Shown here: in pieces, positions 1 to 51,355 of the stretch | Numbering within the stretch: position 1 is the stretch's first letter | Layout: each line of letters starts with the position of its first letter | From: a virus | Taxonomy: Duplodnaviria; Caudoviricetes | DNA: 51,355 nt | Reading direction: 5' to 3' (one strand) | IMG/VR virus record: IMGVR_UViG_3300037755_000354 | Coordinates: 1-51,355 of that record | Position numbers and translations under genes: made by a program | The notes under the pieces: model-generated | Told to the model about the DNA's origin: nothing | Database searches by the model: none | What the model saw: only the letters and a program-made list of their open reading frames with translations

Positions 1-89
1 GCCTTTGTGCTGGCTCTTTTTTATGGAACGCAGGCTCTAACCACGTTCCGACCATCATTCAACAGACTTGGCCAGCCTTTGTGCTGGCT
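1..89. repeat. Terminal direct repeat (assembly overlap of a circular contig), copy 1
   Basis: 1-89 is identical to 51267-51355 and lies inside a 74-bp tandem repeat. Confidence 0.9.
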
Positions 90-175
90 CTTTTTTATGG
101 AACGCAGGCTCTAACCACGTTCCGACCGTTTACCTGAGAGAGACTCAAGCCAGCTTTTGGGCTGGCTCTTTTTTT
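1..175 (+). repeat. 74-bp tandem repeat (left part): GGAACG-loop-CGTTCC hairpin, linker, GCCAGC-loop-GCTGGC hairpin and T-tract
   Basis: gcctttgtgc recurs at 1 and 75; the unit starting at 99 keeps both stems but has a different linker and terminator loop. Confidence 0.9.
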
Positions 176-278
176 GACACCTTAAGGCGGGTCAAGTGGG
201 TTGATACATCCGAATCACGCGTATCACAATATCAAGATGGTCTTTATGGACAGGAAAAGACCCGGCGTTTGCGCTCGG

Positions 279-500
279 TCATACAGTGAACACCTTCAGC
301 CGAATTGCGGTGATGATCGCCTGCGCCATTGTGGCCGCGCCAAGCCGCTTACGCAGGCGGCGGGAATGCACTTCGATCGTGCGCGGCGATAGGCCGAGCC
401 GCTTGGCGATCAGCCGTTGCGGAACGCCTTCTGCGGCGAGACTCATGATGGCGAGCTGGCGTGTTGTTAATGGCAGCGCCGGTGGATCAGGTTGTTTCAT
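279..500 (-). CDS. LuxR/GerE-type HTH DNA-binding protein
   Basis: LTTRQLAIMSLAAEG...IAKRLGLSPRTIEVHSRRLRKRLGA matches the LuxR C-terminal HTH pattern. Confidence 0.85.
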   Translation of the reverse strand: MKQPDPPALPLTTRQLAIMSLAAEGVPQRLIAKRLGLSPRTIEVHSRRLRKRLGAATMAQAIITAIRLKVFTV

Positions 501-1026
501 CTACCCACTCAATTCTCATTCCCGTGGCGTCGACTATTTCCTCGGCGGAGTGCGCTTCCTCGGATTGCCCTGTCTGCATGTGCCATTGTCCATCGTCAGC
601 CATATTCGGCGGCCACAGGACGAACGAGTCCTGCTCATTGTGAATGAGGCCGAGAACGCGTTGCTCGCCGCGGCGCAATAGAAAGCGGCGCAATCCGAGA
701 TCTTCATGCGCGTTCGGATATCGCGGATCGATCCAGATCTGCACGACGGGTATTTTGTGAATTTCGCCAGTTGCATTGTCGCTGACCTTGATGAATTCCG
801 GCATGCAATCGATGACGTAATGCACGCGGTCCGGACGGCGCAGATCAGCGGTGTCATTACCCATCAGCCAGGCGCACGACCAGAGACGGCAGCAGTTCGG
901 ACGGTGCTTATAGATCTTGCAGCCCTTGCTGTGCGATTGATGCTTGCACCGTTCGCCTGCAGCCTTGCCGAGGGATTTGACCGGCACCAGTTTGCAGCAA
1001 AGCTGGCAGTCACCGCAATTTCGCAT
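487..1026 (-). CDS. YkgJ-like CxxCxxCC cysteine-cluster protein
   Basis: MRNCGDCQLCCK...C...GCKIY..RP..CR.W.C; ATG at 1026 overlaps the upstream stop (TGATG). Confidence 0.75.
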   Translation of the reverse strand: MRNCGDCQLCCKLVPVKSLGKAAGERCKHQSHSKGCKIYKHRPNCCRLWSCAWLMGNDTADLRRPDRVHYVIDCMPEFIKVSDNATGEIHKIPVVQIWIDPRYPNAHEDLGLRRFLLRRGEQRVLGLIHNEQDSFVLWPPNMADDGQWHMQTGQSEEAHSAEEIVDATGMRIEWVDETT

Positions 1027-1376
1027 CAACTCGGCCAGCCATTCGCTTTGAGGAATTCGGCCATCGATCCCGCTGTGCGCTGCATCTCGAAATGCAGCGT
1101 GAGCACCTTGCTGCAAAGCGCGTCCTGGTCGAGCTGCCGATTGAACGTTGCATCATTGAAAAGCATGGCAGGCTGTATTTCGAGCGCGTCGCAGAGCTTC
1201 TCGATCCAGGCGACGCTCAACGTCATCTCTGCGTTTTCAAGTCGGCTGAGCGTCTGCGCTGTCGTGCACATCTTCTCGGCGAGTTGCCTCAGTGGCATGC
1301 CTCTGGCTTTCCGAAGCTCACGCAGGCGCTTGCCGGTCTTGATCGCTAATGGTTCATTTTCTGGTGCTGTGAGCAT
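1026..1376 (-). CDS. XRE-family HTH transcriptional regulator
   Basis: GKRLRELRKARGMPLRQLAEKMCTTAQTLSRLEN. Confidence 0.85.
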   Translation of the reverse strand: MLTAPENEPLAIKTGKRLRELRKARGMPLRQLAEKMCTTAQTLSRLENAEMTLSVAWIEKLCDALEIQPAMLFNDATFNRQLDQDALCSKVLTLHFEMQRTAGSMAEFLKANGWPS

Positions 1377-1407
1377 GGTCGTATTCTCGTAATATTTTTC
1401 TGTTTAA

Positions 1408-1684
1408 TGTAGCCGGGCCAGGGGAATCAGACCCGGCCCGGCTACACGATGATGAAGACACCCCGTCGTTTTCTTTTTGCACTTCATCGCTACTTTTTGG
1501 TCTCAGGGAAGGACATCGGATGGCCGTTACGAGCGAGCAATCCACATCCAACACCCCTGAGACCATCACCTGACGCCGATCGTTCAACGTCAGGATTTCA
1601 GCCCTGCGGCGGGAGGAAATAAGAACCACCGCAGGGCGAGCGCTTGCCAGGCGACGCGCCGGGAAAGGGCGGATTGGCAAGCGC
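1408..1684 (-). ncRNA. Candidate structured RNA of six consecutive hairpins between GT2 and the XRE gene
   Basis: Inverted repeats 1408-1419/1435-1446, 1451-1457/1482-1488, 1498-1508/1555-1565, 1569-1575/1588-1594, 1601-1609/1629-1637, 1640-1649/1675-1684; two stems extend by G-U pairs only on the minus strand. Confidence 0.5.
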
Positions 1685-1690
1685 AACCCC

Positions 1691-2668
1691 TTAATATCCG
1701 TGTACTGTTTGATATGGCGCAGGTCTTGCGCTGGTGAGCAGGCCGGTGATCAGGCCAAACGCTTTGGCGAGTCGCTTGGCGCCCTTCAGCAGCTGCTTGC
1801 GTCCCCGCCTGGGGCTGAGCAGCATGCTGAGCGGCGACAGCAGCGAATGGACAGAACCATTGATGATCAGGTGCGCCGCCTTGACGCCCTTGCGAAGGGT
1901 GGTCCTGAGTGCGCCATGAAAGCGCTTGTCCTGCTGCGCATTCACCCACTCTTGATGAAACTCGCGTTGCACTTGCGCCATGAACGTCAGCCTTGATGGC
2001 GGAAGCATCTCATATGCGACAGCATCGGGCGTGTGGACAATCAGCGCGCCAGCGAGCTGCGCGCTCTTGAAGAAGTCGCGATCTTCGCCGCTGCTCAGGT
2101 TATAGACCTCGCGGAACCGCAGATTGAAATCATGCGGATCGATCAGCGCACCGGAAAACAGCACGCCGTTGGTTGTCGCAATGTCGGCATCAAGCCGCCA
2201 TTTGTGCGGCTTGGTTTTCGGGAATGCCCATCGCGGCATCGGATCGGGATAGTGAAAAGTCACGGATGATTTGACGACGTCCGCGCCGGTCTTGAACTGA
2301 GCCTCGATCATGTCAACCAGCCAGCTGTGCGGAACGCGCTGATCGTCATCGAGCATCACGATCCAGTCGCTCAGATGATTCCGCGCGAAACGCAGGATGG
2401 CGTTGCGAGCGATCGCAATGCCGGTGCGCGGCTCGTGAAGATAGAAAACGGCGAGATCAGGGTTCTCACGTTGGAAGGCTTCGACCAGGCCGCGCGCGAT
2501 CGGCGTCTCGTCGTTGTCGACGATGACGATCATCAAGCCGGACTGCGCCGGAATGTCGAGATCCTGAATCGATGCCAGGCATTGCGAAAGAAGGATGGGC
2601 CGCTGGCGTGTGCAAATCCCAAGGCAGATGCGCGTCATCGTGTGTGCGGAATGAATTTGAAGCATCAC
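1691..2668 (-). CDS. Family 2 glycosyltransferase (ExoM-like)
   Basis: ICLGICTRQRP, IVIVDND, GIAIARN, MLDDDQ (DxD), GEDRDFF. Confidence 0.9.
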   Translation of the reverse strand: MMLQIHSAHTMTRICLGICTRQRPILLSQCLASIQDLDIPAQSGLMIVIVDNDETPIARGLVEAFQRENPDLAVFYLHEPRTGIAIARNAILRFARNHLSDWIVMLDDDQRVPHSWLVDMIEAQFKTGADVVKSSVTFHYPDPMPRWAFPKTKPHKWRLDADIATTNGVLFSGALIDPHDFNLRFREVYNLSSGEDRDFFKSAQLAGALIVHTPDAVAYEMLPPSRLTFMAQVQREFHQEWVNAQQDKRFHGALRTTLRKGVKAAHLIINGSVHSLLSPLSMLLSPRRGRKQLLKGAKRLAKAFGLITGLLTSARPAPYQTVHGY

Positions 2669-2704
2669 AATATCCCCTTAAATGTGCAACTTTAGTAAAA
2701 TTGT

Positions 2705-2752
2705 TTGCACGTGTTGTGCAACAGGTTTTTTTGCATACACGTGATTGTGCAA
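2705..2752. promoter_or_regulatory. Two operator-like sites (TTGCAC...TGTGCAA family) upstream of GT2
   Basis: TTGCACGTGTTGTGCAA at 2705-2721 and ATACACGTGATTGTGCAA at 2735-2752 resemble the cI/cro operators. Confidence 0.55.
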
Positions 2753-2905
2753 CACGCGTTACGTGATTTTTCCCTTTGCAATCAAGGTTAACGGCTTGTG
2801 AATTTTTTTTTGTGATGAGTGGTATTGGACTGTGCGATCGGCGTGGCGGTCTCGCGGCGGAGATGTCCGCTTGCATTCTCGATTGAAAATTACGAAAATG
2901 GCGAC

Positions 2906-3108
2906 AATTGAGTGGGAAACAATCGGCAAAAAATCCAATAAAACAATAGAACCAAAATGTTTCCCACCGCCATCTAACCAATTGAAAAGATTGCAAATTG
3001 TCTGTATGGGGAAGATTACCATTCGGCAATTTTCGCATTGATTTTTAAGGGTTTTTCGCCGTTTTATTCCCACTCAATTTTTCACCGACCCGAAAGTGGG
3101 AAACATTT
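2906..3108. other. Putative attP with four integrase arm-type sites (GTGGGAAACA family)
   Basis: Copies at 2912(+), 2958(-), 3064(-) and 3096(+) flank an AT-rich ~95-bp interval at the integrase 3' end. Confidence 0.6.
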
Positions 3109-4205
3109 GAACCCTCTTTGTTCTGATCATTTCCGAGCAAATGCATGGCTGAGAGCGCCATTTTTGAGCGGCTTGCTCGGCGCGTATAGACGCGCGCCAT
3201 GTCGGCATCTTGCCAACCAAATATCGCCATGAGCTGCATTTCGGACGCGCCTCGCTCGGCGGCCAAGCTCGCTGCCGCCTTACGCAAGCCGTGAACGCTG
3301 CAATGTCGCAAGCCAGCCATGTCACACCACTCACGGAATTTATTGCCGAAGCTTTTTGCGGACCATGATTGGCCGCGATCGTTCACAAGGAACGTCAGGT
3401 GATGGCTCGGCGTGGCATCGATGATGGCCTGCAGCTCCGGCAGGATCGGGATGGTAACGACGACCGGATTGCGGTCTTCGTTCTTCTTTTGGGTAAACCG
3501 CAGGTTGCCGTCGCGCGTCCGGTGCTGCGGACCGAGCCGCACGATATCAGATCGGCGTTGGCCGGTGTAGGCCGCGAGGGCGAGCGCGAGCCGGGGCTGC
3601 GTCCCGATTGGGTGGCAGGTTTCGAACTGCTGAATTTCTTCGGTCGTCCATGTGTGATGGCCGTCAGAATGTATCTCGATTTTCTTGACGTCCTTCGCCG
3701 GATTGCTAGCCATGCGTTCATTTTCAGCAGCCCACTTGAAGACGGCGCGCAATGCCGACAACCGATGGTTGGCGGCGTTTGGCATGTCGGCTCGGCGGTC
3801 CCGCAGATCGCGGATGGCACGCGTTGTGATGCTGTGGAACGGCAGCTCGCCGACACGGCGCTTATCCTGCGGCGAAATGGTTTCGTTCGCCACGCTGCGC
3901 AGCTGGGCGCGCGTATTTTCCTGCGTTCCCTTTGCGAGTCCCTTGAAGCCAGCCGACTGATAAAAGGCGGCGCAAAGCCAATCGAGCGTTTGCTGGTCCG
4001 GCCGCGCGTGCGGCGTTTCTGGTGCGGATAATGAAAACGCTCGACCTTCAAGCGCTGCCTCATAGGCTTCCCTGAATTCACGCGAACCGGGCAGGCCGCG
4101 CAGCCGGATTTTCTTTTCAGCGCCGCGCCTGTAAAAGTAGTACCTTACGTTTCCATTTCGGTCGATATCGGAATGCACGTACTTGTACTTGATCCGCGCC
4201 ATCAT
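3045..4205 (-). CDS. int: Tyrosine recombinase / phage integrase
   Basis: Catalytic motifs TGQRRSD, HGLRK, FGW...Y; N-terminal arm-binding-like region. Confidence 0.95.
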   Translation of the reverse strand: MMARIKYKYVHSDIDRNGNVRYYFYRRGAEKKIRLRGLPGSREFREAYEAALEGRAFSLSAPETPHARPDQQTLDWLCAAFYQSAGFKGLAKGTQENTRAQLRSVANETISPQDKRRVGELPFHSITTRAIRDLRDRRADMPNAANHRLSALRAVFKWAAENERMASNPAKDVKKIEIHSDGHHTWTTEEIQQFETCHPIGTQPRLALALAAYTGQRRSDIVRLGPQHRTRDGNLRFTQKKNEDRNPVVVTIPILPELQAIIDATPSHHLTFLVNDRGQSWSAKSFGNKFREWCDMAGLRHCSVHGLRKAAASLAAERGASEMQLMAIFGWQDADMARVYTRRASRSKMALSAMHLLGNDQNKEGSNVSHFRVGEKLSGNKTAKNP

Positions 4206-4477
4206 CAGGCATTCCTCACCATATCCCAAGGGTTATTTACCTTTGGTTCTGCGCCTTCTTCTTCTGGTAAGCAAGCGAAAGCTTCGTCGAGCGCGTGCCT
4301 GTCCCAAACTACGCGGCCATCAAGACGCTTGGGTCTCGGCATCCATCCGCGCTCAATCATCCGATCAAACAGGCTGGTTCCGACACCGACATAGGCCGCG
4401 GCTTGCGCGCGATTGAGCCCGCGCGGCGGCAGCGAATGCGGCAATGCGTTGCCGGTGGCTTTATGCGTCTGGCTCAT
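4205..4477 (-). CDS. xis: Excisionase (AlpA/MerR-like HTH)
   Basis: PRGLNRAQAAAYVGVGTSLFDRMIERGWMPRP; directly upstream of int. Confidence 0.8.
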   Translation of the reverse strand: MSQTHKATGNALPHSLPPRGLNRAQAAAYVGVGTSLFDRMIERGWMPRPKRLDGRVVWDRHALDEAFACLPEEEGAEPKVNNPWDMVRNA

Positions 4478-4728
4478 TCATGCCATCTGCGAAGGAAAGG
4501 CGGCCAGCCGTAACCACCTTTTTGCCAGTCCCGATCTTCTGGATCACTCGGCTGCTTATCGCCTACTTTTTCATCAATCATCAGCTTGAGAATATCGCGC
4601 TCGGTCTCTTCCTTGATCTTGTCCCACAAGCTGCCGGGCACGAATTCGCGGCCGATGCGATCGCGCCTGCGTGCAGCTTCTGCGGCGGCTCTGATGGCGT
4701 CGTTCCAGATTTTCGCGCGGGTCGTCAT
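4474..4728 (-). CDS. Hypothetical protein
   Basis: Coupled to neighbours by ATGA overlaps. Confidence 0.6.
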   Translation of the reverse strand: MTTRAKIWNDAIRAAAEAARRRDRIGREFVPGSLWDKIKEETERDILKLMIDEKVGDKQPSDPEDRDWQKGGYGWPPFLRRWHE

Positions 4729-4940
4729 GATTGCTCTAGTCTTTCATTGATGATTTTTTGAATGGCATCAGCCCAGCGGTCTCTCTGCGCACCAGCTTCG
4801 AGGCGTTGATTAATGTAGGCCTCGCTATAAGCTTCTCGGTCTCCTCTACGGCCGTCTACCCATGATCGATTGAGATCAGCTTCCTCACGAAGGTGTGCGG
4901 CTGCTTCGGCAAGATCCGTGTAGATGGAAGGCGCTTTCAT
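4725..4940 (-). CDS. Hypothetical protein
   Basis: Fits operon packing; start codon uncertain. Confidence 0.55.
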   Translation of the reverse strand: MKAPSIYTDLAEAAAHLREEADLNRSWVDGRRGDREAYSEAYINQRLEAGAQRDRWADAIQKIINERLEQS

Positions 4941-4971
4941 GGCGTCACCGCTCTTGTGATTGGGGGTCTCG

Positions 4972-5277
4972 TCATTCGTCAACCTCGGCTGCTTCATGTT
5001 CCTGATGCTCAATCACTTCCGGCCCGAGCGGATCCAGCCTATGCTTCTCACGATGCGCCTCGATGCTGTCACAGCCGTCGAGCGCAATCCGCATGGCGGC
5101 GACAGCAATGCGAACCGCATGCCGCTGCACGACGTCGGACGGGTGCCATGCCATCGCCTGCGCCATACCCATGAAGGAATTGTGCAGCGCTTTGTAGTTG
5201 CCTACATTGCTGGGACGGACGCGGCGGGATTCCGCCAGCTTCATCACGACTTGTGCGAGGAATTCTGAGTTTTTCAT
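4972..5277 (-). CDS. Hypothetical protein
   Basis: Start MKNSEF overlaps the upstream stop. Confidence 0.6.
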   Translation of the reverse strand: MKNSEFLAQVVMKLAESRRVRPSNVGNYKALHNSFMGMAQAMAWHPSDVVQRHAVRIAVAAMRIALDGCDSIEAHREKHRLDPLGPEVIEHQEHEAAEVDE

Positions 5278-5498
5278 TTCGATAATTTCTGTCCATTCAT
5301 TTCGCGATGCTCTGGGCAATAGTGAAACCACGTGCCGCGCTCTTTCCGCGCCTGCCAGCCTTTTGCTCGAATGAACTGCGTTGCCTGGAAGAATGAGCGG
5401 TCCATGACGTCGAGACAGGCCTTGCAGCCGTGATGGTCGCAGGTGATGAGAAAGTCGGATTTGTCGGATGCGGTCTTGCGGATGGTTTCTAGGGTCAT
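5274..5498 (-). CDS. Small Cys/His metal-binding phage protein
   Basis: ITCD..GC...GW...HYCPEH. Confidence 0.65.
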   Translation of the reverse strand: MTLETIRKTASDKSDFLITCDHHGCKACLDVMDRSFFQATQFIRAKGWQARKERGTWFHYCPEHREMNGQKLSK

Positions 5499-5695
5499 TC
5501 GCCGTCATCCTTAATCACATCAGGAAATCCGAACGCCTCACCATGCGGACCAACACACGCCGCGGCGAGATGTCGTTTCAGTGGTTCCAATAATTTAACG
5601 GCGCTTTTGCACTGCGGTTCGGTCATGGTGATATGCTTCATTTCTGAAACGCCTCCAACCAGGCCGCCTAAAATGACGAGTAATGTCCAGTCCAT
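5495..5695 (-). CDS. Small hypothetical protein with hydrophobic N-terminus
   Basis: MDWTLLVILGG; two Cys; coupled to the next gene. Confidence 0.55.
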   Translation of the reverse strand: MDWTLLVILGGLVGGVSEMKHITMTEPQCKSAVKLLEPLKRHLAAACVGPHGEAFGFPDVIKDDGE

Positions 5696-5742
5696 GAGCT
5701 TGCCTCAGTTGATTGTGATTCTGATGTTGGCGGCGTAGCGGG

Positions 5743-5955
5743 TCATTCCGCCACCTCTTCAACGCTATCCTCTGGCACTGTGAAAAAAGGATAGTCACCG
5801 TCTGACTTCATCGTTACGGAGATGTGCGGCACGCCTGTCATTCTGGTGTCATCGCGAGCGAGTCCGTAGTCATGCTTTGCGCATGCGAATACGATAGTGC
5901 CAGCGGTTGCCTTGGCCTCATTGGCGGCGTTTACCTTCATGCGGTAGCGGGTCAC
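5743..5955 (-). CDS. Hypothetical phage protein
   Basis: GTG start overlapping the gcrA-like stop; DYGLARDD...GDYPFFTVP. Confidence 0.6.
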   Translation of the reverse strand: MTRYRMKVNAANEAKATAGTIVFACAKHDYGLARDDTRMTGVPHISVTMKSDGDYPFFTVPEDSVEEVAE

Positions 5956-6410
5956 TGTCCCATCATCCGGGCTGATGCGCGGCACCGATGAAAGTCGCAA
6001 TACGGAACGCCGCATGCCTTCTCATGGCCGCAGAATTTAATCGGCGTATCGTTCGTGACAGGCCATTTGCAGGTGCGTTCCGTGAGGCTGGAAATGTCGA
6101 GCATGAGCGGTGCCGGTGCTTCGTTTACGATCTGCGGTTTCACCAGCTTCGGCGAAGGCCTCGCGGATGGCGGTATGAGAAAGCGCTTGCCTGAAAATGT
6201 CTGCGGCTTGCGTTCCTGCGGCTTCTTGGGTATCGGCGGCTCGCCTCTGCGTGGCTGGCCTCTGCGTCTTTCTGGCAGGTCAAGGCGCTTGCGCATGCCG
6301 ATGACAGCATTTTTGGTCACGCCGATTGCTTCGCCAATTTGCGAAGCGGGCAACTTGTCGGCCCACATTCGTTTCGGCTTCTCAATGCGCTCTTCGGTCC
6401 AGCCGCTCAT
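5952..6410 (-). CDS. gcrA: GcrA-like cell-cycle regulator
   Basis: WTEERI...W...ASQIGEAIGVTKNAVIG and C-terminal CKWPV...FCGH...PYCDFH. Confidence 0.85.
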   Translation of the reverse strand: MSGWTEERIEKPKRMWADKLPASQIGEAIGVTKNAVIGMRKRLDLPERRRGQPRRGEPPIPKKPQERKPQTFSGKRFLIPPSARPSPKLVKPQIVNEAPAPLMLDISSLTERTCKWPVTNDTPIKFCGHEKACGVPYCDFHRCRASARMMGQ

Positions 6411-6844
6411 GGCCACATCATCCCGTCATATGTGGCGCCGACAATCGCGATGCGGCACCCAGGTGTCTCGCCGAAACCCGCAAGCTTCTTGAACGCCATT
6501 AGCGCCACGACCTGGCTATCGTCGCGCCACATGCCGGCCGAACCGATGGCATCGAGAATGGCGCGCGCCAGCTTGTCGATGTCCGGTTTCTTGATTGCAG
6601 GCGGCGTGAGCTTCTTTGGCGTCGCTACGGGCCGCCTCAACACAAAGAGCAATTCCACGTTGACAGGACCGCCGAAGAACGCGAGCGGCTTTCCCGCGGC
6701 GTCCAGGCAGGCAGAGCGCACGTCCGAACGCCATGGCGCGACATGCTTCGAAGACTCCACCATGATGCCCTTGCCGACATGGCGTTTTGAGCCTTGCGGT
6801 GCGGGATGGCCGGGGACAAAAGCGCGAAAGGATTTGCTAGACAT
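6407..6844 (-). CDS. rusA: RusA-like Holliday junction resolvase
   Basis: PAPQGSKR, KPDIDKLARAILDA, WRDDSQVV. Confidence 0.9.
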   Translation of the reverse strand: MSSKSFRAFVPGHPAPQGSKRHVGKGIMVESSKHVAPWRSDVRSACLDAAGKPLAFFGGPVNVELLFVLRRPVATPKKLTPPAIKKPDIDKLARAILDAIGSAGMWRDDSQVVALMAFKKLAGFGETPGCRIAIVGATYDGMMWP

Positions 6845-7191
6845 TACCCCCTCGCCTGCTTCAGCCGATAGGTCAGCAAGTGAAGCTCAATAAGGGGCGC
6901 CATCACGGCCATTGACGGCTTGTGTTTCGGCAATATGCCATCCTCGACGGCCTTGATGGCCTTCTCGCTGGCGGCAATCAGTTCCATGAGCTGTTCTGCA
7001 GCATCGCCGCTGCTCGCCTTTTCAGCGTCTCGCAGAAGCAGCCCTTCGCGGATTTCCTCAGCGACGTTCTGCCGGATCAGCGTGCCGTCATATTCGATGC
7101 GGTCGAAGACGCGTCCGGCAATGCGGTCGGCATCGACCTGGCCGGGCTTGATCGTGGCTTCGTATCGGTCCCAGCGCGTGAGCCTAGTCAT
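6844..7191 (-). CDS. Hypothetical protein
   Basis: Tightly packed in the leftward operon. Confidence 0.6.
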   Translation of the reverse strand: MTRLTRWDRYEATIKPGQVDADRIAGRVFDRIEYDGTLIRQNVAEEIREGLLLRDAEKASSGDAAEQLMELIAASEKAIKAVEDGILPKHKPSMAVMAPLIELHLLTYRLKQARG

Positions 7192-7415
7192 TTCGCACGC
7201 TCAGGAAGGAAGCCGGCAAAAAAGCCCAGCGTCGCGCCAAGCTGCCACGCCTCGAGCGGATGCTGAAGCAGGCTGAAAGCGACGAGCGTCTGGTCGATGG
7301 GATTGCCGGCATATAGTGCGATGAGATGGGCAGCACCTGCGCCGATAGCTGTGCGGGCAAGGATGTCCGCAAGGAGGCCTAGCCAAGCGCCAATAATGAG
7401 TGCGATGTTTTGCAT
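7188..7415 (-). CDS. Small membrane protein
   Basis: MQNIALIIGAWLGLL...; hydrophobic segments. Confidence 0.55.
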   Translation of the reverse strand: MQNIALIIGAWLGLLADILARTAIGAGAAHLIALYAGNPIDQTLVAFSLLQHPLEAWQLGATLGFFAGFLPERAK

Positions 7416-7417
7416 GG

Positions 7418-7711
7418 TCAGCCCGCCATCACATGAAGTGCGAACAGCGTCGCGCTCGCTATCCAGCCGGCCGAACCAATCAGCCAGGCGGATTTGAGCG
7501 ACTGCACGACGTTGATGGCGGTCCAGTGCCAACTGCGCTGCAGGACAATGCGGCCGGCGTGATAGAGGCTCTGGCCGATCAGCAGCCAGCTGCCAATGAA
7601 GACGGTCCAGAGCGCGGCGAGCTCGCCTTGCGGCGCAATGGCTCGCGCGGCGCGGTCTGGCGCATAGCGGCTGAAATCGATTGTGTCGGGATACGTCGTC
7701 GCGAGTGCCAT
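7418..7711 (-). CDS. Membrane protein, first gene of the leftward early operon
   Basis: RBS aaaggg upstream; hydrophobic segments. Confidence 0.55.
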   Translation of the reverse strand: MALATTYPDTIDFSRYAPDRAARAIAPQGELAALWTVFIGSWLLIGQSLYHAGRIVLQRSWHWTAINVVQSLKSAWLIGSAGWIASATLFALHVMAG

Positions 7712-7843
7712 CTTGCGCCCTTTAAAAAGGGCCGGTTGACCCGAAGGAAGTAAATCAACCGGCCAAGTTTTGGGAGGAAACGCCCAAGGAGGGCACGAGC
7801 GTCATACCAGTCATGACGTTCGCAAGAGGCAGTGAACCAGAAA

Positions 7844-7884
7844 TTGCACAGGAGCGTCAATTAAAATTGCACAGTATTGTGCAA
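7844..7884. promoter_or_regulatory. Left operator region
   Basis: Palindrome TTGCACA-GTAT-TGTGCAA at 7867-7884; half site at 7844; TTGACG on the minus strand. Confidence 0.75.
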
Positions 7885-8679
7885 TCAAAGTTCTTCTATG
7901 GTAAACACCACGCGGCCGATGATGGTGCAATCGCTCGCGCCGTCCACTTTGAACGGTCCGTAATTCGGATTTGAAGCCTGCAGGGTAAAGGGAAACTGCG
8001 GCGCGGCCGGCCTGAACGGCATGCTCGAGCGCAATTGCCGCACAGTCGGTTCCATGTCGGGAAATTGCACAAGAGCGTACTTTCCCGGCATGATTTCGCG
8101 TTCCGGATCGACGACGATAAATGAACCAGGCGCAAAGGATCGGCCGCCGGGGCCGACCATGGAGTCGTCTTCAGACGGTATCTCATAACCAAAACTACGG
8201 GGCCCGGCGAGCAAGCTGCTGGATACGGGCAGAAATTCCTTAGTCATATCCGCTAAGGCCTCATTGCCAGAGATTAAATTCTCAATATTGCTCGCTCGTA
8301 TTATGGGAATATATCGAACTGTTTCGAAATGGGAAGATTTTTCATAAACCTGTTTGCTGGCGTGGTTAATTTCACTAGTTAATTCAACCGCTTCTGCGGA
8401 CTGATACTCAAGCAATTCAGGGCCATTGCCGAATAACAGGAAGTCGCGCGAGACCTTGAACAGCTCACAGTAGTGCATGAGCGTGTCTTCACGGTCCGGC
8501 GTGCGCTCGCCGCGCTCGTGCGAATAATAGGTGCGGGTGGCAATGCCCCATTTAGCGGGGATGTCACCGAGAGCGGCGCGGCGCGTGCTGTAGCCTGCGC
8601 GCTTCCTTGCCCATTGCAGGCGGCGGCCGAATTCCCGCGCCTGTTCCTGCCGCCAGCCTTTGGCCTGATCGTCGCCCAT
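7885..8679 (-). CDS. cI: CI-like repressor (HTH plus S24 peptidase domain)
   Basis: N-terminal HTH; DSM...FAPGSFIVVDP, LQASNPNY, IIGRVV; divergent from cro. Confidence 0.9.
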   Translation of the reverse strand: MGDDQAKGWRQEQAREFGRRLQWARKRAGYSTRRAALGDIPAKWGIATRTYYSHERGERTPDREDTLMHYCELFKVSRDFLLFGNGPELLEYQSAEAVELTSEINHASKQVYEKSSHFETVRYIPIIRASNIENLISGNEALADMTKEFLPVSSSLLAGPRSFGYEIPSEDDSMVGPGGRSFAPGSFIVVDPEREIMPGKYALVQFPDMEPTVRQLRSSMPFRPAAPQFPFTLQASNPNYGPFKVDGASDCTIIGRVVFTIEEL

Positions 8680-8706
8680 TAATCATGTCCTCGTTTTGTA
8701 CAACTT

Positions 8707-8771
8707 GTACACGATACTGTGCAAAAAATCCATTGACTATTTTCGGGCAAAAATTGCACAGTATTGTGCAT
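8707..8771. promoter_or_regulatory. Right operator sites between cI and cro
   Basis: AAAATTGCACAGTATTGTGCA at 8750-8770 is identical to 7863-7883; variant site at 8707-8724. Confidence 0.8.
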
Positions 8772-9156
8772 GAGCGTGCAACCGATCGATTTCCCCAGCT
8801 TATTGCGCCTTTGGCCAGCAAGCGAAAAAAACACAGCCTATGCCGAACTCGCCGAAGACATGGGCGTGACGCCAAATCAGGCGCGGCAGTGGCTTAATCG
8901 AAATCAGCTCCCAACATCGTATTGGCCCCGCTTTCAAGACGTGCTCCGCAAAAAATTTGGAAAAATAATCACTGATGATCGCCTCGCACAGGCATTCGCC
9001 GAACACGCCAAGGACTTAAGTGCTCGGGCACGCAGATCTGCTGAAACCCGCAAGCGCAACCGCGCGGCAACCGCCGCAGATTGCAGCAATCCCGAAGAAC
9101 CCAAAACTCAAAACGCCCAAGAGGTTAATCATGGGTCCGACTCTCCGCGTCTCTGA
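8770..9156 (+). CDS. cro: Cro-like HTH protein
   Basis: ELAEDMGVTPNQARQWLNRNQLPTSYW; divergent from cI. Confidence 0.7.
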   Translation: MSVQPIDFPSLLRLWPASEKNTAYAELAEDMGVTPNQARQWLNRNQLPTSYWPRFQDVLRKKFGKIITDDRLAQAFAEHAKDLSARARRSAETRKRNRAATAADCSNPEEPKTQNAQEVNHGSDSPRL

Positions 9157-10819
9157 CCAAATTCATGCCGAAAAATATCGTTCCGAGGGGGAAACCTTTC
9201 GCGGCGCAATGAACCGCATCGCCGATGGCATGAAGGACAGTCAGACGCATTTCTATGCACTGCGTGACATTCTGCTCGACATGCGCTTTCTGCCGGCCGG
9301 TCGCATCCAGTCCGCTGTCGGCAGCGCGCGGCATGTGACGCCGATCAACTGTTTCGTCGGCCGCACCATCGAGGATTCGATGGACGGCATCATGAAGGCC
9401 GCGACGGAATGCGCAAAGACGCTGCGCATGGGTGGCGGCTGGGGCGGCGACTTCTCAACGATAAGACCGTCCGGCGATATGATCCGCTCGCTGCAGTCGA
9501 CGGCATCGGGCCCGGTCAGCTTCATGAACGTGTTCAATTCCGTGTGCGGCACTGTCTGCTCTGCCGGCCACCGCCGCGGCGCGATGATGGGCATTCTGCG
9601 CGTCGACCATCCCGACATTCTCAAATTCATCCGCGCGAAGTCCGACCGCACCAGCCTGACGAATTTCAACATCTCGGTTGCCATCACGAACGAATTCATG
9701 CGCGCCGTCGAGCGCGACGAACGTTTCGATCTGAAATTCGAGGGCCGCGTTTATTCCACGGTACGCGCCGCCGATCTCTGGGCGGAAATCATGCGCTCGA
9801 ATTGGGATTGGGCTGAGCCTGGCGTGATCTTCATCGACAATGTGAATTCGCAGAACAACCTGCATTATTGCGAAATCATTGCCAGCACGAATCCATGCGC
9901 CGAGCAGCCCTTGCCGCCATTCGGGGCCTGCCTGCTCGGATCGTTCAACCTGGTCCGCTACATCTTCAAGAGCGGGCATTCCTACGATTTCGAATATGAG
10001 CAATTCCGCGCGGATATTCCGCATGTCGTGCGCGCGATGGACAACATCATCGACGATGCGATTTATCCGCTGCCGCAACAGGCGGCGGAAGAAGTCAGCA
10101 AGCGCCGTATGGGGCTTGGCGTTACCGGGGCGGCAAACGCGATCGAGGCGCTCGGCTATGCTTACGGCTCGCCGGAATTCGTCAATGTCCTGTCAGGCAT
10201 TCTGACGACCTTGCGCGATGAGGCGTACCGGGCATCGTGCGACCTGGCCGAAGAGCGCGGCGCGTTCTCTCTTTTCGTTCCGGAAAACTACTGCGACTCC
10301 CCGTTCATCCGGTCCCTGCCTTCCGACCTGCAGGCGCGCATTCTGGCAACCGGCATCCGCAATTCGCATCTCACATCGATCGCGCCAACCGGCACCATCT
10401 CGATGACGGCCGACAACATATCGAGCGGCATCGAACCGGTGTTCGCGCATGAGTATGAGCGCACGCTGATCACGCCGGACGGGCCGCAAGTCTACCAGAT
10501 GCAGGATTACGGCTTGGCGCGGTTCGGCGTGCGCGGCGTGACGGCGGCAGAATGCTCTGTCGACGATCATCTCGGCGTGCTGTGCGCGGCGCAGAAATAC
10601 GTCGACAGCGCCGTTTCCAAAACCTGCAACGTCGGGGTAGATGTCACCTGGGAAGAGTTTCAGGAGCTCTATTTCAAGGCGTGGCGCGACGGCGCGAAGA
10701 GCTGCTCGACATTCCGGCCGTCCGGTGAGCGTGCCGGTATTTTGAAGGCCAAGGAAACGCCGGAAGACAAGGCTTGCCGCATTGATCCGGAGACCGGCGC
10801 CAGGTCGTGCGATGCCTAG
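9131..10819 (+). CDS. nrdJ: Class II (adenosylcobalamin-dependent) ribonucleotide reductase
   Basis: PAGRI, NCFV, RRGAMM, TNPCAEQ, RRMGLG, IAPTGTIS, C-terminal Cys pair; no small-subunit gene; RBS gagg. Confidence 0.9.
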   Translation: MGPTLRVSDQIHAEKYRSEGETFRGAMNRIADGMKDSQTHFYALRDILLDMRFLPAGRIQSAVGSARHVTPINCFVGRTIEDSMDGIMKAATECAKTLRMGGGWGGDFSTIRPSGDMIRSLQSTASGPVSFMNVFNSVCGTVCSAGHRRGAMMGILRVDHPDILKFIRAKSDRTSLTNFNISVAITNEFMRAVERDERFDLKFEGRVYSTVRAADLWAEIMRSNWDWAEPGVIFIDNVNSQNNLHYCEIIASTNPCAEQPLPPFGACLLGSFNLVRYIFKSGHSYDFEYEQFRADIPHVVRAMDNIIDDAIYPLPQQAAEEVSKRRMGLGVTGAANAIEALGYAYGSPEFVNVLSGILTTLRDEAYRASCDLAEERGAFSLFVPENYCDSPFIRSLPSDLQARILATGIRNSHLTSIAPTGTISMTADNISSGIEPVFAHEYERTLITPDGPQVYQMQDYGLARFGVRGVTAAECSVDDHLGVLCAAQKYVDSAVSKTCNVGVDVTWEEFQELYFKAWRDGAKSCSTFRPSGERAGILKAKETPEDKACRIDPETGARSCDA

Positions 10820-11048
10820 AAAAGTCGGGAAATTCACCGAAGCCGACGCGGCCGCTTTGGCGCTCATCAAGGCGTGCGGTTTCGTCGGCGTCGACCGCGG
10901 CAATTTCTACCTCGAATCCAATCGGCAAATCGGTTCGTGGCGCATCCATCGGCTTGTCGAGCACGGCTATCTTGTTCCTTCCCATGATTACCTCCTGGGG
11001 GGGGTATCGCAGACTTATCGGCCTGTGGAGGCTGGTGATGCTGCTTGA
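10812..11048 (+). CDS. Hypothetical protein
   Basis: Overlaps the RNR stop; ends in phage-typical EAGDAA. Confidence 0.6.
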   Translation: MPRKVGKFTEADAAALALIKACGFVGVDRGNFYLESNRQIGSWRIHRLVEHGYLVPSHDYLLGGVSQTYRPVEAGDAA

Positions 11049-11829
11049 CCCTTACAGAGATATCCAGGCCAAGACCGGGGCAAAGCGCTTCTGGACGACG
11101 CGCGAAGAGAAAATCTTGCGCGAGAACTACGCCGAGCACGGTGCGGAACATTGCGCGAAACTGCTGCCCGGGCGGCCGATCGGCGCGGTGTATCAGCACG
11201 CGCACAAGATGGGTTTGAAGGGCAAGCATCATACCAATCCGGATTTTCGCAAGCGCTGGACGACAAGCGAGCAAATCGACGCCGTTATCCGCCGCGCCTA
11301 TCAGCAGAGCGAACCCAAGCGCGACCTTATTGCGAAGACCGCTCAGACTGTCGGGCGTCCGCGCTGGTGGGTCTCGAAACGCGCGCAGGCACTTGGCATC
11401 GTCGCGCCGCGCTTCAAGGAGCCGCCCTGGACGCAAGGCGAAATCGACCTGGCCGAAGCGCATGCGCACAAGCACCTGGCGACAATCAGGCGGATACTGA
11501 AACGGCACGGGTTCAGCCGCACGGAAACCGCCATCAAGGTCAAGCTGGTGCGTATCGGCGCGATGCGTGAAGACCCGAACCACTACACCGCGCATGGCCT
11601 GGCCAAGCTGTTCGGCATCGATGTGAAGAGTGTCACGCGCTGGATTGAAACCGGCCGGCTTACCGCCAAGCGGCGTGGGACAGAACGCAGCGACAAGCAA
11701 GGCGGCGACATGTGGTGGATTCACCGTAAGCAGGTTCGCCGGTTCGTCGCCGAGAATGTCGCGGCCGTCGACTTCCGCAAGGTCGATAAATTCTGGCTCG
11801 TCGATTTGCTGGTGGGATTTGCGGAATGA
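11038..11829 (+). CDS. DNA-binding protein with Myb-like W-repeats and a C-terminal HTH
   Basis: WTTREEKILRENY, WTT, WTQGEID; LAKLFGIDVKSVTRWIETGRL. Confidence 0.7.
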   Translation: MLLDPYRDIQAKTGAKRFWTTREEKILRENYAEHGAEHCAKLLPGRPIGAVYQHAHKMGLKGKHHTNPDFRKRWTTSEQIDAVIRRAYQQSEPKRDLIAKTAQTVGRPRWWVSKRAQALGIVAPRFKEPPWTQGEIDLAEAHAHKHLATIRRILKRHGFSRTETAIKVKLVRIGAMREDPNHYTAHGLAKLFGIDVKSVTRWIETGRLTAKRRGTERSDKQGGDMWWIHRKQVRRFVAENVAAVDFRKVDKFWLVDLLVGFAE

Positions 11830-12569
11830 GAATTAGGATCATCAACGCGGACGCCATCGAAGCTTTGTCTGAACTTGAGGCCGAGAGCGTTCATTGCATC
11901 GTGACTGATCCACCATATGGGGAAACATCCCTGCGGTGGGATAACGCCTCTAATGGTTGGATTTCGGCCGTTCGTCGTGTCTTGAGGCGCGACGGCTCAA
12001 TGTGGGTTTTCGGTTCAATCCGCTCGCTAATGAGCTGCGATTGGAATGGATGGAATTTCGCTCAGGATGTGGTCTGGGAAAAACACAACGGCTCAAACTC
12101 TTTTGCCGATCGCTTCCGCCGCGTCCATGAGCATGCCGCTCAGTTTTATCGTTCGGATGCAAAGTGGCGTGATGTTTACAAGCAGCCGCTCTTCACCCAT
12201 GACGCGACCGCGCGAGCGGTAAGACGCAAGAAACGTCCACCGCAATGGGGTGAGATTGGCGAGAGCGTTTATGTGTCTCACGATGGCGGTCCACGGCTTA
12301 TGCGCTCGGTGATGTTCTGCCGGTCAATGCACGGCAAGGCTGAGCATCCGACACAGAAGCCAATCGAAATCATCTCGCCGCTCATTGAATACAGCTGTCC
12401 ACCCGGTGGGATTGTTTGTGACCCATTTCTAGGGAGCGGCACGAGTGCGCTCGCCGCTCAACTGCTGAAGCGTGCGTGTATCGGCATAGAGATTGATGCC
12501 GGTTACGTCGCAATCGCCAATCGCAGGCTCTCAGAGCAAGAGCAAGCAGAACTCGCGGGCGAGCAATGA
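11826..12569 (+). CDS. N4/N6 DNA methyltransferase (beta class)
   Basis: TDPPY, HPTQKP, DPFLGSGT. Confidence 0.92.
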   Translation: MRIRIINADAIEALSELEAESVHCIVTDPPYGETSLRWDNASNGWISAVRRVLRRDGSMWVFGSIRSLMSCDWNGWNFAQDVVWEKHNGSNSFADRFRRVHEHAAQFYRSDAKWRDVYKQPLFTHDATARAVRRKKRPPQWGEIGESVYVSHDGGPRLMRSVMFCRSMHGKAEHPTQKPIEIISPLIEYSCPPGGIVCDPFLGSGTSALAAQLLKRACIGIEIDAGYVAIANRRLSEQEQAELAGEQ

Positions 12570-12775
12570 CGCGCTGGCAAGATCCGGCGCTGCAAGAGCG
12601 TTTGGCTGAATTATCCGCACGCGGCATGAGCGCGGCGCAGATTGCCGCCGAGATCGGCGAGACGCGCGACGCCGTGAAAAGCGCAATGACACGGTACGGA
12701 TTGTTTGCATCGTCCGGCCGCAGACGAATTGGAAGTGGAAGAAGTGGAGTGAAAGAAAATGGCAATTTCTATTGA
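12566..12775 (+). CDS. Small HTH protein resembling the GcrA N-terminus
   Basis: LAELSARGMSAAQIAAEIGETRDAV. Confidence 0.65.
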   Translation: MTRWQDPALQERLAELSARGMSAAQIAAEIGETRDAVKSAMTRYGLFASSGRRRIGSGRSGVKENGNFY

Positions 12776-13544
12776 TAGTCTGCAGATGCGAAAGGCAGTG
12801 CTGCCGCCACGCGTCATGATATATGGCCCGCCCGGCGTCGGGAAAACGACGCTCGCTAGCGAGTTTCCCGATCCTGTGTTCCTGCAGATCGAAGACGGTA
12901 CGCCTGGCGATATCGAGCTGGCCTCGTTTGGCGTCTTGACCGATTACGATCAGGTGATCGAGGCGATCGGCACGCTCTATTCCGAAGAGCACGACCGCAA
13001 GACGGTCGTGGTGGATTCCATCGACAAGCTGGAGCCGCGCGTCTGGGACAAGACGAGCTCGGAGAATGGCTGGGCGTCGATCGAAACGCCTGGCTACGGC
13101 AAAGGCTATGTTGAGGCGGATCGGATCTGGCGCGACCTGCTCGAGGGGCTGAACGCGCTACGGCAGGATCGCGGCATGACCATCGTGCTGCTGTCGCACG
13201 CTCACGTCGTAAACTTCCCGAACCCGGCAGGCTCAGAATATCCGCGTTGGGATATCCGCCTGCACAAGCGCGCGCTCGGTCTGGTTCAGGATGAGGTCGA
13301 CGTCATCTTGCTGGTCAACCAGGAAGCGACGGTAAAGCAGGAAGAGTCCGGCTTTGGGAAAAAGCGCAGCCACGCCGCAGGGGGCTCGACACGCTGGATC
13401 TATTGCGACGGTCGCCCTGCCTGGGTGGCCAAGAACCGGTATTCGATGCCGGACAAGGTTCTCTACAAAAAAGGCGAAGGCTACGCCGCGCTCGCCCCGT
13501 TCTTCCCGCCGCTTGAATCCAAACCAAAGAAAAAAGCTGCCTGA
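12759..13544 (+). CDS. Sak4-like AAA ATPase / recombination protein
   Basis: GPPGVGKTT, VVDSID, GYGKGY, AKNR. Confidence 0.85.
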   Translation: MAISIDSLQMRKAVLPPRVMIYGPPGVGKTTLASEFPDPVFLQIEDGTPGDIELASFGVLTDYDQVIEAIGTLYSEEHDRKTVVVDSIDKLEPRVWDKTSSENGWASIETPGYGKGYVEADRIWRDLLEGLNALRQDRGMTIVLLSHAHVVNFPNPAGSEYPRWDIRLHKRALGLVQDEVDVILLVNQEATVKQEESGFGKKRSHAAGGSTRWIYCDGRPAWVAKNRYSMPDKVLYKKGEGYAALAPFFPPLESKPKKKAA

Positions 13545-13570
13545 CTGCAGCGTGAAAGGAGTATTGCGTT

Positions 13571-14092
13571 ATGGCAAATCTAGGCGAAACGTTTAATCCG
13601 GACGAAGTGCCGGAAGACGAATTCGAGCCGATCCCGGCCGGCGACTATCTTGTGCAGATCGTCGAATCGGAAATCGGCCCGACCAAGTCCGGCAACGGGC
13701 AAATTCTGAAGCTGACGCTTGAAATCCTGTCCGGCGAATATGAGCGCCGGCGGATCTGGGAGCGGATCAACATCGTCAATCAAAATCCGGATGCGCAACG
13801 TATCGCGCAGCAGCAGTTGAAGAAACTTTGCGACGCGCTCGGCACCGGTCCCATCCAGGATTCCGAAGAGCTGCATTTCAAGCCGGTGAATATCCACGTT
13901 GAAATTCGGCAGGACAAGTCGGGCCAGTACGGTCCGCAGAACGTCATTCGCAAGTTCTGGCCCGCGGACGGCGCCGAGCCTGCGAAGCCGGTCACGCAGC
14001 GACAATCTGCGCCTGCAGCCGCGCCAGCCAAGGCCGCGAGCGCGGCTACCGGGGCGCCGGGTAAACGTCCGTGGGGCAATCGCGCCGCGTGA
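13571..14092 (+). CDS. DUF669-like single-stranded DNA-binding protein
   Basis: FEPIPAGDY...; low-complexity tail ending PW; follows Sak4. Confidence 0.8.
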   Translation: MANLGETFNPDEVPEDEFEPIPAGDYLVQIVESEIGPTKSGNGQILKLTLEILSGEYERRRIWERINIVNQNPDAQRIAQQQLKKLCDALGTGPIQDSEELHFKPVNIHVEIRQDKSGQYGPQNVIRKFWPADGAEPAKPVTQRQSAPAAAPAKAASAATGAPGKRPWGNRAA

Positions 14093-14098
14093 CGTGGA

Positions 14099-14133
14099 GG
14101 ACGGCCGGATTTAGTCGCACGTACCGGCCGTCC
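14099..14133 (+). terminator. Stem-loop after the SSB gene
   Basis: GGACGGCCGG/CCGGCCGTCC inverted repeat. Confidence 0.45.
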
Positions 14134-14170
14134 CTTCAAAATCGAATTGTTTTTGTCCGGAGTCCTTTCG

Positions 14171-15097
14171 ATGGCGGAATTGCCCGCGCCTGTCCCACAC
14201 ACCGTAAACGCAATTTATGCCTGGCACGAGGCGCGCCGCTCCGGCGGCATGAGCGACGGCATCGCGATTTCCCAGCTCGGCGACGAATGCGACCGACGCC
14301 TCTGGTACGCCTTTCGCTGGATCTTCGCCGCAGAGTCATTTTCCGGCCGCATGCTGCGTTTGTTCGAGACCGGCGAGCGCGAAGAAGTGCGCATGCTCGC
14401 CGAGCTGCGCGCGATCGGCTGCGAAGTGAGCGGCGAGCAGGAGCGTGTTCGTGCCTGCGGCGAGCATCTGCGGGGCAAGCTGGACGGTCGTGTCATCGGT
14501 CTGCCGGAAGCGCCGAAGACCGAGCACATCATCGAATGCAAGACGCATTCGCTGAAGAACTTCAAGGCGGTGCAGAAGCACGGCGTCAAGCACGCCAAGT
14601 TCGCGCATTGGGTGCAGATGCAGATTTACATGCATCTTACCGGCCTGCAGCGCGCGCTCTATATGGCGCATTGCAAGGATACGGACGATCTGTACACCGA
14701 GCGCGTCGAGTACGATCTCGTCTTCTGTGCGCGCGCCGTTGCCAGGGCGGAGCGCATCATTGCCGCCCATGAGCCGCCGCAGAAGCTACACGAGAACCCG
14801 GCAAGCCGCGCCGCATTCCAGTGCAGCTACTGCCCTGCCAAGGGCGTCTGTCATGAGAGTGCCGAGCCTCGCCGGACGTGTCGCAGCTGCATCAGCGCCA
14901 CGCCGATCGCTGGTGGCTGGCATTGCGATCGTCTGAACATCCCGCTCGACCGCGACGCTCAGCAAAAGGGCTGTCCGGACCATCGCTATCTGCCGAAGCT
15001 CGTTCATGGCCAGCAGGTCGATTACGTGCTCGAGACGCATCAGCTGATTTACGAAATGCCAGACGGTTCGGAATGGATCGATGGAGGTTGCCAGTGA
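14171..15097 (+). CDS. Cas4-like PD-(D/E)xK exonuclease
   Basis: SQLGDECDRRLWY, GKLDG, IIECKT, QMQIYM, C-terminal Cys clusters. Confidence 0.85.
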   Translation: MAELPAPVPHTVNAIYAWHEARRSGGMSDGIAISQLGDECDRRLWYAFRWIFAAESFSGRMLRLFETGEREEVRMLAELRAIGCEVSGEQERVRACGEHLRGKLDGRVIGLPEAPKTEHIIECKTHSLKNFKAVQKHGVKHAKFAHWVQMQIYMHLTGLQRALYMAHCKDTDDLYTERVEYDLVFCARAVARAERIIAAHEPPQKLHENPASRAAFQCSYCPAKGVCHESAEPRRTCRSCISATPIAGGWHCDRLNIPLDRDAQQKGCPDHRYLPKLVHGQQVDYVLETHQLIYEMPDGSEWIDGGCQ

Positions 15098-15675
15098 TAC
15101 ACGCAGCCATCCCGACAAAATACAACCATGTGCAGTTCCGCTCACGCCTTGAGGCGCGTTGGGCCGCGTTTTTCGATTTCGCCGGATGGGAATGGCATTA
15201 CGAGCCGGTCGATATGAGCGGCTGGATCCCGGATTTCGTACTGGTCGGGAAGCATGGAAACAAAATTTATGTAGAGGTGAAGCCGATTTTTTGGCGTGCC
15301 GAAATGGGGAAGGTCGATGTTACTCCATTCTATTCAGATGAACTAAGAAAAATCAAAAATATAGCCCTGAGTTATCCAGACGACTTGTTGCTACTCGGTG
15401 CGAATATATTAAATCTCACCTGCTGGACGGGTGAGACCACCCGGCGCATTTTAGGGCTACTTTGTGACACACCAAATGCCGCTCTGCTATGCTTCAATAG
15501 CAATAAAGAACTGGATCTAACCGCTCACGAGAACACATATCGGCTTCGCATCAGCGGCGAATCTCATGACCCTCGCAGAGGGAAATACACCAGCAGTTGC
15601 ATAGTCGATCGTTTCTGGGCTGAAGCCGGCAATGCCGTTCAATGGCGGCGTCCGCGAGGTGCTGCCCATGCATGA
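15094..15675 (+). CDS. PD-(D/E)xK endonuclease-like protein
   Basis: FRSRLEARWAAFFD, WHYEP, IPDF, YVEVK; lower GC than neighbours. Confidence 0.75.
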   Translation: MIHAAIPTKYNHVQFRSRLEARWAAFFDFAGWEWHYEPVDMSGWIPDFVLVGKHGNKIYVEVKPIFWRAEMGKVDVTPFYSDELRKIKNIALSYPDDLLLLGANILNLTCWTGETTRRILGLLCDTPNAALLCFNSNKELDLTAHENTYRLRISGESHDPRRGKYTSSCIVDRFWAEAGNAVQWRRPRGAAHA

Positions 15676-17290
15676 GCTTCGCGATTATCAGCGTGCTGCG
15701 ATCGACGCCATCTACGCCTATTGGGAAAAGGGCGGTGGCAATCCGCTCGTCGAGCTCGCGACCGGCACCGGCAAGAGTCTCGTCGCCGCGATGCTCTGCA
15801 GGGAACTGCTCGAGCAATGGCCAGATCTTCGGATCGGCGTCGTCGCGCATGTGAAAGAGCTTATCGCGCAGAACTGCCAGGAGATGATCCGGACGTGGCC
15901 GGGTGCGCCGGTCGGAATTTATTCCGCGGGGATCGGGCGGCGCGATCGCAGCGCCAAGATTCTCTTTTGCGGGATTCAGTCCGTCTACAACAAGGTGGAC
16001 CAGCTCGGCGGCTTCGACGTCCTGATCATCGACGAAGCGCACATGATCCCGCGCAAGTCGCAAACGATGTATGGCGGCTTTCTGGACGCCTGCCGCAAAC
16101 GCGTTCCGGATATGCGAATTATCGGACTGACGGCGACGCCCTATCGGCTTGACAGCGGCCGGTTGGCGGGCGGCAAGGACTCCCTTTTCGACAAGATCGT
16201 CTATTCCTACGGCGTTGGCGAGGGCGTGCGCGATGGCTATCTTTCGCCGCTCGTCTCGAAAGCCACGCTCGCGGAAATCAACGTCGACCAGGTTGCAGTG
16301 CGCGGCGGCGAATTCGTTCCGCTCGAGCTGCAGGCCGCGGCCTGCGACAACGCCATTGTATCGGCGGCGACGGCCGAGCTCGTGCGCATGGGGAAGGATC
16401 GCCGCGCCTGGCTCGTCTTCTGCACTGGCGTGTCTCATGCCTGGGATGTGGCGAAGCAAATTCGCACTCATGGCGTTGGCGGTGTCGAAGTCATCAGCGG
16501 CGAGACGCCTGCAGGTGAGCGCGATCGGCTGATAAACGCATTCCGCGCAGGTCAGATCCGCTGCCTGGTCAACGTCAATGTTCTGACGACCGGATTCAAC
16601 GTGCCGCATGTCGATCTTGTTGGCCTCATGCGGCCGACGCTCTCCACCGGGCTCTATGTGCAGATGCTCGGGCGCGGCACGCGCCTTTCCGACGCCAAGG
16701 AAGATTGCCTGGTACTCGACTGGGGCGGCAACGTTCGCCGGCACGGGCCGGTCGATGACGTCTATGTCAAGGACAAGTCACGCCGGGGCGATTCAGGACG
16801 CGTGAAGGTCGATAGCGTGCGCGCCAAGGAGTGCCCGAACTGCCATTCGCTCACCGGGTTGGCGAGCGCTGCATGCCGGGATTGCGGCTATGAATGGCCG
16901 CGCGATACGTCGCCGAAACACGACGCACAGGCCGATGGAACGACGAGCGTCATGGCCGCGGCGGCGCCGAAATGGCTTCAGGTCAACGAAATCGAATTCG
17001 AGCGTCACAACCCGAAGGAAAGCGGCAAGCCGCCCACCTTGCGCGCCGAGTACTACTGCGGTCCTGCCGTCCATAAGGAGTGGGTTTGCTTTGAACATGA
17101 CGGCTTTCCGCGCCGCAAGGCTGAGGAATGGTGGCGACGGATGGGCGGGAACTATCCCGTTCCCGATACAGTCAAGGACGCTCTCAGCCGCGTCGAAGAG
17201 CTCGACTGGCCGCGCGAAATCTGCGTCAGGCCTGATGGGAAATTCTTTCGCATCGTCAGCCGAAAAATGCCGTCAAGGGAGGCCGCATGA
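15668..17290 (+). CDS. SF2 DEAH-box helicase with Zn ribbon
   Basis: TGTGKS, DEAH, TATP, QMLGRGTR, CPNC...CRDC. Confidence 0.93.
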   Translation: MHELRDYQRAAIDAIYAYWEKGGGNPLVELATGTGKSLVAAMLCRELLEQWPDLRIGVVAHVKELIAQNCQEMIRTWPGAPVGIYSAGIGRRDRSAKILFCGIQSVYNKVDQLGGFDVLIIDEAHMIPRKSQTMYGGFLDACRKRVPDMRIIGLTATPYRLDSGRLAGGKDSLFDKIVYSYGVGEGVRDGYLSPLVSKATLAEINVDQVAVRGGEFVPLELQAAACDNAIVSAATAELVRMGKDRRAWLVFCTGVSHAWDVAKQIRTHGVGGVEVISGETPAGERDRLINAFRAGQIRCLVNVNVLTTGFNVPHVDLVGLMRPTLSTGLYVQMLGRGTRLSDAKEDCLVLDWGGNVRRHGPVDDVYVKDKSRRGDSGRVKVDSVRAKECPNCHSLTGLASAACRDCGYEWPRDTSPKHDAQADGTTSVMAAAAPKWLQVNEIEFERHNPKESGKPPTLRAEYYCGPAVHKEWVCFEHDGFPRRKAEEWWRRMGGNYPVPDTVKDALSRVEELDWPREICVRPDGKFFRIVSRKMPSREAA

Positions 17291-17643
17291 CACATCCGCT
17301 TGCATCGGACGAACATATTCTTTGCGCGGTCTGCCGGGGCCGAGCGGGCGCGCTCGGTTACAAGCCGTCGCGGCATCAGCCGGCGCTCTGGCTCTGCGAT
17401 GACGCACTCTGTCAATCACTCGTGAAAAAGGTCCACGCCATGCCGAAAGAAACGCTCGACGCATATGAATACAAGGCGGCGATCGCAGCCGGCGACGAGG
17501 CTGGCGAGTATCTCGACCAGATCGGCAAGACCGACCTGGCCGCGCTCGATCGCGATGAGTGGGAAGAATTTCTTGGCCGCATCGTCATGGGCTTCCAGCT
17601 CGAGATGCGCCGGCTGATTTCATCCAATGAGGCACCGTTCTGA
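17287..17643 (+). CDS. DUF6511-like phage protein
   Basis: CAVC...C...C; AGEYLDQIGKTDLA; position between helicase and primase. Confidence 0.65.
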   Translation: MTHPLASDEHILCAVCRGRAGALGYKPSRHQPALWLCDDALCQSLVKKVHAMPKETLDAYEYKAAIAAGDEAGEYLDQIGKTDLAALDRDEWEEFLGRIVMGFQLEMRRLISSNEAPF

Positions 17644-17644
17644 C

Positions 17645-19873
17645 ATGCTGAGCAGACGGCCGGACAACTGCGCCGTCGCTTTAGCTCTGGCTGAACAGGG
17701 TTTTTTTGTATTCCCATGCCAGGAAGAGGGCGAGGACGCGAAAAAGCCAAAACGCGGTGTTTTCTGGCGTTCTACAGCTACGCGCGACCCGGCTAAAATC
17801 CGGCGATGGTGGACGCAGCACCCTGACGCATTACCCGGTATCGAGTGCAGCAAGTCCGGCCTGGTTGTTGTCGACGCCGATCGACATGGCGGGCCTGATG
17901 GTGTTTCGGCCTGGGATGATCTTGCAAGCAAGTATGAGCCGATCCCGGCACCTACGGTCACGACTCCCTCTGGCGGGCGGCACATCTATTTCAAACAGCC
18001 CAGGGGCGGGAAATTTGGCAATCGCAAGGGCGACTTGCCGCCAGCCGTGGACGTGCGCGGCGCTGGTGGGTATGTCATCGGCGGCGGTGCGACATTTCCG
18101 GACGGGCGAGCCTATCTGCCGCAGGGCGATTTTTCGTCCATTCCGGAATTGCCTGATTGGCTTGCGGAAATCCTTCGCGGTGAAAGTCCGTCTGTCGCAC
18201 CGCAGCCAGCAACGCCGGTTGTCATTCAGCAGACGAGCGATGCGCGACTCCGCGCTTATGCCGAAAGAGGCGTCGACGCCGAGCTGGCCAAGGTGCGCGA
18301 ATCTGCGCCGGGAACCTGGAACAACACGCTCAATGACGCTGCATTCGCACTGGGCCAGATGGCGGGCGCTGGTTGGATAGGCCAGGGCGAAGCTGAAGCG
18401 TGGCTGCTCGACGCCGCGCTGGCCGCTAGGCCAAAGAAACGGGCTGAGGCGGCATCAACAATCCGGTCAGGCATGAAAGGCGGTATGGCAAAACCGCGGG
18501 TCATGCCGGATAGTTTTGACGACGGCGACGCTGAGGCGGGCGCCGAGATTGTCCGCAGGCTGACGCGCACGAAGTGCGGCGATCTCATCGATGAGGAAAC
18601 TGGCGAGATCATCGCCGACGCAAAACCGGCGATCGGCGAGTTTCCAGACGCGCTGACGCGGCCGCCAGGGCTGGTCGGCGAAATTGTCGACTGGATCGAA
18701 GCAACCGCGCGTCGATCAAGTCGGGTTCTGGCGCTGCCGGCCGCTCTGACCGTCGTCGGGACCGCCATAGGGCGCGATCGCTCTGGGCCGACTGACAGCG
18801 CCACGCACCTCTATTGCATCGGGCTGGCGCCGACGGGTGCGGGCAAGGACCATCCATTGCAGCAGGTCAAGCGCCTGCTCAGCGCGTCCGGCATGTCATC
18901 CCTCATAGGACCATCGGAATTCCGGTCAGGAACGGCAGCCACGCGATTCCTGCAGCGCTCGCCGCTGTCGCTTTGCGTCATGGATGAGGTTGGCGCCATG
19001 CTGCAGACGATCAGCGATCGCCGTGCCGGGCCTTTCGTCAAGGATCTCACAAAGTTCTTTCGCACAGTGTGGAGCGCATCGTTCACGCCGTTCGCAACGG
19101 CCGAGTGGGCCGAGCGATCATCCGAGGTCATCGAAGCGCCTGCCATGTCGATTTTCGGTGTGTCGACCGCAGAAGAATTCCTTGGCGCGCTCACCGGCGC
19201 CGACGTCATCAACGGTTTTCTCAATCGCTTTGCCGTGTTCGCGGTCGACAGGAAGCCGCAAGCGGTAAAGCCGGCAACCGATCCGCTGCGCGTACCACCG
19301 GCGATATCGGAGCGCTTGACCTATTTGTTCAACGGCGGCAATCCGCTCGGCGTGGTTGGCAAGACCTATGGGCAGGACAGGCCGATAATTCGCAAGGTGC
19401 CTTTCGGCGCGAAGGCAGAAGCGGTTTTCGACGACTTGCTGCGTGAAGTCGACGTGCTCGGCGAAACAAATCCGGAGCTTGCGCCGATTTATTCGCGCAC
19501 GGCCGAAATGGCAATTCGGGCGGCGACGATCGTTGCCTGCGGTGAGAGTGCCGCGGCGCCAGTTATTTCAGCCAGAACGATGCTCTGGGCGCGAGACACG
19601 TTCATGCACGTCGCCAAGACTGTCGCCACAAGCGTCGTCGACCAGATCGCCGAGACCGAAAATCAGCGTCAGGCAAAGGCCGTTTTCGCCGTCATCCGCG
19701 ACGCCGGCAGCATTCAGCGCAGAGATCTGCTTCGCCGGCTGAATCATCGCTTCAAGGCGCGTGATCTGGAAGAGGTATTGAAGGCGTTAAGTGAGGCTGA
19801 ACAAATCCGAATAGTTCAAGAGTTCAAGTCGGGACCAGGGCGAAAGGCCACCAGCTATGAGCCGATTTCTTGA
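17645..19873 (+). CDS. Bifunctional primase-polymerase fused to a helicase-like (DUF3987-type) domain
   Basis: VVVDAD, TPSGGRHIYF, DVRG.GGYV; PTGAGKD; MDE; GFLNRF. Confidence 0.88.
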   Translation: MLSRRPDNCAVALALAEQGFFVFPCQEEGEDAKKPKRGVFWRSTATRDPAKIRRWWTQHPDALPGIECSKSGLVVVDADRHGGPDGVSAWDDLASKYEPIPAPTVTTPSGGRHIYFKQPRGGKFGNRKGDLPPAVDVRGAGGYVIGGGATFPDGRAYLPQGDFSSIPELPDWLAEILRGESPSVAPQPATPVVIQQTSDARLRAYAERGVDAELAKVRESAPGTWNNTLNDAAFALGQMAGAGWIGQGEAEAWLLDAALAARPKKRAEAASTIRSGMKGGMAKPRVMPDSFDDGDAEAGAEIVRRLTRTKCGDLIDEETGEIIADAKPAIGEFPDALTRPPGLVGEIVDWIEATARRSSRVLALPAALTVVGTAIGRDRSGPTDSATHLYCIGLAPTGAGKDHPLQQVKRLLSASGMSSLIGPSEFRSGTAATRFLQRSPLSLCVMDEVGAMLQTISDRRAGPFVKDLTKFFRTVWSASFTPFATAEWAERSSEVIEAPAMSIFGVSTAEEFLGALTGADVINGFLNRFAVFAVDRKPQAVKPATDPLRVPPAISERLTYLFNGGNPLGVVGKTYGQDRPIIRKVPFGAKAEAVFDDLLREVDVLGETNPELAPIYSRTAEMAIRAATIVACGESAAAPVISARTMLWARDTFMHVAKTVATSVVDQIAETENQRQAKAVFAVIRDAGSIQRRDLLRRLNHRFKARDLEEVLKALSEAEQIRIVQEFKSGPGRKATSYEPIS

Positions 19874-20041
19874 ACTAATTGAACAAATTATTGAACAAAT
19901 AGACAGGGAGAATCCCTTGCTGAGTAAGGAGTTTAGTGTGTGTGTATGTATTTGTTCAATTGTTCAAGACATCAATCCCTAAAGAGGCAAATTCCCTGAA
20001 AGAGACTCTTACGCGTGAACAAATTGAATAATTGACCAAAT
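19870..20041. repeat. Iteron cluster (TGAACAAAT family), probable replication origin
   Basis: Direct copies near 19870, 19879, 19891, 20016, 20025, 20033; inverted copies at 19950-19967; AT-rich; directly after the primase. Confidence 0.75.
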
Positions 20042-20052
20042 GGAGCTTCCGC

Positions 20053-20643
20053 ATGAGCAACGACGAAATCAGCGAACTGCATGAATCGACCCGCAAAGAG
20101 CTGGTGCGAGCTCATCGACGCTTTCTGCAGCGGCATCATTCGCTCGAGCGCCGCACCTGCATGCGCGTCATTGCCGAGCGCCAGAAAGCCATCGCCAGGC
20201 CAACAATGCTGCTCACGCCGCTCGCGCAGCGCTATGCGATGACGAAGGCCGGCAAGCTGCATCTCACGACGCTCGACAGGATGCTTGATATCGGTGAAGC
20301 GCTAGCGCTGGAAAGATGGGCTCTGTGTGAAGAGCTTTTGCGTGGTGAAATTAAAACTGCTCGCCTGGGCGGCTGGGGTAGCGAGATGAATATGCGCAGT
20401 CCGGTGCCGGACAAATGGATACGGGATGTTCAGCAACACATGCGTTTTCGCAAGCGGTTGCCTTGCCAGGGTGTGCGGTTTCGACTGCTGGCCGCTTTCG
20501 TTGCAATCCAAAATGGCGTAGAAGGTGCATTGTCGTCGGCGCAATATGGACTGCGCTTTTATCCGCGTGCTACGAACAAGCGGATGGCGTTTCTGGATGG
20601 GATTGCCATGGTGGCGCTCGGATTGACGGCTGAAGGGTATTGA
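20053..20643 (+). CDS. Hypothetical protein at the position of a late-gene regulator
   Basis: ORF with RBS ggag between the origin and the late region; function inferred from position only. Confidence 0.6.
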   Translation: MSNDEISELHESTRKELVRAHRRFLQRHHSLERRTCMRVIAERQKAIARPTMLLTPLAQRYAMTKAGKLHLTTLDRMLDIGEALALERWALCEELLRGEIKTARLGGWGSEMNMRSPVPDKWIRDVQQHMRFRKRLPCQGVRFRLLAAFVAIQNGVEGALSSAQYGLRFYPRATNKRMAFLDGIAMVALGLTAEGY

Positions 20644-20644
20644 G

Positions 20645-20911
20645 GTGAACGAAAAATCAGAAAGCCGGGCTGGAACGCTTCATGTCGGATTGCTGATATT
20701 CGCAATCTACGCCTGTCTGGCTTGCGCTCATTTTCTAAATCCTGAAATGCCTGACTGGTTGTATAAACTGGAAATTGCAACTGGCTGTATGCTTATGGCT
20801 GGCACGGTTTTCTTGCTGAAGCGTGATATTGAGCAAATGGACGCTGAAATTGAAATCCTGAAAGCTGAAGAGGAACGGCTTCGGCGCTCTCGAAATTCGC
20901 TTGACAGCTAA
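20645..20911 (+). CDS. Small two-TM membrane protein
   Basis: Two hydrophobic segments and a coiled-coil tail. Confidence 0.6.
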   Translation: MNEKSESRAGTLHVGLLIFAIYACLACAHFLNPEMPDWLYKLEIATGCMLMAGTVFLLKRDIEQMDAEIEILKAEEERLRRSRNSLDS

Positions 20912-20956
20912 CGACCCAAAATATAACGATATTCCTAGTCTGGACAGACTGTACCC

Positions 20957-20990
20957 AACCCGCCGCACAATCGTGCCGAGCGGGTTTTTT
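20957..20990 (+). terminator. Intrinsic terminator ahead of the late operon
   Basis: AACCCGC...GCGGGTT followed by a T-tract; TTGACA at 20901 upstream. Confidence 0.65.
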
Positions 20991-21096
20991 CATGCGAGTT
21001 TTTCAAGGGTGAATGCGTTTGTACAGATTAGCAGGCGGGATGCCGTGGGCTGAAGACCCACGACAACCCTGACCACAGAGCAGGGCTGACTACTCC

Positions 21097-21498
21097 ATGG
21101 CTGGTGAAACGGTAGTTTCGGAAAACGCAAAAAACAACAAGAGACCTCATTTGATTGGCGATGATCCACGAGTGGTGCATCTTGAGGGACGCGTCGAGCG
21201 TGTCGAGGGTGATGTACGTGATATCAAAGCCGGCGTGCAGAAGTTATTGGATCGTCCGCAACATCCGGGATTCGGCCAGGTTCTCGCCGGCATTTTGACA
21301 ACCCTTTTGATTACCGGCCTGATTTTCGGTTTCGGCGAATGGCGATTGGGGCAAGCAGTGCAGCCTGTCCAGGCTGAGGCCGCCGCGGCCGCAATAACCG
21401 CGAATCAAATTGCAGCATCGCTGCAGGCGGCTGAGGTTAGGGCGGCTGTACTCGAAGAGCGCATTTCGTGGATCAGGGAAAAGGCAAGACTGCCTTGA
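21097..21498 (+). CDS. Coiled-coil plus single-TM protein
   Basis: LEGRVERVEGDVRDIK; one hydrophobic helix. Confidence 0.65.
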   Translation: MAGETVVSENAKNNKRPHLIGDDPRVVHLEGRVERVEGDVRDIKAGVQKLLDRPQHPGFGQVLAGILTTLLITGLIFGFGEWRLGQAVQPVQAEAAAAAITANQIAASLQAAEVRAAVLEERISWIREKARLP

Positions 21499-21869
21499 AC
21501 GATGCGCCAGAGAGCTCTGATCGCCAGCGTATAACAGCGGCCGAGAGCGATATCCGCGTCATCAGGGCCGATGCGCAGACGACGGCGAACGTCCTCGATG
21601 GAATTGCCATCAATCAGCGCGAGACGGTGAACGCTCTCAATGCGCTGAAGGAAGGGCAATATCCGCCGTTCGAGTATGTGCTCAAGGTGTTTGCGCTTGG
21701 CGTGGCGCTCTTGGGTTCGGTGCTCGCAGCGTCATTCTGGCTGATGGATAGCCGCATACGCGAGGCAACGAGGGTGCTGGATTACCGTGTCGGACGCATA
21801 GAGCAATCCATTGTGCTCACGCCTACATTCGTTCCTGCGCCGGCTACTGTGCCGCTACAGCCGCAATGA
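21495..21869 (+). CDS. Coiled-coil plus single-TM protein (architecture like the previous gene)
   Basis: TTG start overlapping the upstream stop; one TM helix. Confidence 0.6.
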   Translation: MNDAPESSDRQRITAAESDIRVIRADAQTTANVLDGIAINQRETVNALNALKEGQYPPFEYVLKVFALGVALLGSVLAASFWLMDSRIREATRVLDYRVGRIEQSIVLTPTFVPAPATVPLQPQ

Positions 21870-21880
21870 AGGGCAGATGA

Positions 21881-22075
21881 ATGGGCATCTTCAAATTCGC
21901 ATTGAACGATTTGGTTCAGATGAAGATGAGCGGAGAAAGTGGCCAGGTGCACGGTCGCGCCGAATATGCCGATGGTGGCGATAATCTTTATCTCGTGCAC
22001 TACGTGGCTGCAGATGGCTGCTATTGCGAGCGCTGGTTTAGTGAGAGGGCGCTGGATATCCAGCCGCCTGCCTAA
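21881..22075 (+). CDS. Small hypothetical protein
   Basis: FKFALNDLV...SGESGQVHGRAEY. Confidence 0.65.
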   Translation: MGIFKFALNDLVQMKMSGESGQVHGRAEYADGGDNLYLVHYVAADGCYCERWFSERALDIQPPA

Positions 22076-22091
22076 GCGAACGTCGCGATAA

Positions 22092-22493
22092 TTGTCTGAT
22101 GTTCGGCGCAGTAAGGAATCCGAGACTTATCGTCGGCTCTACAAAACAGCGCGGTGGCGCAAGACCAGGGAGCGGAAACTCAATCAGGAGCCACTTTGCG
22201 GCATGTGCAAGGAGCAGGGCCGAGTGACTGCTGCAACCGTCTGTGATCACATTGACAAGCACAGCAAGCTGACGATTGAAGGCTTTTTTGCTGGACCATT
22301 TCAGTCTCTTTGCAAGGCACATCATGATAGCGCCAAGCAGTCAGAGGAGCGGACAGGCATTGTCAAGCCGACCGTTGGCGTTGATGGGTGGCCGGTCACT
22401 GATAACGCGGCGCATGCGGGGGGTATTTCGAACAATAAACCCAACCATCTCGCGGACCGGCGGGGTCGGAAATCTTTCGAAAAGCCAAATTGA
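22092..22493 (+). CDS. HNH endonuclease (HK97 gp74-like packaging cofactor)
   Basis: EPLCGMC, ATVCDH, QSLCKAHHD, GVDGWP; directly upstream of terS. Confidence 0.85.
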   Translation: MSDVRRSKESETYRRLYKTARWRKTRERKLNQEPLCGMCKEQGRVTAATVCDHIDKHSKLTIEGFFAGPFQSLCKAHHDSAKQSEERTGIVKPTVGVDGWPVTDNAAHAGGISNNKPNHLADRRGRKSFEKPN

Positions 22494-22500
22494 TGTTGGG
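22415..22500. other. Possible cos region
   Basis: G-run and ACCG-containing segment just before terS, where HK97-like cos sites usually lie; inference. Confidence 0.3.
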
Positions 22501-22510
22501 ATTGTGAGAT

Positions 22511-22909
22511 ATGGCAACCAGAGGAGCAAAACCAAAATCGGCGCATTTGCGGATAATCGACAGCACCCACCGAACCAATCGGCACGGCGATCGCGACGAG
22601 GCCAAGAAAGTTGCCGAGACCGCCACGCAGCAGTTTGGCGCGCTGACCCGTCCGAAGCATTTGAAGCGCGAGGCCTTGGCTGCATGGAAGAAGTACATCG
22701 AGCCAGCGTCCTGGCTGGACGGCAGCCGTGAACCAGCGGCGATTGCGTTCTGCGAGCTTTGGCAGGAATTCATGGACGGGCCGCGAGTTTTCGCGGCGTC
22801 GAAGCATGGCCAGATGCGCGCCTATATGAGCGAGCTTGGCCTGACTGACGAACGGAACCGTCTGGACAAGGACGACGACGAGAAGCGTGACGAGTTCTTC
22901 GACGATTGA
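22511..22909 (+). CDS. terS: Terminase small subunit
   Basis: RGAKPKSAHLR...ELGLT..RNR; precedes terL. Confidence 0.8.
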   Translation: MATRGAKPKSAHLRIIDSTHRTNRHGDRDEAKKVAETATQQFGALTRPKHLKREALAAWKKYIEPASWLDGSREPAAIAFCELWQEFMDGPRVFAASKHGQMRAYMSELGLTDERNRLDKDDDEKRDEFFDD

Positions 22910-24755
22910 TCGCGCAACGGCGTATGCCGAGGCGGTGGTCAGCGGAAGCATTGTTGCCGGACCGCATGTTCGGAATGCATGCCGTCGTCATCTGGACGAT
23001 TTGGAACGCGGTCATGAGCGCGGCCTCGCATATGACGAGGCAATGGCGGCAAAGACCATTCGATTTTTCGAAACCAAGCTAAGGCTCTCGGAAGGCCAGT
23101 TCGAAGGCAAGCCGTTCAAGAGTGACCCGGCGCAGGATTTTATCATTGGGTCCCTATTCGGCTGGAAAAAGCATGACGGGGCGCAGCGATACGAAGCGCG
23201 GCGATTCCGGCGGGCCTACATTGAGCAGGGCAAGGGCAACGGGAAGTCACCGCTGGCAGGCGGCGTCGGTCTTTATGGCCTCATGGCTGATGGTGAGGCC
23301 GGCGCTGAAATCTATTCGGCGGGCGCGACGAAAGAGCAGGCCGGTATTCTGTTCCGCGATGCCGTCAAAATGGTCGACAAGTCGCCTGATCTCGACAAGC
23401 GGCTGAAGCGCAGCGGATCGCCGGGCAAGGAATACAATCTCGCATACTTGGCGAAAGGTTCGTTCTTCCGGCCGGTTTCGAGGGAAACCAAAAAGACTGG
23501 CTCCGGGCCCAGGCCGCATTTCGCATTGGTCGACGAACTGCATGAACACGCGGATGGCGGCATTATCGAGACGCTGGAGCGTGGCTTTAAATTTCGTCGT
23601 CAACCGCTGCTCTTGATGATCACCAATTCGGGGAGTGACAGGAACTCGGCCTGTTGGGCAGAGCATGAGCACGCAGTGAGGGTCGCGTCAGGCAATCGTG
23701 ATGCCAAAGACGATGAGGCGTCATACCTCGGTGAGCCGCTGGACGATTCCACGTTTTCATATGTCTGCGGGCTCGATCCTGGCGATGATCCACTGGAGGA
23801 TCCTTCGTGCTGGGTGAAGGCGAACCCGCTTCTAGGGGTAACGATTACAGAGGAATATCTGGCGGGCGTCGTCAAGCAGGCCAGCGACATCCCTTCGAAG
23901 CTGAACAACATTCTCAGGCTTCATTTCTGCGTCTGGACAGATGCGGAAACGGCATGGATGACGCGGGCGGCATTAGAGCCGTGCATCAAGGAATTCGACG
24001 TCACGGCGCATCACGGCAAGTCAATTTGGCTGAGCTGCGATCTATCCCAAAACAAGGACATTACCGCGCTCGGCGCTGTCGTGAAGACAGGCGAGATTGA
24101 GGTCGAGGCCGAGCGCGACGGCAAGATTCAGAAGGTCATGAAGCCGACCTATGACGCCTGGGTCGAGGCGTGGACGCCGGGCGACACCATTAAGGCGCGG
24201 GAACTGACGGACAAGCAGCCCTATACGGTGTGGGTGAAACAGGGGCACCTGCACGCACCAAAGGGCGCGAGCATTCGCTTTGACCACGTCGCACAAGCCG
24301 TCGCGGAATACGCGCACGACTTCGACGTGAAGTGCCTTGCTTACGACCGCTATGCCTTTCGCCGCGGTTTCGAGCCGGAGTGCACCAAGCTCGGCATCGA
24401 TGTCGAGTTTGTCGAGCATCCGCAGGGCGGTACCAAGAAGGGCAAGCCAAACGAGGCGATGATTGCAGCGGCAAAGACTGCGAAGCGTGAGCCGGAAGGC
24501 TTGTGGATGCCTGGTTCGGTGCGCGAGCTGGAAGACGCCATTGCTGAAGGGCGCATCAGGATCAGGCTCAATCCGGTCGTGATCTCGGCGATGATGTCGG
24601 CCGTGACCGACGAGGATCGCTGGGGCAATCGCTGGCTGGCGAAAGAGCGGGCCGTGAACAAGATCGACTGCGCGGTGGCGCTGGCAATGGCTTTCGGCGC
24701 GGCGTGTTCATATGAAGGCGCGCCAGCCAAGACTTTCCAGATGATATTTATCTGA
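22887..24755 (+). CDS. terL: Terminase large subunit
   Basis: GKGNGKS, VDELHEH, KANP.LG, YDRY, KIDCAVALAMA. Confidence 0.95.
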   Translation: MTSSSTIDRATAYAEAVVSGSIVAGPHVRNACRRHLDDLERGHERGLAYDEAMAAKTIRFFETKLRLSEGQFEGKPFKSDPAQDFIIGSLFGWKKHDGAQRYEARRFRRAYIEQGKGNGKSPLAGGVGLYGLMADGEAGAEIYSAGATKEQAGILFRDAVKMVDKSPDLDKRLKRSGSPGKEYNLAYLAKGSFFRPVSRETKKTGSGPRPHFALVDELHEHADGGIIETLERGFKFRRQPLLLMITNSGSDRNSACWAEHEHAVRVASGNRDAKDDEASYLGEPLDDSTFSYVCGLDPGDDPLEDPSCWVKANPLLGVTITEEYLAGVVKQASDIPSKLNNILRLHFCVWTDAETAWMTRAALEPCIKEFDVTAHHGKSIWLSCDLSQNKDITALGAVVKTGEIEVEAERDGKIQKVMKPTYDAWVEAWTPGDTIKARELTDKQPYTVWVKQGHLHAPKGASIRFDHVAQAVAEYAHDFDVKCLAYDRYAFRRGFEPECTKLGIDVEFVEHPQGGTKKGKPNEAMIAAAKTAKREPEGLWMPGSVRELEDAIAEGRIRIRLNPVVISAMMSAVTDEDRWGNRWLAKERAVNKIDCAVALAMAFGAACSYEGAPAKTFQMIFI

Positions 24756-24766
24756 AGGAGCTCGTT

Positions 24767-26776
24767 ATGGAGCGGATGTATTCGGTTCTTCATGTGAAGG
24801 CCGTAGATGAAGAAAGGCGGCAGATCATAGGTGTGGCAACAACGCCGAGCCCTGATCGCGTTGGCGATATCGTCGAGCCGCTTGGCGTGAAATTCAAGAA
24901 CCCCTTGCCCCTGCTTTGGCAGCATCGAAGCAGTGAACCTGTCGGGTCGGTGAAATTCGACAAACCGACAAAGGACGGGATCACCTTCACCGCGAAGCTC
25001 CCCAACATCGAACGGCCTGGCAACCTCAAGGAGCGGATCGACGAGGCCTGGGAGAGCGTCAAGCACAAGCTTGTCACTGGCGTGTCGATCGGGTTCCGCG
25101 CCATCGAGCATGCCATGATGGAGGACGGCGGTATTCATTTTTTGAAAACCGAAGTCCTCGAGCTTTCCCTGGTGACGATCCCTGCACAGCAGGATGCGAC
25201 GATCCAGGCGATTAAATCCATCGATTCAGCGTTGCTGGCCGCGGCTGGCCGAAGCGACGCACACCGGACCGCTGAAGAGCGGACGTCCCTCGTATCGGGA
25301 ACCATTGTGAAATCCATTCCAAAGGGAAACCCGAGAATGACAAAGAAGACGATTTCGGAGCAGATCTCCGATTTTGAGGCCACGCGGCAGGCGAAAGCTG
25401 CGCGCATGGTCGAGATCATGGAAGATAGCGGCGCGAAAGGCGAAACGCTGGATGCCGAGCAGACGGAAGAGTATGACGGCCTTGCCGATGAGGTGAAGTC
25501 GATCGATGCCCACCTGAAGCGCTTGCGTGATCTGGAAAAGCAGAGCCTGAACACGGCCAAGGCCATCGACGGCAGCGATGCCGCGAGGGGCGCCGCCTCT
25601 CGGTCGAATGCAGTTCGCGTTTCGGTGCGCGGGCAGCGTCTTGAGCCTGGCATTGCGTTCACGCGCATTGCCAAGGTGAAGGCTCTGGCCAAGCTCGACA
25701 GTGATAGCGTTCGCGAAGTAGCCCGCGATCTCTATGGTGAAGACTCTCCGGTTTACGGCCACTTCGTCAAGGATGCGACCGGCGCCGCCAACACGACGAG
25801 TTCATCGTGGGCTGGCTCGCTCGTCGGTGATGAGACGTCGGCATTTGCCGATTTCGTCGAGTACCTTCGACCGATGACGATCCTTGGCAAGTTCGGCACG
25901 AATGGCGTTCCGAGCCTGCGGCGCGTGCCGTTCCGGACCGCGCTTATCGGTCAGGACTCCGGAGGCGAAGGTTATTGGGTCGGAGAGGGTGCGGCTAAGC
26001 CGTTGACCAAATTCGACTTCTCCCGCCGGACGCTTGATCCGTTGAAGGTTGCGAATATCGCGGTGGCAACGATGGAGCTGCTGCGCAATTCCAGCCCGTC
26101 TGCGGAAATGATCCTGCGTGATCAGCTCGCTGCAGCCTTGCGGGCGCGCATGGACACCGACTTCATCGATCCGACGAAAGCGGCATCCGCCGGCGTATCT
26201 CCGGCGTCGATCACGAATGGCGTTGTGGCCCTTGATTCCAGCGGCACGGATGCCGATGCAGTTCGCCAGGATGTCCAGAATCTGTTCAACGCGTTTATCG
26301 CCGCGAATAACGCGCCGACAAGCGGCGTATGGATCATGAAAGCGACGACGGCTTTGACGCTTTCGCTAATGATGAATGCGCTTGGCCAGCCCGAGTTCAC
26401 TGGCATCAACATGAACGGCGGAACGTTCTTTGGCCTGCCGGTGATCACGTCGGAGTTTGTCCCGGTCGAGCATACCTCGCCGACGGACAGCAATTACGTG
26501 ATCCTTGTGAACGCTTCGGACATCTACTTCGCGGATGACGGTGGCGTTTCCGTCGATATGTCTCAGGAAGCATCGCTGGAGATGTCATCCAATCCTGCGC
26601 ACGCCTCGTCCGGGATCAACTCCCCGGCAAGTTCGCAGGGTGCTTCGCTGGTCTCGCTCTGGCAGACCAACAGCGTCGGCTTCCGCGCAGAGCGGACACT
26701 GAACTGGCTGCGCCGCCGAGATACGTCGGTTCAGGTGCTTGGTGAGGTGCGCTGGTCTCTGGCTGCCGCAGCTTAG
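24767..26776 (+). CDS. Prohead protease fused to HK97-fold major capsid protein
   Basis: PLLWQH, GVSIGF, ELSLVTIPA protease motifs; delta-like coiled coil; WVGEGAAKP; SLWQTNSVGFRAER. Confidence 0.92.
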   Translation: MERMYSVLHVKAVDEERRQIIGVATTPSPDRVGDIVEPLGVKFKNPLPLLWQHRSSEPVGSVKFDKPTKDGITFTAKLPNIERPGNLKERIDEAWESVKHKLVTGVSIGFRAIEHAMMEDGGIHFLKTEVLELSLVTIPAQQDATIQAIKSIDSALLAAAGRSDAHRTAEERTSLVSGTIVKSIPKGNPRMTKKTISEQISDFEATRQAKAARMVEIMEDSGAKGETLDAEQTEEYDGLADEVKSIDAHLKRLRDLEKQSLNTAKAIDGSDAARGAASRSNAVRVSVRGQRLEPGIAFTRIAKVKALAKLDSDSVREVARDLYGEDSPVYGHFVKDATGAANTTSSSWAGSLVGDETSAFADFVEYLRPMTILGKFGTNGVPSLRRVPFRTALIGQDSGGEGYWVGEGAAKPLTKFDFSRRTLDPLKVANIAVATMELLRNSSPSAEMILRDQLAAALRARMDTDFIDPTKAASAGVSPASITNGVVALDSSGTDADAVRQDVQNLFNAFIAANNAPTSGVWIMKATTALTLSLMMNALGQPEFTGINMNGGTFFGLPVITSEFVPVEHTSPTDSNYVILVNASDIYFADDGGVSVDMSQEASLEMSSNPAHASSGINSPASSQGASLVSLWQTNSVGFRAERTLNWLRRRDTSVQVLGEVRWSLAAAA

Positions 26777-26799
26777 TGGGTTAATGACGTAGCAGGGGA

Positions 26800-26835
26800 A
26801 TGGGCTGCCACTCACGGGTGGTGGCCCATCTTTTT
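26800..26835 (+). terminator. Intrinsic terminator after the capsid gene
   Basis: ATGGGC...GCCCAT stem followed by a T-tract. Confidence 0.6.
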
Positions 26836-26845
26836 GGAGGCCAAC

Positions 26846-27223
26846 ATGAAGAAAATGGTCGCAACGAAGTCGATGACTTATAGGACGCGCCGGCTTCGTG
26901 CTGGCGATGAGTTTGAAGCGAACCGCCGCGATGCGCGTGTCCTGACGGCGATCGGCAAGGCAAAGGTCGCTGCTGAGCCAGTGAAGCGCCGTCAGGCGCG
27001 CGCTGCCTCTGCGCCGCCAATTGAGACGCCTGGCGAGCCGGAACCTGCACCACAGCAGCAGTCGGTGGCAGAACAACCAGCCGAAACTGACGATCTTGGC
27101 CTACTCACCAATGCAGAGCTTCGCCAGATTGCGGCGCGCGAAAGCATCGATGTGTCTGCTTGCAAGGTGAAAGCCGATCTGATTGACGCCATCAATGCGG
27201 CGCGCGAAGAGGATGACGTTTAG
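26846..27223 (+). CDS. Hypothetical head-module protein with a C-terminal HeH/Rho-N-like domain
   Basis: LTNAELRQIAA...KADLIDAI. Confidence 0.65.
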   Translation: MKKMVATKSMTYRTRRLRAGDEFEANRRDARVLTAIGKAKVAAEPVKRRQARAASAPPIETPGEPEPAPQQQSVAEQPAETDDLGLLTNAELRQIAARESIDVSACKVKADLIDAINAAREEDDV

Positions 27224-28641
27224 TGCGATTTCTCGGCTTTGAGATCACGCGAGCGAAAGAGCTTTCCGGCGTCAGCGGCGGTGCGCGAAACACATGGTTT
27301 CCGCTGATCCGCGAAAGCTTTACCGGCGCGTGGCAGAAGAACCATGCGATAAAGGTCGAGGATGCGCTCTCCTATTGGCCGGTGTTTCGCTGCGTCTCGC
27401 TGATCTCGTCGGACATTGCAAAGCTCGGACTTGATCTCGTCGAGGAGGCATCGGACGGCGTGTGGCAGCCGACGCACGTTCCGGCCTACTCGCCGGTCCT
27501 GCAGAAGCCGAACCCTTTCCAGACGCGCATCCAGTTTGTCGAAAGCTGGCTTCAGTCGAAGCTCACGCGCGGAAATACCTACGTCCTGAAACAGCGCGAC
27601 AACCGCGGCGTCGTGACATCGCTTTATGTGCTCGACCCGACGCTCGTCAAGCCGCTCGTGTCCGAGCTCGGCGAGGTCTTTTACGAACTCAATGCCGATT
27701 ACCTGTCACGCTTGACGGCAAGCAATATCGTCGTGCCGGCATCGGAGATCATCCACGACCGCTGGAATGCGCTGTATCATCCCTTGTGCGGTCTCTCACC
27801 GATCTATGCCGCGGCGACGAAGGCGCTGACCGGACTGCGTATTCAGGATACCAGCAGCAAGTTCTTTGAGCGCGGTGCGCTGCCGAGCGGCATTCTGACG
27901 GCGCCAGGCGCGATCGCTGACGACACGGCGAAACGCTTGAAGGAACATTGGGAAGAGAACTATTCCGGCAAGAACGCCGGGCGCGTGGCCGTGCTCGGCG
28001 ACGGTCTCAAGTTTGAGCGCATGTCCGTGACGGCGGAAGATTCCCAGCTCATCGAGCAGTTGAAATGGACGGCCGAGGCCATCTGCGGCGCGTTTGGCGT
28101 GCCGGTTTACATGGTCATGGGCACCGCACCCAACTACAACAACGTGCAATCTCTGACGCAGCAATATTACAGCCAGTGCCTTCAGATCCTGATCGAAAGC
28201 ATCGAGATTCTGCTTGATGAGGGGCTTTCGATCACGCAGTCCAAATCCGGCAAGCGGCGGGGCACGCGCTTCGATCTCGACGATCTGCTTCGCATGGATA
28301 CGATGACGCAGGTGACGGCGATCAAGGATGCAGTTGGCGCCGGCGTGATGGCTCCGAACGAAGGGCGCCGCAAGCTGAACCTCAAGCCAGTCGCGGGTGG
28401 TGAGAGTCCATATTTGCAGCAGCAGAATTATTCACTTGCCGCGCTTGCCGAGCGGGACAGCGATAAGCCGTTTGAAAAGCCAGATCCTGCGCCGCCACCA
28501 GAGCCAGAGCCCGACGATCCCGATGAACCGGACGGGGGAGACGAGGAGCTTGATGAGGAAGAGCGCGGCGTGCTCGCCAACGATCTCCTGTGGAAGCGTC
28601 TGAGCGGCGGCGCAAACCATGGTTCGCAGCCGTTTGCATAA
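27223..28641 (+). CDS. Portal protein (HK97 family)
   Basis: KPNPFQT, GNTY, EIIH, GLSPI, PSGIL, PNEGR. Confidence 0.93.
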   Translation: MRFLGFEITRAKELSGVSGGARNTWFPLIRESFTGAWQKNHAIKVEDALSYWPVFRCVSLISSDIAKLGLDLVEEASDGVWQPTHVPAYSPVLQKPNPFQTRIQFVESWLQSKLTRGNTYVLKQRDNRGVVTSLYVLDPTLVKPLVSELGEVFYELNADYLSRLTASNIVVPASEIIHDRWNALYHPLCGLSPIYAAATKALTGLRIQDTSSKFFERGALPSGILTAPGAIADDTAKRLKEHWEENYSGKNAGRVAVLGDGLKFERMSVTAEDSQLIEQLKWTAEAICGAFGVPVYMVMGTAPNYNNVQSLTQQYYSQCLQILIESIEILLDEGLSITQSKSGKRRGTRFDLDDLLRMDTMTQVTAIKDAVGAGVMAPNEGRRKLNLKPVAGGESPYLQQQNYSLAALAERDSDKPFEKPDPAPPPEPEPDDPDEPDGGDEELDEEERGVLANDLLWKRLSGGANHGSQPFA

Positions 28642-28654
28642 GGGGCAATCGAGA

Positions 28655-29653
28655 ATGAACAGGCACGATATCGAAAGCGTGATCGAAGCCGTCGCGCCAA
28701 CGATTACACGGTATGTCGAGGCGGCACTTGCACCGATGATGGCGCGCGTTGCTCAGCTTGAGGCGCGCCAGCTTGAGCATGGCAAGGATGGCGCGGGCGT
28801 GTCTGATGCCGTGATCGATCGCGATGGCGTGCTGATCCTGACATTGACGGACGGCCGGTCGTTGAAGCCAGGTGTGGTTGCCGGCAAGGATGGCGAGCCG
28901 GGGAAATATCCCGATCTCGAAGCGATTGCCGCGATGGTTCGCAAGGAAATCGAGCTGCATCTGCCTGACGCCGTTGCTGAGATCCCTGTGCAAAAAGGAG
29001 AGCCTGGCGAACCCGGCGCGCCTGGTCGTGACGCTGATCCCGAGTTCATCGTCAAGGCCGTCCATAACGAGGTTGCAAGCCAGCTTCCTGAAGCGGTGGC
29101 CGCAATCCCATTGCAGAAGGGTGATCCCGGCGCGCCTGGCAAGGACGCCGACATGGCGGCAATCGAGGCGATGATTGCGAGGGCGGTGCAGTCTATCGCT
29201 CGCGTCAAGGGCGATCCCGGTCAGGACGGCGTCAGCATTTCCGGTGTCTCGATCAACAGAGACGGGGATTTGTCCGTCACCATGTCTGATGGCAAAACGA
29301 AGGAGCTTGGGCGCGTGGTCGGGCGCGACGGCATCGGCTTCGATGATATGGAGGAAGTTCTTTCCGATGATGGCCGGCTGATCATTCGGCGCTACAAGCG
29401 CGGCGCGGAAACGAAAGAGTTTCATCACCGCGTCCCGATGATCATCGATCGCGGCGTCTATAGCGAAGAGCGCGAGTACGCCACAGGCGATGCCGTGACC
29501 TGGGGCGGCTCGCTCTGGATTGCGCAGGCGCCGACAGCGCAGAAGCCGGGGCAGTCCGACACATGGCGGCTTGCCGTGAAGCGCGGCCGTGACGGGAAAG
29601 ACGCGCCGGCGGTTGATCCGAAGCCGAAGACGAAGAGCGGAGCCGCGCAATGA
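28655..29653 (+). CDS. Head-associated protein with collagen-like G-x-y repeats
   Basis: Repeated LP.AVA.IP.QKG.PG.PG.DAD; C-terminal GDAVTWGGSLW...WRLAVKRGRDGKD. Confidence 0.75.
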   Translation: MNRHDIESVIEAVAPTITRYVEAALAPMMARVAQLEARQLEHGKDGAGVSDAVIDRDGVLILTLTDGRSLKPGVVAGKDGEPGKYPDLEAIAAMVRKEIELHLPDAVAEIPVQKGEPGEPGAPGRDADPEFIVKAVHNEVASQLPEAVAAIPLQKGDPGAPGKDADMAAIEAMIARAVQSIARVKGDPGQDGVSISGVSINRDGDLSVTMSDGKTKELGRVVGRDGIGFDDMEEVLSDDGRLIIRRYKRGAETKEFHHRVPMIIDRGVYSEEREYATGDAVTWGGSLWIAQAPTAQKPGQSDTWRLAVKRGRDGKDAPAVDPKPKTKSGAAQ

Positions 29654-30252
29654 ACGGCGTTCAGGTCGTGACCGCGCCAGCGCTTCCTGCGGTAACGCTC
29701 GCTGAAGCCAAGACGCACCTTGCGGTCGATACCGACGATTTTGATGCAATGATCGAGATGCTTGTTGCAGCGGCGACCGATCACGCCGAGTCCTTCATGG
29801 GCCGCGCGCTGGTCGAGCGAACGCTGGATTATTTTGTTGATGCATTCCCCGGTAATGGCGGCGCAATCCGCCTGCCGTTCCCGCCGCTCATTGCTGTGAC
29901 GGGCGTGTTCTACACCGATGCCGATGATGTCGAGCAGGAATTCACTGGCTTCGAGGCTGACGCCGCCAGCAAGCCGGCGCGGCTGTTCCTGACGTCGCCG
30001 AACTCGTGGCCGACGCCGCGCGACAGTGCCAATGCCGTTCGCGTGCGTTACCGGGCGGGTCACTCTGCCGTCAGCGGTTCGCCGCCAGCGCTTGACGGCA
30101 CGATACCGTCGGACCTGAAGGCGGCGATATTGCTGATGACCGGCACGCTGTTCGAGCTCCGCGAGACCGTCACGGAGATGTCCGCGAATATGGTGCCGTG
30201 GGGAGCTGACCAGCTTCTCCGCCGCCACAGGATCGAGCTTTCCGCCGCGTAA
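29650..30252 (+). CDS. Head-tail connector (gp6-like adaptor)
   Basis: VTLAEAKTHL, AESFMGRAL, IP.DLKAAILL. Confidence 0.85.
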   Translation: MNGVQVVTAPALPAVTLAEAKTHLAVDTDDFDAMIEMLVAAATDHAESFMGRALVERTLDYFVDAFPGNGGAIRLPFPPLIAVTGVFYTDADDVEQEFTGFEADAASKPARLFLTSPNSWPTPRDSANAVRVRYRAGHSAVSGSPPALDGTIPSDLKAAILLMTGTLFELRETVTEMSANMVPWGADQLLRRHRIELSAA

Positions 30253-30866
30253 TGCTGTTGGAGCGTGTCGAGCCGCGTTGGCAGGGCGAATGCTGCATCG
30301 TCGCAGCGCCTGGACCATCACTGACGCCGGAGATTGCCGAAGCCTGCCGCGGCGATCGCGTGATCTCGGTGAACGATGCCTATCGCCGGCTGCCGTTTGC
30401 CGATGTGCTTTATGCCTGCGATGCGAAGTGGTGGAATGTTCATGGTGATTGCAAAGGCTTTGCCGGTGAGAAGTGGTCCAGTCATGATGGACAGGGCAAC
30501 AAGAAGCTGAAAGAGGCCGAACTCTACAGCCTGAAGCTTGTGTGCGGTGAAAGCCGCAAGGGCTTTTCGCTCGATCCGGGGCGGATCCATTATGGCGGGA
30601 ATGGCGGCTTCCAGGCTGTCAATCTGGCGATCCTGTTTGGCGCGCGCCGGATTGTGCTCGTTGGCTTCGATATGCACGGTAGCCATTTCTTCGGGCCGCA
30701 TCCAGGCCCGCTGCGCAACACGCGGAACTTTGAGAAGTTTATCAATAGCTTCGGAGAAGCGGCAAGGATGCTGCCTGCACATATCAGGATTGTGAATGCA
30801 ACGCCGGGTTCGGCGTTGAAGTGTTTCCCGTTCGTGGACCTGGTTCCGACGCGGGAGGCCGCATGA
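30252..30866 (+). CDS. Maf/DUF115-like (sialyltransferase-type fold) putative glycosyltransferase
   Basis: IVAAPGPSL, ISVND, GNGGFQAVNLAILFGARRIVLVGFD, IVNAT. Confidence 0.65.
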   Translation: MLLERVEPRWQGECCIVAAPGPSLTPEIAEACRGDRVISVNDAYRRLPFADVLYACDAKWWNVHGDCKGFAGEKWSSHDGQGNKKLKEAELYSLKLVCGESRKGFSLDPGRIHYGGNGGFQAVNLAILFGARRIVLVGFDMHGSHFFGPHPGPLRNTRNFEKFINSFGEAARMLPAHIRIVNATPGSALKCFPFVDLVPTREAA

Positions 30867-31435
30867 GGCGTGATCGGCGGCTGGGGTTTTCAGGAAAGAG
30901 ATGGCCGCAACTTGTCAGCGAGCTCGACGCTTTTGTCGATCTACTCGCTGCCGAAGGGGTGCGGTCTTACTTGGAAATAGGGGCGCTGTATGGTGATACG
31001 TTTCATCATATCGGCATGTCGCTTCCAAAGGGTGCGCATCTTGTGGCTGCAGATTTACCGGGATGGAAGCGGGGGCAGCCCATCGGACGCCATGGCGGCA
31101 GCGGTGAATATCTGAAGGCAGCGGCGCGCGATCTCAAGAAGCGGGGGCGGGAAGCGCACATTATTTTTGGCGACAGTCACGACGCCGAGACCATTGCCGA
31201 GGTCAGCAAGCACGCGCCGTTTGATGCCATCATGATCGATGGGGATCACACGCCGAAGGGCGCAATGGCGGATTGGCAAGACTATGGCCAGATGGGGCGC
31301 ATCGTCGCGTTCCATGACATCGCCGGCATCCCTGATGTGACGAAGGTGTGGGAGACGGTTCGAAAAGGCAACCGGTGGAAGGAGATCATTTCCCCTGATC
31401 GCCAGGGCGGGATTGGGGTCATATGGAACGAATAA
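30863..31435 (+). CDS. Class I SAM methyltransferase (Methyltransf_24-like)
   Basis: YLEIGALYG, GDSH, FDAIMIDGDH, VAFHDI; ATGA overlap. Confidence 0.8.
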   Translation: MRRDRRLGFSGKRWPQLVSELDAFVDLLAAEGVRSYLEIGALYGDTFHHIGMSLPKGAHLVAADLPGWKRGQPIGRHGGSGEYLKAAARDLKKRGREAHIIFGDSHDAETIAEVSKHAPFDAIMIDGDHTPKGAMADWQDYGQMGRIVAFHDIAGIPDVTKVWETVRKGNRWKEIISPDRQGGIGVIWNE

Positions 31436-32151
31436 CGGTTGCGAGCTTCTACTGGCGCGACAACGACGACCGGTGCCAGAACGTTTATCAATACGGCAAT
31501 GACGATGTTGTGCTTCTCAGGAATCAGTTTCAGCGGCATCTGACGCGGCCTCATGAATTCGTTTGCGTTACGAATCGGCCCAGAGAGATTGACCCAAGCA
31601 TTCGCACCATCCCGCTTGACGAACGTTTGCGGGTTCGCGGCGGGCGGTATTTCAAGCTTGCAGTCTTCGGGAAGGACGCGGCGGAATTCTTCGGCGAGCG
31701 CATTTTGACGGCCGATCTGGATTCGGTCCTCACCAGAAACGCAGATCATCTCGTCGATCGCGAGGAAGACCTTGTGCTTTGGCGCAATCCCAATTGGGGG
31801 CTGAAGCGGCGCGCTTACTACAACACGAGCATCATGCTTGTTCGCGCTGGCACGCGCACTGAATTCTATGACCGGTTCGACTCTCAGCGCAGCCATGACG
31901 AAGCAGCGCGCGTAACCGGCTGGGGCGGCACGGACCAACGCTTCATCTCATGGATCGCCGGACGCAATGAGGCGCATTGGACGGCCGAAGACGGCATCTA
32001 TGGTGCCGGCAGGCTCGGCGATTACTGCCCCGGCATGGCGACGACTGTTCTGCCTGAAAATGCCTGTTTCGTGACATTCCCCGGTCGACGTCATCCGAAG
32101 ATGGCGAAGACGCAAGAGAAGCACCCATGGATTGTGAGCCACCGCCGATGA
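31423..32151 (+). CDS. GT-A fold glycosyltransferase (GT8-like)
   Basis: FVCVT, KLAVF, DLDSV (DxD), YNTSIM, DQRFIS, FPG..HP. Confidence 0.8.
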   Translation: MERITVASFYWRDNDDRCQNVYQYGNDDVVLLRNQFQRHLTRPHEFVCVTNRPREIDPSIRTIPLDERLRVRGGRYFKLAVFGKDAAEFFGERILTADLDSVLTRNADHLVDREEDLVLWRNPNWGLKRRAYYNTSIMLVRAGTRTEFYDRFDSQRSHDEAARVTGWGGTDQRFISWIAGRNEAHWTAEDGIYGAGRLGDYCPGMATTVLPENACFVTFPGRRHPKMAKTQEKHPWIVSHRR

Positions 32152-32738
32152 TTTCAGAACGTTCAAAAAAGATGCTTACCCATTACGTCGGATCTGTAGC
32201 CAGGGGCTATGACGCGCGGCGATCTAGTCAGGAAAAATGGAAGCGCGAGCAGGAAATTCTTTCCGGTATTATCGCGGCGCTACCCGCGGGATCGACAGCG
32301 CTTGATATCCCCTGCGGGACCGGCCGGCTGTTTCGGTTCTTCGCAGAACGCGGCGTGACGGTCACGGCGCTCGATATCAGCGATGACATGATCAGGGAAG
32401 CGAAGGCGAAGCACAAAAGCAGCGGCGGCGAGATCACGATCGGTCACGGCGATATCTTCAAGATCGACTTGCCGGATATGTCAGTCGATACTGCGTTCGC
32501 CATCCGGATCATGAACCGAATCGGCGGTGCTGATGTGCCGCGTGCGCTGGGGGAATTGCAGCGCGTGGCCAAGAGCCAGATTGTATTTAATCTTCGTGTC
32601 GACAGTGGGAACAGCCGTTATCGGCACCCGGTTGCAATGTCCGTCGTTCATGGATCGCTTGAGCCCGGGTGGCAGATCACGGCAGACCAGGAAATCCACG
32701 AGCCGGACTTCCGGATGATTACCCTGTCTCGGGATTGA
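32148..32738 (+). CDS. Class I SAM methyltransferase
   Basis: LDIPCGTGR, ALDISDDM, GDIF, ALGELQRV. Confidence 0.85.
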   Translation: MISERSKKMLTHYVGSVARGYDARRSSQEKWKREQEILSGIIAALPAGSTALDIPCGTGRLFRFFAERGVTVTALDISDDMIREAKAKHKSSGGEITIGHGDIFKIDLPDMSVDTAFAIRIMNRIGGADVPRALGELQRVAKSQIVFNLRVDSGNSRYRHPVAMSVVHGSLEPGWQITADQEIHEPDFRMITLSRD

Positions 32739-32741
32739 TCC

Positions 32742-33323
32742 ATGAATTGGCTGGACGTATGCGGCCCGCCCGCGGTCGGCAAGTCTACCTTGCTCGACGA
32801 TCTGTGGCCACCGCGCGGCATTCCGTACGATGGCGGCGGTTATCCTGATGAGTGGCTGGAGTTTCTGAGCGTCGCTTGGCGATTACTCGACGAAGTGACT
32901 GATCATCCGAGCCACCATAAATGCGCATCGATGATGAAGCGATCGTTTCAGAAGATGGCGACGGTTCGTCGGCGGAAAGATCGGCGCACATACATCCAGA
33001 CCGGGTTTGCCCAGCGCGGGCTCGGGCTCGGCTGGCGTCACAAGGATGCTGAAGCGGTCGCGGCGTTTTACCAGGTCATGCCCGTGTCGCTCGGCGTGGT
33101 GATTCTCAAAGCGCCGCTGGATGTTATCGAGCACAGGAACAGGATGCGCGACAAGCCGGACCGGTCGCACATGGTTCCCGGCATGATCCGGCCGCTCGAG
33201 GTCGCGGAAGACGTCCTGCGCGCGCGCGGCGTTCCGGTTGCCGTTCTGGATATGACCAGGCCAATAGAGCGGAACCGTGAAAAGCTTGCGGCTTTCGCCA
33301 AGGGCGCCGGAGGAACGAAGTGA
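32742..33323 (+). CDS. P-loop kinase (NMP-kinase-like)
   Basis: N-terminal GPPAVGKST; R-x-x-x-R lid-like segment. Confidence 0.65.
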   Translation: MNWLDVCGPPAVGKSTLLDDLWPPRGIPYDGGGYPDEWLEFLSVAWRLLDEVTDHPSHHKCASMMKRSFQKMATVRRRKDRRTYIQTGFAQRGLGLGWRHKDAEAVAAFYQVMPVSLGVVILKAPLDVIEHRNRMRDKPDRSHMVPGMIRPLEVAEDVLRARGVPVAVLDMTRPIERNREKLAAFAKGAGGTK

Positions 33324-33832
33324 ACCCGCTGGGGCTCGGCGAGCGGTCTGTGCAGCTTTTGTTGAGTGCTTCGCCCGATCAGCCGATCGATCCGCATCAT
33401 TTCGTGACGCCGGCGCGGCTCGATATCGTCGTCAAGCTGATGTTTTTCGAGTGCGTCAAGAATGCCCACATCTATCGCCGTCACATCGAAGGCCGCTCCG
33501 GCGGCCGCGAAAAGCGAAGTTGGAAAATGTCGGTGCAGGATTACATCACGGCAGCCGGCGATCTGATGAGGTCCATGCGCGCAAACGGCTTCGATCCGAG
33601 TGAGCCGGTTGAGCTTGGATGCAATCTCGGCCTGCGCGGCGGCGCGCATCGCATTGCCTGCGCCCTGGCTCTGGACATCACAATACGTGTCAGGATCGCA
33701 GACAAGCCCGGCAACGCCGCTTTATGGGATGAGGCGTACATGCGCAGGGCCGGCATGACTGATCAGGATCTGGCGCCGGCTCTGGCGCGATTTAAAAGGC
33801 TTCAGGATGCCGCGCGCCTGCGTCTTGGTTAA
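33320..33832 (+). CDS. ParB/Srx-like domain protein
   Basis: SMRANGFDP..PV...GGAHRIACALAL. Confidence 0.6.
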   Translation: MNPLGLGERSVQLLLSASPDQPIDPHHFVTPARLDIVVKLMFFECVKNAHIYRRHIEGRSGGREKRSWKMSVQDYITAAGDLMRSMRANGFDPSEPVELGCNLGLRGGAHRIACALALDITIRVRIADKPGNAALWDEAYMRRAGMTDQDLAPALARFKRLQDAARLRLG

Positions 33833-34613
33833 TCCACGCATGTCGCACCAGCATTCATGGGCTGAGGCGTTCGTGGCCGGGTTGCGCCGCCATGGGTGGC
33901 GGGCGGATCTGAGCCACAAGCTTGTCACGTCCGATCTTGTGGCGATGTGGTCAACCCGCAGGCAGGACGTGATCAAGCAGGCGCGAAGCGAGGTGCGGGA
34001 GATCGTTACTGCCGAGCGCGGCTATATGGGCGATCGCAAGCATTATTGCAGCGTGAGCTTCGGCGGCGAACTCAATGGGCGTGCGGAGTTCCGGGGGGCA
34101 TTCGGTGACACGTCACGCTTCGAAAGATTGTTCGCGCATCTGATGCAGCCGTGGAATCGCAAGCCGGACGGCCATGCCCTGATCATGGGGCAGGTCGATG
34201 GCGACATGAGCACGCGCGGCGTGAATTTGACGCGCTGGTATCGCGAAACGCGCCAAGCTCTGGAAGCGCGCGGCTGGAAGGTCAAGTTCCGCCCACATCC
34301 CTTGGCCGCTGGCGGCGAAGCGTTCGCGGCATATCGGCAAAGGCAGCAGGCGCATCAACTCGATCTGGCGGCCGACTTTGAAACGGCGGGCGTGGTTGTC
34401 ACCTATAATTCAAACTCCGGTGTGGATGCCGTTCTCGCCGGCAAGCCGGTCATCGCAATGGATGAGGGTGCAATGGCCTGGCCTGTGGCCGGACACCAGG
34501 TTGATGAGATCATCACGCCGGATCGGACGGCTTGGGCGCATCGGCTTGCCTGGTGCCAATGGACAAAGGCCGAGATGGCCAGCGGCGAATGTATTGAGGC
34601 GATCGGGTTATGA
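33807..34613 (+). CDS. KpsS/KpsC-like (beta-Kdo transferase-type) glycosyltransferase
   Basis: GQVDGD (QxxxD), FRPHP (HP motif), VVTYNSNSGVDAVLAGKPV. Confidence 0.7.
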   Translation: MPRACVLVNPRMSHQHSWAEAFVAGLRRHGWRADLSHKLVTSDLVAMWSTRRQDVIKQARSEVREIVTAERGYMGDRKHYCSVSFGGELNGRAEFRGAFGDTSRFERLFAHLMQPWNRKPDGHALIMGQVDGDMSTRGVNLTRWYRETRQALEARGWKVKFRPHPLAAGGEAFAAYRQRQQAHQLDLAADFETAGVVVTYNSNSGVDAVLAGKPVIAMDEGAMAWPVAGHQVDEIITPDRTAWAHRLAWCQWTKAEMASGECIEAIGL

Positions 34614-34870
34614 GAGAAAAAGGTACAGGAATTTTGCCGATCACTGCGGAATTGCTTGAGCAAGTGGCGCTTCGCTCATTTTTGCCTCGGTCATACAACG
34701 TGATCGGATCTGCAAAATCAAAGCTCCCCGGAATGGTTCTGCTTATCGTTGAATCCGATGACATCGCAGGCCACGGTCATTTTCTGACCTGTGAGACCCA
34801 GGATGCAGGAAGCACTCGAACGATTCGCGTAGTGCTTGAACGTCCGAGTCAAGAGACGGCCGAGCTGTGA
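34610..34870 (+). CDS. Hypothetical protein
   Basis: ATGA-coupled to the upstream gene. Confidence 0.55.
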   Translation: MREKGTGILPITAELLEQVALRSFLPRSYNVIGSAKSKLPGMVLLIVESDDIAGHGHFLTCETQDAGSTRTIRVVLERPSQETAEL

Positions 34871-35037
34871 AATCCCATGTTTTTAAATGTCCGAAATGCG
34901 GCTTCGTGCAGGTCTATTCCAGCATGTGCGCAGAGACGGGGCAGGTCGGCAGCAATGCGAAGGAAAGGGCGGACAAGCCTTGCCCGAATGATGGCTCTGA
35001 GCTGCTGCCGGTTTTTGACCAGAAAGAGTTGCAATGA
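34867..35037 (+). CDS. 56-aa Zn-ribbon-like protein (not in the ORF track)
   Basis: MKSHVFKCPKCGF...KPCPNDG...; GTGA and ATGA overlaps with both neighbours. Confidence 0.65.
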   Translation: MKSHVFKCPKCGFVQVYSSMCAETGQVGSNAKERADKPCPNDGSELLPVFDQKELQ

Positions 35038-35390
35038 GCTCGGTCGGCAGCCTCAACCGGCGCGTAACATTCCAGCGCTCGACGGTGAGCTACAACGATT
35101 TTAACGAGCCTGTCGAGACGTGGGCAACGCTAGCGGAAGTGTGGGTGAATCGGCGCGACGCGAGCGCTGGCGAAAGCTACCGGGCGCAGGAGGTAGGCGG
35201 GCAGCTCTCGATCCGTTTCACGATCCGCTACAGCTCAGACGTGGCGACGATCAACCCGCGCGACCGCGTTCTCTACAATGGCGGCGTCTACAACATCACC
35301 GGCGTTCGTGAGACGAAGCGCAATCGCTGGCTTGAGGTGGATGCGGTCATTCAGCCGGACGTTGCGGCGGAGGAAGACGGTTCACCTTGA
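35034..35390 (+). CDS. Head closure protein (SPP1 gp16-like)
   Basis: GSLNRRVTFQ, FTIRY, DRVLY.G.VYNI. Confidence 0.85.
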   Translation: MSSVGSLNRRVTFQRSTVSYNDFNEPVETWATLAEVWVNRRDASAGESYRAQEVGGQLSIRFTIRYSSDVATINPRDRVLYNGGVYNITGVRETKRNRWLEVDAVIQPDVAAEEDGSP

Positions 35391-35842
35391 ACGCCAAGGT
35401 CAGGATCGAAGGATTGAAGGAAGTGCAGGCCGCGCTTCGTGAGTTGCCGGACGCCACGGCGAAAAACGTCATGCGCCGCGTGCTGCTCAAGGCCGGTCAG
35501 CCGATTGCCGAAACCGCGCAGTCGCTTGTCCCGGTTGCTGAAGGTGATCTGCGCAAATCGATTGCTGTCAGCACGAGGCTTTCGAAGACCCAGCGCAAGA
35601 AACATCGCAAGGCCGACAGGGATGACGTCGAGGTGTTCGTCGGCGCGGGGCCGCATCCCCAGGCGCATCTGCAGGAATTCGGGACCGCAAACCATCCGGC
35701 GCAGCCTTTCCTGCGTCCTGCTTGGGATCAGAAACGGCGTAGCGTTCTCGACGGCATCAAGACTGCAATGTGGACCGAGATCCGCAAGGCCGCAGAGCGC
35801 CTGGCCAAGAAGACGGCGAAAGCTGCGGCAAAGGGGAAATGA
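35387..35842 (+). CDS. HK97 gp10-like tail completion protein
   Basis: IEGLKE, EFGT, AQPFLRPAW. Confidence 0.85.
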   Translation: MNAKVRIEGLKEVQAALRELPDATAKNVMRRVLLKAGQPIAETAQSLVPVAEGDLRKSIAVSTRLSKTQRKKHRKADRDDVEVFVGAGPHPQAHLQEFGTANHPAQPFLRPAWDQKRRSVLDGIKTAMWTEIRKAAERLAKKTAKAAAKGK

Positions 35843-36066
35843 TGGGCTATCGACCAATGACCTTTGTCGCGTCTTGCCCGAATTGCAAGCTTAAGCCGCT
35901 CATCAAATGGCGCTGGTTTCGCGGATGGCGCGCCGAGTGCCCCTGTGGAATCTCCGGGCCTTTCGTCCGAAATGTCGAGCATCCAAACGAAATTCTAGGC
36001 CCGTGGAATACGTTCATCCGGCCGGATTGGCAGATGGATATGACGCCACCGCCAGGGCGCAGATAA
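35839..36066 (+). CDS. Small Zn-finger-like protein inserted in the tail module
   Basis: CPNC...CPCG; ATGA overlap. Confidence 0.5.
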   Translation: MMGYRPMTFVASCPNCKLKPLIKWRWFRGWRAECPCGISGPFVRNVEHPNEILGPWNTFIRPDWQMDMTPPPGRR

Positions 36067-36076
36067 GGGCTGATCG

Positions 36077-36472
36077 ATGGAAGGCGCGCTGATTGCGAAG
36101 CTGCTGGCTGACGGCGGCGTGTCGACGCTTGTGAATAATCGCGTCTATCCGGTGTCGCGTCCGCAGGCCTCGGCGCTGCCCGCGATCACGCTGGCGACCG
36201 TTTCGCACGTGCCGGTCTACACCAATGACGGTGAGGCAGGCATCGCGGAAGTTCGCACACAGATCGATTGCTGGGGCGCTACCTATGGATCGGCCAAGAC
36301 GGTGGCGCGCGCTGTCAAGGCGTCGTTGTCCGCGTTTTTCGGCACGGCGGGCGGTGTGGCGTTTCAGTATGTCCTGCTCGATGGTGAGCGGGATTCTCGC
36401 GAGGGCGGTTCGAATGCGTCGGAATATTTGTTCCGTACGCAGCTCGATTTCCGCGTGTGGTTTGTAAACTAG
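36077..36472 (+). CDS. Tail terminator (DUF3168-like)
   Basis: RVYP, LPAIT, QIDCWG; position. Confidence 0.8.
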   Translation: MEGALIAKLLADGGVSTLVNNRVYPVSRPQASALPAITLATVSHVPVYTNDGEAGIAEVRTQIDCWGATYGSAKTVARAVKASLSAFFGTAGGVAFQYVLLDGERDSREGGSNASEYLFRTQLDFRVWFVN

Positions 36473-36484
36473 GAGATTAATCAG

Positions 36485-36901
36485 ATGGCTGCAAATGTTG
36501 GCCGCACGTCGCTTCTGTATTGGGGCAATGAATCCCCGCAGCCGCTCGTTGCGGGAATCCGTGAGCTCGGCTTTTCGGTCGGCGGGGAGGCGGTGGACAT
36601 CACGAATAATGATTCCGCCGGATGGCGGACTCTGCTCGATGCCGCCGGCGTCAACAGCATCGACATTCCGATTTCCGGCGTGCTTGTCGATGATACGCTG
36701 CGCGCCGATGCAATCAATGGGGCGACGATCGGTTCCGGCTTGCGCATGCAGGATGCCACGCTGGAGCGCGCGGACGGCAGCAGGTTGAGCGGGAACTGGT
36801 ATCTTCAAGGCTACTCCGAAACCGGCTCACATGATGGTGAAATCACCTTCGAGGCGACGCTTATGTCCAACGGTCCCATCGCTTACACGCCGGCCGCGTA
36901 A
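36485..36901 (+). CDS. Major tail tube protein
   Basis: VDITNNDSAGWRTLL, FEATLMSNG; RBS aggag. Confidence 0.85.
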   Translation: MAANVGRTSLLYWGNESPQPLVAGIRELGFSVGGEAVDITNNDSAGWRTLLDAAGVNSIDIPISGVLVDDTLRADAINGATIGSGLRMQDATLERADGSRLSGNWYLQGYSETGSHDGEITFEATLMSNGPIAYTPAA

Positions 36902-37335
36902 TGGGAGCATTCCAGGATATCGAGCTCGATTGGAAGGGTCGCACTTATGTGATCAAGGCGCATCGCGTCATGGGTGCGATCTACCGCATTGAGGACGTCA
37001 TCACCCTCAATGAGTTCACAGAGTACGCGCAGCGTGGCGCCGCGCCTATCGCAAAGCTGTGCGGGGCCTATAGTTCCGTGCTGAAATATGCCGGGGTCAA
37101 TGTCAGTCCCGATGATGTTTATGCCGAGGTGTTCAAGAGCGCCGACCAGCAGGAAGCGGTCATGGGTGCGGTCATCAATCTCATGCAGATGATGCTGCCG
37201 CCTGATGTTCGCGCGAGCCTTGGCGAAGCGATGGACGGGGCTGGCAGTCCGGCCGCACCGGGAAACCTCCCAGCGGCCGCTGCAGCTTCGTCGAAGAAGC
37301 CTATAAAGCCGCGGTCGCAAAAGGCCGCTGGGTAA
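36901..37335 (+). CDS. Tail assembly chaperone (gpG-like)
   Basis: Between tube and TMP; contains slippery G GGA AAC. Confidence 0.8.
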   Translation: MGAFQDIELDWKGRTYVIKAHRVMGAIYRIEDVITLNEFTEYAQRGAAPIAKLCGAYSSVLKYAGVNVSPDDVYAEVFKSADQQEAVMGAVINLMQMMLPPDVRASLGEAMDGAGSPAAPGNLPAAAAASSKKPIKPRSQKAAG

Positions 37336-37469
37336 CGCCCAAGCAATTCTGGCGTCTTCATCCGCGTGAATTCTGGTGGATGCTTGAAGCCAACACGCCG
37401 GAAAAGACCTACGGCAAACTCACGGAAAGCGATGTGAAAGAGATCATCAGGGATCTGCGGAATGGCTAG
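37260..37469 (+). other. -1 programmed frameshift site and gpT-like extension
   Basis: GGGAAAC at 37260-37266; the -1 frame is open to TAG at 37469 and encodes TPKQFWRLHPREFWW. Confidence 0.8.
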
Positions 37470-39384
37470 TGCTGTGATTGGCGCACTGCGCGTCGTGCTC
37501 GGCATGAATGCCGGCGAGTTCACGAAGGGCACACAGCAGGCCGGCAAATCGATGGACCGTCTGGCAGACCGCGCAAAGCGGCTTGGCGCGGCCATCGGGA
37601 CGGCGTTTGCTGTCGGTCAGATCACGTCCTTTGCTCGTAATGCGGTGAAGGCGTTCGGCATTCAGGAAGATGCCGTGCGCGCCGTCGAGGCGACGCTGAA
37701 AACGACGGGCGCAGCGGCCGGTTTCACATCGCGCCAGCTGCAGGACATGGCGTCGAAGATGCAGGAGGCGACGACTTTTGGGGATGAGGAAATCCTCAAG
37801 AAAGTCACCAACAACCTGCTGACGTTCGGCAATGTCGTGGGGCCGGTATTCCAGCGTGCGCAGGATGCCGCGCTAGATCTGTCGGCCGTGCTTGGTCAGG
37901 ATCTGCAGTCATCCACGATCCAGCTCGGCAAGGCGCTGAACGATCCGATCAAGGGCATCACCGCTCTGAGCCGTGTCGGCATTGCATTCACCCAGCAGCA
38001 GAAGGACCAGATCAAGACGCTCGTCGAGTCCGGCAAGGTGATGGAAGCGCAGGGGGTCATCCTGCAGGAAATCGAGCACTTCTATGGCCAGGCGGCGGAA
38101 GCGGCGGCAAAGACGACCGCCGGACAGATGCAGCAGGCCGCCAATGCGTTCGGCGACGCAATGGAAGCAATCGGCGCTAGTATCGCACCTGTGGTTGTGC
38201 CGGCCGCGCAGGCCATCAAGACGCTTGCCGAAGGGTTCCAGGCGCTGACGCCTGAAACGCGCACCTTCATTGTCGTTGCGGCCGGAACAGTTGTTGCGCT
38301 CGGCGCTGTGGCGGCGTCGGTTGGCATCCTTGTCGCGGTGCTCGGTGCGCTGGCCGGGCCGATCGCTGCGACAGTCGCTGCTGTCGGCGTGCTGGCTGGC
38401 GCGATCGTTTCGAACTGGCGCGGCATTACCAACCTTGCAGCGTCGATCGGTGACGCCTTCAAGGGTATCTACGAAAGTGCCAAGACATGGCTGGTCGATG
38501 CTCTTGAGCCGGTTGTTTCTCGCGTTCAGGGTTTCATCGATCGTATCAGTAACGCGTTCGCATCGTTGAAGGATGCGCTTGGCATTGCCGTTGAGAGTTC
38601 CAAGCTGGGGGAAGATCTACGCGCGGTAACGGATACAGTGAGCGGCGCCGTTAGTACGCTTGCCGAGATCTGGAACCGCGGCGCTGAGGACGGCGAGGCG
38701 ATGGCTCCGGAGATCGCGCCAAAAATGGCGATGCCGATGATCCAGACAGCGGAGATGGCCAAGGCTGCGGCGAAATCTGTTGAGGATGCCAAGAACAAGA
38801 TCATCAAGGAGCAGGAACAGCTCGGCGATCTGGGTGAGCGCTTGGCCGAACGGATGCAGTCGCCGCATGAGATCATGCTGCGGCACCAGGAGGCGCTGCA
38901 AGCCGCATACGACCAGAGTAAGATCTCTGCCGAGCAACTGGCGCAGGCGCAGGTTCGCTCAGCGTTGATTGCGCAGAATGCTTATGCGGGGATGGCGTCC
39001 GATATCGCCGGATCGCTTGAGGGGATATTTGGCCAGAGCAAGGCGTTTTCGATCGCGCAGGCAATCATCAATACCTATGAGGCTTTTACCAAAGCCCTGG
39101 CTGCCTATCCGCCACCCTGGAATTATGCAGCGGCCGCCGCGACGCTGGCCGCTGGTCTGGCGCAGGTGCAGAAGATCAAGAGCACCACGAAAAGCAGCTC
39201 AGGCGGTGGCGGCTCATCCGCTGGCAGCGGTGCAGCGGTGGCAAGTCAGCCATCACAGCCGCAACAGATGATGCAGGTCAATCTGCATGGCACGAGCTTC
39301 GGACGCGACCAGGTGCGCGGTTTGATCGAGCAGATCAACGCCGCGGTCAGCGATGGCGCGCAGCTCGTCGTGAGGGCAGCTTAG
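37462..39384 (+). CDS. Tape measure protein
   Basis: Ala-rich 640 aa; IGALRVVLG, QLGKALNDP. Confidence 0.9.
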   Translation: MASAVIGALRVVLGMNAGEFTKGTQQAGKSMDRLADRAKRLGAAIGTAFAVGQITSFARNAVKAFGIQEDAVRAVEATLKTTGAAAGFTSRQLQDMASKMQEATTFGDEEILKKVTNNLLTFGNVVGPVFQRAQDAALDLSAVLGQDLQSSTIQLGKALNDPIKGITALSRVGIAFTQQQKDQIKTLVESGKVMEAQGVILQEIEHFYGQAAEAAAKTTAGQMQQAANAFGDAMEAIGASIAPVVVPAAQAIKTLAEGFQALTPETRTFIVVAAGTVVALGAVAASVGILVAVLGALAGPIAATVAAVGVLAGAIVSNWRGITNLAASIGDAFKGIYESAKTWLVDALEPVVSRVQGFIDRISNAFASLKDALGIAVESSKLGEDLRAVTDTVSGAVSTLAEIWNRGAEDGEAMAPEIAPKMAMPMIQTAEMAKAAAKSVEDAKNKIIKEQEQLGDLGERLAERMQSPHEIMLRHQEALQAAYDQSKISAEQLAQAQVRSALIAQNAYAGMASDIAGSLEGIFGQSKAFSIAQAIINTYEAFTKALAAYPPPWNYAAAAATLAAGLAQVQKIKSTTKSSSGGGGSSAGSGAAVASQPSQPQQMMQVNLHGTSFGRDQVRGLIEQINAAVSDGAQLVVRAA

Positions 39385-39385
39385 C

Positions 39386-40225
39386 ATGAGTGTTGTGATT
39401 TCCGGCAGCCTGGTCCTCTCGGATAGCGTTTCGGGCGGCGGGATCATCAACGCGGATAATCCGCTCATTGGTTATCGCAATCTCGTCACCAGTTCGAACG
39501 TCACGGCGACGTCTGAAGATCCAGATCATCCCGCGTCCAACGTCGCCAATCCGTCAACGGCATTGCGCTGGCAGGGCCTCGGCGGCTCGCCTGCCGAAGA
39601 CGAGTATCTGACCTTTGCGCTCGATACCGTGGAGCTGGTCGATTACCTGGCCGTCGCGCGCCACAATTTCTACAGCGCACAAATCGCGGTTTCGGTCGAG
39701 GTCCTCGACCAGTCGACCAGTCCGGACAGCTGGGACGAGCTCGTCGCGCCGGGCATCCCGTCGAATGATGGGCCGCTGTTGTTTCGGTTCACGCCGCAGG
39801 GCATCGCTTCCATTCGGCTCAGGATGCAGCCGGGGGCGGCAGTCCCGCGCGCTGCCGTGGTTTATTCCGGCGCGCTGCTCGTCCTGCAGCGCCGCATCTA
39901 TGTCGGTCATACGCCGGTCAATTACGGCACGCAGCTCAGTGTCGCCAATCACCGCAGCATCAGTGGCGATTTTCTCGGGCGTATCGTTCTGTCGCGCAAG
40001 ACGCGGACGCAGGTGGCATTGGAGAACCTGACGCCGGCGTGGTACCGGACCTATCTCGAACCGTTTCGCGCCGCGGCGGAGGACCTGCCGTTCTTCTTCG
40101 CGTGGCGACCGTCCTCGTATCCTTACGAAGTCGGCTTCGTCTGGGTCGCCAACGATCCGCAGCCGCAGAACCAATTGCCGAACGGCATGGTCAGCTTCTC
40201 GATGGACGTCGAAGGCGTGACGTGA
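39386..40225 (+). CDS. Distal tail (Dit-like) protein
   Basis: Follows TMP; PFFFAWRP..YP. Confidence 0.7.
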   Translation: MSVVISGSLVLSDSVSGGGIINADNPLIGYRNLVTSSNVTATSEDPDHPASNVANPSTALRWQGLGGSPAEDEYLTFALDTVELVDYLAVARHNFYSAQIAVSVEVLDQSTSPDSWDELVAPGIPSNDGPLLFRFTPQGIASIRLRMQPGAAVPRAAVVYSGALLVLQRRIYVGHTPVNYGTQLSVANHRSISGDFLGRIVLSRKTRTQVALENLTPAWYRTYLEPFRAAAEDLPFFFAWRPSSYPYEVGFVWVANDPQPQNQLPNGMVSFSMDVEGVT

Positions 40226-42588
40226 CGAAGTCGCTCACCTACGTCGAGATCGACATCCCATCATTCGTGCCGGAGTCGCCCGAAGCGATCCAGACTTGGC
40301 GCTTCGCCATGCCTGCCGATTACCTGCCGCCGGAGATCGATTGTATCCCATCGATCGACTCCGTCAGCTTCACGCCGGCGCGGATCTCGCTTGGCAAGGA
40401 TCTCGGCGAACGCGCCTCGCTCAGGATCTCGCTGCGCGATCACAGGCACATCTTTAACGGTGAGCCTTTTGACCAAGGCACTTTCTTCGGCAAGTGGCGC
40501 GGGCGCTACGGCACGAAGCTGCGCGGGCGCGAGCTGCGCCTGATCCGCGGGCAGGTCGGCCAGACCATCGATCAGATGGATACGCGTTATTATGTGATCG
40601 AGAATACAGACGGGCCGGATTTCAATGGCGTTTACACGATCGAAGCCAAGGATATCCTGAAGCTTGCCGATGAGGACCGCGCGCAAGCTCCGGCGCTATC
40701 GAACGGCTCGCTCGCCGGCTCGATCGATAATGCGGCAGGATCTCTGACGCTCAGTCCGGTCGGCATCGGCGATCTGGAATATCCGGCGTCCGGCTGGGTC
40801 TGCCTTGGCGGTAAGGAAGTCGTCACCTTCACCCGGTCGAGCGACACGCTGACGATCACGCGGGCGCAGTTCGGCACGGTGGCGCAAGGCCACGACGCCG
40901 GCGATCGGGTGCAGCTCGTGCTGCGCTACACCGGCGATGATGCGGCAGACATCATTTATGATCTGCTGACCAACTACGCGGGCGTTCCGGCCGAGTATAT
41001 CAATCTGACGGACTGGCAGCAGGAGACCGAGGATTTTCTCGGCGTGATCTACGCGCGCACGATCACCGAGCCGACCAGCGTGCATAAGGTGGTTTCTGGG
41101 CTGATCGAGGAGGCGGCGCTTGCACTCTGGTGGGATGACCGTGCGCAGCGCTTGCGGCTCAATGTGTTGCGCGAGATCTCGACGGATACGGAAACGTTCG
41201 GCCATGACCGGATTCTTGAGGGATCTCTGAAGGTCAAGGAACAGCCGGCCAAACGCATCAGCCAGATCTGGAGCTATTACGGCCAGCGTGATCCGACCGA
41301 CAGCGCGGCCAATGAGGACAACTTTCGCGCGGTGCTGGCCGATGTCGATCTGGAGCGCGAGGCCGAATACGGGTCAGCCGAGATTCGCAAGGTTCAAGGG
41401 AAATGGGTCGAGACTGAGACTGCGGCGACGCGGCTCAATTCGATTCAGCTAAGCCGGTTTCGTGATCCGCCGCGATCCTTCGCGTTCGAGGTTTTCCGCG
41501 ACGTGGTGATCACGCCTGCGTCTGGGTATCAACTGCAATGGTGGGGCAGTCAGGACGAGACCGGCGTTGAGGTTCCGGTTTCGGTCCAGATCACGCACGT
41601 TCGTCTTGAGCCTGATCGCGTTTATGTCGAAGCCGAGGAAATGCTTGCCTCTGGCGTCGTGGCGCTCGTCAACGTCGTGTTTCTCACGATGACCGGCAGC
41701 GTTCTTTCGTGGCAGGTGCCGGACAATTGGAACGATGCTGACAATTCAGTGCGATGCATTGGTGCGGGCGGTGGGGGTTGTGGCGACGCCAGTTCGAGCG
41801 GCGGCAAGGGCGGCGGCGGCGGGGCGTTCTCGCGATCGACGAATCTTGCGCTTGCCGCATCTCCGATGCCGTCAATTTCTTACCGCGTTGGTATGGGCGG
41901 CGTTGGCGGCGTCGATAACAACGGCACCAATGGCGGCGATACATGGTTTGGCGCGGCGTCGTTCGGTAGCGCTCTCGTCGGCGCGCGCGGCGGGCAAGGC
42001 GGCGTCGGTCGCACGGGCAACGGGCAAGGTGGGCAGGCATCAAGCGGCATCGGCGACCTTCGCAACTCTGGCGGCAATGGCGGCGATGGCGCTCCACGAG
42101 GTGAAACCCGCGCGGGCGGTGGCGGCGGCGGCGGCGCTGGCGGGCCGAATGGCGACGGCGGCAACGGCGGCAATCTGACTTCAGTTAGTCAAGATGCTGG
42201 CAGTGGCGGCGGTGGCGCGGATGACGGGCAAGACGGCGCTCTATCAAGTGATGCAACTGGCGGCGATGGCGGTCACAACCGTTTCAATTTCGGGGGCGGG
42301 ACCAGCACCACACCTTCAGGACAGGAAGGCGGCGGCGGTCGTGGTGGTAACGGATTAGTCATTGGCGGTCCTGGCGGTAGCGGCGAGCAGATCTGGACAC
42401 AAACGGTGGCGCCGATCATCTCCGCTGGTCCTGGGGGCGGCGGCGGTGGCGGTGGGAACGATGCAAATGGCGGTGTGGGCGGCTTGTACGGCGGCGGCGG
42501 CGGCGGCGGCAACGATGCGACCGGTGGCAACGGCGCAAATGGAATCATCGTGATCATATGGCGTGAAGCCGAGGGATCGCCGGCATGA
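40222..42588 (+). CDS. Tail tip/hub protein with glycine-rich C-terminal domain
   Basis: GTG start overlapping the upstream stop; long Gly-rich region; position. Confidence 0.75.
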   Translation: MTKSLTYVEIDIPSFVPESPEAIQTWRFAMPADYLPPEIDCIPSIDSVSFTPARISLGKDLGERASLRISLRDHRHIFNGEPFDQGTFFGKWRGRYGTKLRGRELRLIRGQVGQTIDQMDTRYYVIENTDGPDFNGVYTIEAKDILKLADEDRAQAPALSNGSLAGSIDNAAGSLTLSPVGIGDLEYPASGWVCLGGKEVVTFTRSSDTLTITRAQFGTVAQGHDAGDRVQLVLRYTGDDAADIIYDLLTNYAGVPAEYINLTDWQQETEDFLGVIYARTITEPTSVHKVVSGLIEEAALALWWDDRAQRLRLNVLREISTDTETFGHDRILEGSLKVKEQPAKRISQIWSYYGQRDPTDSAANEDNFRAVLADVDLEREAEYGSAEIRKVQGKWVETETAATRLNSIQLSRFRDPPRSFAFEVFRDVVITPASGYQLQWWGSQDETGVEVPVSVQITHVRLEPDRVYVEAEEMLASGVVALVNVVFLTMTGSVLSWQVPDNWNDADNSVRCIGAGGGGCGDASSSGGKGGGGGAFSRSTNLALAASPMPSISYRVGMGGVGGVDNNGTNGGDTWFGAASFGSALVGARGGQGGVGRTGNGQGGQASSGIGDLRNSGGNGGDGAPRGETRAGGGGGGGAGGPNGDGGNGGNLTSVSQDAGSGGGGADDGQDGALSSDATGGDGGHNRFNFGGGTSTTPSGQEGGGGRGGNGLVIGGPGGSGEQIWTQTVAPIISAGPGGGGGGGGNDANGGVGGLYGGGGGGGNDATGGNGANGIIVIIWREAEGSPA

Positions 42589-42604
42589 TTGGAGATTTTG
42601 AATA

Positions 42605-43816
42605 ATGGTTTTCGCGAGATGGCAATCAACGATTGTCGACGAAGCCGGCAACATTCAGCCGAACGCTCAAGTTCGTGTGCAGCGCGAGGTTGCAGGCGCT
42701 CCGCTGGCGACGATCTATTCCGACCGTGACGGGGCTTCGCCGCTCGGCAACCCCATGACAGCCGACACAGAGGGCTTTGCAGCGTTTCATGCGGCTGGCG
42801 GGGCTTACCGTATCACGGCGACGAAAGGCGGCTTCTCGCGCGTCTGGCGGTATGTCGCGATTGGGACGGCGCAGGAGCTTGATGAAACGGATGGCTCCAT
42901 CTCTTTGCAGCAAAATGTTGATGCCGGGTACGGGCTGACATTCGAAAGCGAGACATCTGCGCCGCCTTCGGCTGGTGCTATACGCTTCAACAATGCCGAC
43001 TTGAGCGCGGCGACAGAGGCTTATGTGAGCGTCGAGAATCTCGGCGGCTCCGATATCGAGGCGCGGCTTCTGGAACTGTTCGACGCGGCGCGGACGGTGA
43101 AGGATACGTTCTCGATTGCCGACCCTGCGAGCAACGCGCAGGCTTCCTGGCAGATCGATGGCGCGGCGTTGGTGGGCTCGCCGGGCGATTATGTCACGCT
43201 GACGATCAGCGCTCATGCCGGCGAGACATCGTTCACCGATAACGAACGCGTGAATTTCCAGCCGAGCCGGGCGGGCGCGGATGGCGGCGACGGTGAGGAC
43301 GGGCTGTTTGACGGTACTGAAACGCAAGTAACAGCGCGCAGTGGCGATCTATTGCCGTTTCAGGATGTTTCCGACAGCAATAATCCGAAACGCGGCACGG
43401 CGCAAAGCGTAGCGGAAACGGCGCGCGTTGAAATCGTGTTCATGCCGTTCGATCTGGTAACGGATGTTGAGACTGGCGACGGTGCGGGCGGTGTTTTCTT
43501 CCGTGTTCCGGCATGGATGAGCGGCTTCAATATCACAGCGGTTGCCGCCGCGAACGGTGCGGCGGGCACGGGCACCGGCACAACGACCATTCAGCTTCGC
43601 AATGTCACGCAAGCAGCAGACATTCTTTCCACGCCAATAACGATTGACAGCACGGAAACGGACAGCAGCACAGCGGCAGCGGCAGCAGTGATCAACGCGA
43701 GTGAAGATGATTTGACGACGGGCGATCTGATCCGCGTAGACGTTGACGCCATACCGGACGGCGATGCGCCTGTCGGGCTGATCGTTTCGATCACGGCAGA
43801 AAGACCGGCAAGCTGA
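42605..43816 (+). CDS. Tail fibre / receptor-binding structural protein
   Basis: N-terminal IYSDRDG..PLGNP...G.A.F domain; acidic, beta-rich. Confidence 0.65.
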   Translation: MVFARWQSTIVDEAGNIQPNAQVRVQREVAGAPLATIYSDRDGASPLGNPMTADTEGFAAFHAAGGAYRITATKGGFSRVWRYVAIGTAQELDETDGSISLQQNVDAGYGLTFESETSAPPSAGAIRFNNADLSAATEAYVSVENLGGSDIEARLLELFDAARTVKDTFSIADPASNAQASWQIDGAALVGSPGDYVTLTISAHAGETSFTDNERVNFQPSRAGADGGDGEDGLFDGTETQVTARSGDLLPFQDVSDSNNPKRGTAQSVAETARVEIVFMPFDLVTDVETGDGAGGVFFRVPAWMSGFNITAVAAANGAAGTGTGTTTIQLRNVTQAADILSTPITIDSTETDSSTAAAAAVINASEDDLTTGDLIRVDVDAIPDGDAPVGLIVSITAERPAS

Positions 43817-44487
43817 TGGGTAGGATTATCATGGTGCCGCGGCGGAAGGTGGCGGCGGCACCGCAAGTTGCTTCACTTGCCTTTTTGCAGGCGGCAGCGA
43901 ACACCGCCGATCAAACGACCTACAATTTCACAAGTCAGAATTTCGGGGACGAAGACGCGACGCGTGAAATCGTTGTTTCCGTCCTCTGGTATACTGCAGC
44001 CGGTGCTGAAACATTAGACTCCGCTTCAATAGGTGGAGTTTCCGCAACGATCTCCGTCCAGAATAGTGTCGAATTCGCGCCAGGTCTCTTTGTCGGGGCA
44101 GCGATTATATCGGCATCAGTGCCAACGGGCGCAAGCGGAACAATCAGTGTCACCTTCTCGGCTGGATGTCTCGGCGCGGCAATCGGCGCATATCGAGCAA
44201 TAAATCTCAGTTCAACCACACCTCATCACACCGCTACCGACGACAACGACGTGATCAACATGTCCCTGAACATTCCAGACGACGGCGTTTTCGTTGCTTG
44301 TGCGATGTTCGCAGCGGCGGGGGCGGTAACGACGGCCGGAATGACGGAGGATTTTGATGCTGCGATTGGCACTGATGTCCAATATGTGGGCGGTAGCGCC
44401 ACCGGGCTAGCTGCGGAAACCGGCCGGGCGCTTTCATTTGATGGTCCAAGTGGCAGCGCAGCAGGCGTTGCAGCAAGTTGGGCGTGA
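43816..44487 (+). CDS. Tail-fibre-associated beta-rich protein
   Basis: Coupled to the previous gene; A/S/T/G-rich. Confidence 0.6.
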   Translation: MGRIIMVPRRKVAAAPQVASLAFLQAAANTADQTTYNFTSQNFGDEDATREIVVSVLWYTAAGAETLDSASIGGVSATISVQNSVEFAPGLFVGAAIISASVPTGASGTISVTFSAGCLGAAIGAYRAINLSSTTPHHTATDDNDVINMSLNIPDDGVFVACAMFAAAGAVTTAGMTEDFDAAIGTDVQYVGGSATGLAAETGRALSFDGPSGSAAGVAASWA

Positions 44488-44720
44488 ACATGGACACCAG
44501 CAATCTCGATACGGCAGACCTGCCGCCTTATACGACTTGAAGGCTGCCTGAAAGTCCGTGCACAGACTTCCAAGCAGCCCCCAGTTATATGGTATATGCG
44601 TGCACTATGGGTTTAATGTACGCGCGACTTGAATAGCAAATTGACATGTAATACGCAATGCCTTTTCGGTCATGCGTTTCCATTTGTGGGCATATATTAT
44701 CTTGTCGGCTTATTATAAAT

Positions 44721-44748
44721 AAAAAGCAGCCGAGGAATGCCCGGCTGC
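44721..44748 (-). terminator. Intrinsic terminator for the OMP moron
   Basis: GCAGCCG/CGGCTGC stem with a T-tract on the minus strand. Confidence 0.7.
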
Positions 44749-44777
44749 AACTTCAAGGATTGAGGAGATCTTTTGGC

Positions 44778-45632
44778 TTACTTATAGGTGTCGAGCGCAG
44801 GCTCATCACGTTGGATGTGATAGTTCAGGCGAGCGCGCACGACGAGCAGGTCGTTGTCGTCTTCGTGGTCGAACTTTTTCTTGTGTTGATCTCTGTAACA
44901 CTTTCCATATCCACAACCGTAGAAGTCAGTCGAGTAGATACCCGACTCCGCACCAAAGCTGCTATCACCAAAGAAGTAGTAGAGACCTTCAAGACCGATG
45001 CTGACACTCGATGTCAGTTTATGTTCAACACCGCCGCCAACGACTAGGCCGACTTTCTTTTCGCCCGCTATATCATAGCTATTGTCAAAATAGTCCGAGT
45101 CGACATCGATGGTCTTGTCTTTAAAGCCGACAAAGGCAACGCCGGCGGTCCCGTAGAACAACGTATTGTCTACGGCATGACCAAGGCGGGCGCGGAGAGA
45201 AGCCAGATAGTTGACCCCTTTGGCGAAGCTGACATCGCCTTCAAGACCATAAACCCTGGTGCCGTTCTGCCAGTTATAGCCGATATGAACGCCACCAAGA
45301 AACGAACGTTCAGTCTCGTCGCTCTCGAATGTGGCGCTGTCAACGGCTTCCCAGTCGCTCCATTCAGTTATTTCATACCAATCCGAGGTCCAACACCAGC
45401 CTCCACAGCCATAATCTCTCTTTTGTTTCCTCTCACTCTTGGACAGCCTATTGTCACCCTCTTTGTTGCGGAGTCCGCCAATGTGGCCGCCAACATAGAG
45501 GCCCGACCAAATCGGCGCGGGAGCGTATGCAACCGGATCATCCTTCAGAGAGCCGTCATAGACATCTGCGGCATGAGCAGAAATGCCCATACCAAAAAAC
45601 GCTGCGAAAGCCGCAGTTGTAATTCTGTTCAT
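44778..45632 (-). CDS. Omp25/RopB-like outer-membrane beta-barrel protein (moron)
   Basis: Signal peptide ending AHA-AD; WSGLYVGGHIG, GVHIGYNWQ, SLRARLG, GGGVE, RARLNY; lower GC. Confidence 0.88.
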   Translation of the reverse strand: MNRITTAAFAAFFGMGISAHAADVYDGSLKDDPVAYAPAPIWSGLYVGGHIGGLRNKEGDNRLSKSERKQKRDYGCGGWCWTSDWYEITEWSDWEAVDSATFESDETERSFLGGVHIGYNWQNGTRVYGLEGDVSFAKGVNYLASLRARLGHAVDNTLFYGTAGVAFVGFKDKTIDVDSDYFDNSYDIAGEKKVGLVVGGGVEHKLTSSVSIGLEGLYYFFGDSSFGAESGIYSTDFYGCGYGKCYRDQHKKKFDHEDDNDLLVVRARLNYHIQRDEPALDTYK

Positions 45633-45850
45633 AACAATATTTCCCCATTTAGTGCCTAAAAACGCAATTCTTAACACTCACGGTGTGCCGTGGACTCAAA
45701 TGCAACGAAAGCAATCTTTAGCAGGAGTCCTGTCGGTGGGAAGCATGAGAGCAGGATTGCTTCAAATTTGCGACACAATCTGTGTCTTACTTACATCGGA
45801 CGATGCATCTATTAGTAGGCTGTACTTTAGTTTATGCAATCAAAGGTTGA

Positions 45851-46156
45851 TTAATTCGACTTATCGTTAGGTTCTTCCCTAATCGCCGCCAGCGTATCCC
45901 GCGCCACATCGCCCTTGTCCTCTTGCGCTTTCGAACGGTTCCGGCCCTGCCGCGCATAGCTGTTCGGATCGGCGTAGAATTCCAGCCCTTCGCAGGCTTC
46001 GGCCAGCAGCCGCTTGAGATCGGCCGTTCCGCCGTCGGCTTTCGGCGCATGGATGACGAGCTCGACGGTCATCCCCGCCAGGCTGATGCAGCGGGAAACG
46101 CCTTGCTCGTCTTCGGCAATCAGCAGGATTTTGGAAACGCTTTTGCGCTCTTCCAT
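45851..46156 (-). CDS. Hypothetical protein
   Basis: ATG with gggg RBS; GLEFYADP..Y motif. Confidence 0.55.
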   Translation of the reverse strand: MEERKSVSKILLIAEDEQGVSRCISLAGMTVELVIHAPKADGGTADLKRLLAEACEGLEFYADPNSYARQGRNRSKAQEDKGDVARDTLAAIREEPNDKSN

Positions 46157-46256
46157 TTTTTGAACCCCCAACGCTAATATGTTACATGATAGAAATGATA
46201 TCATAACGTTACAAGAATATCGTTGAGCTAGCAATGAGTATTAATATTATCGCCGC

Positions 46257-46418
46257 ATGACAAAGCGCACAGATCAGGTGAACGTTCGCCTCGACGCGAA
46301 AATGAAAGCAAAGCTCGGCGCTTACGCGAAAGCGGAAAAGCGAACCGTCAGTAATCTGATTTTTTTGATCATCACGGATTGGCTCGAGCAGCGGGAAGCT
46401 GAGAGCGCAAAAAAATAA
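46257..46418 (+). CDS. 53-aa Arc/ribbon-helix-helix protein (not in the ORF track)
   Basis: MTKRTDQVNVRLDAKMKAKLGAYAKAEKRTVSNLIFLIITDWL. Confidence 0.75.
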   Translation: MTKRTDQVNVRLDAKMKAKLGAYAKAEKRTVSNLIFLIITDWLEQREAESAKK

Positions 46419-46444
46419 GCCCGGTCCGATTCCTCGGCCGGGCT
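46409..46444 (-). terminator. Terminator between convergent genes
   Basis: AGCCCGG/CCGGGCT stem next to an A7 run on the plus strand. Confidence 0.65.
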
Positions 46445-46472
46445 CATGGATGCGTCGTCATTGCGGGCCTCT

Positions 46473-47504
46473 TCAGGCTTTAGCCTTTTCATTCAGTCCA
46501 TATGCAACCGGCTTCGTCCAATCGCCTTTTGGCGGTTTACGCAGGCCGGTGGCGATGCAAGCGGCATAGACGCTCATCTCGCCGCGTTGCACTTTCTCTG
46601 CAAAGTGCGGGGATTCCTTTGCCAGCCTTTCCAGGTAGTACGCTTTCGTTGCACGTTTTGGTGCTGCCGTTGCGACCTGTTGCACAGGCGTTGCAATCGG
46701 TAGCGGCCGCTTAGCGGGCCGGTTGCGGCGCATCGCATTGATTGCATTACGTATTGTTGCGCCGGCATCGCCTGAAAACGTCGCCAGAAATTCAAGGATA
46801 ACGAGCTGTGCGATGCTGACGAACGTCGAAAAGACGCTTGCAATCATGATCTTGTCGCCGCCCGTTAGAGTGGCGAGGTGATCGCTTGGGCCATTGGCCT
46901 TTTCCGGCGTCGCCGTGATGGAGGCTGTCGCCGTGTCAAGCTGCGCAAGCAGTTCGTCGCGGCGCCCTGCCGTGGCCAGATCGGCGTGCAGCCGATTGTA
47001 GGCCTGGCAGTATTCATAGCTTTCCGGCACGGTTGCGTCCGTGCACTGAATTGTCGAGGTCCACCGCTTATGCTGCTTGTGGGCCGCGATTTCGGCCTTG
47101 ATGGCGGCAGGGCTGCGCTTTTCGCTGATGCCTGCCAGTTCACCGCGGATGCGTGTTGCGTCCGCTTCAGCGTTTGAGAGCACGCGGCTGGTTGCCTGGC
47201 TGTCCTTCATGACTTGCGCCTGGTCCTGCAGAAGCGAGGCAAGCGCGGCCGTGACCGAGATGCCTATGGCAAAGAGCCATGCGATACGCTTGCGCGTCGT
47301 CCAGCCGATATAGGCGGCCATGATAGGCAGAAGGATTTTCGCAGCGTCACTAGCTGCAAAAATCTGTGCGGTCGTTTCGGAATATTGAAGGCCGAAACGG
47401 ATATTCATCATCAGCGAAATCCATCCACAATAAAGTGCGATGGCGCCGAACAGGAGGCCGGTAAGCCATTGTCCGGCAATAGACATTTTGCTATCTGGTT
47501 TCAT
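46473..47504 (-). CDS. Multi-pass membrane protein with coiled-coil region and C-terminal HTH-like domain
   Basis: Three N-terminal TMs, a fourth TM, then YYLERLAKESPHFAEKVQRGEMSVYAACIATGL. Confidence 0.7.
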   Translation of the reverse strand: MKPDSKMSIAGQWLTGLLFGAIALYCGWISLMMNIRFGLQYSETTAQIFAASDAAKILLPIMAAYIGWTTRKRIAWLFAIGISVTAALASLLQDQAQVMKDSQATSRVLSNAEADATRIRGELAGISEKRSPAAIKAEIAAHKQHKRWTSTIQCTDATVPESYEYCQAYNRLHADLATAGRRDELLAQLDTATASITATPEKANGPSDHLATLTGGDKIMIASVFSTFVSIAQLVILEFLATFSGDAGATIRNAINAMRRNRPAKRPLPIATPVQQVATAAPKRATKAYYLERLAKESPHFAEKVQRGEMSVYAACIATGLRKPPKGDWTKPVAYGLNEKAKA

Positions 47505-47537
47505 GCGATTCTCTTTCTGTTGATGGGGTTTCGTGAG

Positions 47538-47574
47538 AAGCGGCCGGCGTGCTTTCCCGCGTTGCCGGCCGCTT
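47538..47574. terminator. Intergenic stem-loop
   Basis: AAGCGGCCGGC/GCCGGCCGCTT inverted repeat. Confidence 0.5.
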
Positions 47575-47580
47575 TTGTTT

Positions 47581-47913
47581 TCAGGATCGTTGCCGCTGCG
47601 CCAGCCTGCGCTTGGCGCTTCGGTTCATGGTCTGGATATCGTGCCGCTCGAGAACGACACGCGGCTCACGGGCTTTTGCCCATGTCGCCGGATGCACGCG
47701 GCTTTGCCGGTTGTCGCCGCCGCGTTGTGAGATCCTGGCCTGCAGGTCGTCACGGTATTGCTCTACGATTTCCGCGCCTGTGGCGGGGAACAGGTTTCCG
47801 CGCAAGCTTGTCTTGAACATTGTGTCAGGGCATGCTTTGGCGTAACGCAGACCGTCAAGGTAGGTGCGAGCTGATACGCTTCGCCCGTCTATATTTATGC
47901 TCGCCATTTTCAT
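47581..47913 (-). CDS. Hypothetical protein
   Basis: RBS aagagga; MKMASINIDG. Confidence 0.6.
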   Translation of the reverse strand: MKMASINIDGRSVSARTYLDGLRYAKACPDTMFKTSLRGNLFPATGAEIVEQYRDDLQARISQRGGDNRQSRVHPATWAKAREPRVVLERHDIQTMNRSAKRRLAQRQRS

Positions 47914-47926
47914 TCCTCTTGGTTCT

Positions 47927-48195
47927 CGCCGAGCCTTCAAGGGCAACCGTTGCCGGTTGCGCCAAGGGGCTAGATCTGCAGCGCGCGCAACGCTTCGGCG
48001 TCCTGCCGGCGTTGTGCCAGCCGAACGCGCTCTTGCGCCGCTCTGATTGCCGCGTCATCGCCGGACCGTTCGGCCGCGAAGATGGTCAGCGTCAGTTCGA
48101 AACGGGCTGTGTCGAGCTCGCTTTGCGCTTTCTGCAGGGATGGATTGTGGAACATGTTTCCTCCAAGGTTTCGAGTTGCCCTTGAAGGCTCGGCG
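47927..48195. repeat. Perfect 21-bp inverted repeat enclosing the 61-aa ORF
   Basis: CGCCGAGCCTTCAAGGGCAAC at 47927-47947; exact reverse complement at 48175-48195. Confidence 0.85.
47970..48155 (-). CDS. 61-aa helical hypothetical protein
   Basis: Strong RBS ggagg; follows hammerhead 2. Confidence 0.7.
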   Translation of the reverse strand: MFHNPSLQKAQSELDTARFELTLTIFAAERSGDDAAIRAAQERVRLAQRRQDAEALRALQI

Positions 48196-48210
48196 GGATT
48201 GTGTGATTGT

Positions 48211-48288
48211 GTAGCTGCTCATCAGGCTTCGGCCACTACGCCGAAACGACCGTCGCCGGGGTGCTGACACACCCCGGCTAGGTTTCGC
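48211..48288 (-). ncRNA. Type II hammerhead ribozyme (copy 2)
   Basis: GC-GAAA, stem III (GCCGGGGUG/CACCCCGGC), GUC, stem I GUUUCGGC/GCCGAAGC, CUGAUGA-GC; loop GUAG pairs with downstream CUAC. Confidence 0.88.
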
Positions 48289-48291
48289 GAT

Positions 48292-48447
48292 TTATGAATT
48301 GCGAATAACTTCACGTAACACTCTGTCATGCAGATTTGATTTCTTGCGGGGCTCACCGCGGTTGATCTTGGTGGCCGACTGTTTCGGTTCCAGATCAGTT
48401 CCTTCAAGTGCTGCACGACGGAGGATCGAAGCTGTTCTCAGTTTCAT
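48292..48447 (-). CDS. 51-aa basic protein between the two hammerheads (not in the ORF track)
   Basis: RBS aaagga; MKLRTASILRRAALEGTDLEPKQSATKINRGEPRKKSNLHDRVLREVIRNS. Confidence 0.65.
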   Translation of the reverse strand: MKLRTASILRRAALEGTDLEPKQSATKINRGEPRKKSNLHDRVLREVIRNS

Positions 48448-48461
48448 GATAGTTTCCTTTT

Positions 48462-48525
48462 GGGCTGCTCATCAGGCTGGCGCAGCCACGCGCCAACGAC
48501 ACCGGATTCCTCTCCGGTGTTTCGC
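48462..48525 (-). ncRNA. Type II hammerhead ribozyme (copy 1)
   Basis: GC-GAAA, stem III CACCGGA/UCCGGUG, GUC, stem I GUUGGCGC/GCGCCAGC, CUGAUGA-GC; loop GGCU pairs with downstream AGCC. Confidence 0.9.
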
Positions 48526-48678
48526 TCGGGCCGCCGGATGTCCGTTTCATTTTGCCTCCATCCGTTGTCCCCCTGTTCCGCTTCGTCGGTTCTGGGTTCT
48601 GCTTTTCGCATCTTGCGCTCACCTGCGCTCGTCTACTTCGGGATTGCTCAGGGCCGGCTGGCCGTCTTAATGTCTTTG

Positions 48679-48707
48679 AGTATATGCTAGACTGTCTAGA
48701 CTGTCAA
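48679..48707 (-). promoter_or_regulatory. Near-consensus sigma70 promoter for the ribozyme-containing operon
   Basis: TTGACA-17 bp-TATACT on the minus strand; spacer contains the GTCTAGAC palindrome. Confidence 0.8.
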
Positions 48708-48846
48708 GCGTGTCAATACAACCATTAGTTTGTAAATCGATCACTTTTTCGTGAATAATGAGGGAAGTTTCTAGCTTAGGTGGGTGAAATACAACCGTGT
48801 CGCAACAATACCTTTTTTCGGTCTTATTAGGCCTGATATATAACCA

Positions 48847-49059
48847 TCATTTTGCCTTATTTGTGCACTGCACTTCGGGGTCTGTGCACCGCAGCAAATC
48901 GGCGTCTTGTGCACTGCGATATTCAGCCCGAATCGCACGCATACAGAGCGTCACAATGGCCTCTGAAGCGCTCGGAATCGGTCGCTGTTTCGCTCGCCAA
49001 TTTTCAATCTCTTCCATGAATTCCGGCTTCACGCGCATATTGAATTGTGAACGTTTCAT
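48847..49059 (-). CDS. Ribbon-helix-helix regulator
   Basis: QFNMRV..EFMEEIENWRAKQRPIPSASEAI. Confidence 0.75.
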   Translation of the reverse strand: MKRSQFNMRVKPEFMEEIENWRAKQRPIPSASEAIVTLCMRAIRAEYRSAQDADLLRCTDPEVQCTNKAK

Positions 49060-49156
49060 TTGCTTCCTCCGGTTGCGGCCAGCGATGTTGCGTGAAACTC
49101 TAGAGTAGAATGCGCAGCGTGTCTAGACGGCCTGAACGGTACACGGCTCTGTGCAT

Positions 49157-49174
49157 TTGCACGATAGTGTGCAA
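49157..49174. promoter_or_regulatory. Operator-like palindrome upstream of the endolysin
   Basis: TTGCACG-ATAG-TGTGCAA, same family as the cI/cro operators. Confidence 0.6.
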
Positions 49175-49225
49175 TCTGCTATCCAATGCGTAAGCGAATA
49201 TGCTTCTTACGCTGGGGATAGCAAT

Positions 49226-49918
49226 GTGACGACCTGGACCAAAAAAGTTCAATTACGCCTCGCCGAGCTCGGGTTCGATCCGGGTCCGGCCGATGGCATT
49301 CTCGGTCCGCGCACTCGCGAGGCGATTAACGAAGCCCAGGACTGGCACAAGCTCACGGCTGGTTCCGATATCGTCGACGATATTCTGTGGCCTGACGGTG
49401 TTATCGAAGACAGGCAGGCCGTGCCGGTACAGCCATTGCAGGCGAAGCCAGGACCATGGCCGCACGAGTCCGGCGTGCCGGCATTCTACGGCGCGATGGG
49501 CAAGCATCTCAAGATGCTCGACCTACCTTATCCGATGCGGCTGTCCTGGGATCTCGGCACGCAGATCAAGCGCTTTTCCATCCATGAGAAATGCCACGCA
49601 AGCGCGGCGCGATGCTTCAAGCGCATTGCCGAAACATTTGATGCGAAACAGCGCGCGGATCTCGGCATCGATCTTTTCGGCGGGTGCCTCAGCGCGCCAC
49701 GCAAGAAACGCGGCGGCTCAACTTGGTCGATGCATTCATGGGGCGTGGCGATCGACTTCGACCCGGAACGCAACCAATTGAAGTGGGGGCGAGACAGGGC
49801 GCGTCTTGGCGAACCAGATGCCGTGCCGTTTTGGGAGATTTGGGAAGCCGAAGGATGGCTTTCATTGGGACGTGCACGTGGATTCGATTTTATGCACGTC
49901 CAGTGCGCGCGTCTCTAA
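49226..49918 (+). CDS. Endolysin: peptidoglycan-binding domain plus M15 peptidase
   Basis: LGFDPGPADGILGPRT; SMHSWGVAIDFD; DFMHVQ. Confidence 0.9.
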   Translation: MTTWTKKVQLRLAELGFDPGPADGILGPRTREAINEAQDWHKLTAGSDIVDDILWPDGVIEDRQAVPVQPLQAKPGPWPHESGVPAFYGAMGKHLKMLDLPYPMRLSWDLGTQIKRFSIHEKCHASAARCFKRIAETFDAKQRADLGIDLFGGCLSAPRKKRGGSTWSMHSWGVAIDFDPERNQLKWGRDRARLGEPDAVPFWEIWEAEGWLSLGRARGFDFMHVQCARL

Positions 49919-49931
49919 TGGGAAGCTGGTA

Positions 49932-50432
49932 ATGGCCGCCTACGAAGCCGCCGGCGAAAGCGATGAGTGGTACACGCCGAAGTATATTTTCGACGCGATT
50001 GGGCTGCGCTTTGATCTTGACGTTGCGTCGCCGGTTGAGGGCCCTCGCCATGTTCCGGCCAATAGATGGCTGACGCCAATCGAGGATGGCCTTAGCGCGC
50101 CTTGGCAAGGTTTGGTGTGGATGAATCCGCCCTTCGGTCACATGCGTCACAAGCGCGAGTGGCTGCGCAAATTCTTCGATCATGGCAACGGTATCGCGCT
50201 CGTGCCTGATCGCACAAGTGCGCCGTGGTTTCAGGAATTCGCGCCGCTCGCTGATGCGATTTGCTGGGTAGCGCCGAAGATCAAGTTCGAGCGACCGGAC
50301 GGCACACGCGGCGAGAGTCCGGGCACCGGGACGGCGTTGCTCGCAGCCGGTGCGATCGCCGTAGCAGCTCTTGACAGATGTGGGCTTGGAATGATGACGA
50401 ACCGCAGGATCGCGGCATTCGAAGAGGAGTGA
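49932..50432 (+). CDS. Phage Dam-type N6-adenine DNA methyltransferase
   Basis: DEWYTP, FDLDVAS, DGL..PW.G.VWMNPPF. Confidence 0.85.
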   Translation: MAAYEAAGESDEWYTPKYIFDAIGLRFDLDVASPVEGPRHVPANRWLTPIEDGLSAPWQGLVWMNPPFGHMRHKREWLRKFFDHGNGIALVPDRTSAPWFQEFAPLADAICWVAPKIKFERPDGTRGESPGTGTALLAAGAIAVAALDRCGLGMMTNRRIAAFEEE

Positions 50433-50435
50433 CTC

Positions 50436-50666
50436 ATGGACGAAACGAAACCATGGTATGCGTCGAAAACGATTTGGGCCAGCATCCTGCAGGTGCTCGT
50501 TGGCGTTGCGGTCAGCACCGGATTCCTGGGTGAGGGAACAGCTGGTACGATCATCGCAGAGGGGCCGGAACTCATTGCCGGCGCCGTCGTCGGCTTGCTC
50601 GGCCTGGTCAGCCTCTACGGCCGCGCCTTTGCCAAGAAGACGATCGCGCCGTCGCCTGGTGCCTGA
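50436..50666 (+). CDS. Holin-like two-TM protein
   Basis: KPWYASKTIW; two TMs; YGR motif; lysis context. Confidence 0.7.
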   Translation: MDETKPWYASKTIWASILQVLVGVAVSTGFLGEGTAGTIIAEGPELIAGAVVGLLGLVSLYGRAFAKKTIAPSPGA

Positions 50667-50672
50667 TCGGCC

Positions 50673-50879
50673 ATGCAGTGGCTGAAGATCATTTTGCTCG
50701 CCCTGAAGGTCGTCAATGCCTTCGTGACATTTCTCGGCGAGCGAAAATTAATTCAGGCCGGCGAGGATAAGGCTATACGGGAGGCCTTGGAACAATCCAA
50801 TGAGCGTATCGAGAGAGCCATGGAAGCGCGTCGCCGTGCGGCTGATCCCGGCTCTGACGATCCTTTTCTGCGCGGGTGA
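50673..50879 (+). CDS. Rz-like inner-membrane spanin
   Basis: N-terminal TM, coiled coil, DDPFLR end. Confidence 0.6.
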   Translation: MQWLKIILLALKVVNAFVTFLGERKLIQAGEDKAIREALEQSNERIERAMEARRRAADPGSDDPFLRG

Positions 50880-51126
50880 CGCGAACGCCGGGCAGACGTG
50901 TCTGTTCGGGTGGGAGATCGCCGGCGTCGCCAAGGGCGTGCTGTGCGACCAGGACGGCGGCTCTGTCGTCGTCGATACTTTCTGCGATGTCTACCAGCCG
51001 GTTTGCAAGTATGGCGAAATCACAGATAGCCGGATGCGCGAGCGCGTGAAGGCGAATAATCTCACCTTCATCGAGCTCTGTCCGCACAAGATGCAGGGGC
51101 GGTCTGTTGGGGAATTGTGTGAGTGA
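50800..51126 (+). CDS. Rz1-like outer spanin / secreted Cys-rich protein
   Basis: Overlaps the Rz-like gene; hydrophobic leader then Cys; DTFCDVYQP...N..F.ELC. Confidence 0.5.
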   Translation: MSVSREPWKRVAVRLIPALTILFCAGDANAGQTCLFGWEIAGVAKGVLCDQDGGSVVVDTFCDVYQPVCKYGEITDSRMRERVKANNLTFIELCPHKMQGRSVGELCE

Positions 51127-51142
51127 GCGCTTTTTGTGGAAA

Positions 51143-51176
51143 TGGCCGGAACGCCAACAGCAAAACGTTCCGGCCA
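51143..51176. other. Hairpin sharing the GGAACG/CGTTCC stem core with the tandem repeat
   Basis: TGGCCGGAACG-12 nt-CGTTCCGGCCA. Confidence 0.6.
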
Positions 51177-51216
51177 CGTCTAGACAGATCGCATTCAAAG
51201 AGTATCGACGCGTTTC

Positions 51217-51355
51217 GGAACGCAGGCACTAACCACGTTCCGACCATCATTCAACAGACTTGGCCAGCCTTTGTGCTGGCTCTTTTTTATGGAACGCAGG
51301 CTCTAACCACGTTCCGACCATCATTCAACAGACTTGGCCAGCCTTTGTGCTGGCT
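51217..51355 (+). repeat. 74-bp tandem repeat (right part), including terminal overlap 51267-51355
   Basis: Units start at 51217 and 51291; the first unit has GCACT instead of GCTCT in the loop. Confidence 0.9.

What the first reader, a model, noticed from the sequence alone, without database searches (positions are those of the whole stretch)
26474..43183. Recurring Ser-Pro motifs in outward-facing virion proteins: possible acceptor sequon for the cassette
Seen: SP occurs in linker-like segments or C-terminal tails of the capsid (EHTSPTD 26477, GINSPAS 26621), adaptor (VSGSPPA 30079), head closure (ends EEDGSP* 35382), tail tube (GNESPQP 36533), Dit (LGGSPAE 39587, QSTSPDS 39719), hub (VPESPEA 40276, LAASPMP 41860, ends EAEGSPA* 42577) and fibre (LVGSPGD 43178). 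My hand count is about 18 SP in ~2600 aa of these proteins, against 1 in the 640-aa internal tape measure and none in gp10 or the terminator. The enrichment is modest (terminase has 3 in 622 aa) and some SPs may be ancestral. Inference: short (G/T/E/N/A)SP loops were added as O-glycosylation sites to give a virion-wide glycan coat.
Basis: partly seen in the sequence, partly recalled or inferred. Interest (0 to 1): 0.85.

Follow-up and report, generated by a model that had tools for sequence, protein, structure and literature searches.

The report
Ser-Pro loops and phage capsid glycosyltransferase
The Ser-Pro motifs in this phage's particle proteins are real but barely more frequent than chance; a few sit in short added loops that, in related phages, occur together with a flagellin-glycosylase-like gene, so those few may be sugar-attachment sites, which nobody has yet tested chemically.

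Summary
The window is a complete 51-kb siphophage genome. All 11 quoted motifs lie at the stated coordinates, and the count is right: 18 SP in 2,595 aa.

The excess is weak. It is 18 observed against 10.1 expected, rank 8 of 185 dipeptides. For all 15 structural proteins it is 24 against 16.5.

SP is not a general sequon:
- MCP S443 and S478 and hub S178 also occur in relatives without the glycosyltransferase.
- S28 lies in the prohead-protease domain.
- Relatives with the gene show no overall SP excess.

A subset is more interesting. The capsid site at 26477 sits in a variable loop. Among 143 distinct capsid homologues, a short Ser/Thr-containing insertion there accompanies gene c1 (30252-30866, with a Maf/CstII/MptE-like fold):
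- 41 of 43 c1-positive capsids have it, against 6 of 48 c1-negative ones.
- Phylogenetically independent pairs go 6-7 the same way and 0 the opposite way (p about 0.02).
- Only 12 of the 43 loops contain SP. The usual form is x-D-S/T-x-G.

The SP insertions in the distal tail protein show the same trend (6/14 vs 0/8; 9/14 vs 1/8), but it is not significant.

Earlier notes of this scan reported similar SP/GSP loops with Maf-like genes on other DNA. No chemistry exists.

The parts
24767..26776 (+). Prohead protease - scaffold - major capsid protein fusion (669 aa). SP at residues 28, 327, 443, 478, 571 and 619.
   Evidence: Pfam Peptidase_S78 (residues 46-151) and Phage_capsid (394-602). The model of residues 281-669 matches HK97-fold capsids such as Bxb1 (E 2e-16) and HK97. 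SP sites.
26465..26500 (+). Variable MCP loop VEHTSPTDSNYV (residues 567-578; Ser571 codon at 26477). This is the candidate acceptor loop linked to c1.
   Evidence: It lies between strands 277-281 and 296-302 of the model, with block pLDDT 75-81. A short S/T insertion is present here in 41/43 c1-positive and 6/48 c1-negative capsids. Independent pairs go 6-7 the same way and 0 the opposite way.
26612..26629 (+). Six-residue MCP insertion GINSPA (Ser619 codon at 26621).
   Evidence: It was absent from the 67 homologues and from 23 of the 24 relatives printed. Only the closest relative L096 shares it, as QTDSPA. More than 80% of the 52 c1-negative rows are gapped here. It lies in model segment 332-345 with pLDDT below 50.
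29650..30252 (+). gp6-like head-tail adaptor. SP at Ser116 (29995) and Ser144 (30079).
   Evidence: Pfam Phage_connect_1. SP is present at the Ser144 position in 3/6 c1-positive and 0/4 c1-negative homologues. Ser116 is found in the window only.
30252..30866 (+). c1: small Maf / CstII / MptE-fold glycosyltransferase-like protein (204 aa).
   Evidence: phrog_4603 'alpha-2,3-sialyltransferase', E 2.6e-37. Pfam MptE-like scores only 19 bits, below the 34.6-bit cut-off. In a profile search against PDB, 7 of 8 weak hits are CstII (E about 0.5). The model has pLDDT 89.6. Foldseek matches: MptE HPPK 8sd5 (E 4e-5), CstII 1ro7 (TM 0.55), Maf 5mu5 (TM 0.66).
30821..34870 (+). Rest of the cassette: c2 Methyltransf_24 (30821-31435), c3 GT-A-like glycosyltransferase (31423-32151), c4 class I methyltransferase (32127-32738), c5 P-loop kinase-like AAA_33 (32742-33323), c6 unknown (33320-33832), c7 Capsule_synth-like lead (33807-34613), c8 unknown (34610-34870).
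   Evidence: Pfam and PHROGs. c3 matches phrog_1962 glycosyltransferase, E 9e-10. c7 matches PF05159 at E 0.042, below the cut-off. The nearest Atlas clusters are 81-100% viral.
35034..35390 (+). Head completion (head closure) protein. It ends in the C-terminal tail EDGSP (35373-35387; Ser117 codon at 35382).
   Evidence: Pfam Phage_HCP. The tail is shared only with L083 (...EQDGSP), whose locus carries c2, c3 and c7. It is absent from the other 4 c1-positive homologues and the 1 c1-negative homologue.
36485..36901 (+). Tail tube protein, with SP at Ser17 (36533).
   Evidence: Pfam Phage_tail_2. SP is present in 5/7 c1-positive and 0/1 c1-negative homologues, within a 2-4 residue insertion.
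39386..40225 (+). Distal tail protein (named by position). SP at Ser68 (39587, in a 3-residue 'GSP' insertion) and Ser112 (39719).
   Evidence: phrog_11633. Ser68 SP: 6/14 c1-positive vs 0/8 c1-negative. Ser112 SP: 9/14 vs 1/8. Independent pairs go 2-3 the same way and 0 the opposite way, not significant.
40222..42588 (+). Tail hub / host-specificity-like protein with a Gly-rich C-terminal half. SP at Ser19 (40276), Ser178 (40753), Ser547 (41860) and in the C-terminal tail EGSPA (Ser786, 42577).
   Evidence: phrog_11439 and Gly_rich_2. GTG start. Ser19: 7/11 c1-positive vs 1/7 c1-negative. Ser178: 8/12 vs 3/7, part of the conserved LSPxGI motif. The C-terminal tail is shared only with L202/L082 and L203/L084.
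42605..43816 (+). Putative fibre. SP at Ser45 (42737) and Ser192 (43178).
   Evidence: No family match. Ser192 SP: 3/7 c1-positive vs 0/5 c1-negative. Ser45 is found in the window only.

Best explanation
The phage carries a late-operon sugar cassette. Its key enzyme for this question is c1, a small Maf/CstII/MptE-fold transferase. I infer that c1 O-glycosylates a Ser or Thr in short loops that have been inserted into virion proteins. The firmest case is the loop of the major capsid protein at residues 567-578 (Ser571, nt 26477). c3 and c7 (glycosyltransferase-like), the two methyltransferases and the kinase-like protein may extend or decorate the sugar.

Ser-Pro is not the recognition signal. 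It is one local form of these loops: S-P-x-D/E-G in some lineages, x-D-S/T-x-G in most. Of the 18 SP sites, only the lineage-specific insertions and tails are candidate acceptors. These are MCP 26477 and 26621, Dit 39587 and 39719, tube 36533, hub 40276, and perhaps the tails at 35382 and 42577. The others are ordinary conserved structure: MCP S28, S327, S443 and S478, and hub S178.

Shown here: the motifs, the insertions, the fold of c1, and the co-occurrence of c1 with the capsid loop.
Inferred: that c1 is a protein glycosyltransferase, that the loop faces outward, and that any sugar is attached.
For: 1. c1 is glycosyltransferase-like: phrog_4603, E 2.6e-37. Its confident model (pLDDT 89.6) matches MptE, CstII (TM 0.55) and Maf (TM 0.66).
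2. Among 143 distinct capsid C-domains, c1 was found in 43 and excluded in 48 (at least 7 kb downstream without it). A short Ser/Thr insertion in the loop occurs in 41/43 against 6/48. Phylogenetically independent pairs go 6-7 the same way, 0 the opposite way and 2-3 unchanged; sign test p 0.016-0.031.
3. Whole-record searches with the c1 profile found nothing in 4 host genomes or in 4 virus records used as negatives. They recovered c1 at E about 1e-76 in 2 positive controls.
4. SP inside the loop: 12/43 c1-positive against 0/48 c1-negative.
5. In the four-residue insertions of c1-positive capsids, the third residue reads Ser or Thr in nearly every row of the printed tree (my reading, not a separate count).
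6. The window and its closest relative L096 (which has c1, c2 and c3) share two MCP insertions, both containing SP.
7. Tail proteins show the same direction: Dit S68 6/14 vs 0/8; Dit S112 9/14 vs 1/8; hub S19 7/11 vs 1/7; adaptor S144 3/6 vs 0/4. GSP observed/expected in tail proteins is 2.64 in 11 c1-positive records against 1.19 in 8 c1-negative records.
8. SP is concentrated in window-lineage insertions: 6 of 17 SP touch an insertion, against 311 of 2,308 dipeptide positions. Fisher p = 0.019.
9. There is a precedent for phage-encoded glycosylation of capsid and tail tube in mycobacteriophages. I saw it only as passages in citing papers.
Against: - There is no chemical evidence of any modification.
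- c1 misses the Pfam MptE-like cut-off (19 against 34.6 bits). Its best Foldseek hit is a pyrophosphokinase (MptE), not a transferase. Its profile hits to CstII are not significant (E about 0.5).
- The raw SP excess is weak and the protein set was selected after the fact.
- There is no global SP excess in c1-positive phages: head/neck genes 1.01 against 1.07. The tail-gene differences are not significant (p 0.18 for SP, 0.14 for GSP), and some c1-positive records are SP-poor (L229 at 0.20, L232 at 0.54).
- The SP-specific association rests on only 2-4 independent pairs at the MCP loop (p 0.125-0.5) and 2-3 at Dit.
- Three c1-free phages keep a typical loop (L026, L062, L102), confirmed c1-free over their whole records. 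One c1-positive phage lacks the loop (L137).
- The head-closure SP tail is absent from the other 4 c1-positive homologues.
- The c1 subtype and the SP-type loop may simply be inherited together. An AU test does not reject a single capsid clade for the window, L096, L010 and L025.
- Outward exposure of the loop was not established; the model gives only its position between two strands.
- c1 could act on another substrate, for example the collagen-like protein encoded just upstream.
Confidence: 0.4

Rival explanations
1. Nothing special. The SP dipeptides are ordinary structural features (helix N-caps, turns, flexible tails) plus sampling noise. The cassette modifies something else, such as a host envelope glycan, the collagen-like head protein or a small molecule. 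The link between c1 and the capsid loop reflects joint inheritance of neighbouring genes.
For: - SP ranks only 8th of 185 and 11th of 266 dipeptides.
- MCP S443 and S478 and hub S178 are conserved in c1-negative phages. S327 and S443 precede helices in the model.
- There is no global SP excess in c1-positive phages.
- c1 lies only 3-5 kb from the capsid gene in most loci, so linkage is expected.
- The AU test allows common descent of the SP loop together with the c1 subtype.
- Some phages have the loop without c1.
Against: - The independent-pairs test controls for shared ancestry on the capsid tree and still gives 6-7 against 0.
- At least 14 changes of c1 state are spread over the capsid tree.
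- The inserted loop keeps a Ser/Thr at the same position in very different lineages.
- The same direction is seen in an unlinked protein, Dit, which is encoded about 9 kb downstream of c1.
Confidence: 0.35
2. One reading: (G/T/E/N/A)-S-P is the sequon, and most of the 18 sites across capsid, neck and tail are glycosylated, giving a virion-wide glycan coat.
For: - GSP occurs 6 times against 1.6 expected in structural proteins and is not enriched elsewhere.
- GSP is 2.6-fold over-represented in tail proteins of c1-positive relatives, against 1.2-fold in c1-negative ones.
- SP insertions or tails occur in six different virion proteins.
- Earlier notes of this scan report SP/GSP loops with Maf-like genes in other phages. 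These are leads only.
Against: - 31 of 43 c1-positive capsids have the loop without SP.
- Several SP sites are ancestral or lie in the protease domain.
- There is no global SP excess in c1-positive phages.
- The per-locus tests are not significant.
Confidence: 0.12
3. The inserted Ser/Thr loops are targets of a different modification or interaction. Possibilities include phosphorylation by the kinase-like c5, methylation-dependent chemistry, or docking of a decoration protein. c1 would then be an accessory to that process.
For: - The cassette encodes a P-loop kinase-like protein and two methyltransferases.
- The best Foldseek hit of c1 is a pyrophosphokinase, MptE.
Against: - c5 and the methyltransferases are absent from most c1-positive loci, whereas c1 alone tracks the loop.
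- c3 and c7 are glycosyltransferase-like.
Confidence: 0.08

Closest known systems
Virion glycosylation of mycobacteriophages (Che8 / Corndog type; Freeman et al. 2023, Cell Host Microbe). The paper is not held. I know it only from passages in PMC11600133, PMC12894461 and PMC12582341.
   Same: Phage-encoded glycosyltransferases sit next to a methyltransferase gene and are reported to modify capsid and tail tube proteins. Here too there are several glycosyltransferase-like genes and two methyltransferases, and they lie inside the head-tail operon.
   Different: The hosts are Gram-negative Alphaproteobacteria or other Pseudomonadota, judging by prophage relatives. The enzyme that tracks the capsid loop has a Maf/CstII/MptE fold. 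I did not test homology to the mycobacteriophage enzymes because no sequences were at hand. Which residues are modified in the mycobacteriophages is not stated in the passages I saw.
Maf (motility accessory factor, PF01973/DUF115) flagellin O-glycosyltransferases, e.g. Magnetospirillum magneticum Maf, PDB 5mu5
   Same: The c1 model superposes on the Maf catalytic domain with TM 0.66 normalised to c1. From my own knowledge, not from a call: Maf enzymes add nonulosonic acids to Ser/Thr of a surface-exposed, self-assembling structural protein, with no strict sequon.
   Different: c1 has only 204 aa, against 632 for Maf, so it lacks Maf's flanking domains. It does not reach the Pfam cut-off. Its presumed acceptor is a capsid protein rather than flagellin. 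The sugar donor is unknown, and no nonulosonate synthesis genes were recognised in the cassette.
Campylobacter jejuni CstII (GT42 sialyltransferase, PDB 1ro7)
   Same: The fold match has TM 0.55. Two collinear motifs (G-P-S-L near the N-terminus, and S-G...G...I.L.G.D) align in the weak profile hits. The PHROG family of c1 carries a sialyltransferase label.
   Different: CstII sialylates lipooligosaccharide, not protein. The sequence similarity is not significant (E about 0.5).
Earlier notes of this scan on other phages: SP / GSP loops tracking Maf-like genes (e1-5361153, e1-5886585, e1-5878076, e1-5965084, e1-5378945)
   Same: They report the same kind of motif (Gly-Ser-Pro or Ser-Pro in optional loops of outer virion proteins) and the same kind of enzyme.
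   Different: Those are unverified AI notes on other DNA, several of them on jumbo phages with 10-20-fold GSP excess. Here the excess is small (GSP about 3.7-fold, SP about 1.5-fold). My test shows that the conserved feature of the capsid loop is the Ser/Thr, not the Pro.

Membership tests
PF01973 MptE-like / Maf (DUF115) superfamily (c1) | Sequence match to the Pfam model above its gathering score | tested here: not met
   19.0 bits against a cut-off of 34.6. Only residues 111-141 match.
PF01973 MptE-like / Maf (DUF115) superfamily (c1) | Same fold as solved members (MptE, Maf) and the related GT42 CstII | tested here: met
   The model has pLDDT 89.6. Foldseek: 8sd5 MptE HPPK (E 4e-5, TM 0.45-0.49), 1ro7 CstII (E 5e-4, TM 0.55), 5mu5 Maf (E 1.5e-3, TM 0.66).
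PF01973 MptE-like / Maf (DUF115) superfamily (c1) | Transfers a CMP-activated sugar to Ser/Thr of a protein | not testable with these tools
   No biochemical data. MptE itself is a pyrophosphokinase, so the fold does not fix the chemistry.
Phage-encoded virion O-glycosylation (mycobacteriophage type) | Phage genome encodes glycosyltransferases, with a methyltransferase, expressed with the virion genes | tested here: met
   c1, c3 and c7 (glycosyltransferase-like) and two methyltransferases lie between the adaptor and head-closure genes on the same strand. Expression itself was not tested.
Phage-encoded virion O-glycosylation (mycobacteriophage type) | Capsid and/or tail tube subunits carry covalently bound glycans | not testable with these tools
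   The genome is uncultured and no proteomic data exist.
Sequon-directed glycosylation (SP as the sequon) | Motif over-represented in target proteins beyond composition and multiple testing | tested here: inconclusive
   SP: 18 against 10.1 (rank 8 of 185 dipeptides) and 24 against 16.5 (rank 11 of 266). GSP: 6 against 1.6, p = 0.0045.
Sequon-directed glycosylation (SP as the sequon) | Motif co-occurs with the enzyme across relatives and is absent without it | tested here: inconclusive
   - Site level: MCP loop 12/43 vs 0/48; Dit S68 6/14 vs 0/8; Dit S112 9/14 vs 1/8. Only 2-4 independent pairs.
- Global level: SP observed/expected 1.01 vs 1.07 in head/neck genes, and 1.09 vs 0.78 in tail genes, p = 0.18.
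Sequon-directed glycosylation (SP as the sequon) | The motif, including Pro, is required at acceptor sites | tested here: not met
   31 of 43 c1-positive capsids have the loop with Ser/Thr but without Pro. This is comparative evidence only.

The most novel reading that the evidence does not exclude
A family of small Maf/CstII-fold transferases, widespread in siphophages and prophages of Pseudomonadota, co-evolves with a 4-8-residue Ser/Thr loop inserted at one fixed position of the HK97-fold capsid protein. The loop has the form x-D-S/T-x-G or S-P-x-D/E-G. Similar short insertions occur in tail proteins. Together, enzyme and loop would form a portable, genetically encoded tag-and-enzyme pair for sugar-coating phage particles of Gram-negative hosts.
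Probability: 0.35. Interest if true: 0.75.

Novelty: new variant of a known kind. Interest (0 to 1): 0.55.

Why it matters
Phage-encoded glycosylation of virions is so far documented experimentally in mycobacteriophages, where the citing passages I read say it weakens the neutralising antibody response. If a small Maf-like enzyme and a short capsid loop form a matched pair in many phages of Gram-negative bacteria, three things follow:
- Virion glycosylation would be far more widespread than is known.
- A concrete residue (Ser571 of this capsid, or the equivalent Ser/Thr in cultured prophage relatives) could be tested directly.
- The loop-enzyme pair could serve as a transferable tag for decorating phage or encapsulin-like particles.

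The negative result matters too. Raw dipeptide counts in a hand-picked set of virion proteins are a poor guide. Here they mix ancient structural SP motifs with a few candidate sites.

Tried and rejected
1. Hub-anchored relatives as cassette-free controls. I first read L085 and L090 as cassette-free and concluded that the tube, Dit and hub SPs were ancestral. This was wrong. L090's record carries c1 upstream of the locus, and L082's record carries it too. L085 has three c7-like ORFs, and its record is only 48% complete. I replaced this test with a Dit-anchored scan and whole-record c1 searches.
2. Co-transfer of c1 subtype and SP loop. In the c1 tree, the window, L096 and L010 form a supported clade (96) and all have S-P loops. 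But an AU test on a 40-row subset of the 143 capsid rows does not reject these capsids also being one clade (p-AU 0.53). There is therefore no evidence for independent co-transfer.
3. Head-closure C-terminal SP tail as a general c1 correlate. It is shared only with L083, so I rejected it.
4. Portal SP counts show no obvious difference between c1-positive and c1-negative loci (by inspection; not tested formally).
5. A search for other capsid columns where SP tracks c1 found only the loop column (9/43 vs 0/48). The other columns are similar in both groups.
6. An alignment-based scan of genome contigs failed because no stretch was conserved enough. I used the single protein instead.
7. Exposure of the loop. 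The tools gave me no model coordinates, so I could not decide between the inside and outside of the capsid.
8. Literature. Five searches (listings and abstract starts only) returned no paper on a Maf-like enzyme paired with a capsid loop. The Freeman 2023 paper is not held. Its supplements, and those of the other papers, were not seen and may contain site maps that bear on the comparison.
9. NCBIfam gave nothing for c1, c3, c6, c7 or c8.

Full report
WHAT THE WINDOW IS. The window is a complete virus record of 51,355 bases with direct terminal repeats. On the + strand it carries a classical siphophage late operon:
- large terminase, 22887-24755
- a fused prohead protease-scaffold-major capsid protein (MCP), 24767-26776
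- portal, 27223-28641
- a collagen-like protein, 28619-29653
- gp6-like adaptor, 29650-30252
- an eight-gene cassette, 30252-34870
- head completion protein, 35034-35390
- HK97-gp10-like protein, tail completion protein and tail tube (36485-36901)
- a chaperone-position gene and the tape measure (37462-39384)
- three distal tail genes, 39386-43816.

The names Dit, hub and fibre are positional. The closest relative found is a contig of a Dichotomicrobium MAG (L096, capsid domain 82-83% identical). Other relatives are prophages of Rhizobium, Bosea, Sphingopyxis, a Brucella (ex-Ochrobactrum) species and other Pseudomonadota.

THE OBSERVATION.
- All 11 quoted motifs are present, with the Ser codon at exactly the stated coordinate.
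- The hand count is right: 18 SP in 2,595 aa of the seven named proteins; 1 in the tape measure; 0 in gp10 and the terminator; 3 in the terminase.
- Composition predicts 10.05, a ratio of 1.79. The set was chosen after the fact and leaves out five structural proteins with no SP.
- All 15 structural proteins give 24 against 16.4-16.5 (ratio 1.46, permutation p = 0.037). Non-structural proteins give 20 against 24.0, and cassette proteins 2 against 3.9.
- Among all dipeptides with at least 5 expected, SP ranks 8th of 185 and 11th of 266. LR, NG, TI and ET are as deviant. So the dipeptide excess is real but unremarkable.
- Earlier notes of this scan on other phages pointed to Gly-Ser-Pro, so I tested GSP as a directed hypothesis. 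It occurs 6 times against 1.6 expected in structural proteins (p = 0.0045) and 2 against 2.25 elsewhere.

THE CASSETTE.
- c1 (30252-30866) matches phrog_4603, labelled alpha-2,3-sialyltransferase, at E 2.6e-37. It matches Pfam MptE-like only weakly, below the cut-off.
- A profile of 23 c1 homologues hits PDB weakly; 7 of the 8 hits are CstII (E about 0.5).
- The AlphaFold model is confident (pLDDT 89.6). It matches MptE pyrophosphokinase (E 4e-5), CstII (TM 0.55) and Maf (TM 0.66).
- c3 is a phage GT-A-like glycosyltransferase (phrog_1962, E 9e-10). Its nearest Atlas clusters are viral, with GT8/Nucleotid_trans as leads, and one structural neighbour is fused to an MptE-like domain.
- c7 gives only leads to Capsule_synth (E 0.042).
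- c2 and c4 are methyltransferases and c5 is a P-loop kinase-like protein.
- So a sugar cassette is plausible, but no classical protein O-glycosyltransferase family is met.

HOMOLOGUES WITH AND WITHOUT THE ENZYME: THE CAPSID.
- I collected capsid-anchored loci from viral contigs (80), species genomes (22) and metagenomes (80). I located c1, c2, c3 and c7 with HMMs built from the loci. I kept 143 distinct, complete capsid C-domains, including the window's.
- c1 normally lies just after the collagen-like or adaptor gene, and sometimes directly after the capsid gene.
- Of the six SP in the capsid fusion:
  - S28 is in the protease domain.
  - S443 (SSPSAE) and S478 (VSPASIT) are ancient and common without c1: 29/48 and 34/48 c1-negative rows.
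  - S327 and S443 sit immediately before helices in the model.
  - S571 (EHTSPTD) and S619 (GINSPAS) are different. S571 lies in a hypervariable loop between two strands of the HK97-fold domain. S619 lies in a 6-residue insertion shared only with L096 (QTDSPA).
- At the S571 loop, 41 of 43 c1-positive capsids carry a short (3-8 residue) insertion containing Ser/Thr. Only 6 of 48 capsids do so among those with at least 7 kb of downstream sequence and no c1.
- On a tree built without the loop columns there are 14 changes of c1 state. Phylogenetically independent pairs go 6-7 the same way, 0 the other way and 2-3 unchanged (sign test p 0.016-0.031).
- Whole-record searches confirmed the absence of c1 in 4 bacterial genomes and 4 virus records used as negatives. 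They recovered c1 in 2 positive controls.
- The typical insertion is x-D-S/T-x-G (TDSDG, TDSTG, DETEG, AVSAG and so on). Only 12 of 43 c1-positive loops contain SP (GGSPTDG, TGSPFDG, QDSPGEG, HTSPTDS, VGSPVSN), against 0 of 48 c1-negative. That contrast rests on 2-4 independent pairs only (p 0.125-0.5).
- Exceptions:
  - L137 has c1 but no loop.
  - L026, L062 and L102 have a typical loop but no c1 anywhere in their records.
  - c3-only loci mostly lack the insertion.

HOMOLOGUES WITH AND WITHOUT THE ENZYME: NECK AND TAIL.
- My first comparison used hub-anchored loci and was misleading. Two supposed cassette-free relatives carry c1 or c7-like genes elsewhere.
- A Dit-anchored scan (54 loci) with whole-record c1 searches gave 8 c1-negative records, 71-100% complete.
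- Site by site, SP present in c1-positive against c1-negative homologues:
  - Dit S68 (a 3-residue G/A/S-S-P insertion): 6/14 vs 0/8
  - Dit S112: 9/14 vs 1/8
  - hub S19: 7/11 vs 1/7
  - hub S178: 8/12 vs 3/7 (the conserved LSPxGI motif, so ancestral)
  - hub S547: 3/12 vs 0/6
  - tube S17: 5/7 vs 0/1
  - adaptor S144: 3/6 vs 0/4
  - fibre S192: 3/7 vs 0/5
- The C-terminal tails EDGSP (head closure) and EGSPA (hub) are shared only with the nearest relatives (L083; L202 and L203). The head-closure tail is absent from 4 other c1-positive homologues.
- Independent pairs on the Dit tree go 2-3 the same way and 0 the opposite way, too few for significance.
- In the window, 6 of 17 SP touch a window-lineage insertion, although such positions make up only 311 of 2,308. 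Fisher p = 0.019, tied 5th of 107 dipeptides.

GLOBAL TESTS.
- If SP were a general sequon, c1-bearing phages should be SP-rich in virion proteins. They are not.
- In ORFs downstream of the capsid gene (GT-cassette hits removed), SP observed/expected is 1.01 in 30 c1-positive loci and 1.07 in 48 c1-negative loci. GSP is 1.31 against 0.98 (p = 0.12).
- In tail-module proteins homologous to the window's, SP is 1.09 (11 c1-positive) against 0.78 (8 c1-negative), p = 0.18. GSP is 2.64 (23 against 8.7) against 1.19 (7 against 5.9), p = 0.14 per locus.
- Some c1-positive phages are SP-poor.

INTERPRETATION.
A Maf/CstII-fold enzyme co-occurs with a Ser/Thr-bearing insertion at one fixed position of the capsid protein. 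In this phage's lineage that insertion, and several other short insertions or tails in virion proteins, happen to contain Ser-Pro.
- I infer that these loops are acceptor sites for c1 and that Pro is a lineage flavour rather than the determinant.
- The c1 phylogeny groups the window with L096 and L010, all with S-P loops. The capsid tree does not exclude common descent, so this adds nothing independent.
- The main rival, nearly as likely, is that the SP motifs are ordinary and the c1-loop association reflects linkage or a different function.

COMPARISON WITH WHAT IS KNOWN.
- Phage-encoded glycosylation of capsid and tail tube is established for mycobacteriophages. I know this only from passages in citing papers; the primary paper and all supplements were unavailable.
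- Maf enzymes glycosylate flagellin Ser/Thr without a strict sequon. This is my own knowledge; PDB 5mu5 appeared as a fold match.
- Five literature searches found no description of a Maf-like enzyme paired with a capsid loop (listings only).
- Within this scan, similar SP/GSP-loop findings with Maf-like genes were noted on other DNA. They agree with, but do not independently support, the present reading.

VERDICT.
SP is not a virion-wide sequon, and about half of the listed sites are ordinary conserved structure.
- Novelty: a new variant of a known kind.
- Nothing here shows that a sugar is attached.

Noticed in passing
window 1691-2668 (-): A separate GT2-family glycosyltransferase gene (Pfam Glycos_transf_2, E 2.7e-15) lies in the leftward early/lysogeny-side region, away from the late cassette. 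It may be a host-surface conversion gene rather than part of virion modification.
   Followed up: partly
window 28619-29653 (+): A collagen-like protein (G-x-P/G-D-P-G repeats) with a C-terminal domain that matches phage 'portal'/tail-fibre PHROGs (phrog_1289, E 2e-29). It contains no SP. It is conserved next to the portal in nearly all relatives, and c1 usually follows it. It could be a head fibre and an alternative c1 substrate.
   Followed up: partly
L013, L016, L018, L021, L029, L052, L053, L062, L065, L074, L075, L077 (capsid region): In these relatives the protease and capsid reading frames are separated by 1-4 in-frame stops around residue 180-250. Protease and capsid are therefore separate genes there, but fused in the window.
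   Followed up: partly
L054, L060, L180, L183, L185 (downstream of capsid): These loci carry two c1 paralogues each. The Atlas also holds a 482-aa viral cluster in which a c3-like domain is fused to an MptE-like domain.
   Followed up: no
L107, L110, L151, L158, L159, L171: The c3-type glycosyltransferase gene lies directly downstream of the capsid gene in several c1-less lineages, whose capsids lack the loop insertion. c3 may have a different acceptor.
   Followed up: no
window 40222-42588 (+), residues about 517-788: The C-terminal half of the hub protein is an extreme Gly-rich region (GGG occurs 29 times against 7.5 expected in structural proteins), with many lineage-specific insertions relative to c1-negative homologues.
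   Followed up: no
L085/L205 (positions 1-1991), L250: Tandem arrays of three to four c7-like (Capsule_synth-like) ORFs lie upstream of the adaptor/head-closure genes in some tail-module relatives.
   Followed up: no

What the first reader, a model, noticed from the sequence alone, without database searches (positions are those of the whole stretch)
30252..34613. Sugar-modification cassette embedded in the head-tail operon: candidate virion glycosylation pathway
Seen: seven tightly packed genes sit between the head-tail adaptor and the head-closure gene, which are normally adjacent. They encode a Maf/DUF115-like protein (GPS...G.D), a SAM MTase, a GT-A transferase (DxD), a second SAM MTase, a P-loop kinase, a ParB/Srx-like protein and a KpsS/KpsC-like protein (QxxxD and HP motifs). 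Established: Maf proteins O-glycosylate flagellin Ser/Thr with CMP-nonulosonic acids; KpsS/KpsC transfer beta-Kdo from CMP-Kdo; capsid glycosylation by late-operon GTs is known in actinobacteriophages. Inference: the phage builds a methylated, ulosonic-acid-containing glycan on its virion proteins from host nucleotide sugars. Late, structural placement argues against DNA modification but does not exclude it.
Basis: partly seen in the sequence, partly recalled or inferred. Interest (0 to 1): 0.85.

Follow-up and report, generated by a model that had tools for sequence, protein, structure and literature searches.

The report
Phage neck-operon sugar-coating gene cassette
A temperate phage carries seven soluble sugar-transferring and sugar-tailoring enzyme genes wedged between its head-tail joining genes, one version of a widespread unstudied phage cassette that most likely puts an acidic, methylated sugar chain on the virus particle, though the target is unproven.

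Summary
Observation confirmed. Seven co-directional genes (30252-34613) lie between the head-tail adaptor and head-closure genes. From portal to Neck1 every gene junction overlaps or has a gap of 3 nt or less.

- g1 is a bare Maf-type catalytic core (VIA Z 16.1 to Maf 5mu5).
- g7 is a retaining beta-Kdo-transferase look-alike (Z 14.3 KpsC, 13.3 WbbB, 11.5 KrkA) with invariant QxxxD and HP motifs.
- g2 and g4 are SAM methyltransferases. g3 is weakly GT8-like, with a DxD motif. g5 is a P-loop kinase-like protein.
- g6 is only tentatively ParB/Srx-like. It is fused to g5 in a relative, and to capsule-synthesis, glycosyltransferase and TPR domains in others.

The g1+g7 pair recurs in the late operon of 60 of 80 uncultured phage contigs, in Hyphomicrobiales prophages and in cultured Caulobacter phages. 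The full seven-gene set occurs on five contigs, and close relatives lack the cassette. The phage encodes no CMP-sugar synthetase.

Virion glycosylation is the best reading (about 0.55) but is inferred from gene position alone. This scan has already noted such cassettes in at least 12 other genomes. New here are the kinase plus g6 pair and the evidence pointing to CMP-Kdo as donor. My nine paper searches found no paper describing it.

The parts
29650..30252 (+). head-tail adaptor (gp6-like); upstream border of the cassette
   Evidence: PF05135 3.1e-9; phrog_442 4.4e-27. Its stop overlaps the g1 start.
30252..30866 (+). g1: Maf/DUF115 (MptE-like, GT42-like) catalytic core, 204 aa; candidate CMP-ulosonic-acid transferase
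   Evidence: phrog_4603 2.6e-37. PF01973 reaches only 19 bits against a cut-off of 34.6. AF2 pLDDT 91.3. Foldseek top hit is Maf 5mu5, E 6.5e-6. VIA Z 16.1 to Maf residues 255-513, 11.6 to MptE HPPK, 10.9 to CstII. 1635 homologues, and 27 of the 120 listed carry PF01973.
30821..31435 (+). g2: class I SAM methyltransferase of the cation-dependent O-methyltransferase type. The likely true start is the ATG at 30863, which overlaps the g1 stop.
   Evidence: PF13578 6.8e-7. Family profile A8 against PDB: best hits are O-methyltransferases (3dul 2.3e-5, caffeoyl-CoA OMTs). Homologue alignments begin at residues 18-30. Junction shown.
31423..32151 (+). g3: GT-A/GT8-like glycosyltransferase candidate with a DxD motif (D98-L99-D100)
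   Evidence: phrog_1962 glycosyltransferase 9.4e-10. No Pfam hit. Profile A3 against PDB: GT8 3tzt E 0.056 with DxD aligned, glycogenin about 0.9. Atlas neighbours are viral 'glycosyltransferase' clusters and GT8/Nucleotid_trans clusters.
32127..32738 (+). g4: class I SAM methyltransferase (Methyltransf_25/11 type)
   Evidence: PF13649 9.5e-17, PF08241 4.2e-15. Among the best PDB relatives are the dTDP-amino-sugar N,N-dimethyltransferases 3px2, 6m83 and 3pfg, E 2e-6 to 6e-6.
32742..33323 (+). g5: P-loop kinase-like protein (Walker A); substrate unknown
   Evidence: PF13671 AAA_33 at 27.5 bits against a cut-off of 27. AAA_18 in 7 of 8 and AAA_33 in 6 of 8 family members. Weak PDB hits to adenylate kinase and PSTK. 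Fused to a g6 domain in P0277.
33320..33832 (+). g6: uncharacterised domain with an invariant G-A-H-R motif, tentatively ParB/Srx-like; partner of g5
   Evidence: No Pfam, NCBIfam or PDB hit. hhalign against a ParB_N alignment: P 1.2e-4, probability 55%, 47 columns. 1826 relatives at E<=1e-3, and 77 of the top 151 are longer than 230 aa. Fusion partners among 40 long relatives: TPR 7, Capsule_synth 3, Glyco_trans_1_2 2, FkbM methyltransferase 1.
33807..34613 (+). g7: retaining beta-Kdo-transferase-like enzyme (modified GT-B fold) with QxxxD (Q129...D133) and HP (H164-P165) motifs
   Evidence: AF2 pLDDT 92.3. The 12 best Foldseek rows are all KpsC or KrkA, with WbbB from rank 18, E about 1e-6 to 4e-5. 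VIA Z 14.3 KpsC, 13.3 WbbB, 11.5 KrkA, next fold 8.7. Profile against PDB: KpsC E 0.012 and WbbB 0.021, with both motifs aligned. Motif roles taken from PMC12887879. PF05159 reaches only 13.8 bits against a cut-off of 20.
34610..34870 (+). 86-aa ORF of unknown function between g7 and head closure; not part of the conserved cassette
   Evidence: No family hit. GC3 0.48 against 0.65-0.76 for its neighbours. Absent in L010 and L012, where g7 abuts Hc1.
34867..35037 (+). 56-aa Cys-rich (zinc-ribbon-like) ORF
   Evidence: Only sub-threshold Zn-ribbon hits; no PHROG hit.
35034..35390 (+). head closure protein Hc1; downstream border
   Evidence: PF05521 1.3e-21; phrog_25 1.1e-21.

Best explanation
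This is a late-expressed, soluble glycan-building cassette. It most likely decorates a virion protein in the host cytoplasm during assembly.

Shown:
- The seven genes are translationally chained to the portal, adaptor and neck genes.
- g1 has the fold of the Maf flagellin-glycosyltransferase catalytic domain.
- g7 has the fold and both catalytic motifs of retaining beta-Kdo transferases. In those enzymes the Asp of QxxxD is the nucleophile and HP binds CMP.
- g1 and g7 form a conserved core pair across many phages. Accessory genes come and go around that pair.

Inferred:
- The donor is host CMP-Kdo, because the phage encodes no CMP-sugar synthetase and CMP-Kdo is the one such donor that every Gram-negative host makes.
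- g1 and g7 lay down one or two acidic sugars on Ser/Thr of an exposed structural protein.
- g3 adds a hexose from an NDP-sugar.
- g2 (O-methyltransferase type) and g4 methylate the chain.
- The g5 kinase and its partner g6 add a phosphate-based substituent.

The coat would be an accessory trait, since cassette-free relatives exist. It could mask the particle or change its surface chemistry.
For: Position:
- 13 of 13 junctions from portal to Neck1 overlap or have gaps of 3 nt or less, and no + strand promoter- or terminator-like site lies between 26830 and 37090.
- Among 80 distinct viral contigs with a g7 relative, g1 is present on 60. Among the 53 with more than 4 kb upstream of g7, g1 is present on 46.
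- 0 of 80 contigs have any hit on the opposite strand to the structural genes.
- The adaptor gene lies between g1 and g7 in 13 of the 21 contigs where both g1 and the adaptor were found. The enzymes are therefore interleaved with neck genes, not a single insert.
- The same order is seen in 10 of 22 bacterial genome loci, which are prophages of Filomicrobium, Bosea, Bauldia and others. In cultured Caulobacter phage CcrBL9 the pair sits right after the tail genes.

Enzymes.

Solubility: none of the seven has a hydrophobic 19-residue window above 1.69, and no flippase or ligase is present.

Donor supply:
- No CTP_transf_3 gene in the complete phage genome.
- 5 of 5 host genomes have one. NeuB is present in only 3 of 5.

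Accessory nature: relatives L121 and L123 have the adaptor and Hc1 about 410-430 nt apart with no g1 or g7.

Link of g6 to glycan pathways: its domain is fused to Capsule_synth, Glyco_trans_1_2 and FkbM domains.

A different gene fits the usual place for lysogenic conversion: a GT2 gene next to the integrase.

Precedent: glycans on the capsid and tail-tube subunits of mycobacteriophages, as summarised in PMC12619734 and PMC12363180 (passages read).
Against: - No result here touches the acceptor. The virion target is inferred from gene position and analogy only.
- All characterised relatives of g7 act on lipid-linked glycans, not proteins (PMC12887879 passages).
- g1 lacks the flanking domains of Maf. 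It aligns only to residues 255-513 of the 632-residue chain, so nothing in it suggests how a protein acceptor would be recognised.
- g1's fold class also includes pyrophosphokinases (MptE Z 11.6) and SteA (Z 10.4).
- g3 and g6 assignments are weak.
- In my tblastn survey only 17 of 42 contigs with room on both sides had recognisable structural genes on both sides. That is a lower bound, because only this window's proteins served as probes.
- The remotest genome loci (L098-L105) show no phage genes around the g7 relative.
Confidence: 0.55

Rival explanations
1. The enzymes act on a host envelope glycolipid or glycan. Candidates are the LPS core or O-antigen terminus, a phosphatidylglycerol-anchored poly-Kdo primer, or a capsule. 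The effect would be to mask receptors, exclude other phages, or keep progeny from sticking to debris.
For: - Every characterised relative of g7 (KpsC, WbbB, KrkA) works on lipid-linked glycans.
- The GT42 relatives of g1 (CstII, Cst-I) sialylate lipooligosaccharide (entry titles).
- g6-domain relatives are fused to capsule-synthesis domains.
- Phage D3, which carries a g1 homologue, is a serotype-converting phage (recalled, not from a call).
Against: - The genes are chained to late structural genes with no promoter-like site of their own, so they should be silent in the lysogen.
- Expression minutes before lysis leaves little time for export.
- There are no membrane segments, flippase or ligase.
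- The genes are interleaved with neck genes across many lineages.
- A separate GT2 gene sits at the classical conversion site beside the integrase.
Confidence: 0.2
2. The cassette modifies phage DNA, as a glycosyl, methyl or phospho hypermodification, just before or during packaging.
For: - The cassette holds a P-loop kinase next to a possibly ParB-like protein (a fold that often binds DNA or nucleotides), plus transferases and two methyltransferases.
- Phage glycosyltransferases that hypermodify DNA are known (cited in PMC12619734).
Against: - The complete genome has no thymidylate-synthase-like hydroxymethylase.
- The replication module has its own N6/N4 DNA methylase.
- g1 and g7 belong to fold classes that use CMP-ulosonic acids, and none of the solved relatives that the searches listed is a DNA-modifying enzyme.
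- The g6 domain is fused to capsule and glycosyltransferase domains. No nucleic-acid enzyme domain appeared among the 40 long relatives scanned.
- g2 resembles small-molecule O-methyltransferases.
- The core pair recurs without g5 and g6 in most contigs.
Confidence: 0.07
3. The products act on a non-virion target inside the cell. This could be a host protein such as flagellin or pilin (blocking rival phages), or a soluble metabolite. In that case the late-operon position reflects only timing.
For: - g1's nearest solved relative is a flagellin glycosyltransferase.
- The fold class of g1 also includes pyrophosphokinases that act on small molecules (MptE, thiamine pyrophosphokinase).
- The cassette is dispensable in relatives.
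Against: - g1 lacks the flanking domains of Maf.
- The repeated interleaving with adaptor and head-closure genes, in lineages with different capsid gene layouts, is hard to explain by timing alone.
Confidence: 0.13

Closest known systems
Retaining beta-Kdo glycosyltransferases: KpsC/KpsS (GT107), WbbB N-terminal module (GT99), KrkA (GT140)
   Same: g7 shares their modified GT-B fold (Z 14.3, 13.3 and 11.5; next fold class 8.7). It also has the QxxxD and HP motifs, which are invariant in 44 family members and align to those of KpsC and WbbB. PMC12887879 assigns these motifs to the Asp nucleophile, Kdo-carboxylate binding and CMP binding.
   Different: Sequence similarity is marginal (profile E 0.012; PF05159 below its cut-off). 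g7 is shorter, at 268 aa against about 320-390. It is phage-encoded and sits in a head-tail operon, not a capsule or O-antigen locus. The known enzymes act on lipid-linked glycans. g7 may represent a further lineage of this enzyme class.
Maf (motility accessory factor) flagellin glycosyltransferases / DUF115 (PF01973) / GT42 sialyltransferases
   Same: g1 matches the central catalytic domain of Magnetospirillum Maf (Z 16.1, 183 aligned residues, rmsd 3.1). It also matches CstII and Cst-I (Z 10-11). It has the N-terminal G-P-S motif.
   Different: g1 is 204 aa and covers only residues 255-513 of the 632-residue Maf chain. It scores below the Pfam cut-off (19 against 34.6 bits). Its donor and acceptor are unknown.
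Virion glycosylation of mycobacteriophages (Che8, Corndog, Myrna; Freeman et al. 2023, known here only through citing papers)
   Same: Phage-encoded glycosyltransferases modify virion proteins. Glycans were reported on capsid and tail-tube subunits (passages in PMC12619734 and PMC12363180).
   Different: The hosts are Gram-positive-type actinobacteria. I could not read which enzyme families are involved (PMC10527164 is not held). No Mycobacterium phage is among the 10 organism names that the tally names for the 71 phage records matching g1; 3 further names were not shown. In those phages glycosylation is demonstrated; here it is inferred.
Uncharacterised late-operon genes of cultured phages: Pseudomonas D3 orf7 (plus orf12, orf13), P1 PmgP, Caulobacter phage CcrBL9 gp527-gp522, 'Tetraselmis viridis virus S20' TVGG_00041-00049
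   Same: D3 orf7 and P1 PmgP are g1 homologues at 30-34% identity. In D3 the gene lies between the major head protein and the adaptor. S20 has a nine-gene cassette between its capsid-side genes and head closure, with two g1-like genes and one g3-like gene. CcrBL9 has g1 and g7 homologues side by side, followed by a methyltransferase, right after the tail genes.
   Different: D3 and S20 lack a g7 homologue. None of the regions I inspected (D3, S20, CcrBL9) shows a g5-g6 pair. None has a published function that my searches could find.

Membership tests
Retaining beta-Kdo transferases (GT99/GT107/GT140 class) - g7 | Modified GT-B fold with a reduced N-terminal Rossmann domain | tested here: met
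   AF2 model pLDDT 92.3. The top 15 VIA entries are all KpsC, WbbB or KrkA, Z 11.3-14.3 over 221-232 aligned residues. The next fold scores Z 8.7. Foldseek E about 1e-6.
Retaining beta-Kdo transferases - g7 | QXXXD motif (Asp nucleophile, Gln binds the Kdo carboxylate) | tested here: met
   Q129 and D133 are invariant in 44 sequences. They align to the Q..D of KpsC 6mgc in the HMM alignment. The motif's role is taken from PMC12887879 passages.
Retaining beta-Kdo transferases - g7 | HP motif (CMP binding) in the C-terminal domain | tested here: met
   H164-P165 are invariant and align to the HP of KpsC and WbbB.
Retaining beta-Kdo transferases - g7 | Sequence membership of Pfam Capsule_synth (PF05159) | tested here: not met
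   13.8 bits, E 0.042, against a cut-off of 20. Only 1 of the 120 listed homologues carries PF05159.
Retaining beta-Kdo transferases - g7 | Transfer of Kdo from CMP-beta-Kdo through a covalent Asp adduct | not testable with these tools
   Needs the D133C auto-labelling assay and mass spectrometry.
Maf / DUF115 (PF01973) - g1 | Fold of the Maf central catalytic domain (GT42-like) | tested here: met
   VIA Z 16.1, rmsd 3.1, 183 aligned residues against 5mu5 residues 255-513. The next best is 11.6 (MptE HPPK).
Maf / DUF115 (PF01973) - g1 | Score above the Pfam gathering threshold | tested here: not met
   19 bits against 34.6. 27 of the 120 listed homologues do carry PF01973.
Maf flagellin glycosyltransferases - g1 | N- and C-terminal domains flanking the catalytic core (full-length Maf architecture) | tested here: not met
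   g1 is 204 aa and aligns only to the central 255-513 of the 632-residue chain.
GT8 / GT-A glycosyltransferases - g3 | DxD metal- and nucleotide-binding motif | tested here: met
   D98-L99-D100 are nearly invariant in 21 sequences. They align to the D-P-D of the GT8 structure 3tzt.
GT8 / GT-A glycosyltransferases - g3 | Significant sequence or fold match to the family | tested here: inconclusive
   No Pfam hit for the window protein. 1 of 21 members hits PF01501, at 0.061. PDB profile E 0.056. PHROG glycosyltransferase family 9.4e-10. Atlas neighbours include GT8 and Nucleotid_trans clusters.
ParB/Srx fold - g6 | Core helix-strand-GxxR-helix unit | tested here: inconclusive
   hhalign of the g6 family (A4) against 9 genomic ParB_N domains (A7): P 1.2e-4, probability 55%, 47 columns centred on the invariant G-A-H-R. 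Pfam and PDB sequence searches found nothing. No fold prediction was possible.
P-loop kinases (AAA_33/AAA_18) - g5 | Walker A motif and a family score above the cut-off | tested here: met
   G13-K14-T16 are invariant. AAA_33 scores 27.5 bits against 27, which is marginal. AAA_18 in 7 of 8 and AAA_33 in 6 of 8 relatives. The substrate is unknown.
Phage virion glycosylation systems (mycobacteriophage type) | Glycosyltransferase genes carried by the phage and expressed with the structural genes | tested here: met
   The genes are chained within the portal-to-neck gene string, and the position recurs on other contigs. Expression itself was not measured.
Phage virion glycosylation systems (mycobacteriophage type) | Glycan demonstrated on capsid or tail proteins | not testable with these tools
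   Needs glycostaining and mass spectrometry of virions.

The most novel reading that the evidence does not exclude
Phages of Gram-negative bacteria (alphaproteobacterial siphophages, Caulobacter giant phages, and in reduced form D3 and P1) widely coat their particles with an LPS-like acidic glycan. They would build it from the host's own CMP-Kdo using a minimal Maf core and a fourth lineage of retaining beta-Kdo transferases. In the extended seven-gene version, a previously unrecognised enzyme pair (a P-loop kinase plus a ParB/Srx-like domain, which also occurs in cellular capsule-type multidomain enzymes) would add a phosphate-linked substituent.
Probability: 0.4. Interest if true: 0.8.

Novelty: new variant of a known kind. 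Interest (0 to 1): 0.62.

Why it matters
Virion glycosylation has been shown only for mycobacteriophages, where it affects antibody recognition (as summarised in PMC12363180). If this cassette does the same in phages of Gram-negative bacteria, three things would follow.
- It would reveal a common, unnoticed layer of phage surface chemistry, relevant to host range, particle stability, environmental adsorption and immune recognition of therapeutic phages.
- It would add a protein-directed, or at least phage-directed, branch to the beta-Kdo transferase class.
- It would give a first functional context to the g6 domain family, which has 1826 relatives at E<=1e-3.

The question can be tested directly in cultured systems: Caulobacter phages CcrBL9 and CcrSC, Pseudomonas phage D3, and prophages of Filomicrobium insigne, Mesorhizobium sp. 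Root552 and Bosea minatitlanensis.

Tried and rejected
What led nowhere:
- DNA-level search of the cassette against 50,697 phage records: no match.
- g1 alone and the g1 family profile against PDB sequences: nothing meaningful. Only the fold search resolved it.
- g6 against Pfam, NCBIfam, PHROGs, PDB sequences and the Atlas: no named relative. The word-index search found only 9 relatives, while the exhaustive profile search found 1826.
- The g5 profile against PDB gave mostly Walker-A-only matches.
- NCBIfam gave nothing for six of the seven proteins.
- Literature searches for phage plus KpsC/Kdo transferase, motility accessory factor plus virion, sialyltransferase plus head-tail, DUF115 plus phage, CcrBL9 plus glycosyl, and ParB Srx plus polysaccharide found no paper on such a cassette. 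These searches cover only the held open-access library.

Considered and rejected:
- A recent moron insertion. GC3 of g1-g7 (0.65-0.72) is close to that of the structural genes (0.70-0.76), and the genes are interleaved with neck genes in other lineages.
- A phage-encoded supply of nucleotide sugar. No CTP_transf_3 gene is present.
- The hmC/hmU DNA glycosylation route. No thymidylate-synthase-like gene is present.

Not done:
- Complex prediction was not used. An enzyme with an unknown acceptor is a poor case for it, and the g5-g6 link already rests on a natural fusion.
- The look-up of sequencing runs and read laying were not used, because expression data would not identify the acceptor.
- Supplementary files were not consulted. 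Freeman et al. 2023 could not be read at all, so statements about it come from citing papers.

Full report
CONTEXT. The window is a complete virus record with direct terminal repeats, 51,355 bp, rated 100% complete. It is a temperate siphovirus-like phage. It has an integrase (3045-4229, minus strand) and an S24 repressor (7885-8679, minus strand). It also has a GT2 glycosyltransferase beside the integrase, a ribonucleotide reductase, an N6/N4 DNA methylase, a helicase and a primase-polymerase. The late operon on the + strand reads as follows:
- terminase large subunit, 22887-24755
- a protease-capsid fusion, 24767-26776
- a 129-aa gene
- portal, 27223-28641
- a 344-aa collagen-like protein
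- head-tail adaptor, 29650-30252
- the seven genes of the finding
- two small ORFs
- head closure, 35034-35390
- Neck1, tail terminator, major tail protein and tape measure.

Its nearest prophage relatives are in Hyphomicrobiales. A Filomicrobium insigne prophage has a terminase 75% identical.

OBSERVATION. From portal to Neck1, 13 of 13 junctions overlap or are separated by 3 nt or less. g2 most likely starts at the ATG at 30863, which overlaps the g1 stop. A simple consensus scan finds no + strand promoter-like or terminator-like site between the hairpin after the capsid gene (26800-26829) and 37092. GC3 of g1-g7 is 0.65-0.72, against 0.70-0.76 for the structural genes. None of the seven has a membrane-like hydrophobic segment; the highest 19-residue Kyte-Doolittle mean is 1.69, inside the g5 P-loop core. 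One is 86 aa with GC3 0.48. The other is a 56-aa Cys-rich ORF. Neither has relatives in the libraries, and both are absent from the closest cassette-bearing contigs, where g7 abuts head closure.

THE TWO CORE ENZYMES.

g7 has at least 842 relatives. An alignment of 44 shows invariant Q129, D133, H164, P165, S202 and N203. Its profile hits only beta-Kdo transferases at the top of the PDB list (KpsC E 0.012, WbbB 0.021). These scores are weak, but the QxxxD and HP motifs are aligned. The AF2 model (pLDDT 92.3) matches KpsC, KrkA and WbbB by Foldseek (E 1e-6 to 4e-5). By VIA-align it gives Z 14.3 (KpsC), 13.3 (WbbB) and 11.5 (KrkA). The next fold class scores 8.7. Passages of PMC12887879 state that these three GT families share negligible sequence similarity but have a common modified GT-B fold. 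According to the same passages, the Asp of QXXXD is the nucleophile, its Gln binds the Kdo carboxylate, and HP binds CMP. g7 meets all of these features but falls below the Pfam Capsule_synth cut-off. It works like, and may be a further lineage of, this enzyme class.

g1 has 1635 relatives, and 27 of the 120 listed carry PF01973. Sequence searches against PDB fail. The model (pLDDT 91.3) gives Z 16.1 to the central domain of the Magnetospirillum Maf glycosyltransferase. That is well above MptE pyrophosphokinase (11.6), CstII and Cst-I sialyltransferases (about 10-11) and SteA (10.4). g1 is a bare catalytic core without Maf's flanking domains.

THE ACCESSORY ENZYMES.
- g2 is a Methyltransf_24 protein. 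Its family profile best matches cation-dependent O-methyltransferases.
- g4 is a Methyltransf_25/11 protein. NDP-amino-sugar N,N-dimethyltransferases are among its best solved relatives.
- g3 has no Pfam hit. It matches a PHROG glycosyltransferase family (9.4e-10) and has a nearly invariant D-L-D. It weakly matches a GT8 structure with the DxD aligned (E 0.056). Its Atlas neighbours are viral glycosyltransferase clusters and GT8/Nucleotid_trans clusters. One 482-aa viral cluster carrying MptE-like matches the Atlas model at TM 0.77, which hints at g3-g1 fusions elsewhere (a lead only).
- g5 has an invariant Walker A motif and just passes AAA_33. AAA_18 or AAA_33 are found in 6-7 of 8 relatives.
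- g6 is the least known. No library names it.

More on g6. An exhaustive profile search finds 1826 relatives at E<=1e-3, and 77 of the 151 best are longer than 230 aa. Among 40 long relatives, the partner domains are TPR (7), Capsule_synth (3, best 1.8e-16), Glyco_trans_1_2 (2), an FkbM methyltransferase (1) and PglD_N (1). One 393-aa relative, P0277, is a g5-g6 fusion: g5 profile E 7e-55 over residues 1-198, and the g6 domain over 235-375. A second relative, P0267, holds the C-terminal part of g5 followed by g6. So g5 and g6 act together, and the g6 domain belongs to glycan biosynthesis. A profile-profile comparison with nine genomic ParB_N domains aligns 47 columns around the invariant G-A-H-R, at P 1.2e-4 and probability 55%.

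SURVEY OF RELATED PHAGES. A pattern scan of IMG/VR with the g7 alignment confirmed 252 relatives, of which 80 loci were returned. Together with seven loci from the first scan, these represent 80 distinct contigs. I dropped L005 because it is the same contig as L017. Using tblastn with this window's proteins (E 1e-5, coverage at least 40%), I found the following:
- g1 is present on 60 of 80 contigs. Among the 53 with more than 4 kb upstream of g7, it is present on 46.
- No contig has a hit on the opposite strand.
- Gene sets among the 53: g1+g7 (21), g1+g2+g7 (10), g1+g3+g7 (7), all seven genes (5: L010, L012, L023, L031, L076), g7 alone (4), other sets (6).
- Two truncated contigs (L011, L020) hold g2-g7.
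- Head closure lies within 1 kb downstream of g7 in 28 of the 67 contigs with room downstream.
- Recognisable structural genes lie on both sides in 17 of the 42 contigs with room on both sides. This is a lower bound, since only this window's proteins were the probes.
- The adaptor lies between g1 and g7 in 13 of the 21 contigs where both g1 and the adaptor were found, after g7 in 6, and before g1 in 2.

The enzymes are therefore woven into the neck genes in lineages with different capsid layouts, both separate protease and capsid genes and the fused form.

A scan with the head-closure protein found relatives that lack the cassette. In L121 and L123 the adaptor and Hc1 lie about 410-430 nt apart, with no g1 or g7 hit in the 1.2-1.9 kb available upstream. 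It also found one relative (L120) with about 7.9 kb between the adaptor and Hc1.

In one-genome-per-species bacterial contigs, 22 loci matched. Ten of them carry g1 as well, and ten show phage structural genes in the same order. Their record titles name Filomicrobium, Hyphomicrobiales, Bosea, Bauldia, Minwuia, Gammaproteobacteria and Phycisphaeraceae, plus one contig labelled Mycobacterium. The remotest eight loci (L098-L105) show no phage genes with these probes.

Among deposited phage genomes:
- g1 homologues occur in 71 records. They include Pseudomonas D3 orf7, which lies between the major head protein and the adaptor, P1 PmgP, and Caulobacter and Brevundimonas giant phages.
- 'Tetraselmis viridis virus S20' has a nine-gene cassette before head closure.
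- g7 homologues occur in 12 records, 11 of them Caulobacter giant phages. In CcrBL9 the g1 and g7 homologues are adjacent, followed by a methyltransferase, directly after the tail genes and before the endolysin.
- D3 and S20 have no g7.

DONOR. The complete phage genome has no CMP-sugar synthetase family gene. Of five host genomes with g1+g7 prophages, 5 have such genes, but only 3 have a NeuB-family nonulosonic-acid synthase. Filomicrobium has a single CTP_transf_3 match and no NeuB (genome completeness is not stated). CMP-Kdo is therefore the only CMP-activated acidic sugar that can be assumed in every host. It is the likeliest donor for g7 and possibly for g1 too.

TARGET. Nothing computed here identifies the acceptor. 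The virion reading is favoured by several points:
- the conserved, interleaved late-operon position;
- the soluble nature of all seven enzymes and the lack of any export function;
- the dispensability of the cassette;
- the separate GT2 gene at the classical lysogenic-conversion site;
- the mycobacteriophage precedent, read only as passages in citing papers.

Against it stand two points: all characterised g7 relatives act on lipid-linked glycans, and g1 lacks the flanking domains that full-length Maf has.

DNA modification is disfavoured for these reasons:
- there is no hydroxymethylase;
- a DNA methylase sits in the replication module;
- the g6 fusion partners are glycan enzymes;
- most contigs carry the core pair without g5 and g6.

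PRIOR NOTES OF THIS SCAN. Look-ups by words and by sequence show that the scan has already reported such head- or neck-embedded glycan cassettes in at least 12 other genomes. Some are built around Kdo-transferase-like and Maf-like enzymes and mention D3, PAJU2 and P1. They reach the same reading, but they are AI notes and not independent evidence. What this window adds:
- the seven-gene version with the g5-g6 pair;
- the natural g5-g6 fusion and the cellular fusion partners of g6;
- the host NeuB/CTP_transf_3 comparison pointing to CMP-Kdo;
- cassette-free relatives;
- the cultured Caulobacter phages as a test bed.

VERDICT. The pathway idea is plausible, and the virion target is unproven. I place 0.55 on virion-protein glycosylation, 0.20 on a host envelope target, 0.07 on DNA and 0.13 on another intracellular target. 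I rate it a new variant of a known kind (phage virion glycosylation): different enzyme families in phages of Gram-negative hosts, widespread, and not described in any paper found by the searches listed.

Noticed in passing
window 1691-2668 (- strand): A GT2 glycosyltransferase (PF00535 2.7e-15) lies next to the integrase, which is the usual place for a lysogenic-conversion gene. It has a sub-threshold hit to TET-associated glycosyltransferase (PF20691, 22.8 against 27.5 bits) and to a PHROG annotated as beta-glucosyl-HMC-alpha-glucosyltransferase (8.5e-4).
   Followed up: partly
window 24767-26776 and 27223-28641: The head maturation protease and major capsid protein are fused in one 669-aa gene (phrog_617 7.5e-161). 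This gene lies before the portal gene, so the order is terminase-capsid-portal. A strong terminator-like hairpin follows at 26800-26829.
   Followed up: partly
window 28619-29653: A 344-aa protein with short collagen-like G-x-y runs and internal repeats lies between the portal and the adaptor (phrog_1289, 2.1e-29). Homologues sit just upstream of g1 in the contigs with the fused capsid gene. It is a possible exposed fibre and a candidate glycan acceptor, but this was not tested.
   Followed up: no
window 34610-34870 and 34867-35037: Two small ORFs lie between g7 and head closure. One is 86 aa with an atypically low GC3 (0.48) and no relatives. The other is a 56-aa Cys-rich, zinc-ribbon-like ORF. 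Both are absent from the closest cassette-bearing contigs.
   Followed up: partly
proteins P0277, P0272, P0276: The g6 domain occurs as a natural fusion with the g5 kinase (P0277, 393 aa). It also occurs inside very long proteins (1631 and 1913 aa). Many relatives of 420-530 aa carry a second conserved C-terminal region that Pfam does not name.
   Followed up: partly
L120:1-9336: A relative whose head-closure protein is 78% identical has about 7.9 kb between the adaptor and head closure. This is a much larger insert, with only a weak partial g7-like hit.
   Followed up: no
L132 (Caulobacter phage CcrBL9, NC_048047.1 119133-123622): A cultured giant phage carries adjacent g1 and g7 homologues, then two hypothetical genes, a methyltransferase and another hypothetical gene. 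The block lies between the tail genes and the endolysin. It is a tractable model for testing the cassette.
   Followed up: partly
L001 (Pseudomonas phage D3, NC_002484.2 7748-9143): D3 has a second pair, orf12 (hypothetical) and orf13 (methyltransferase), between head closure and the gp10-like gene, in addition to the g1 homologue orf7. orf12 does not match the g7, g3, g5 or g6 profiles.
   Followed up: partly
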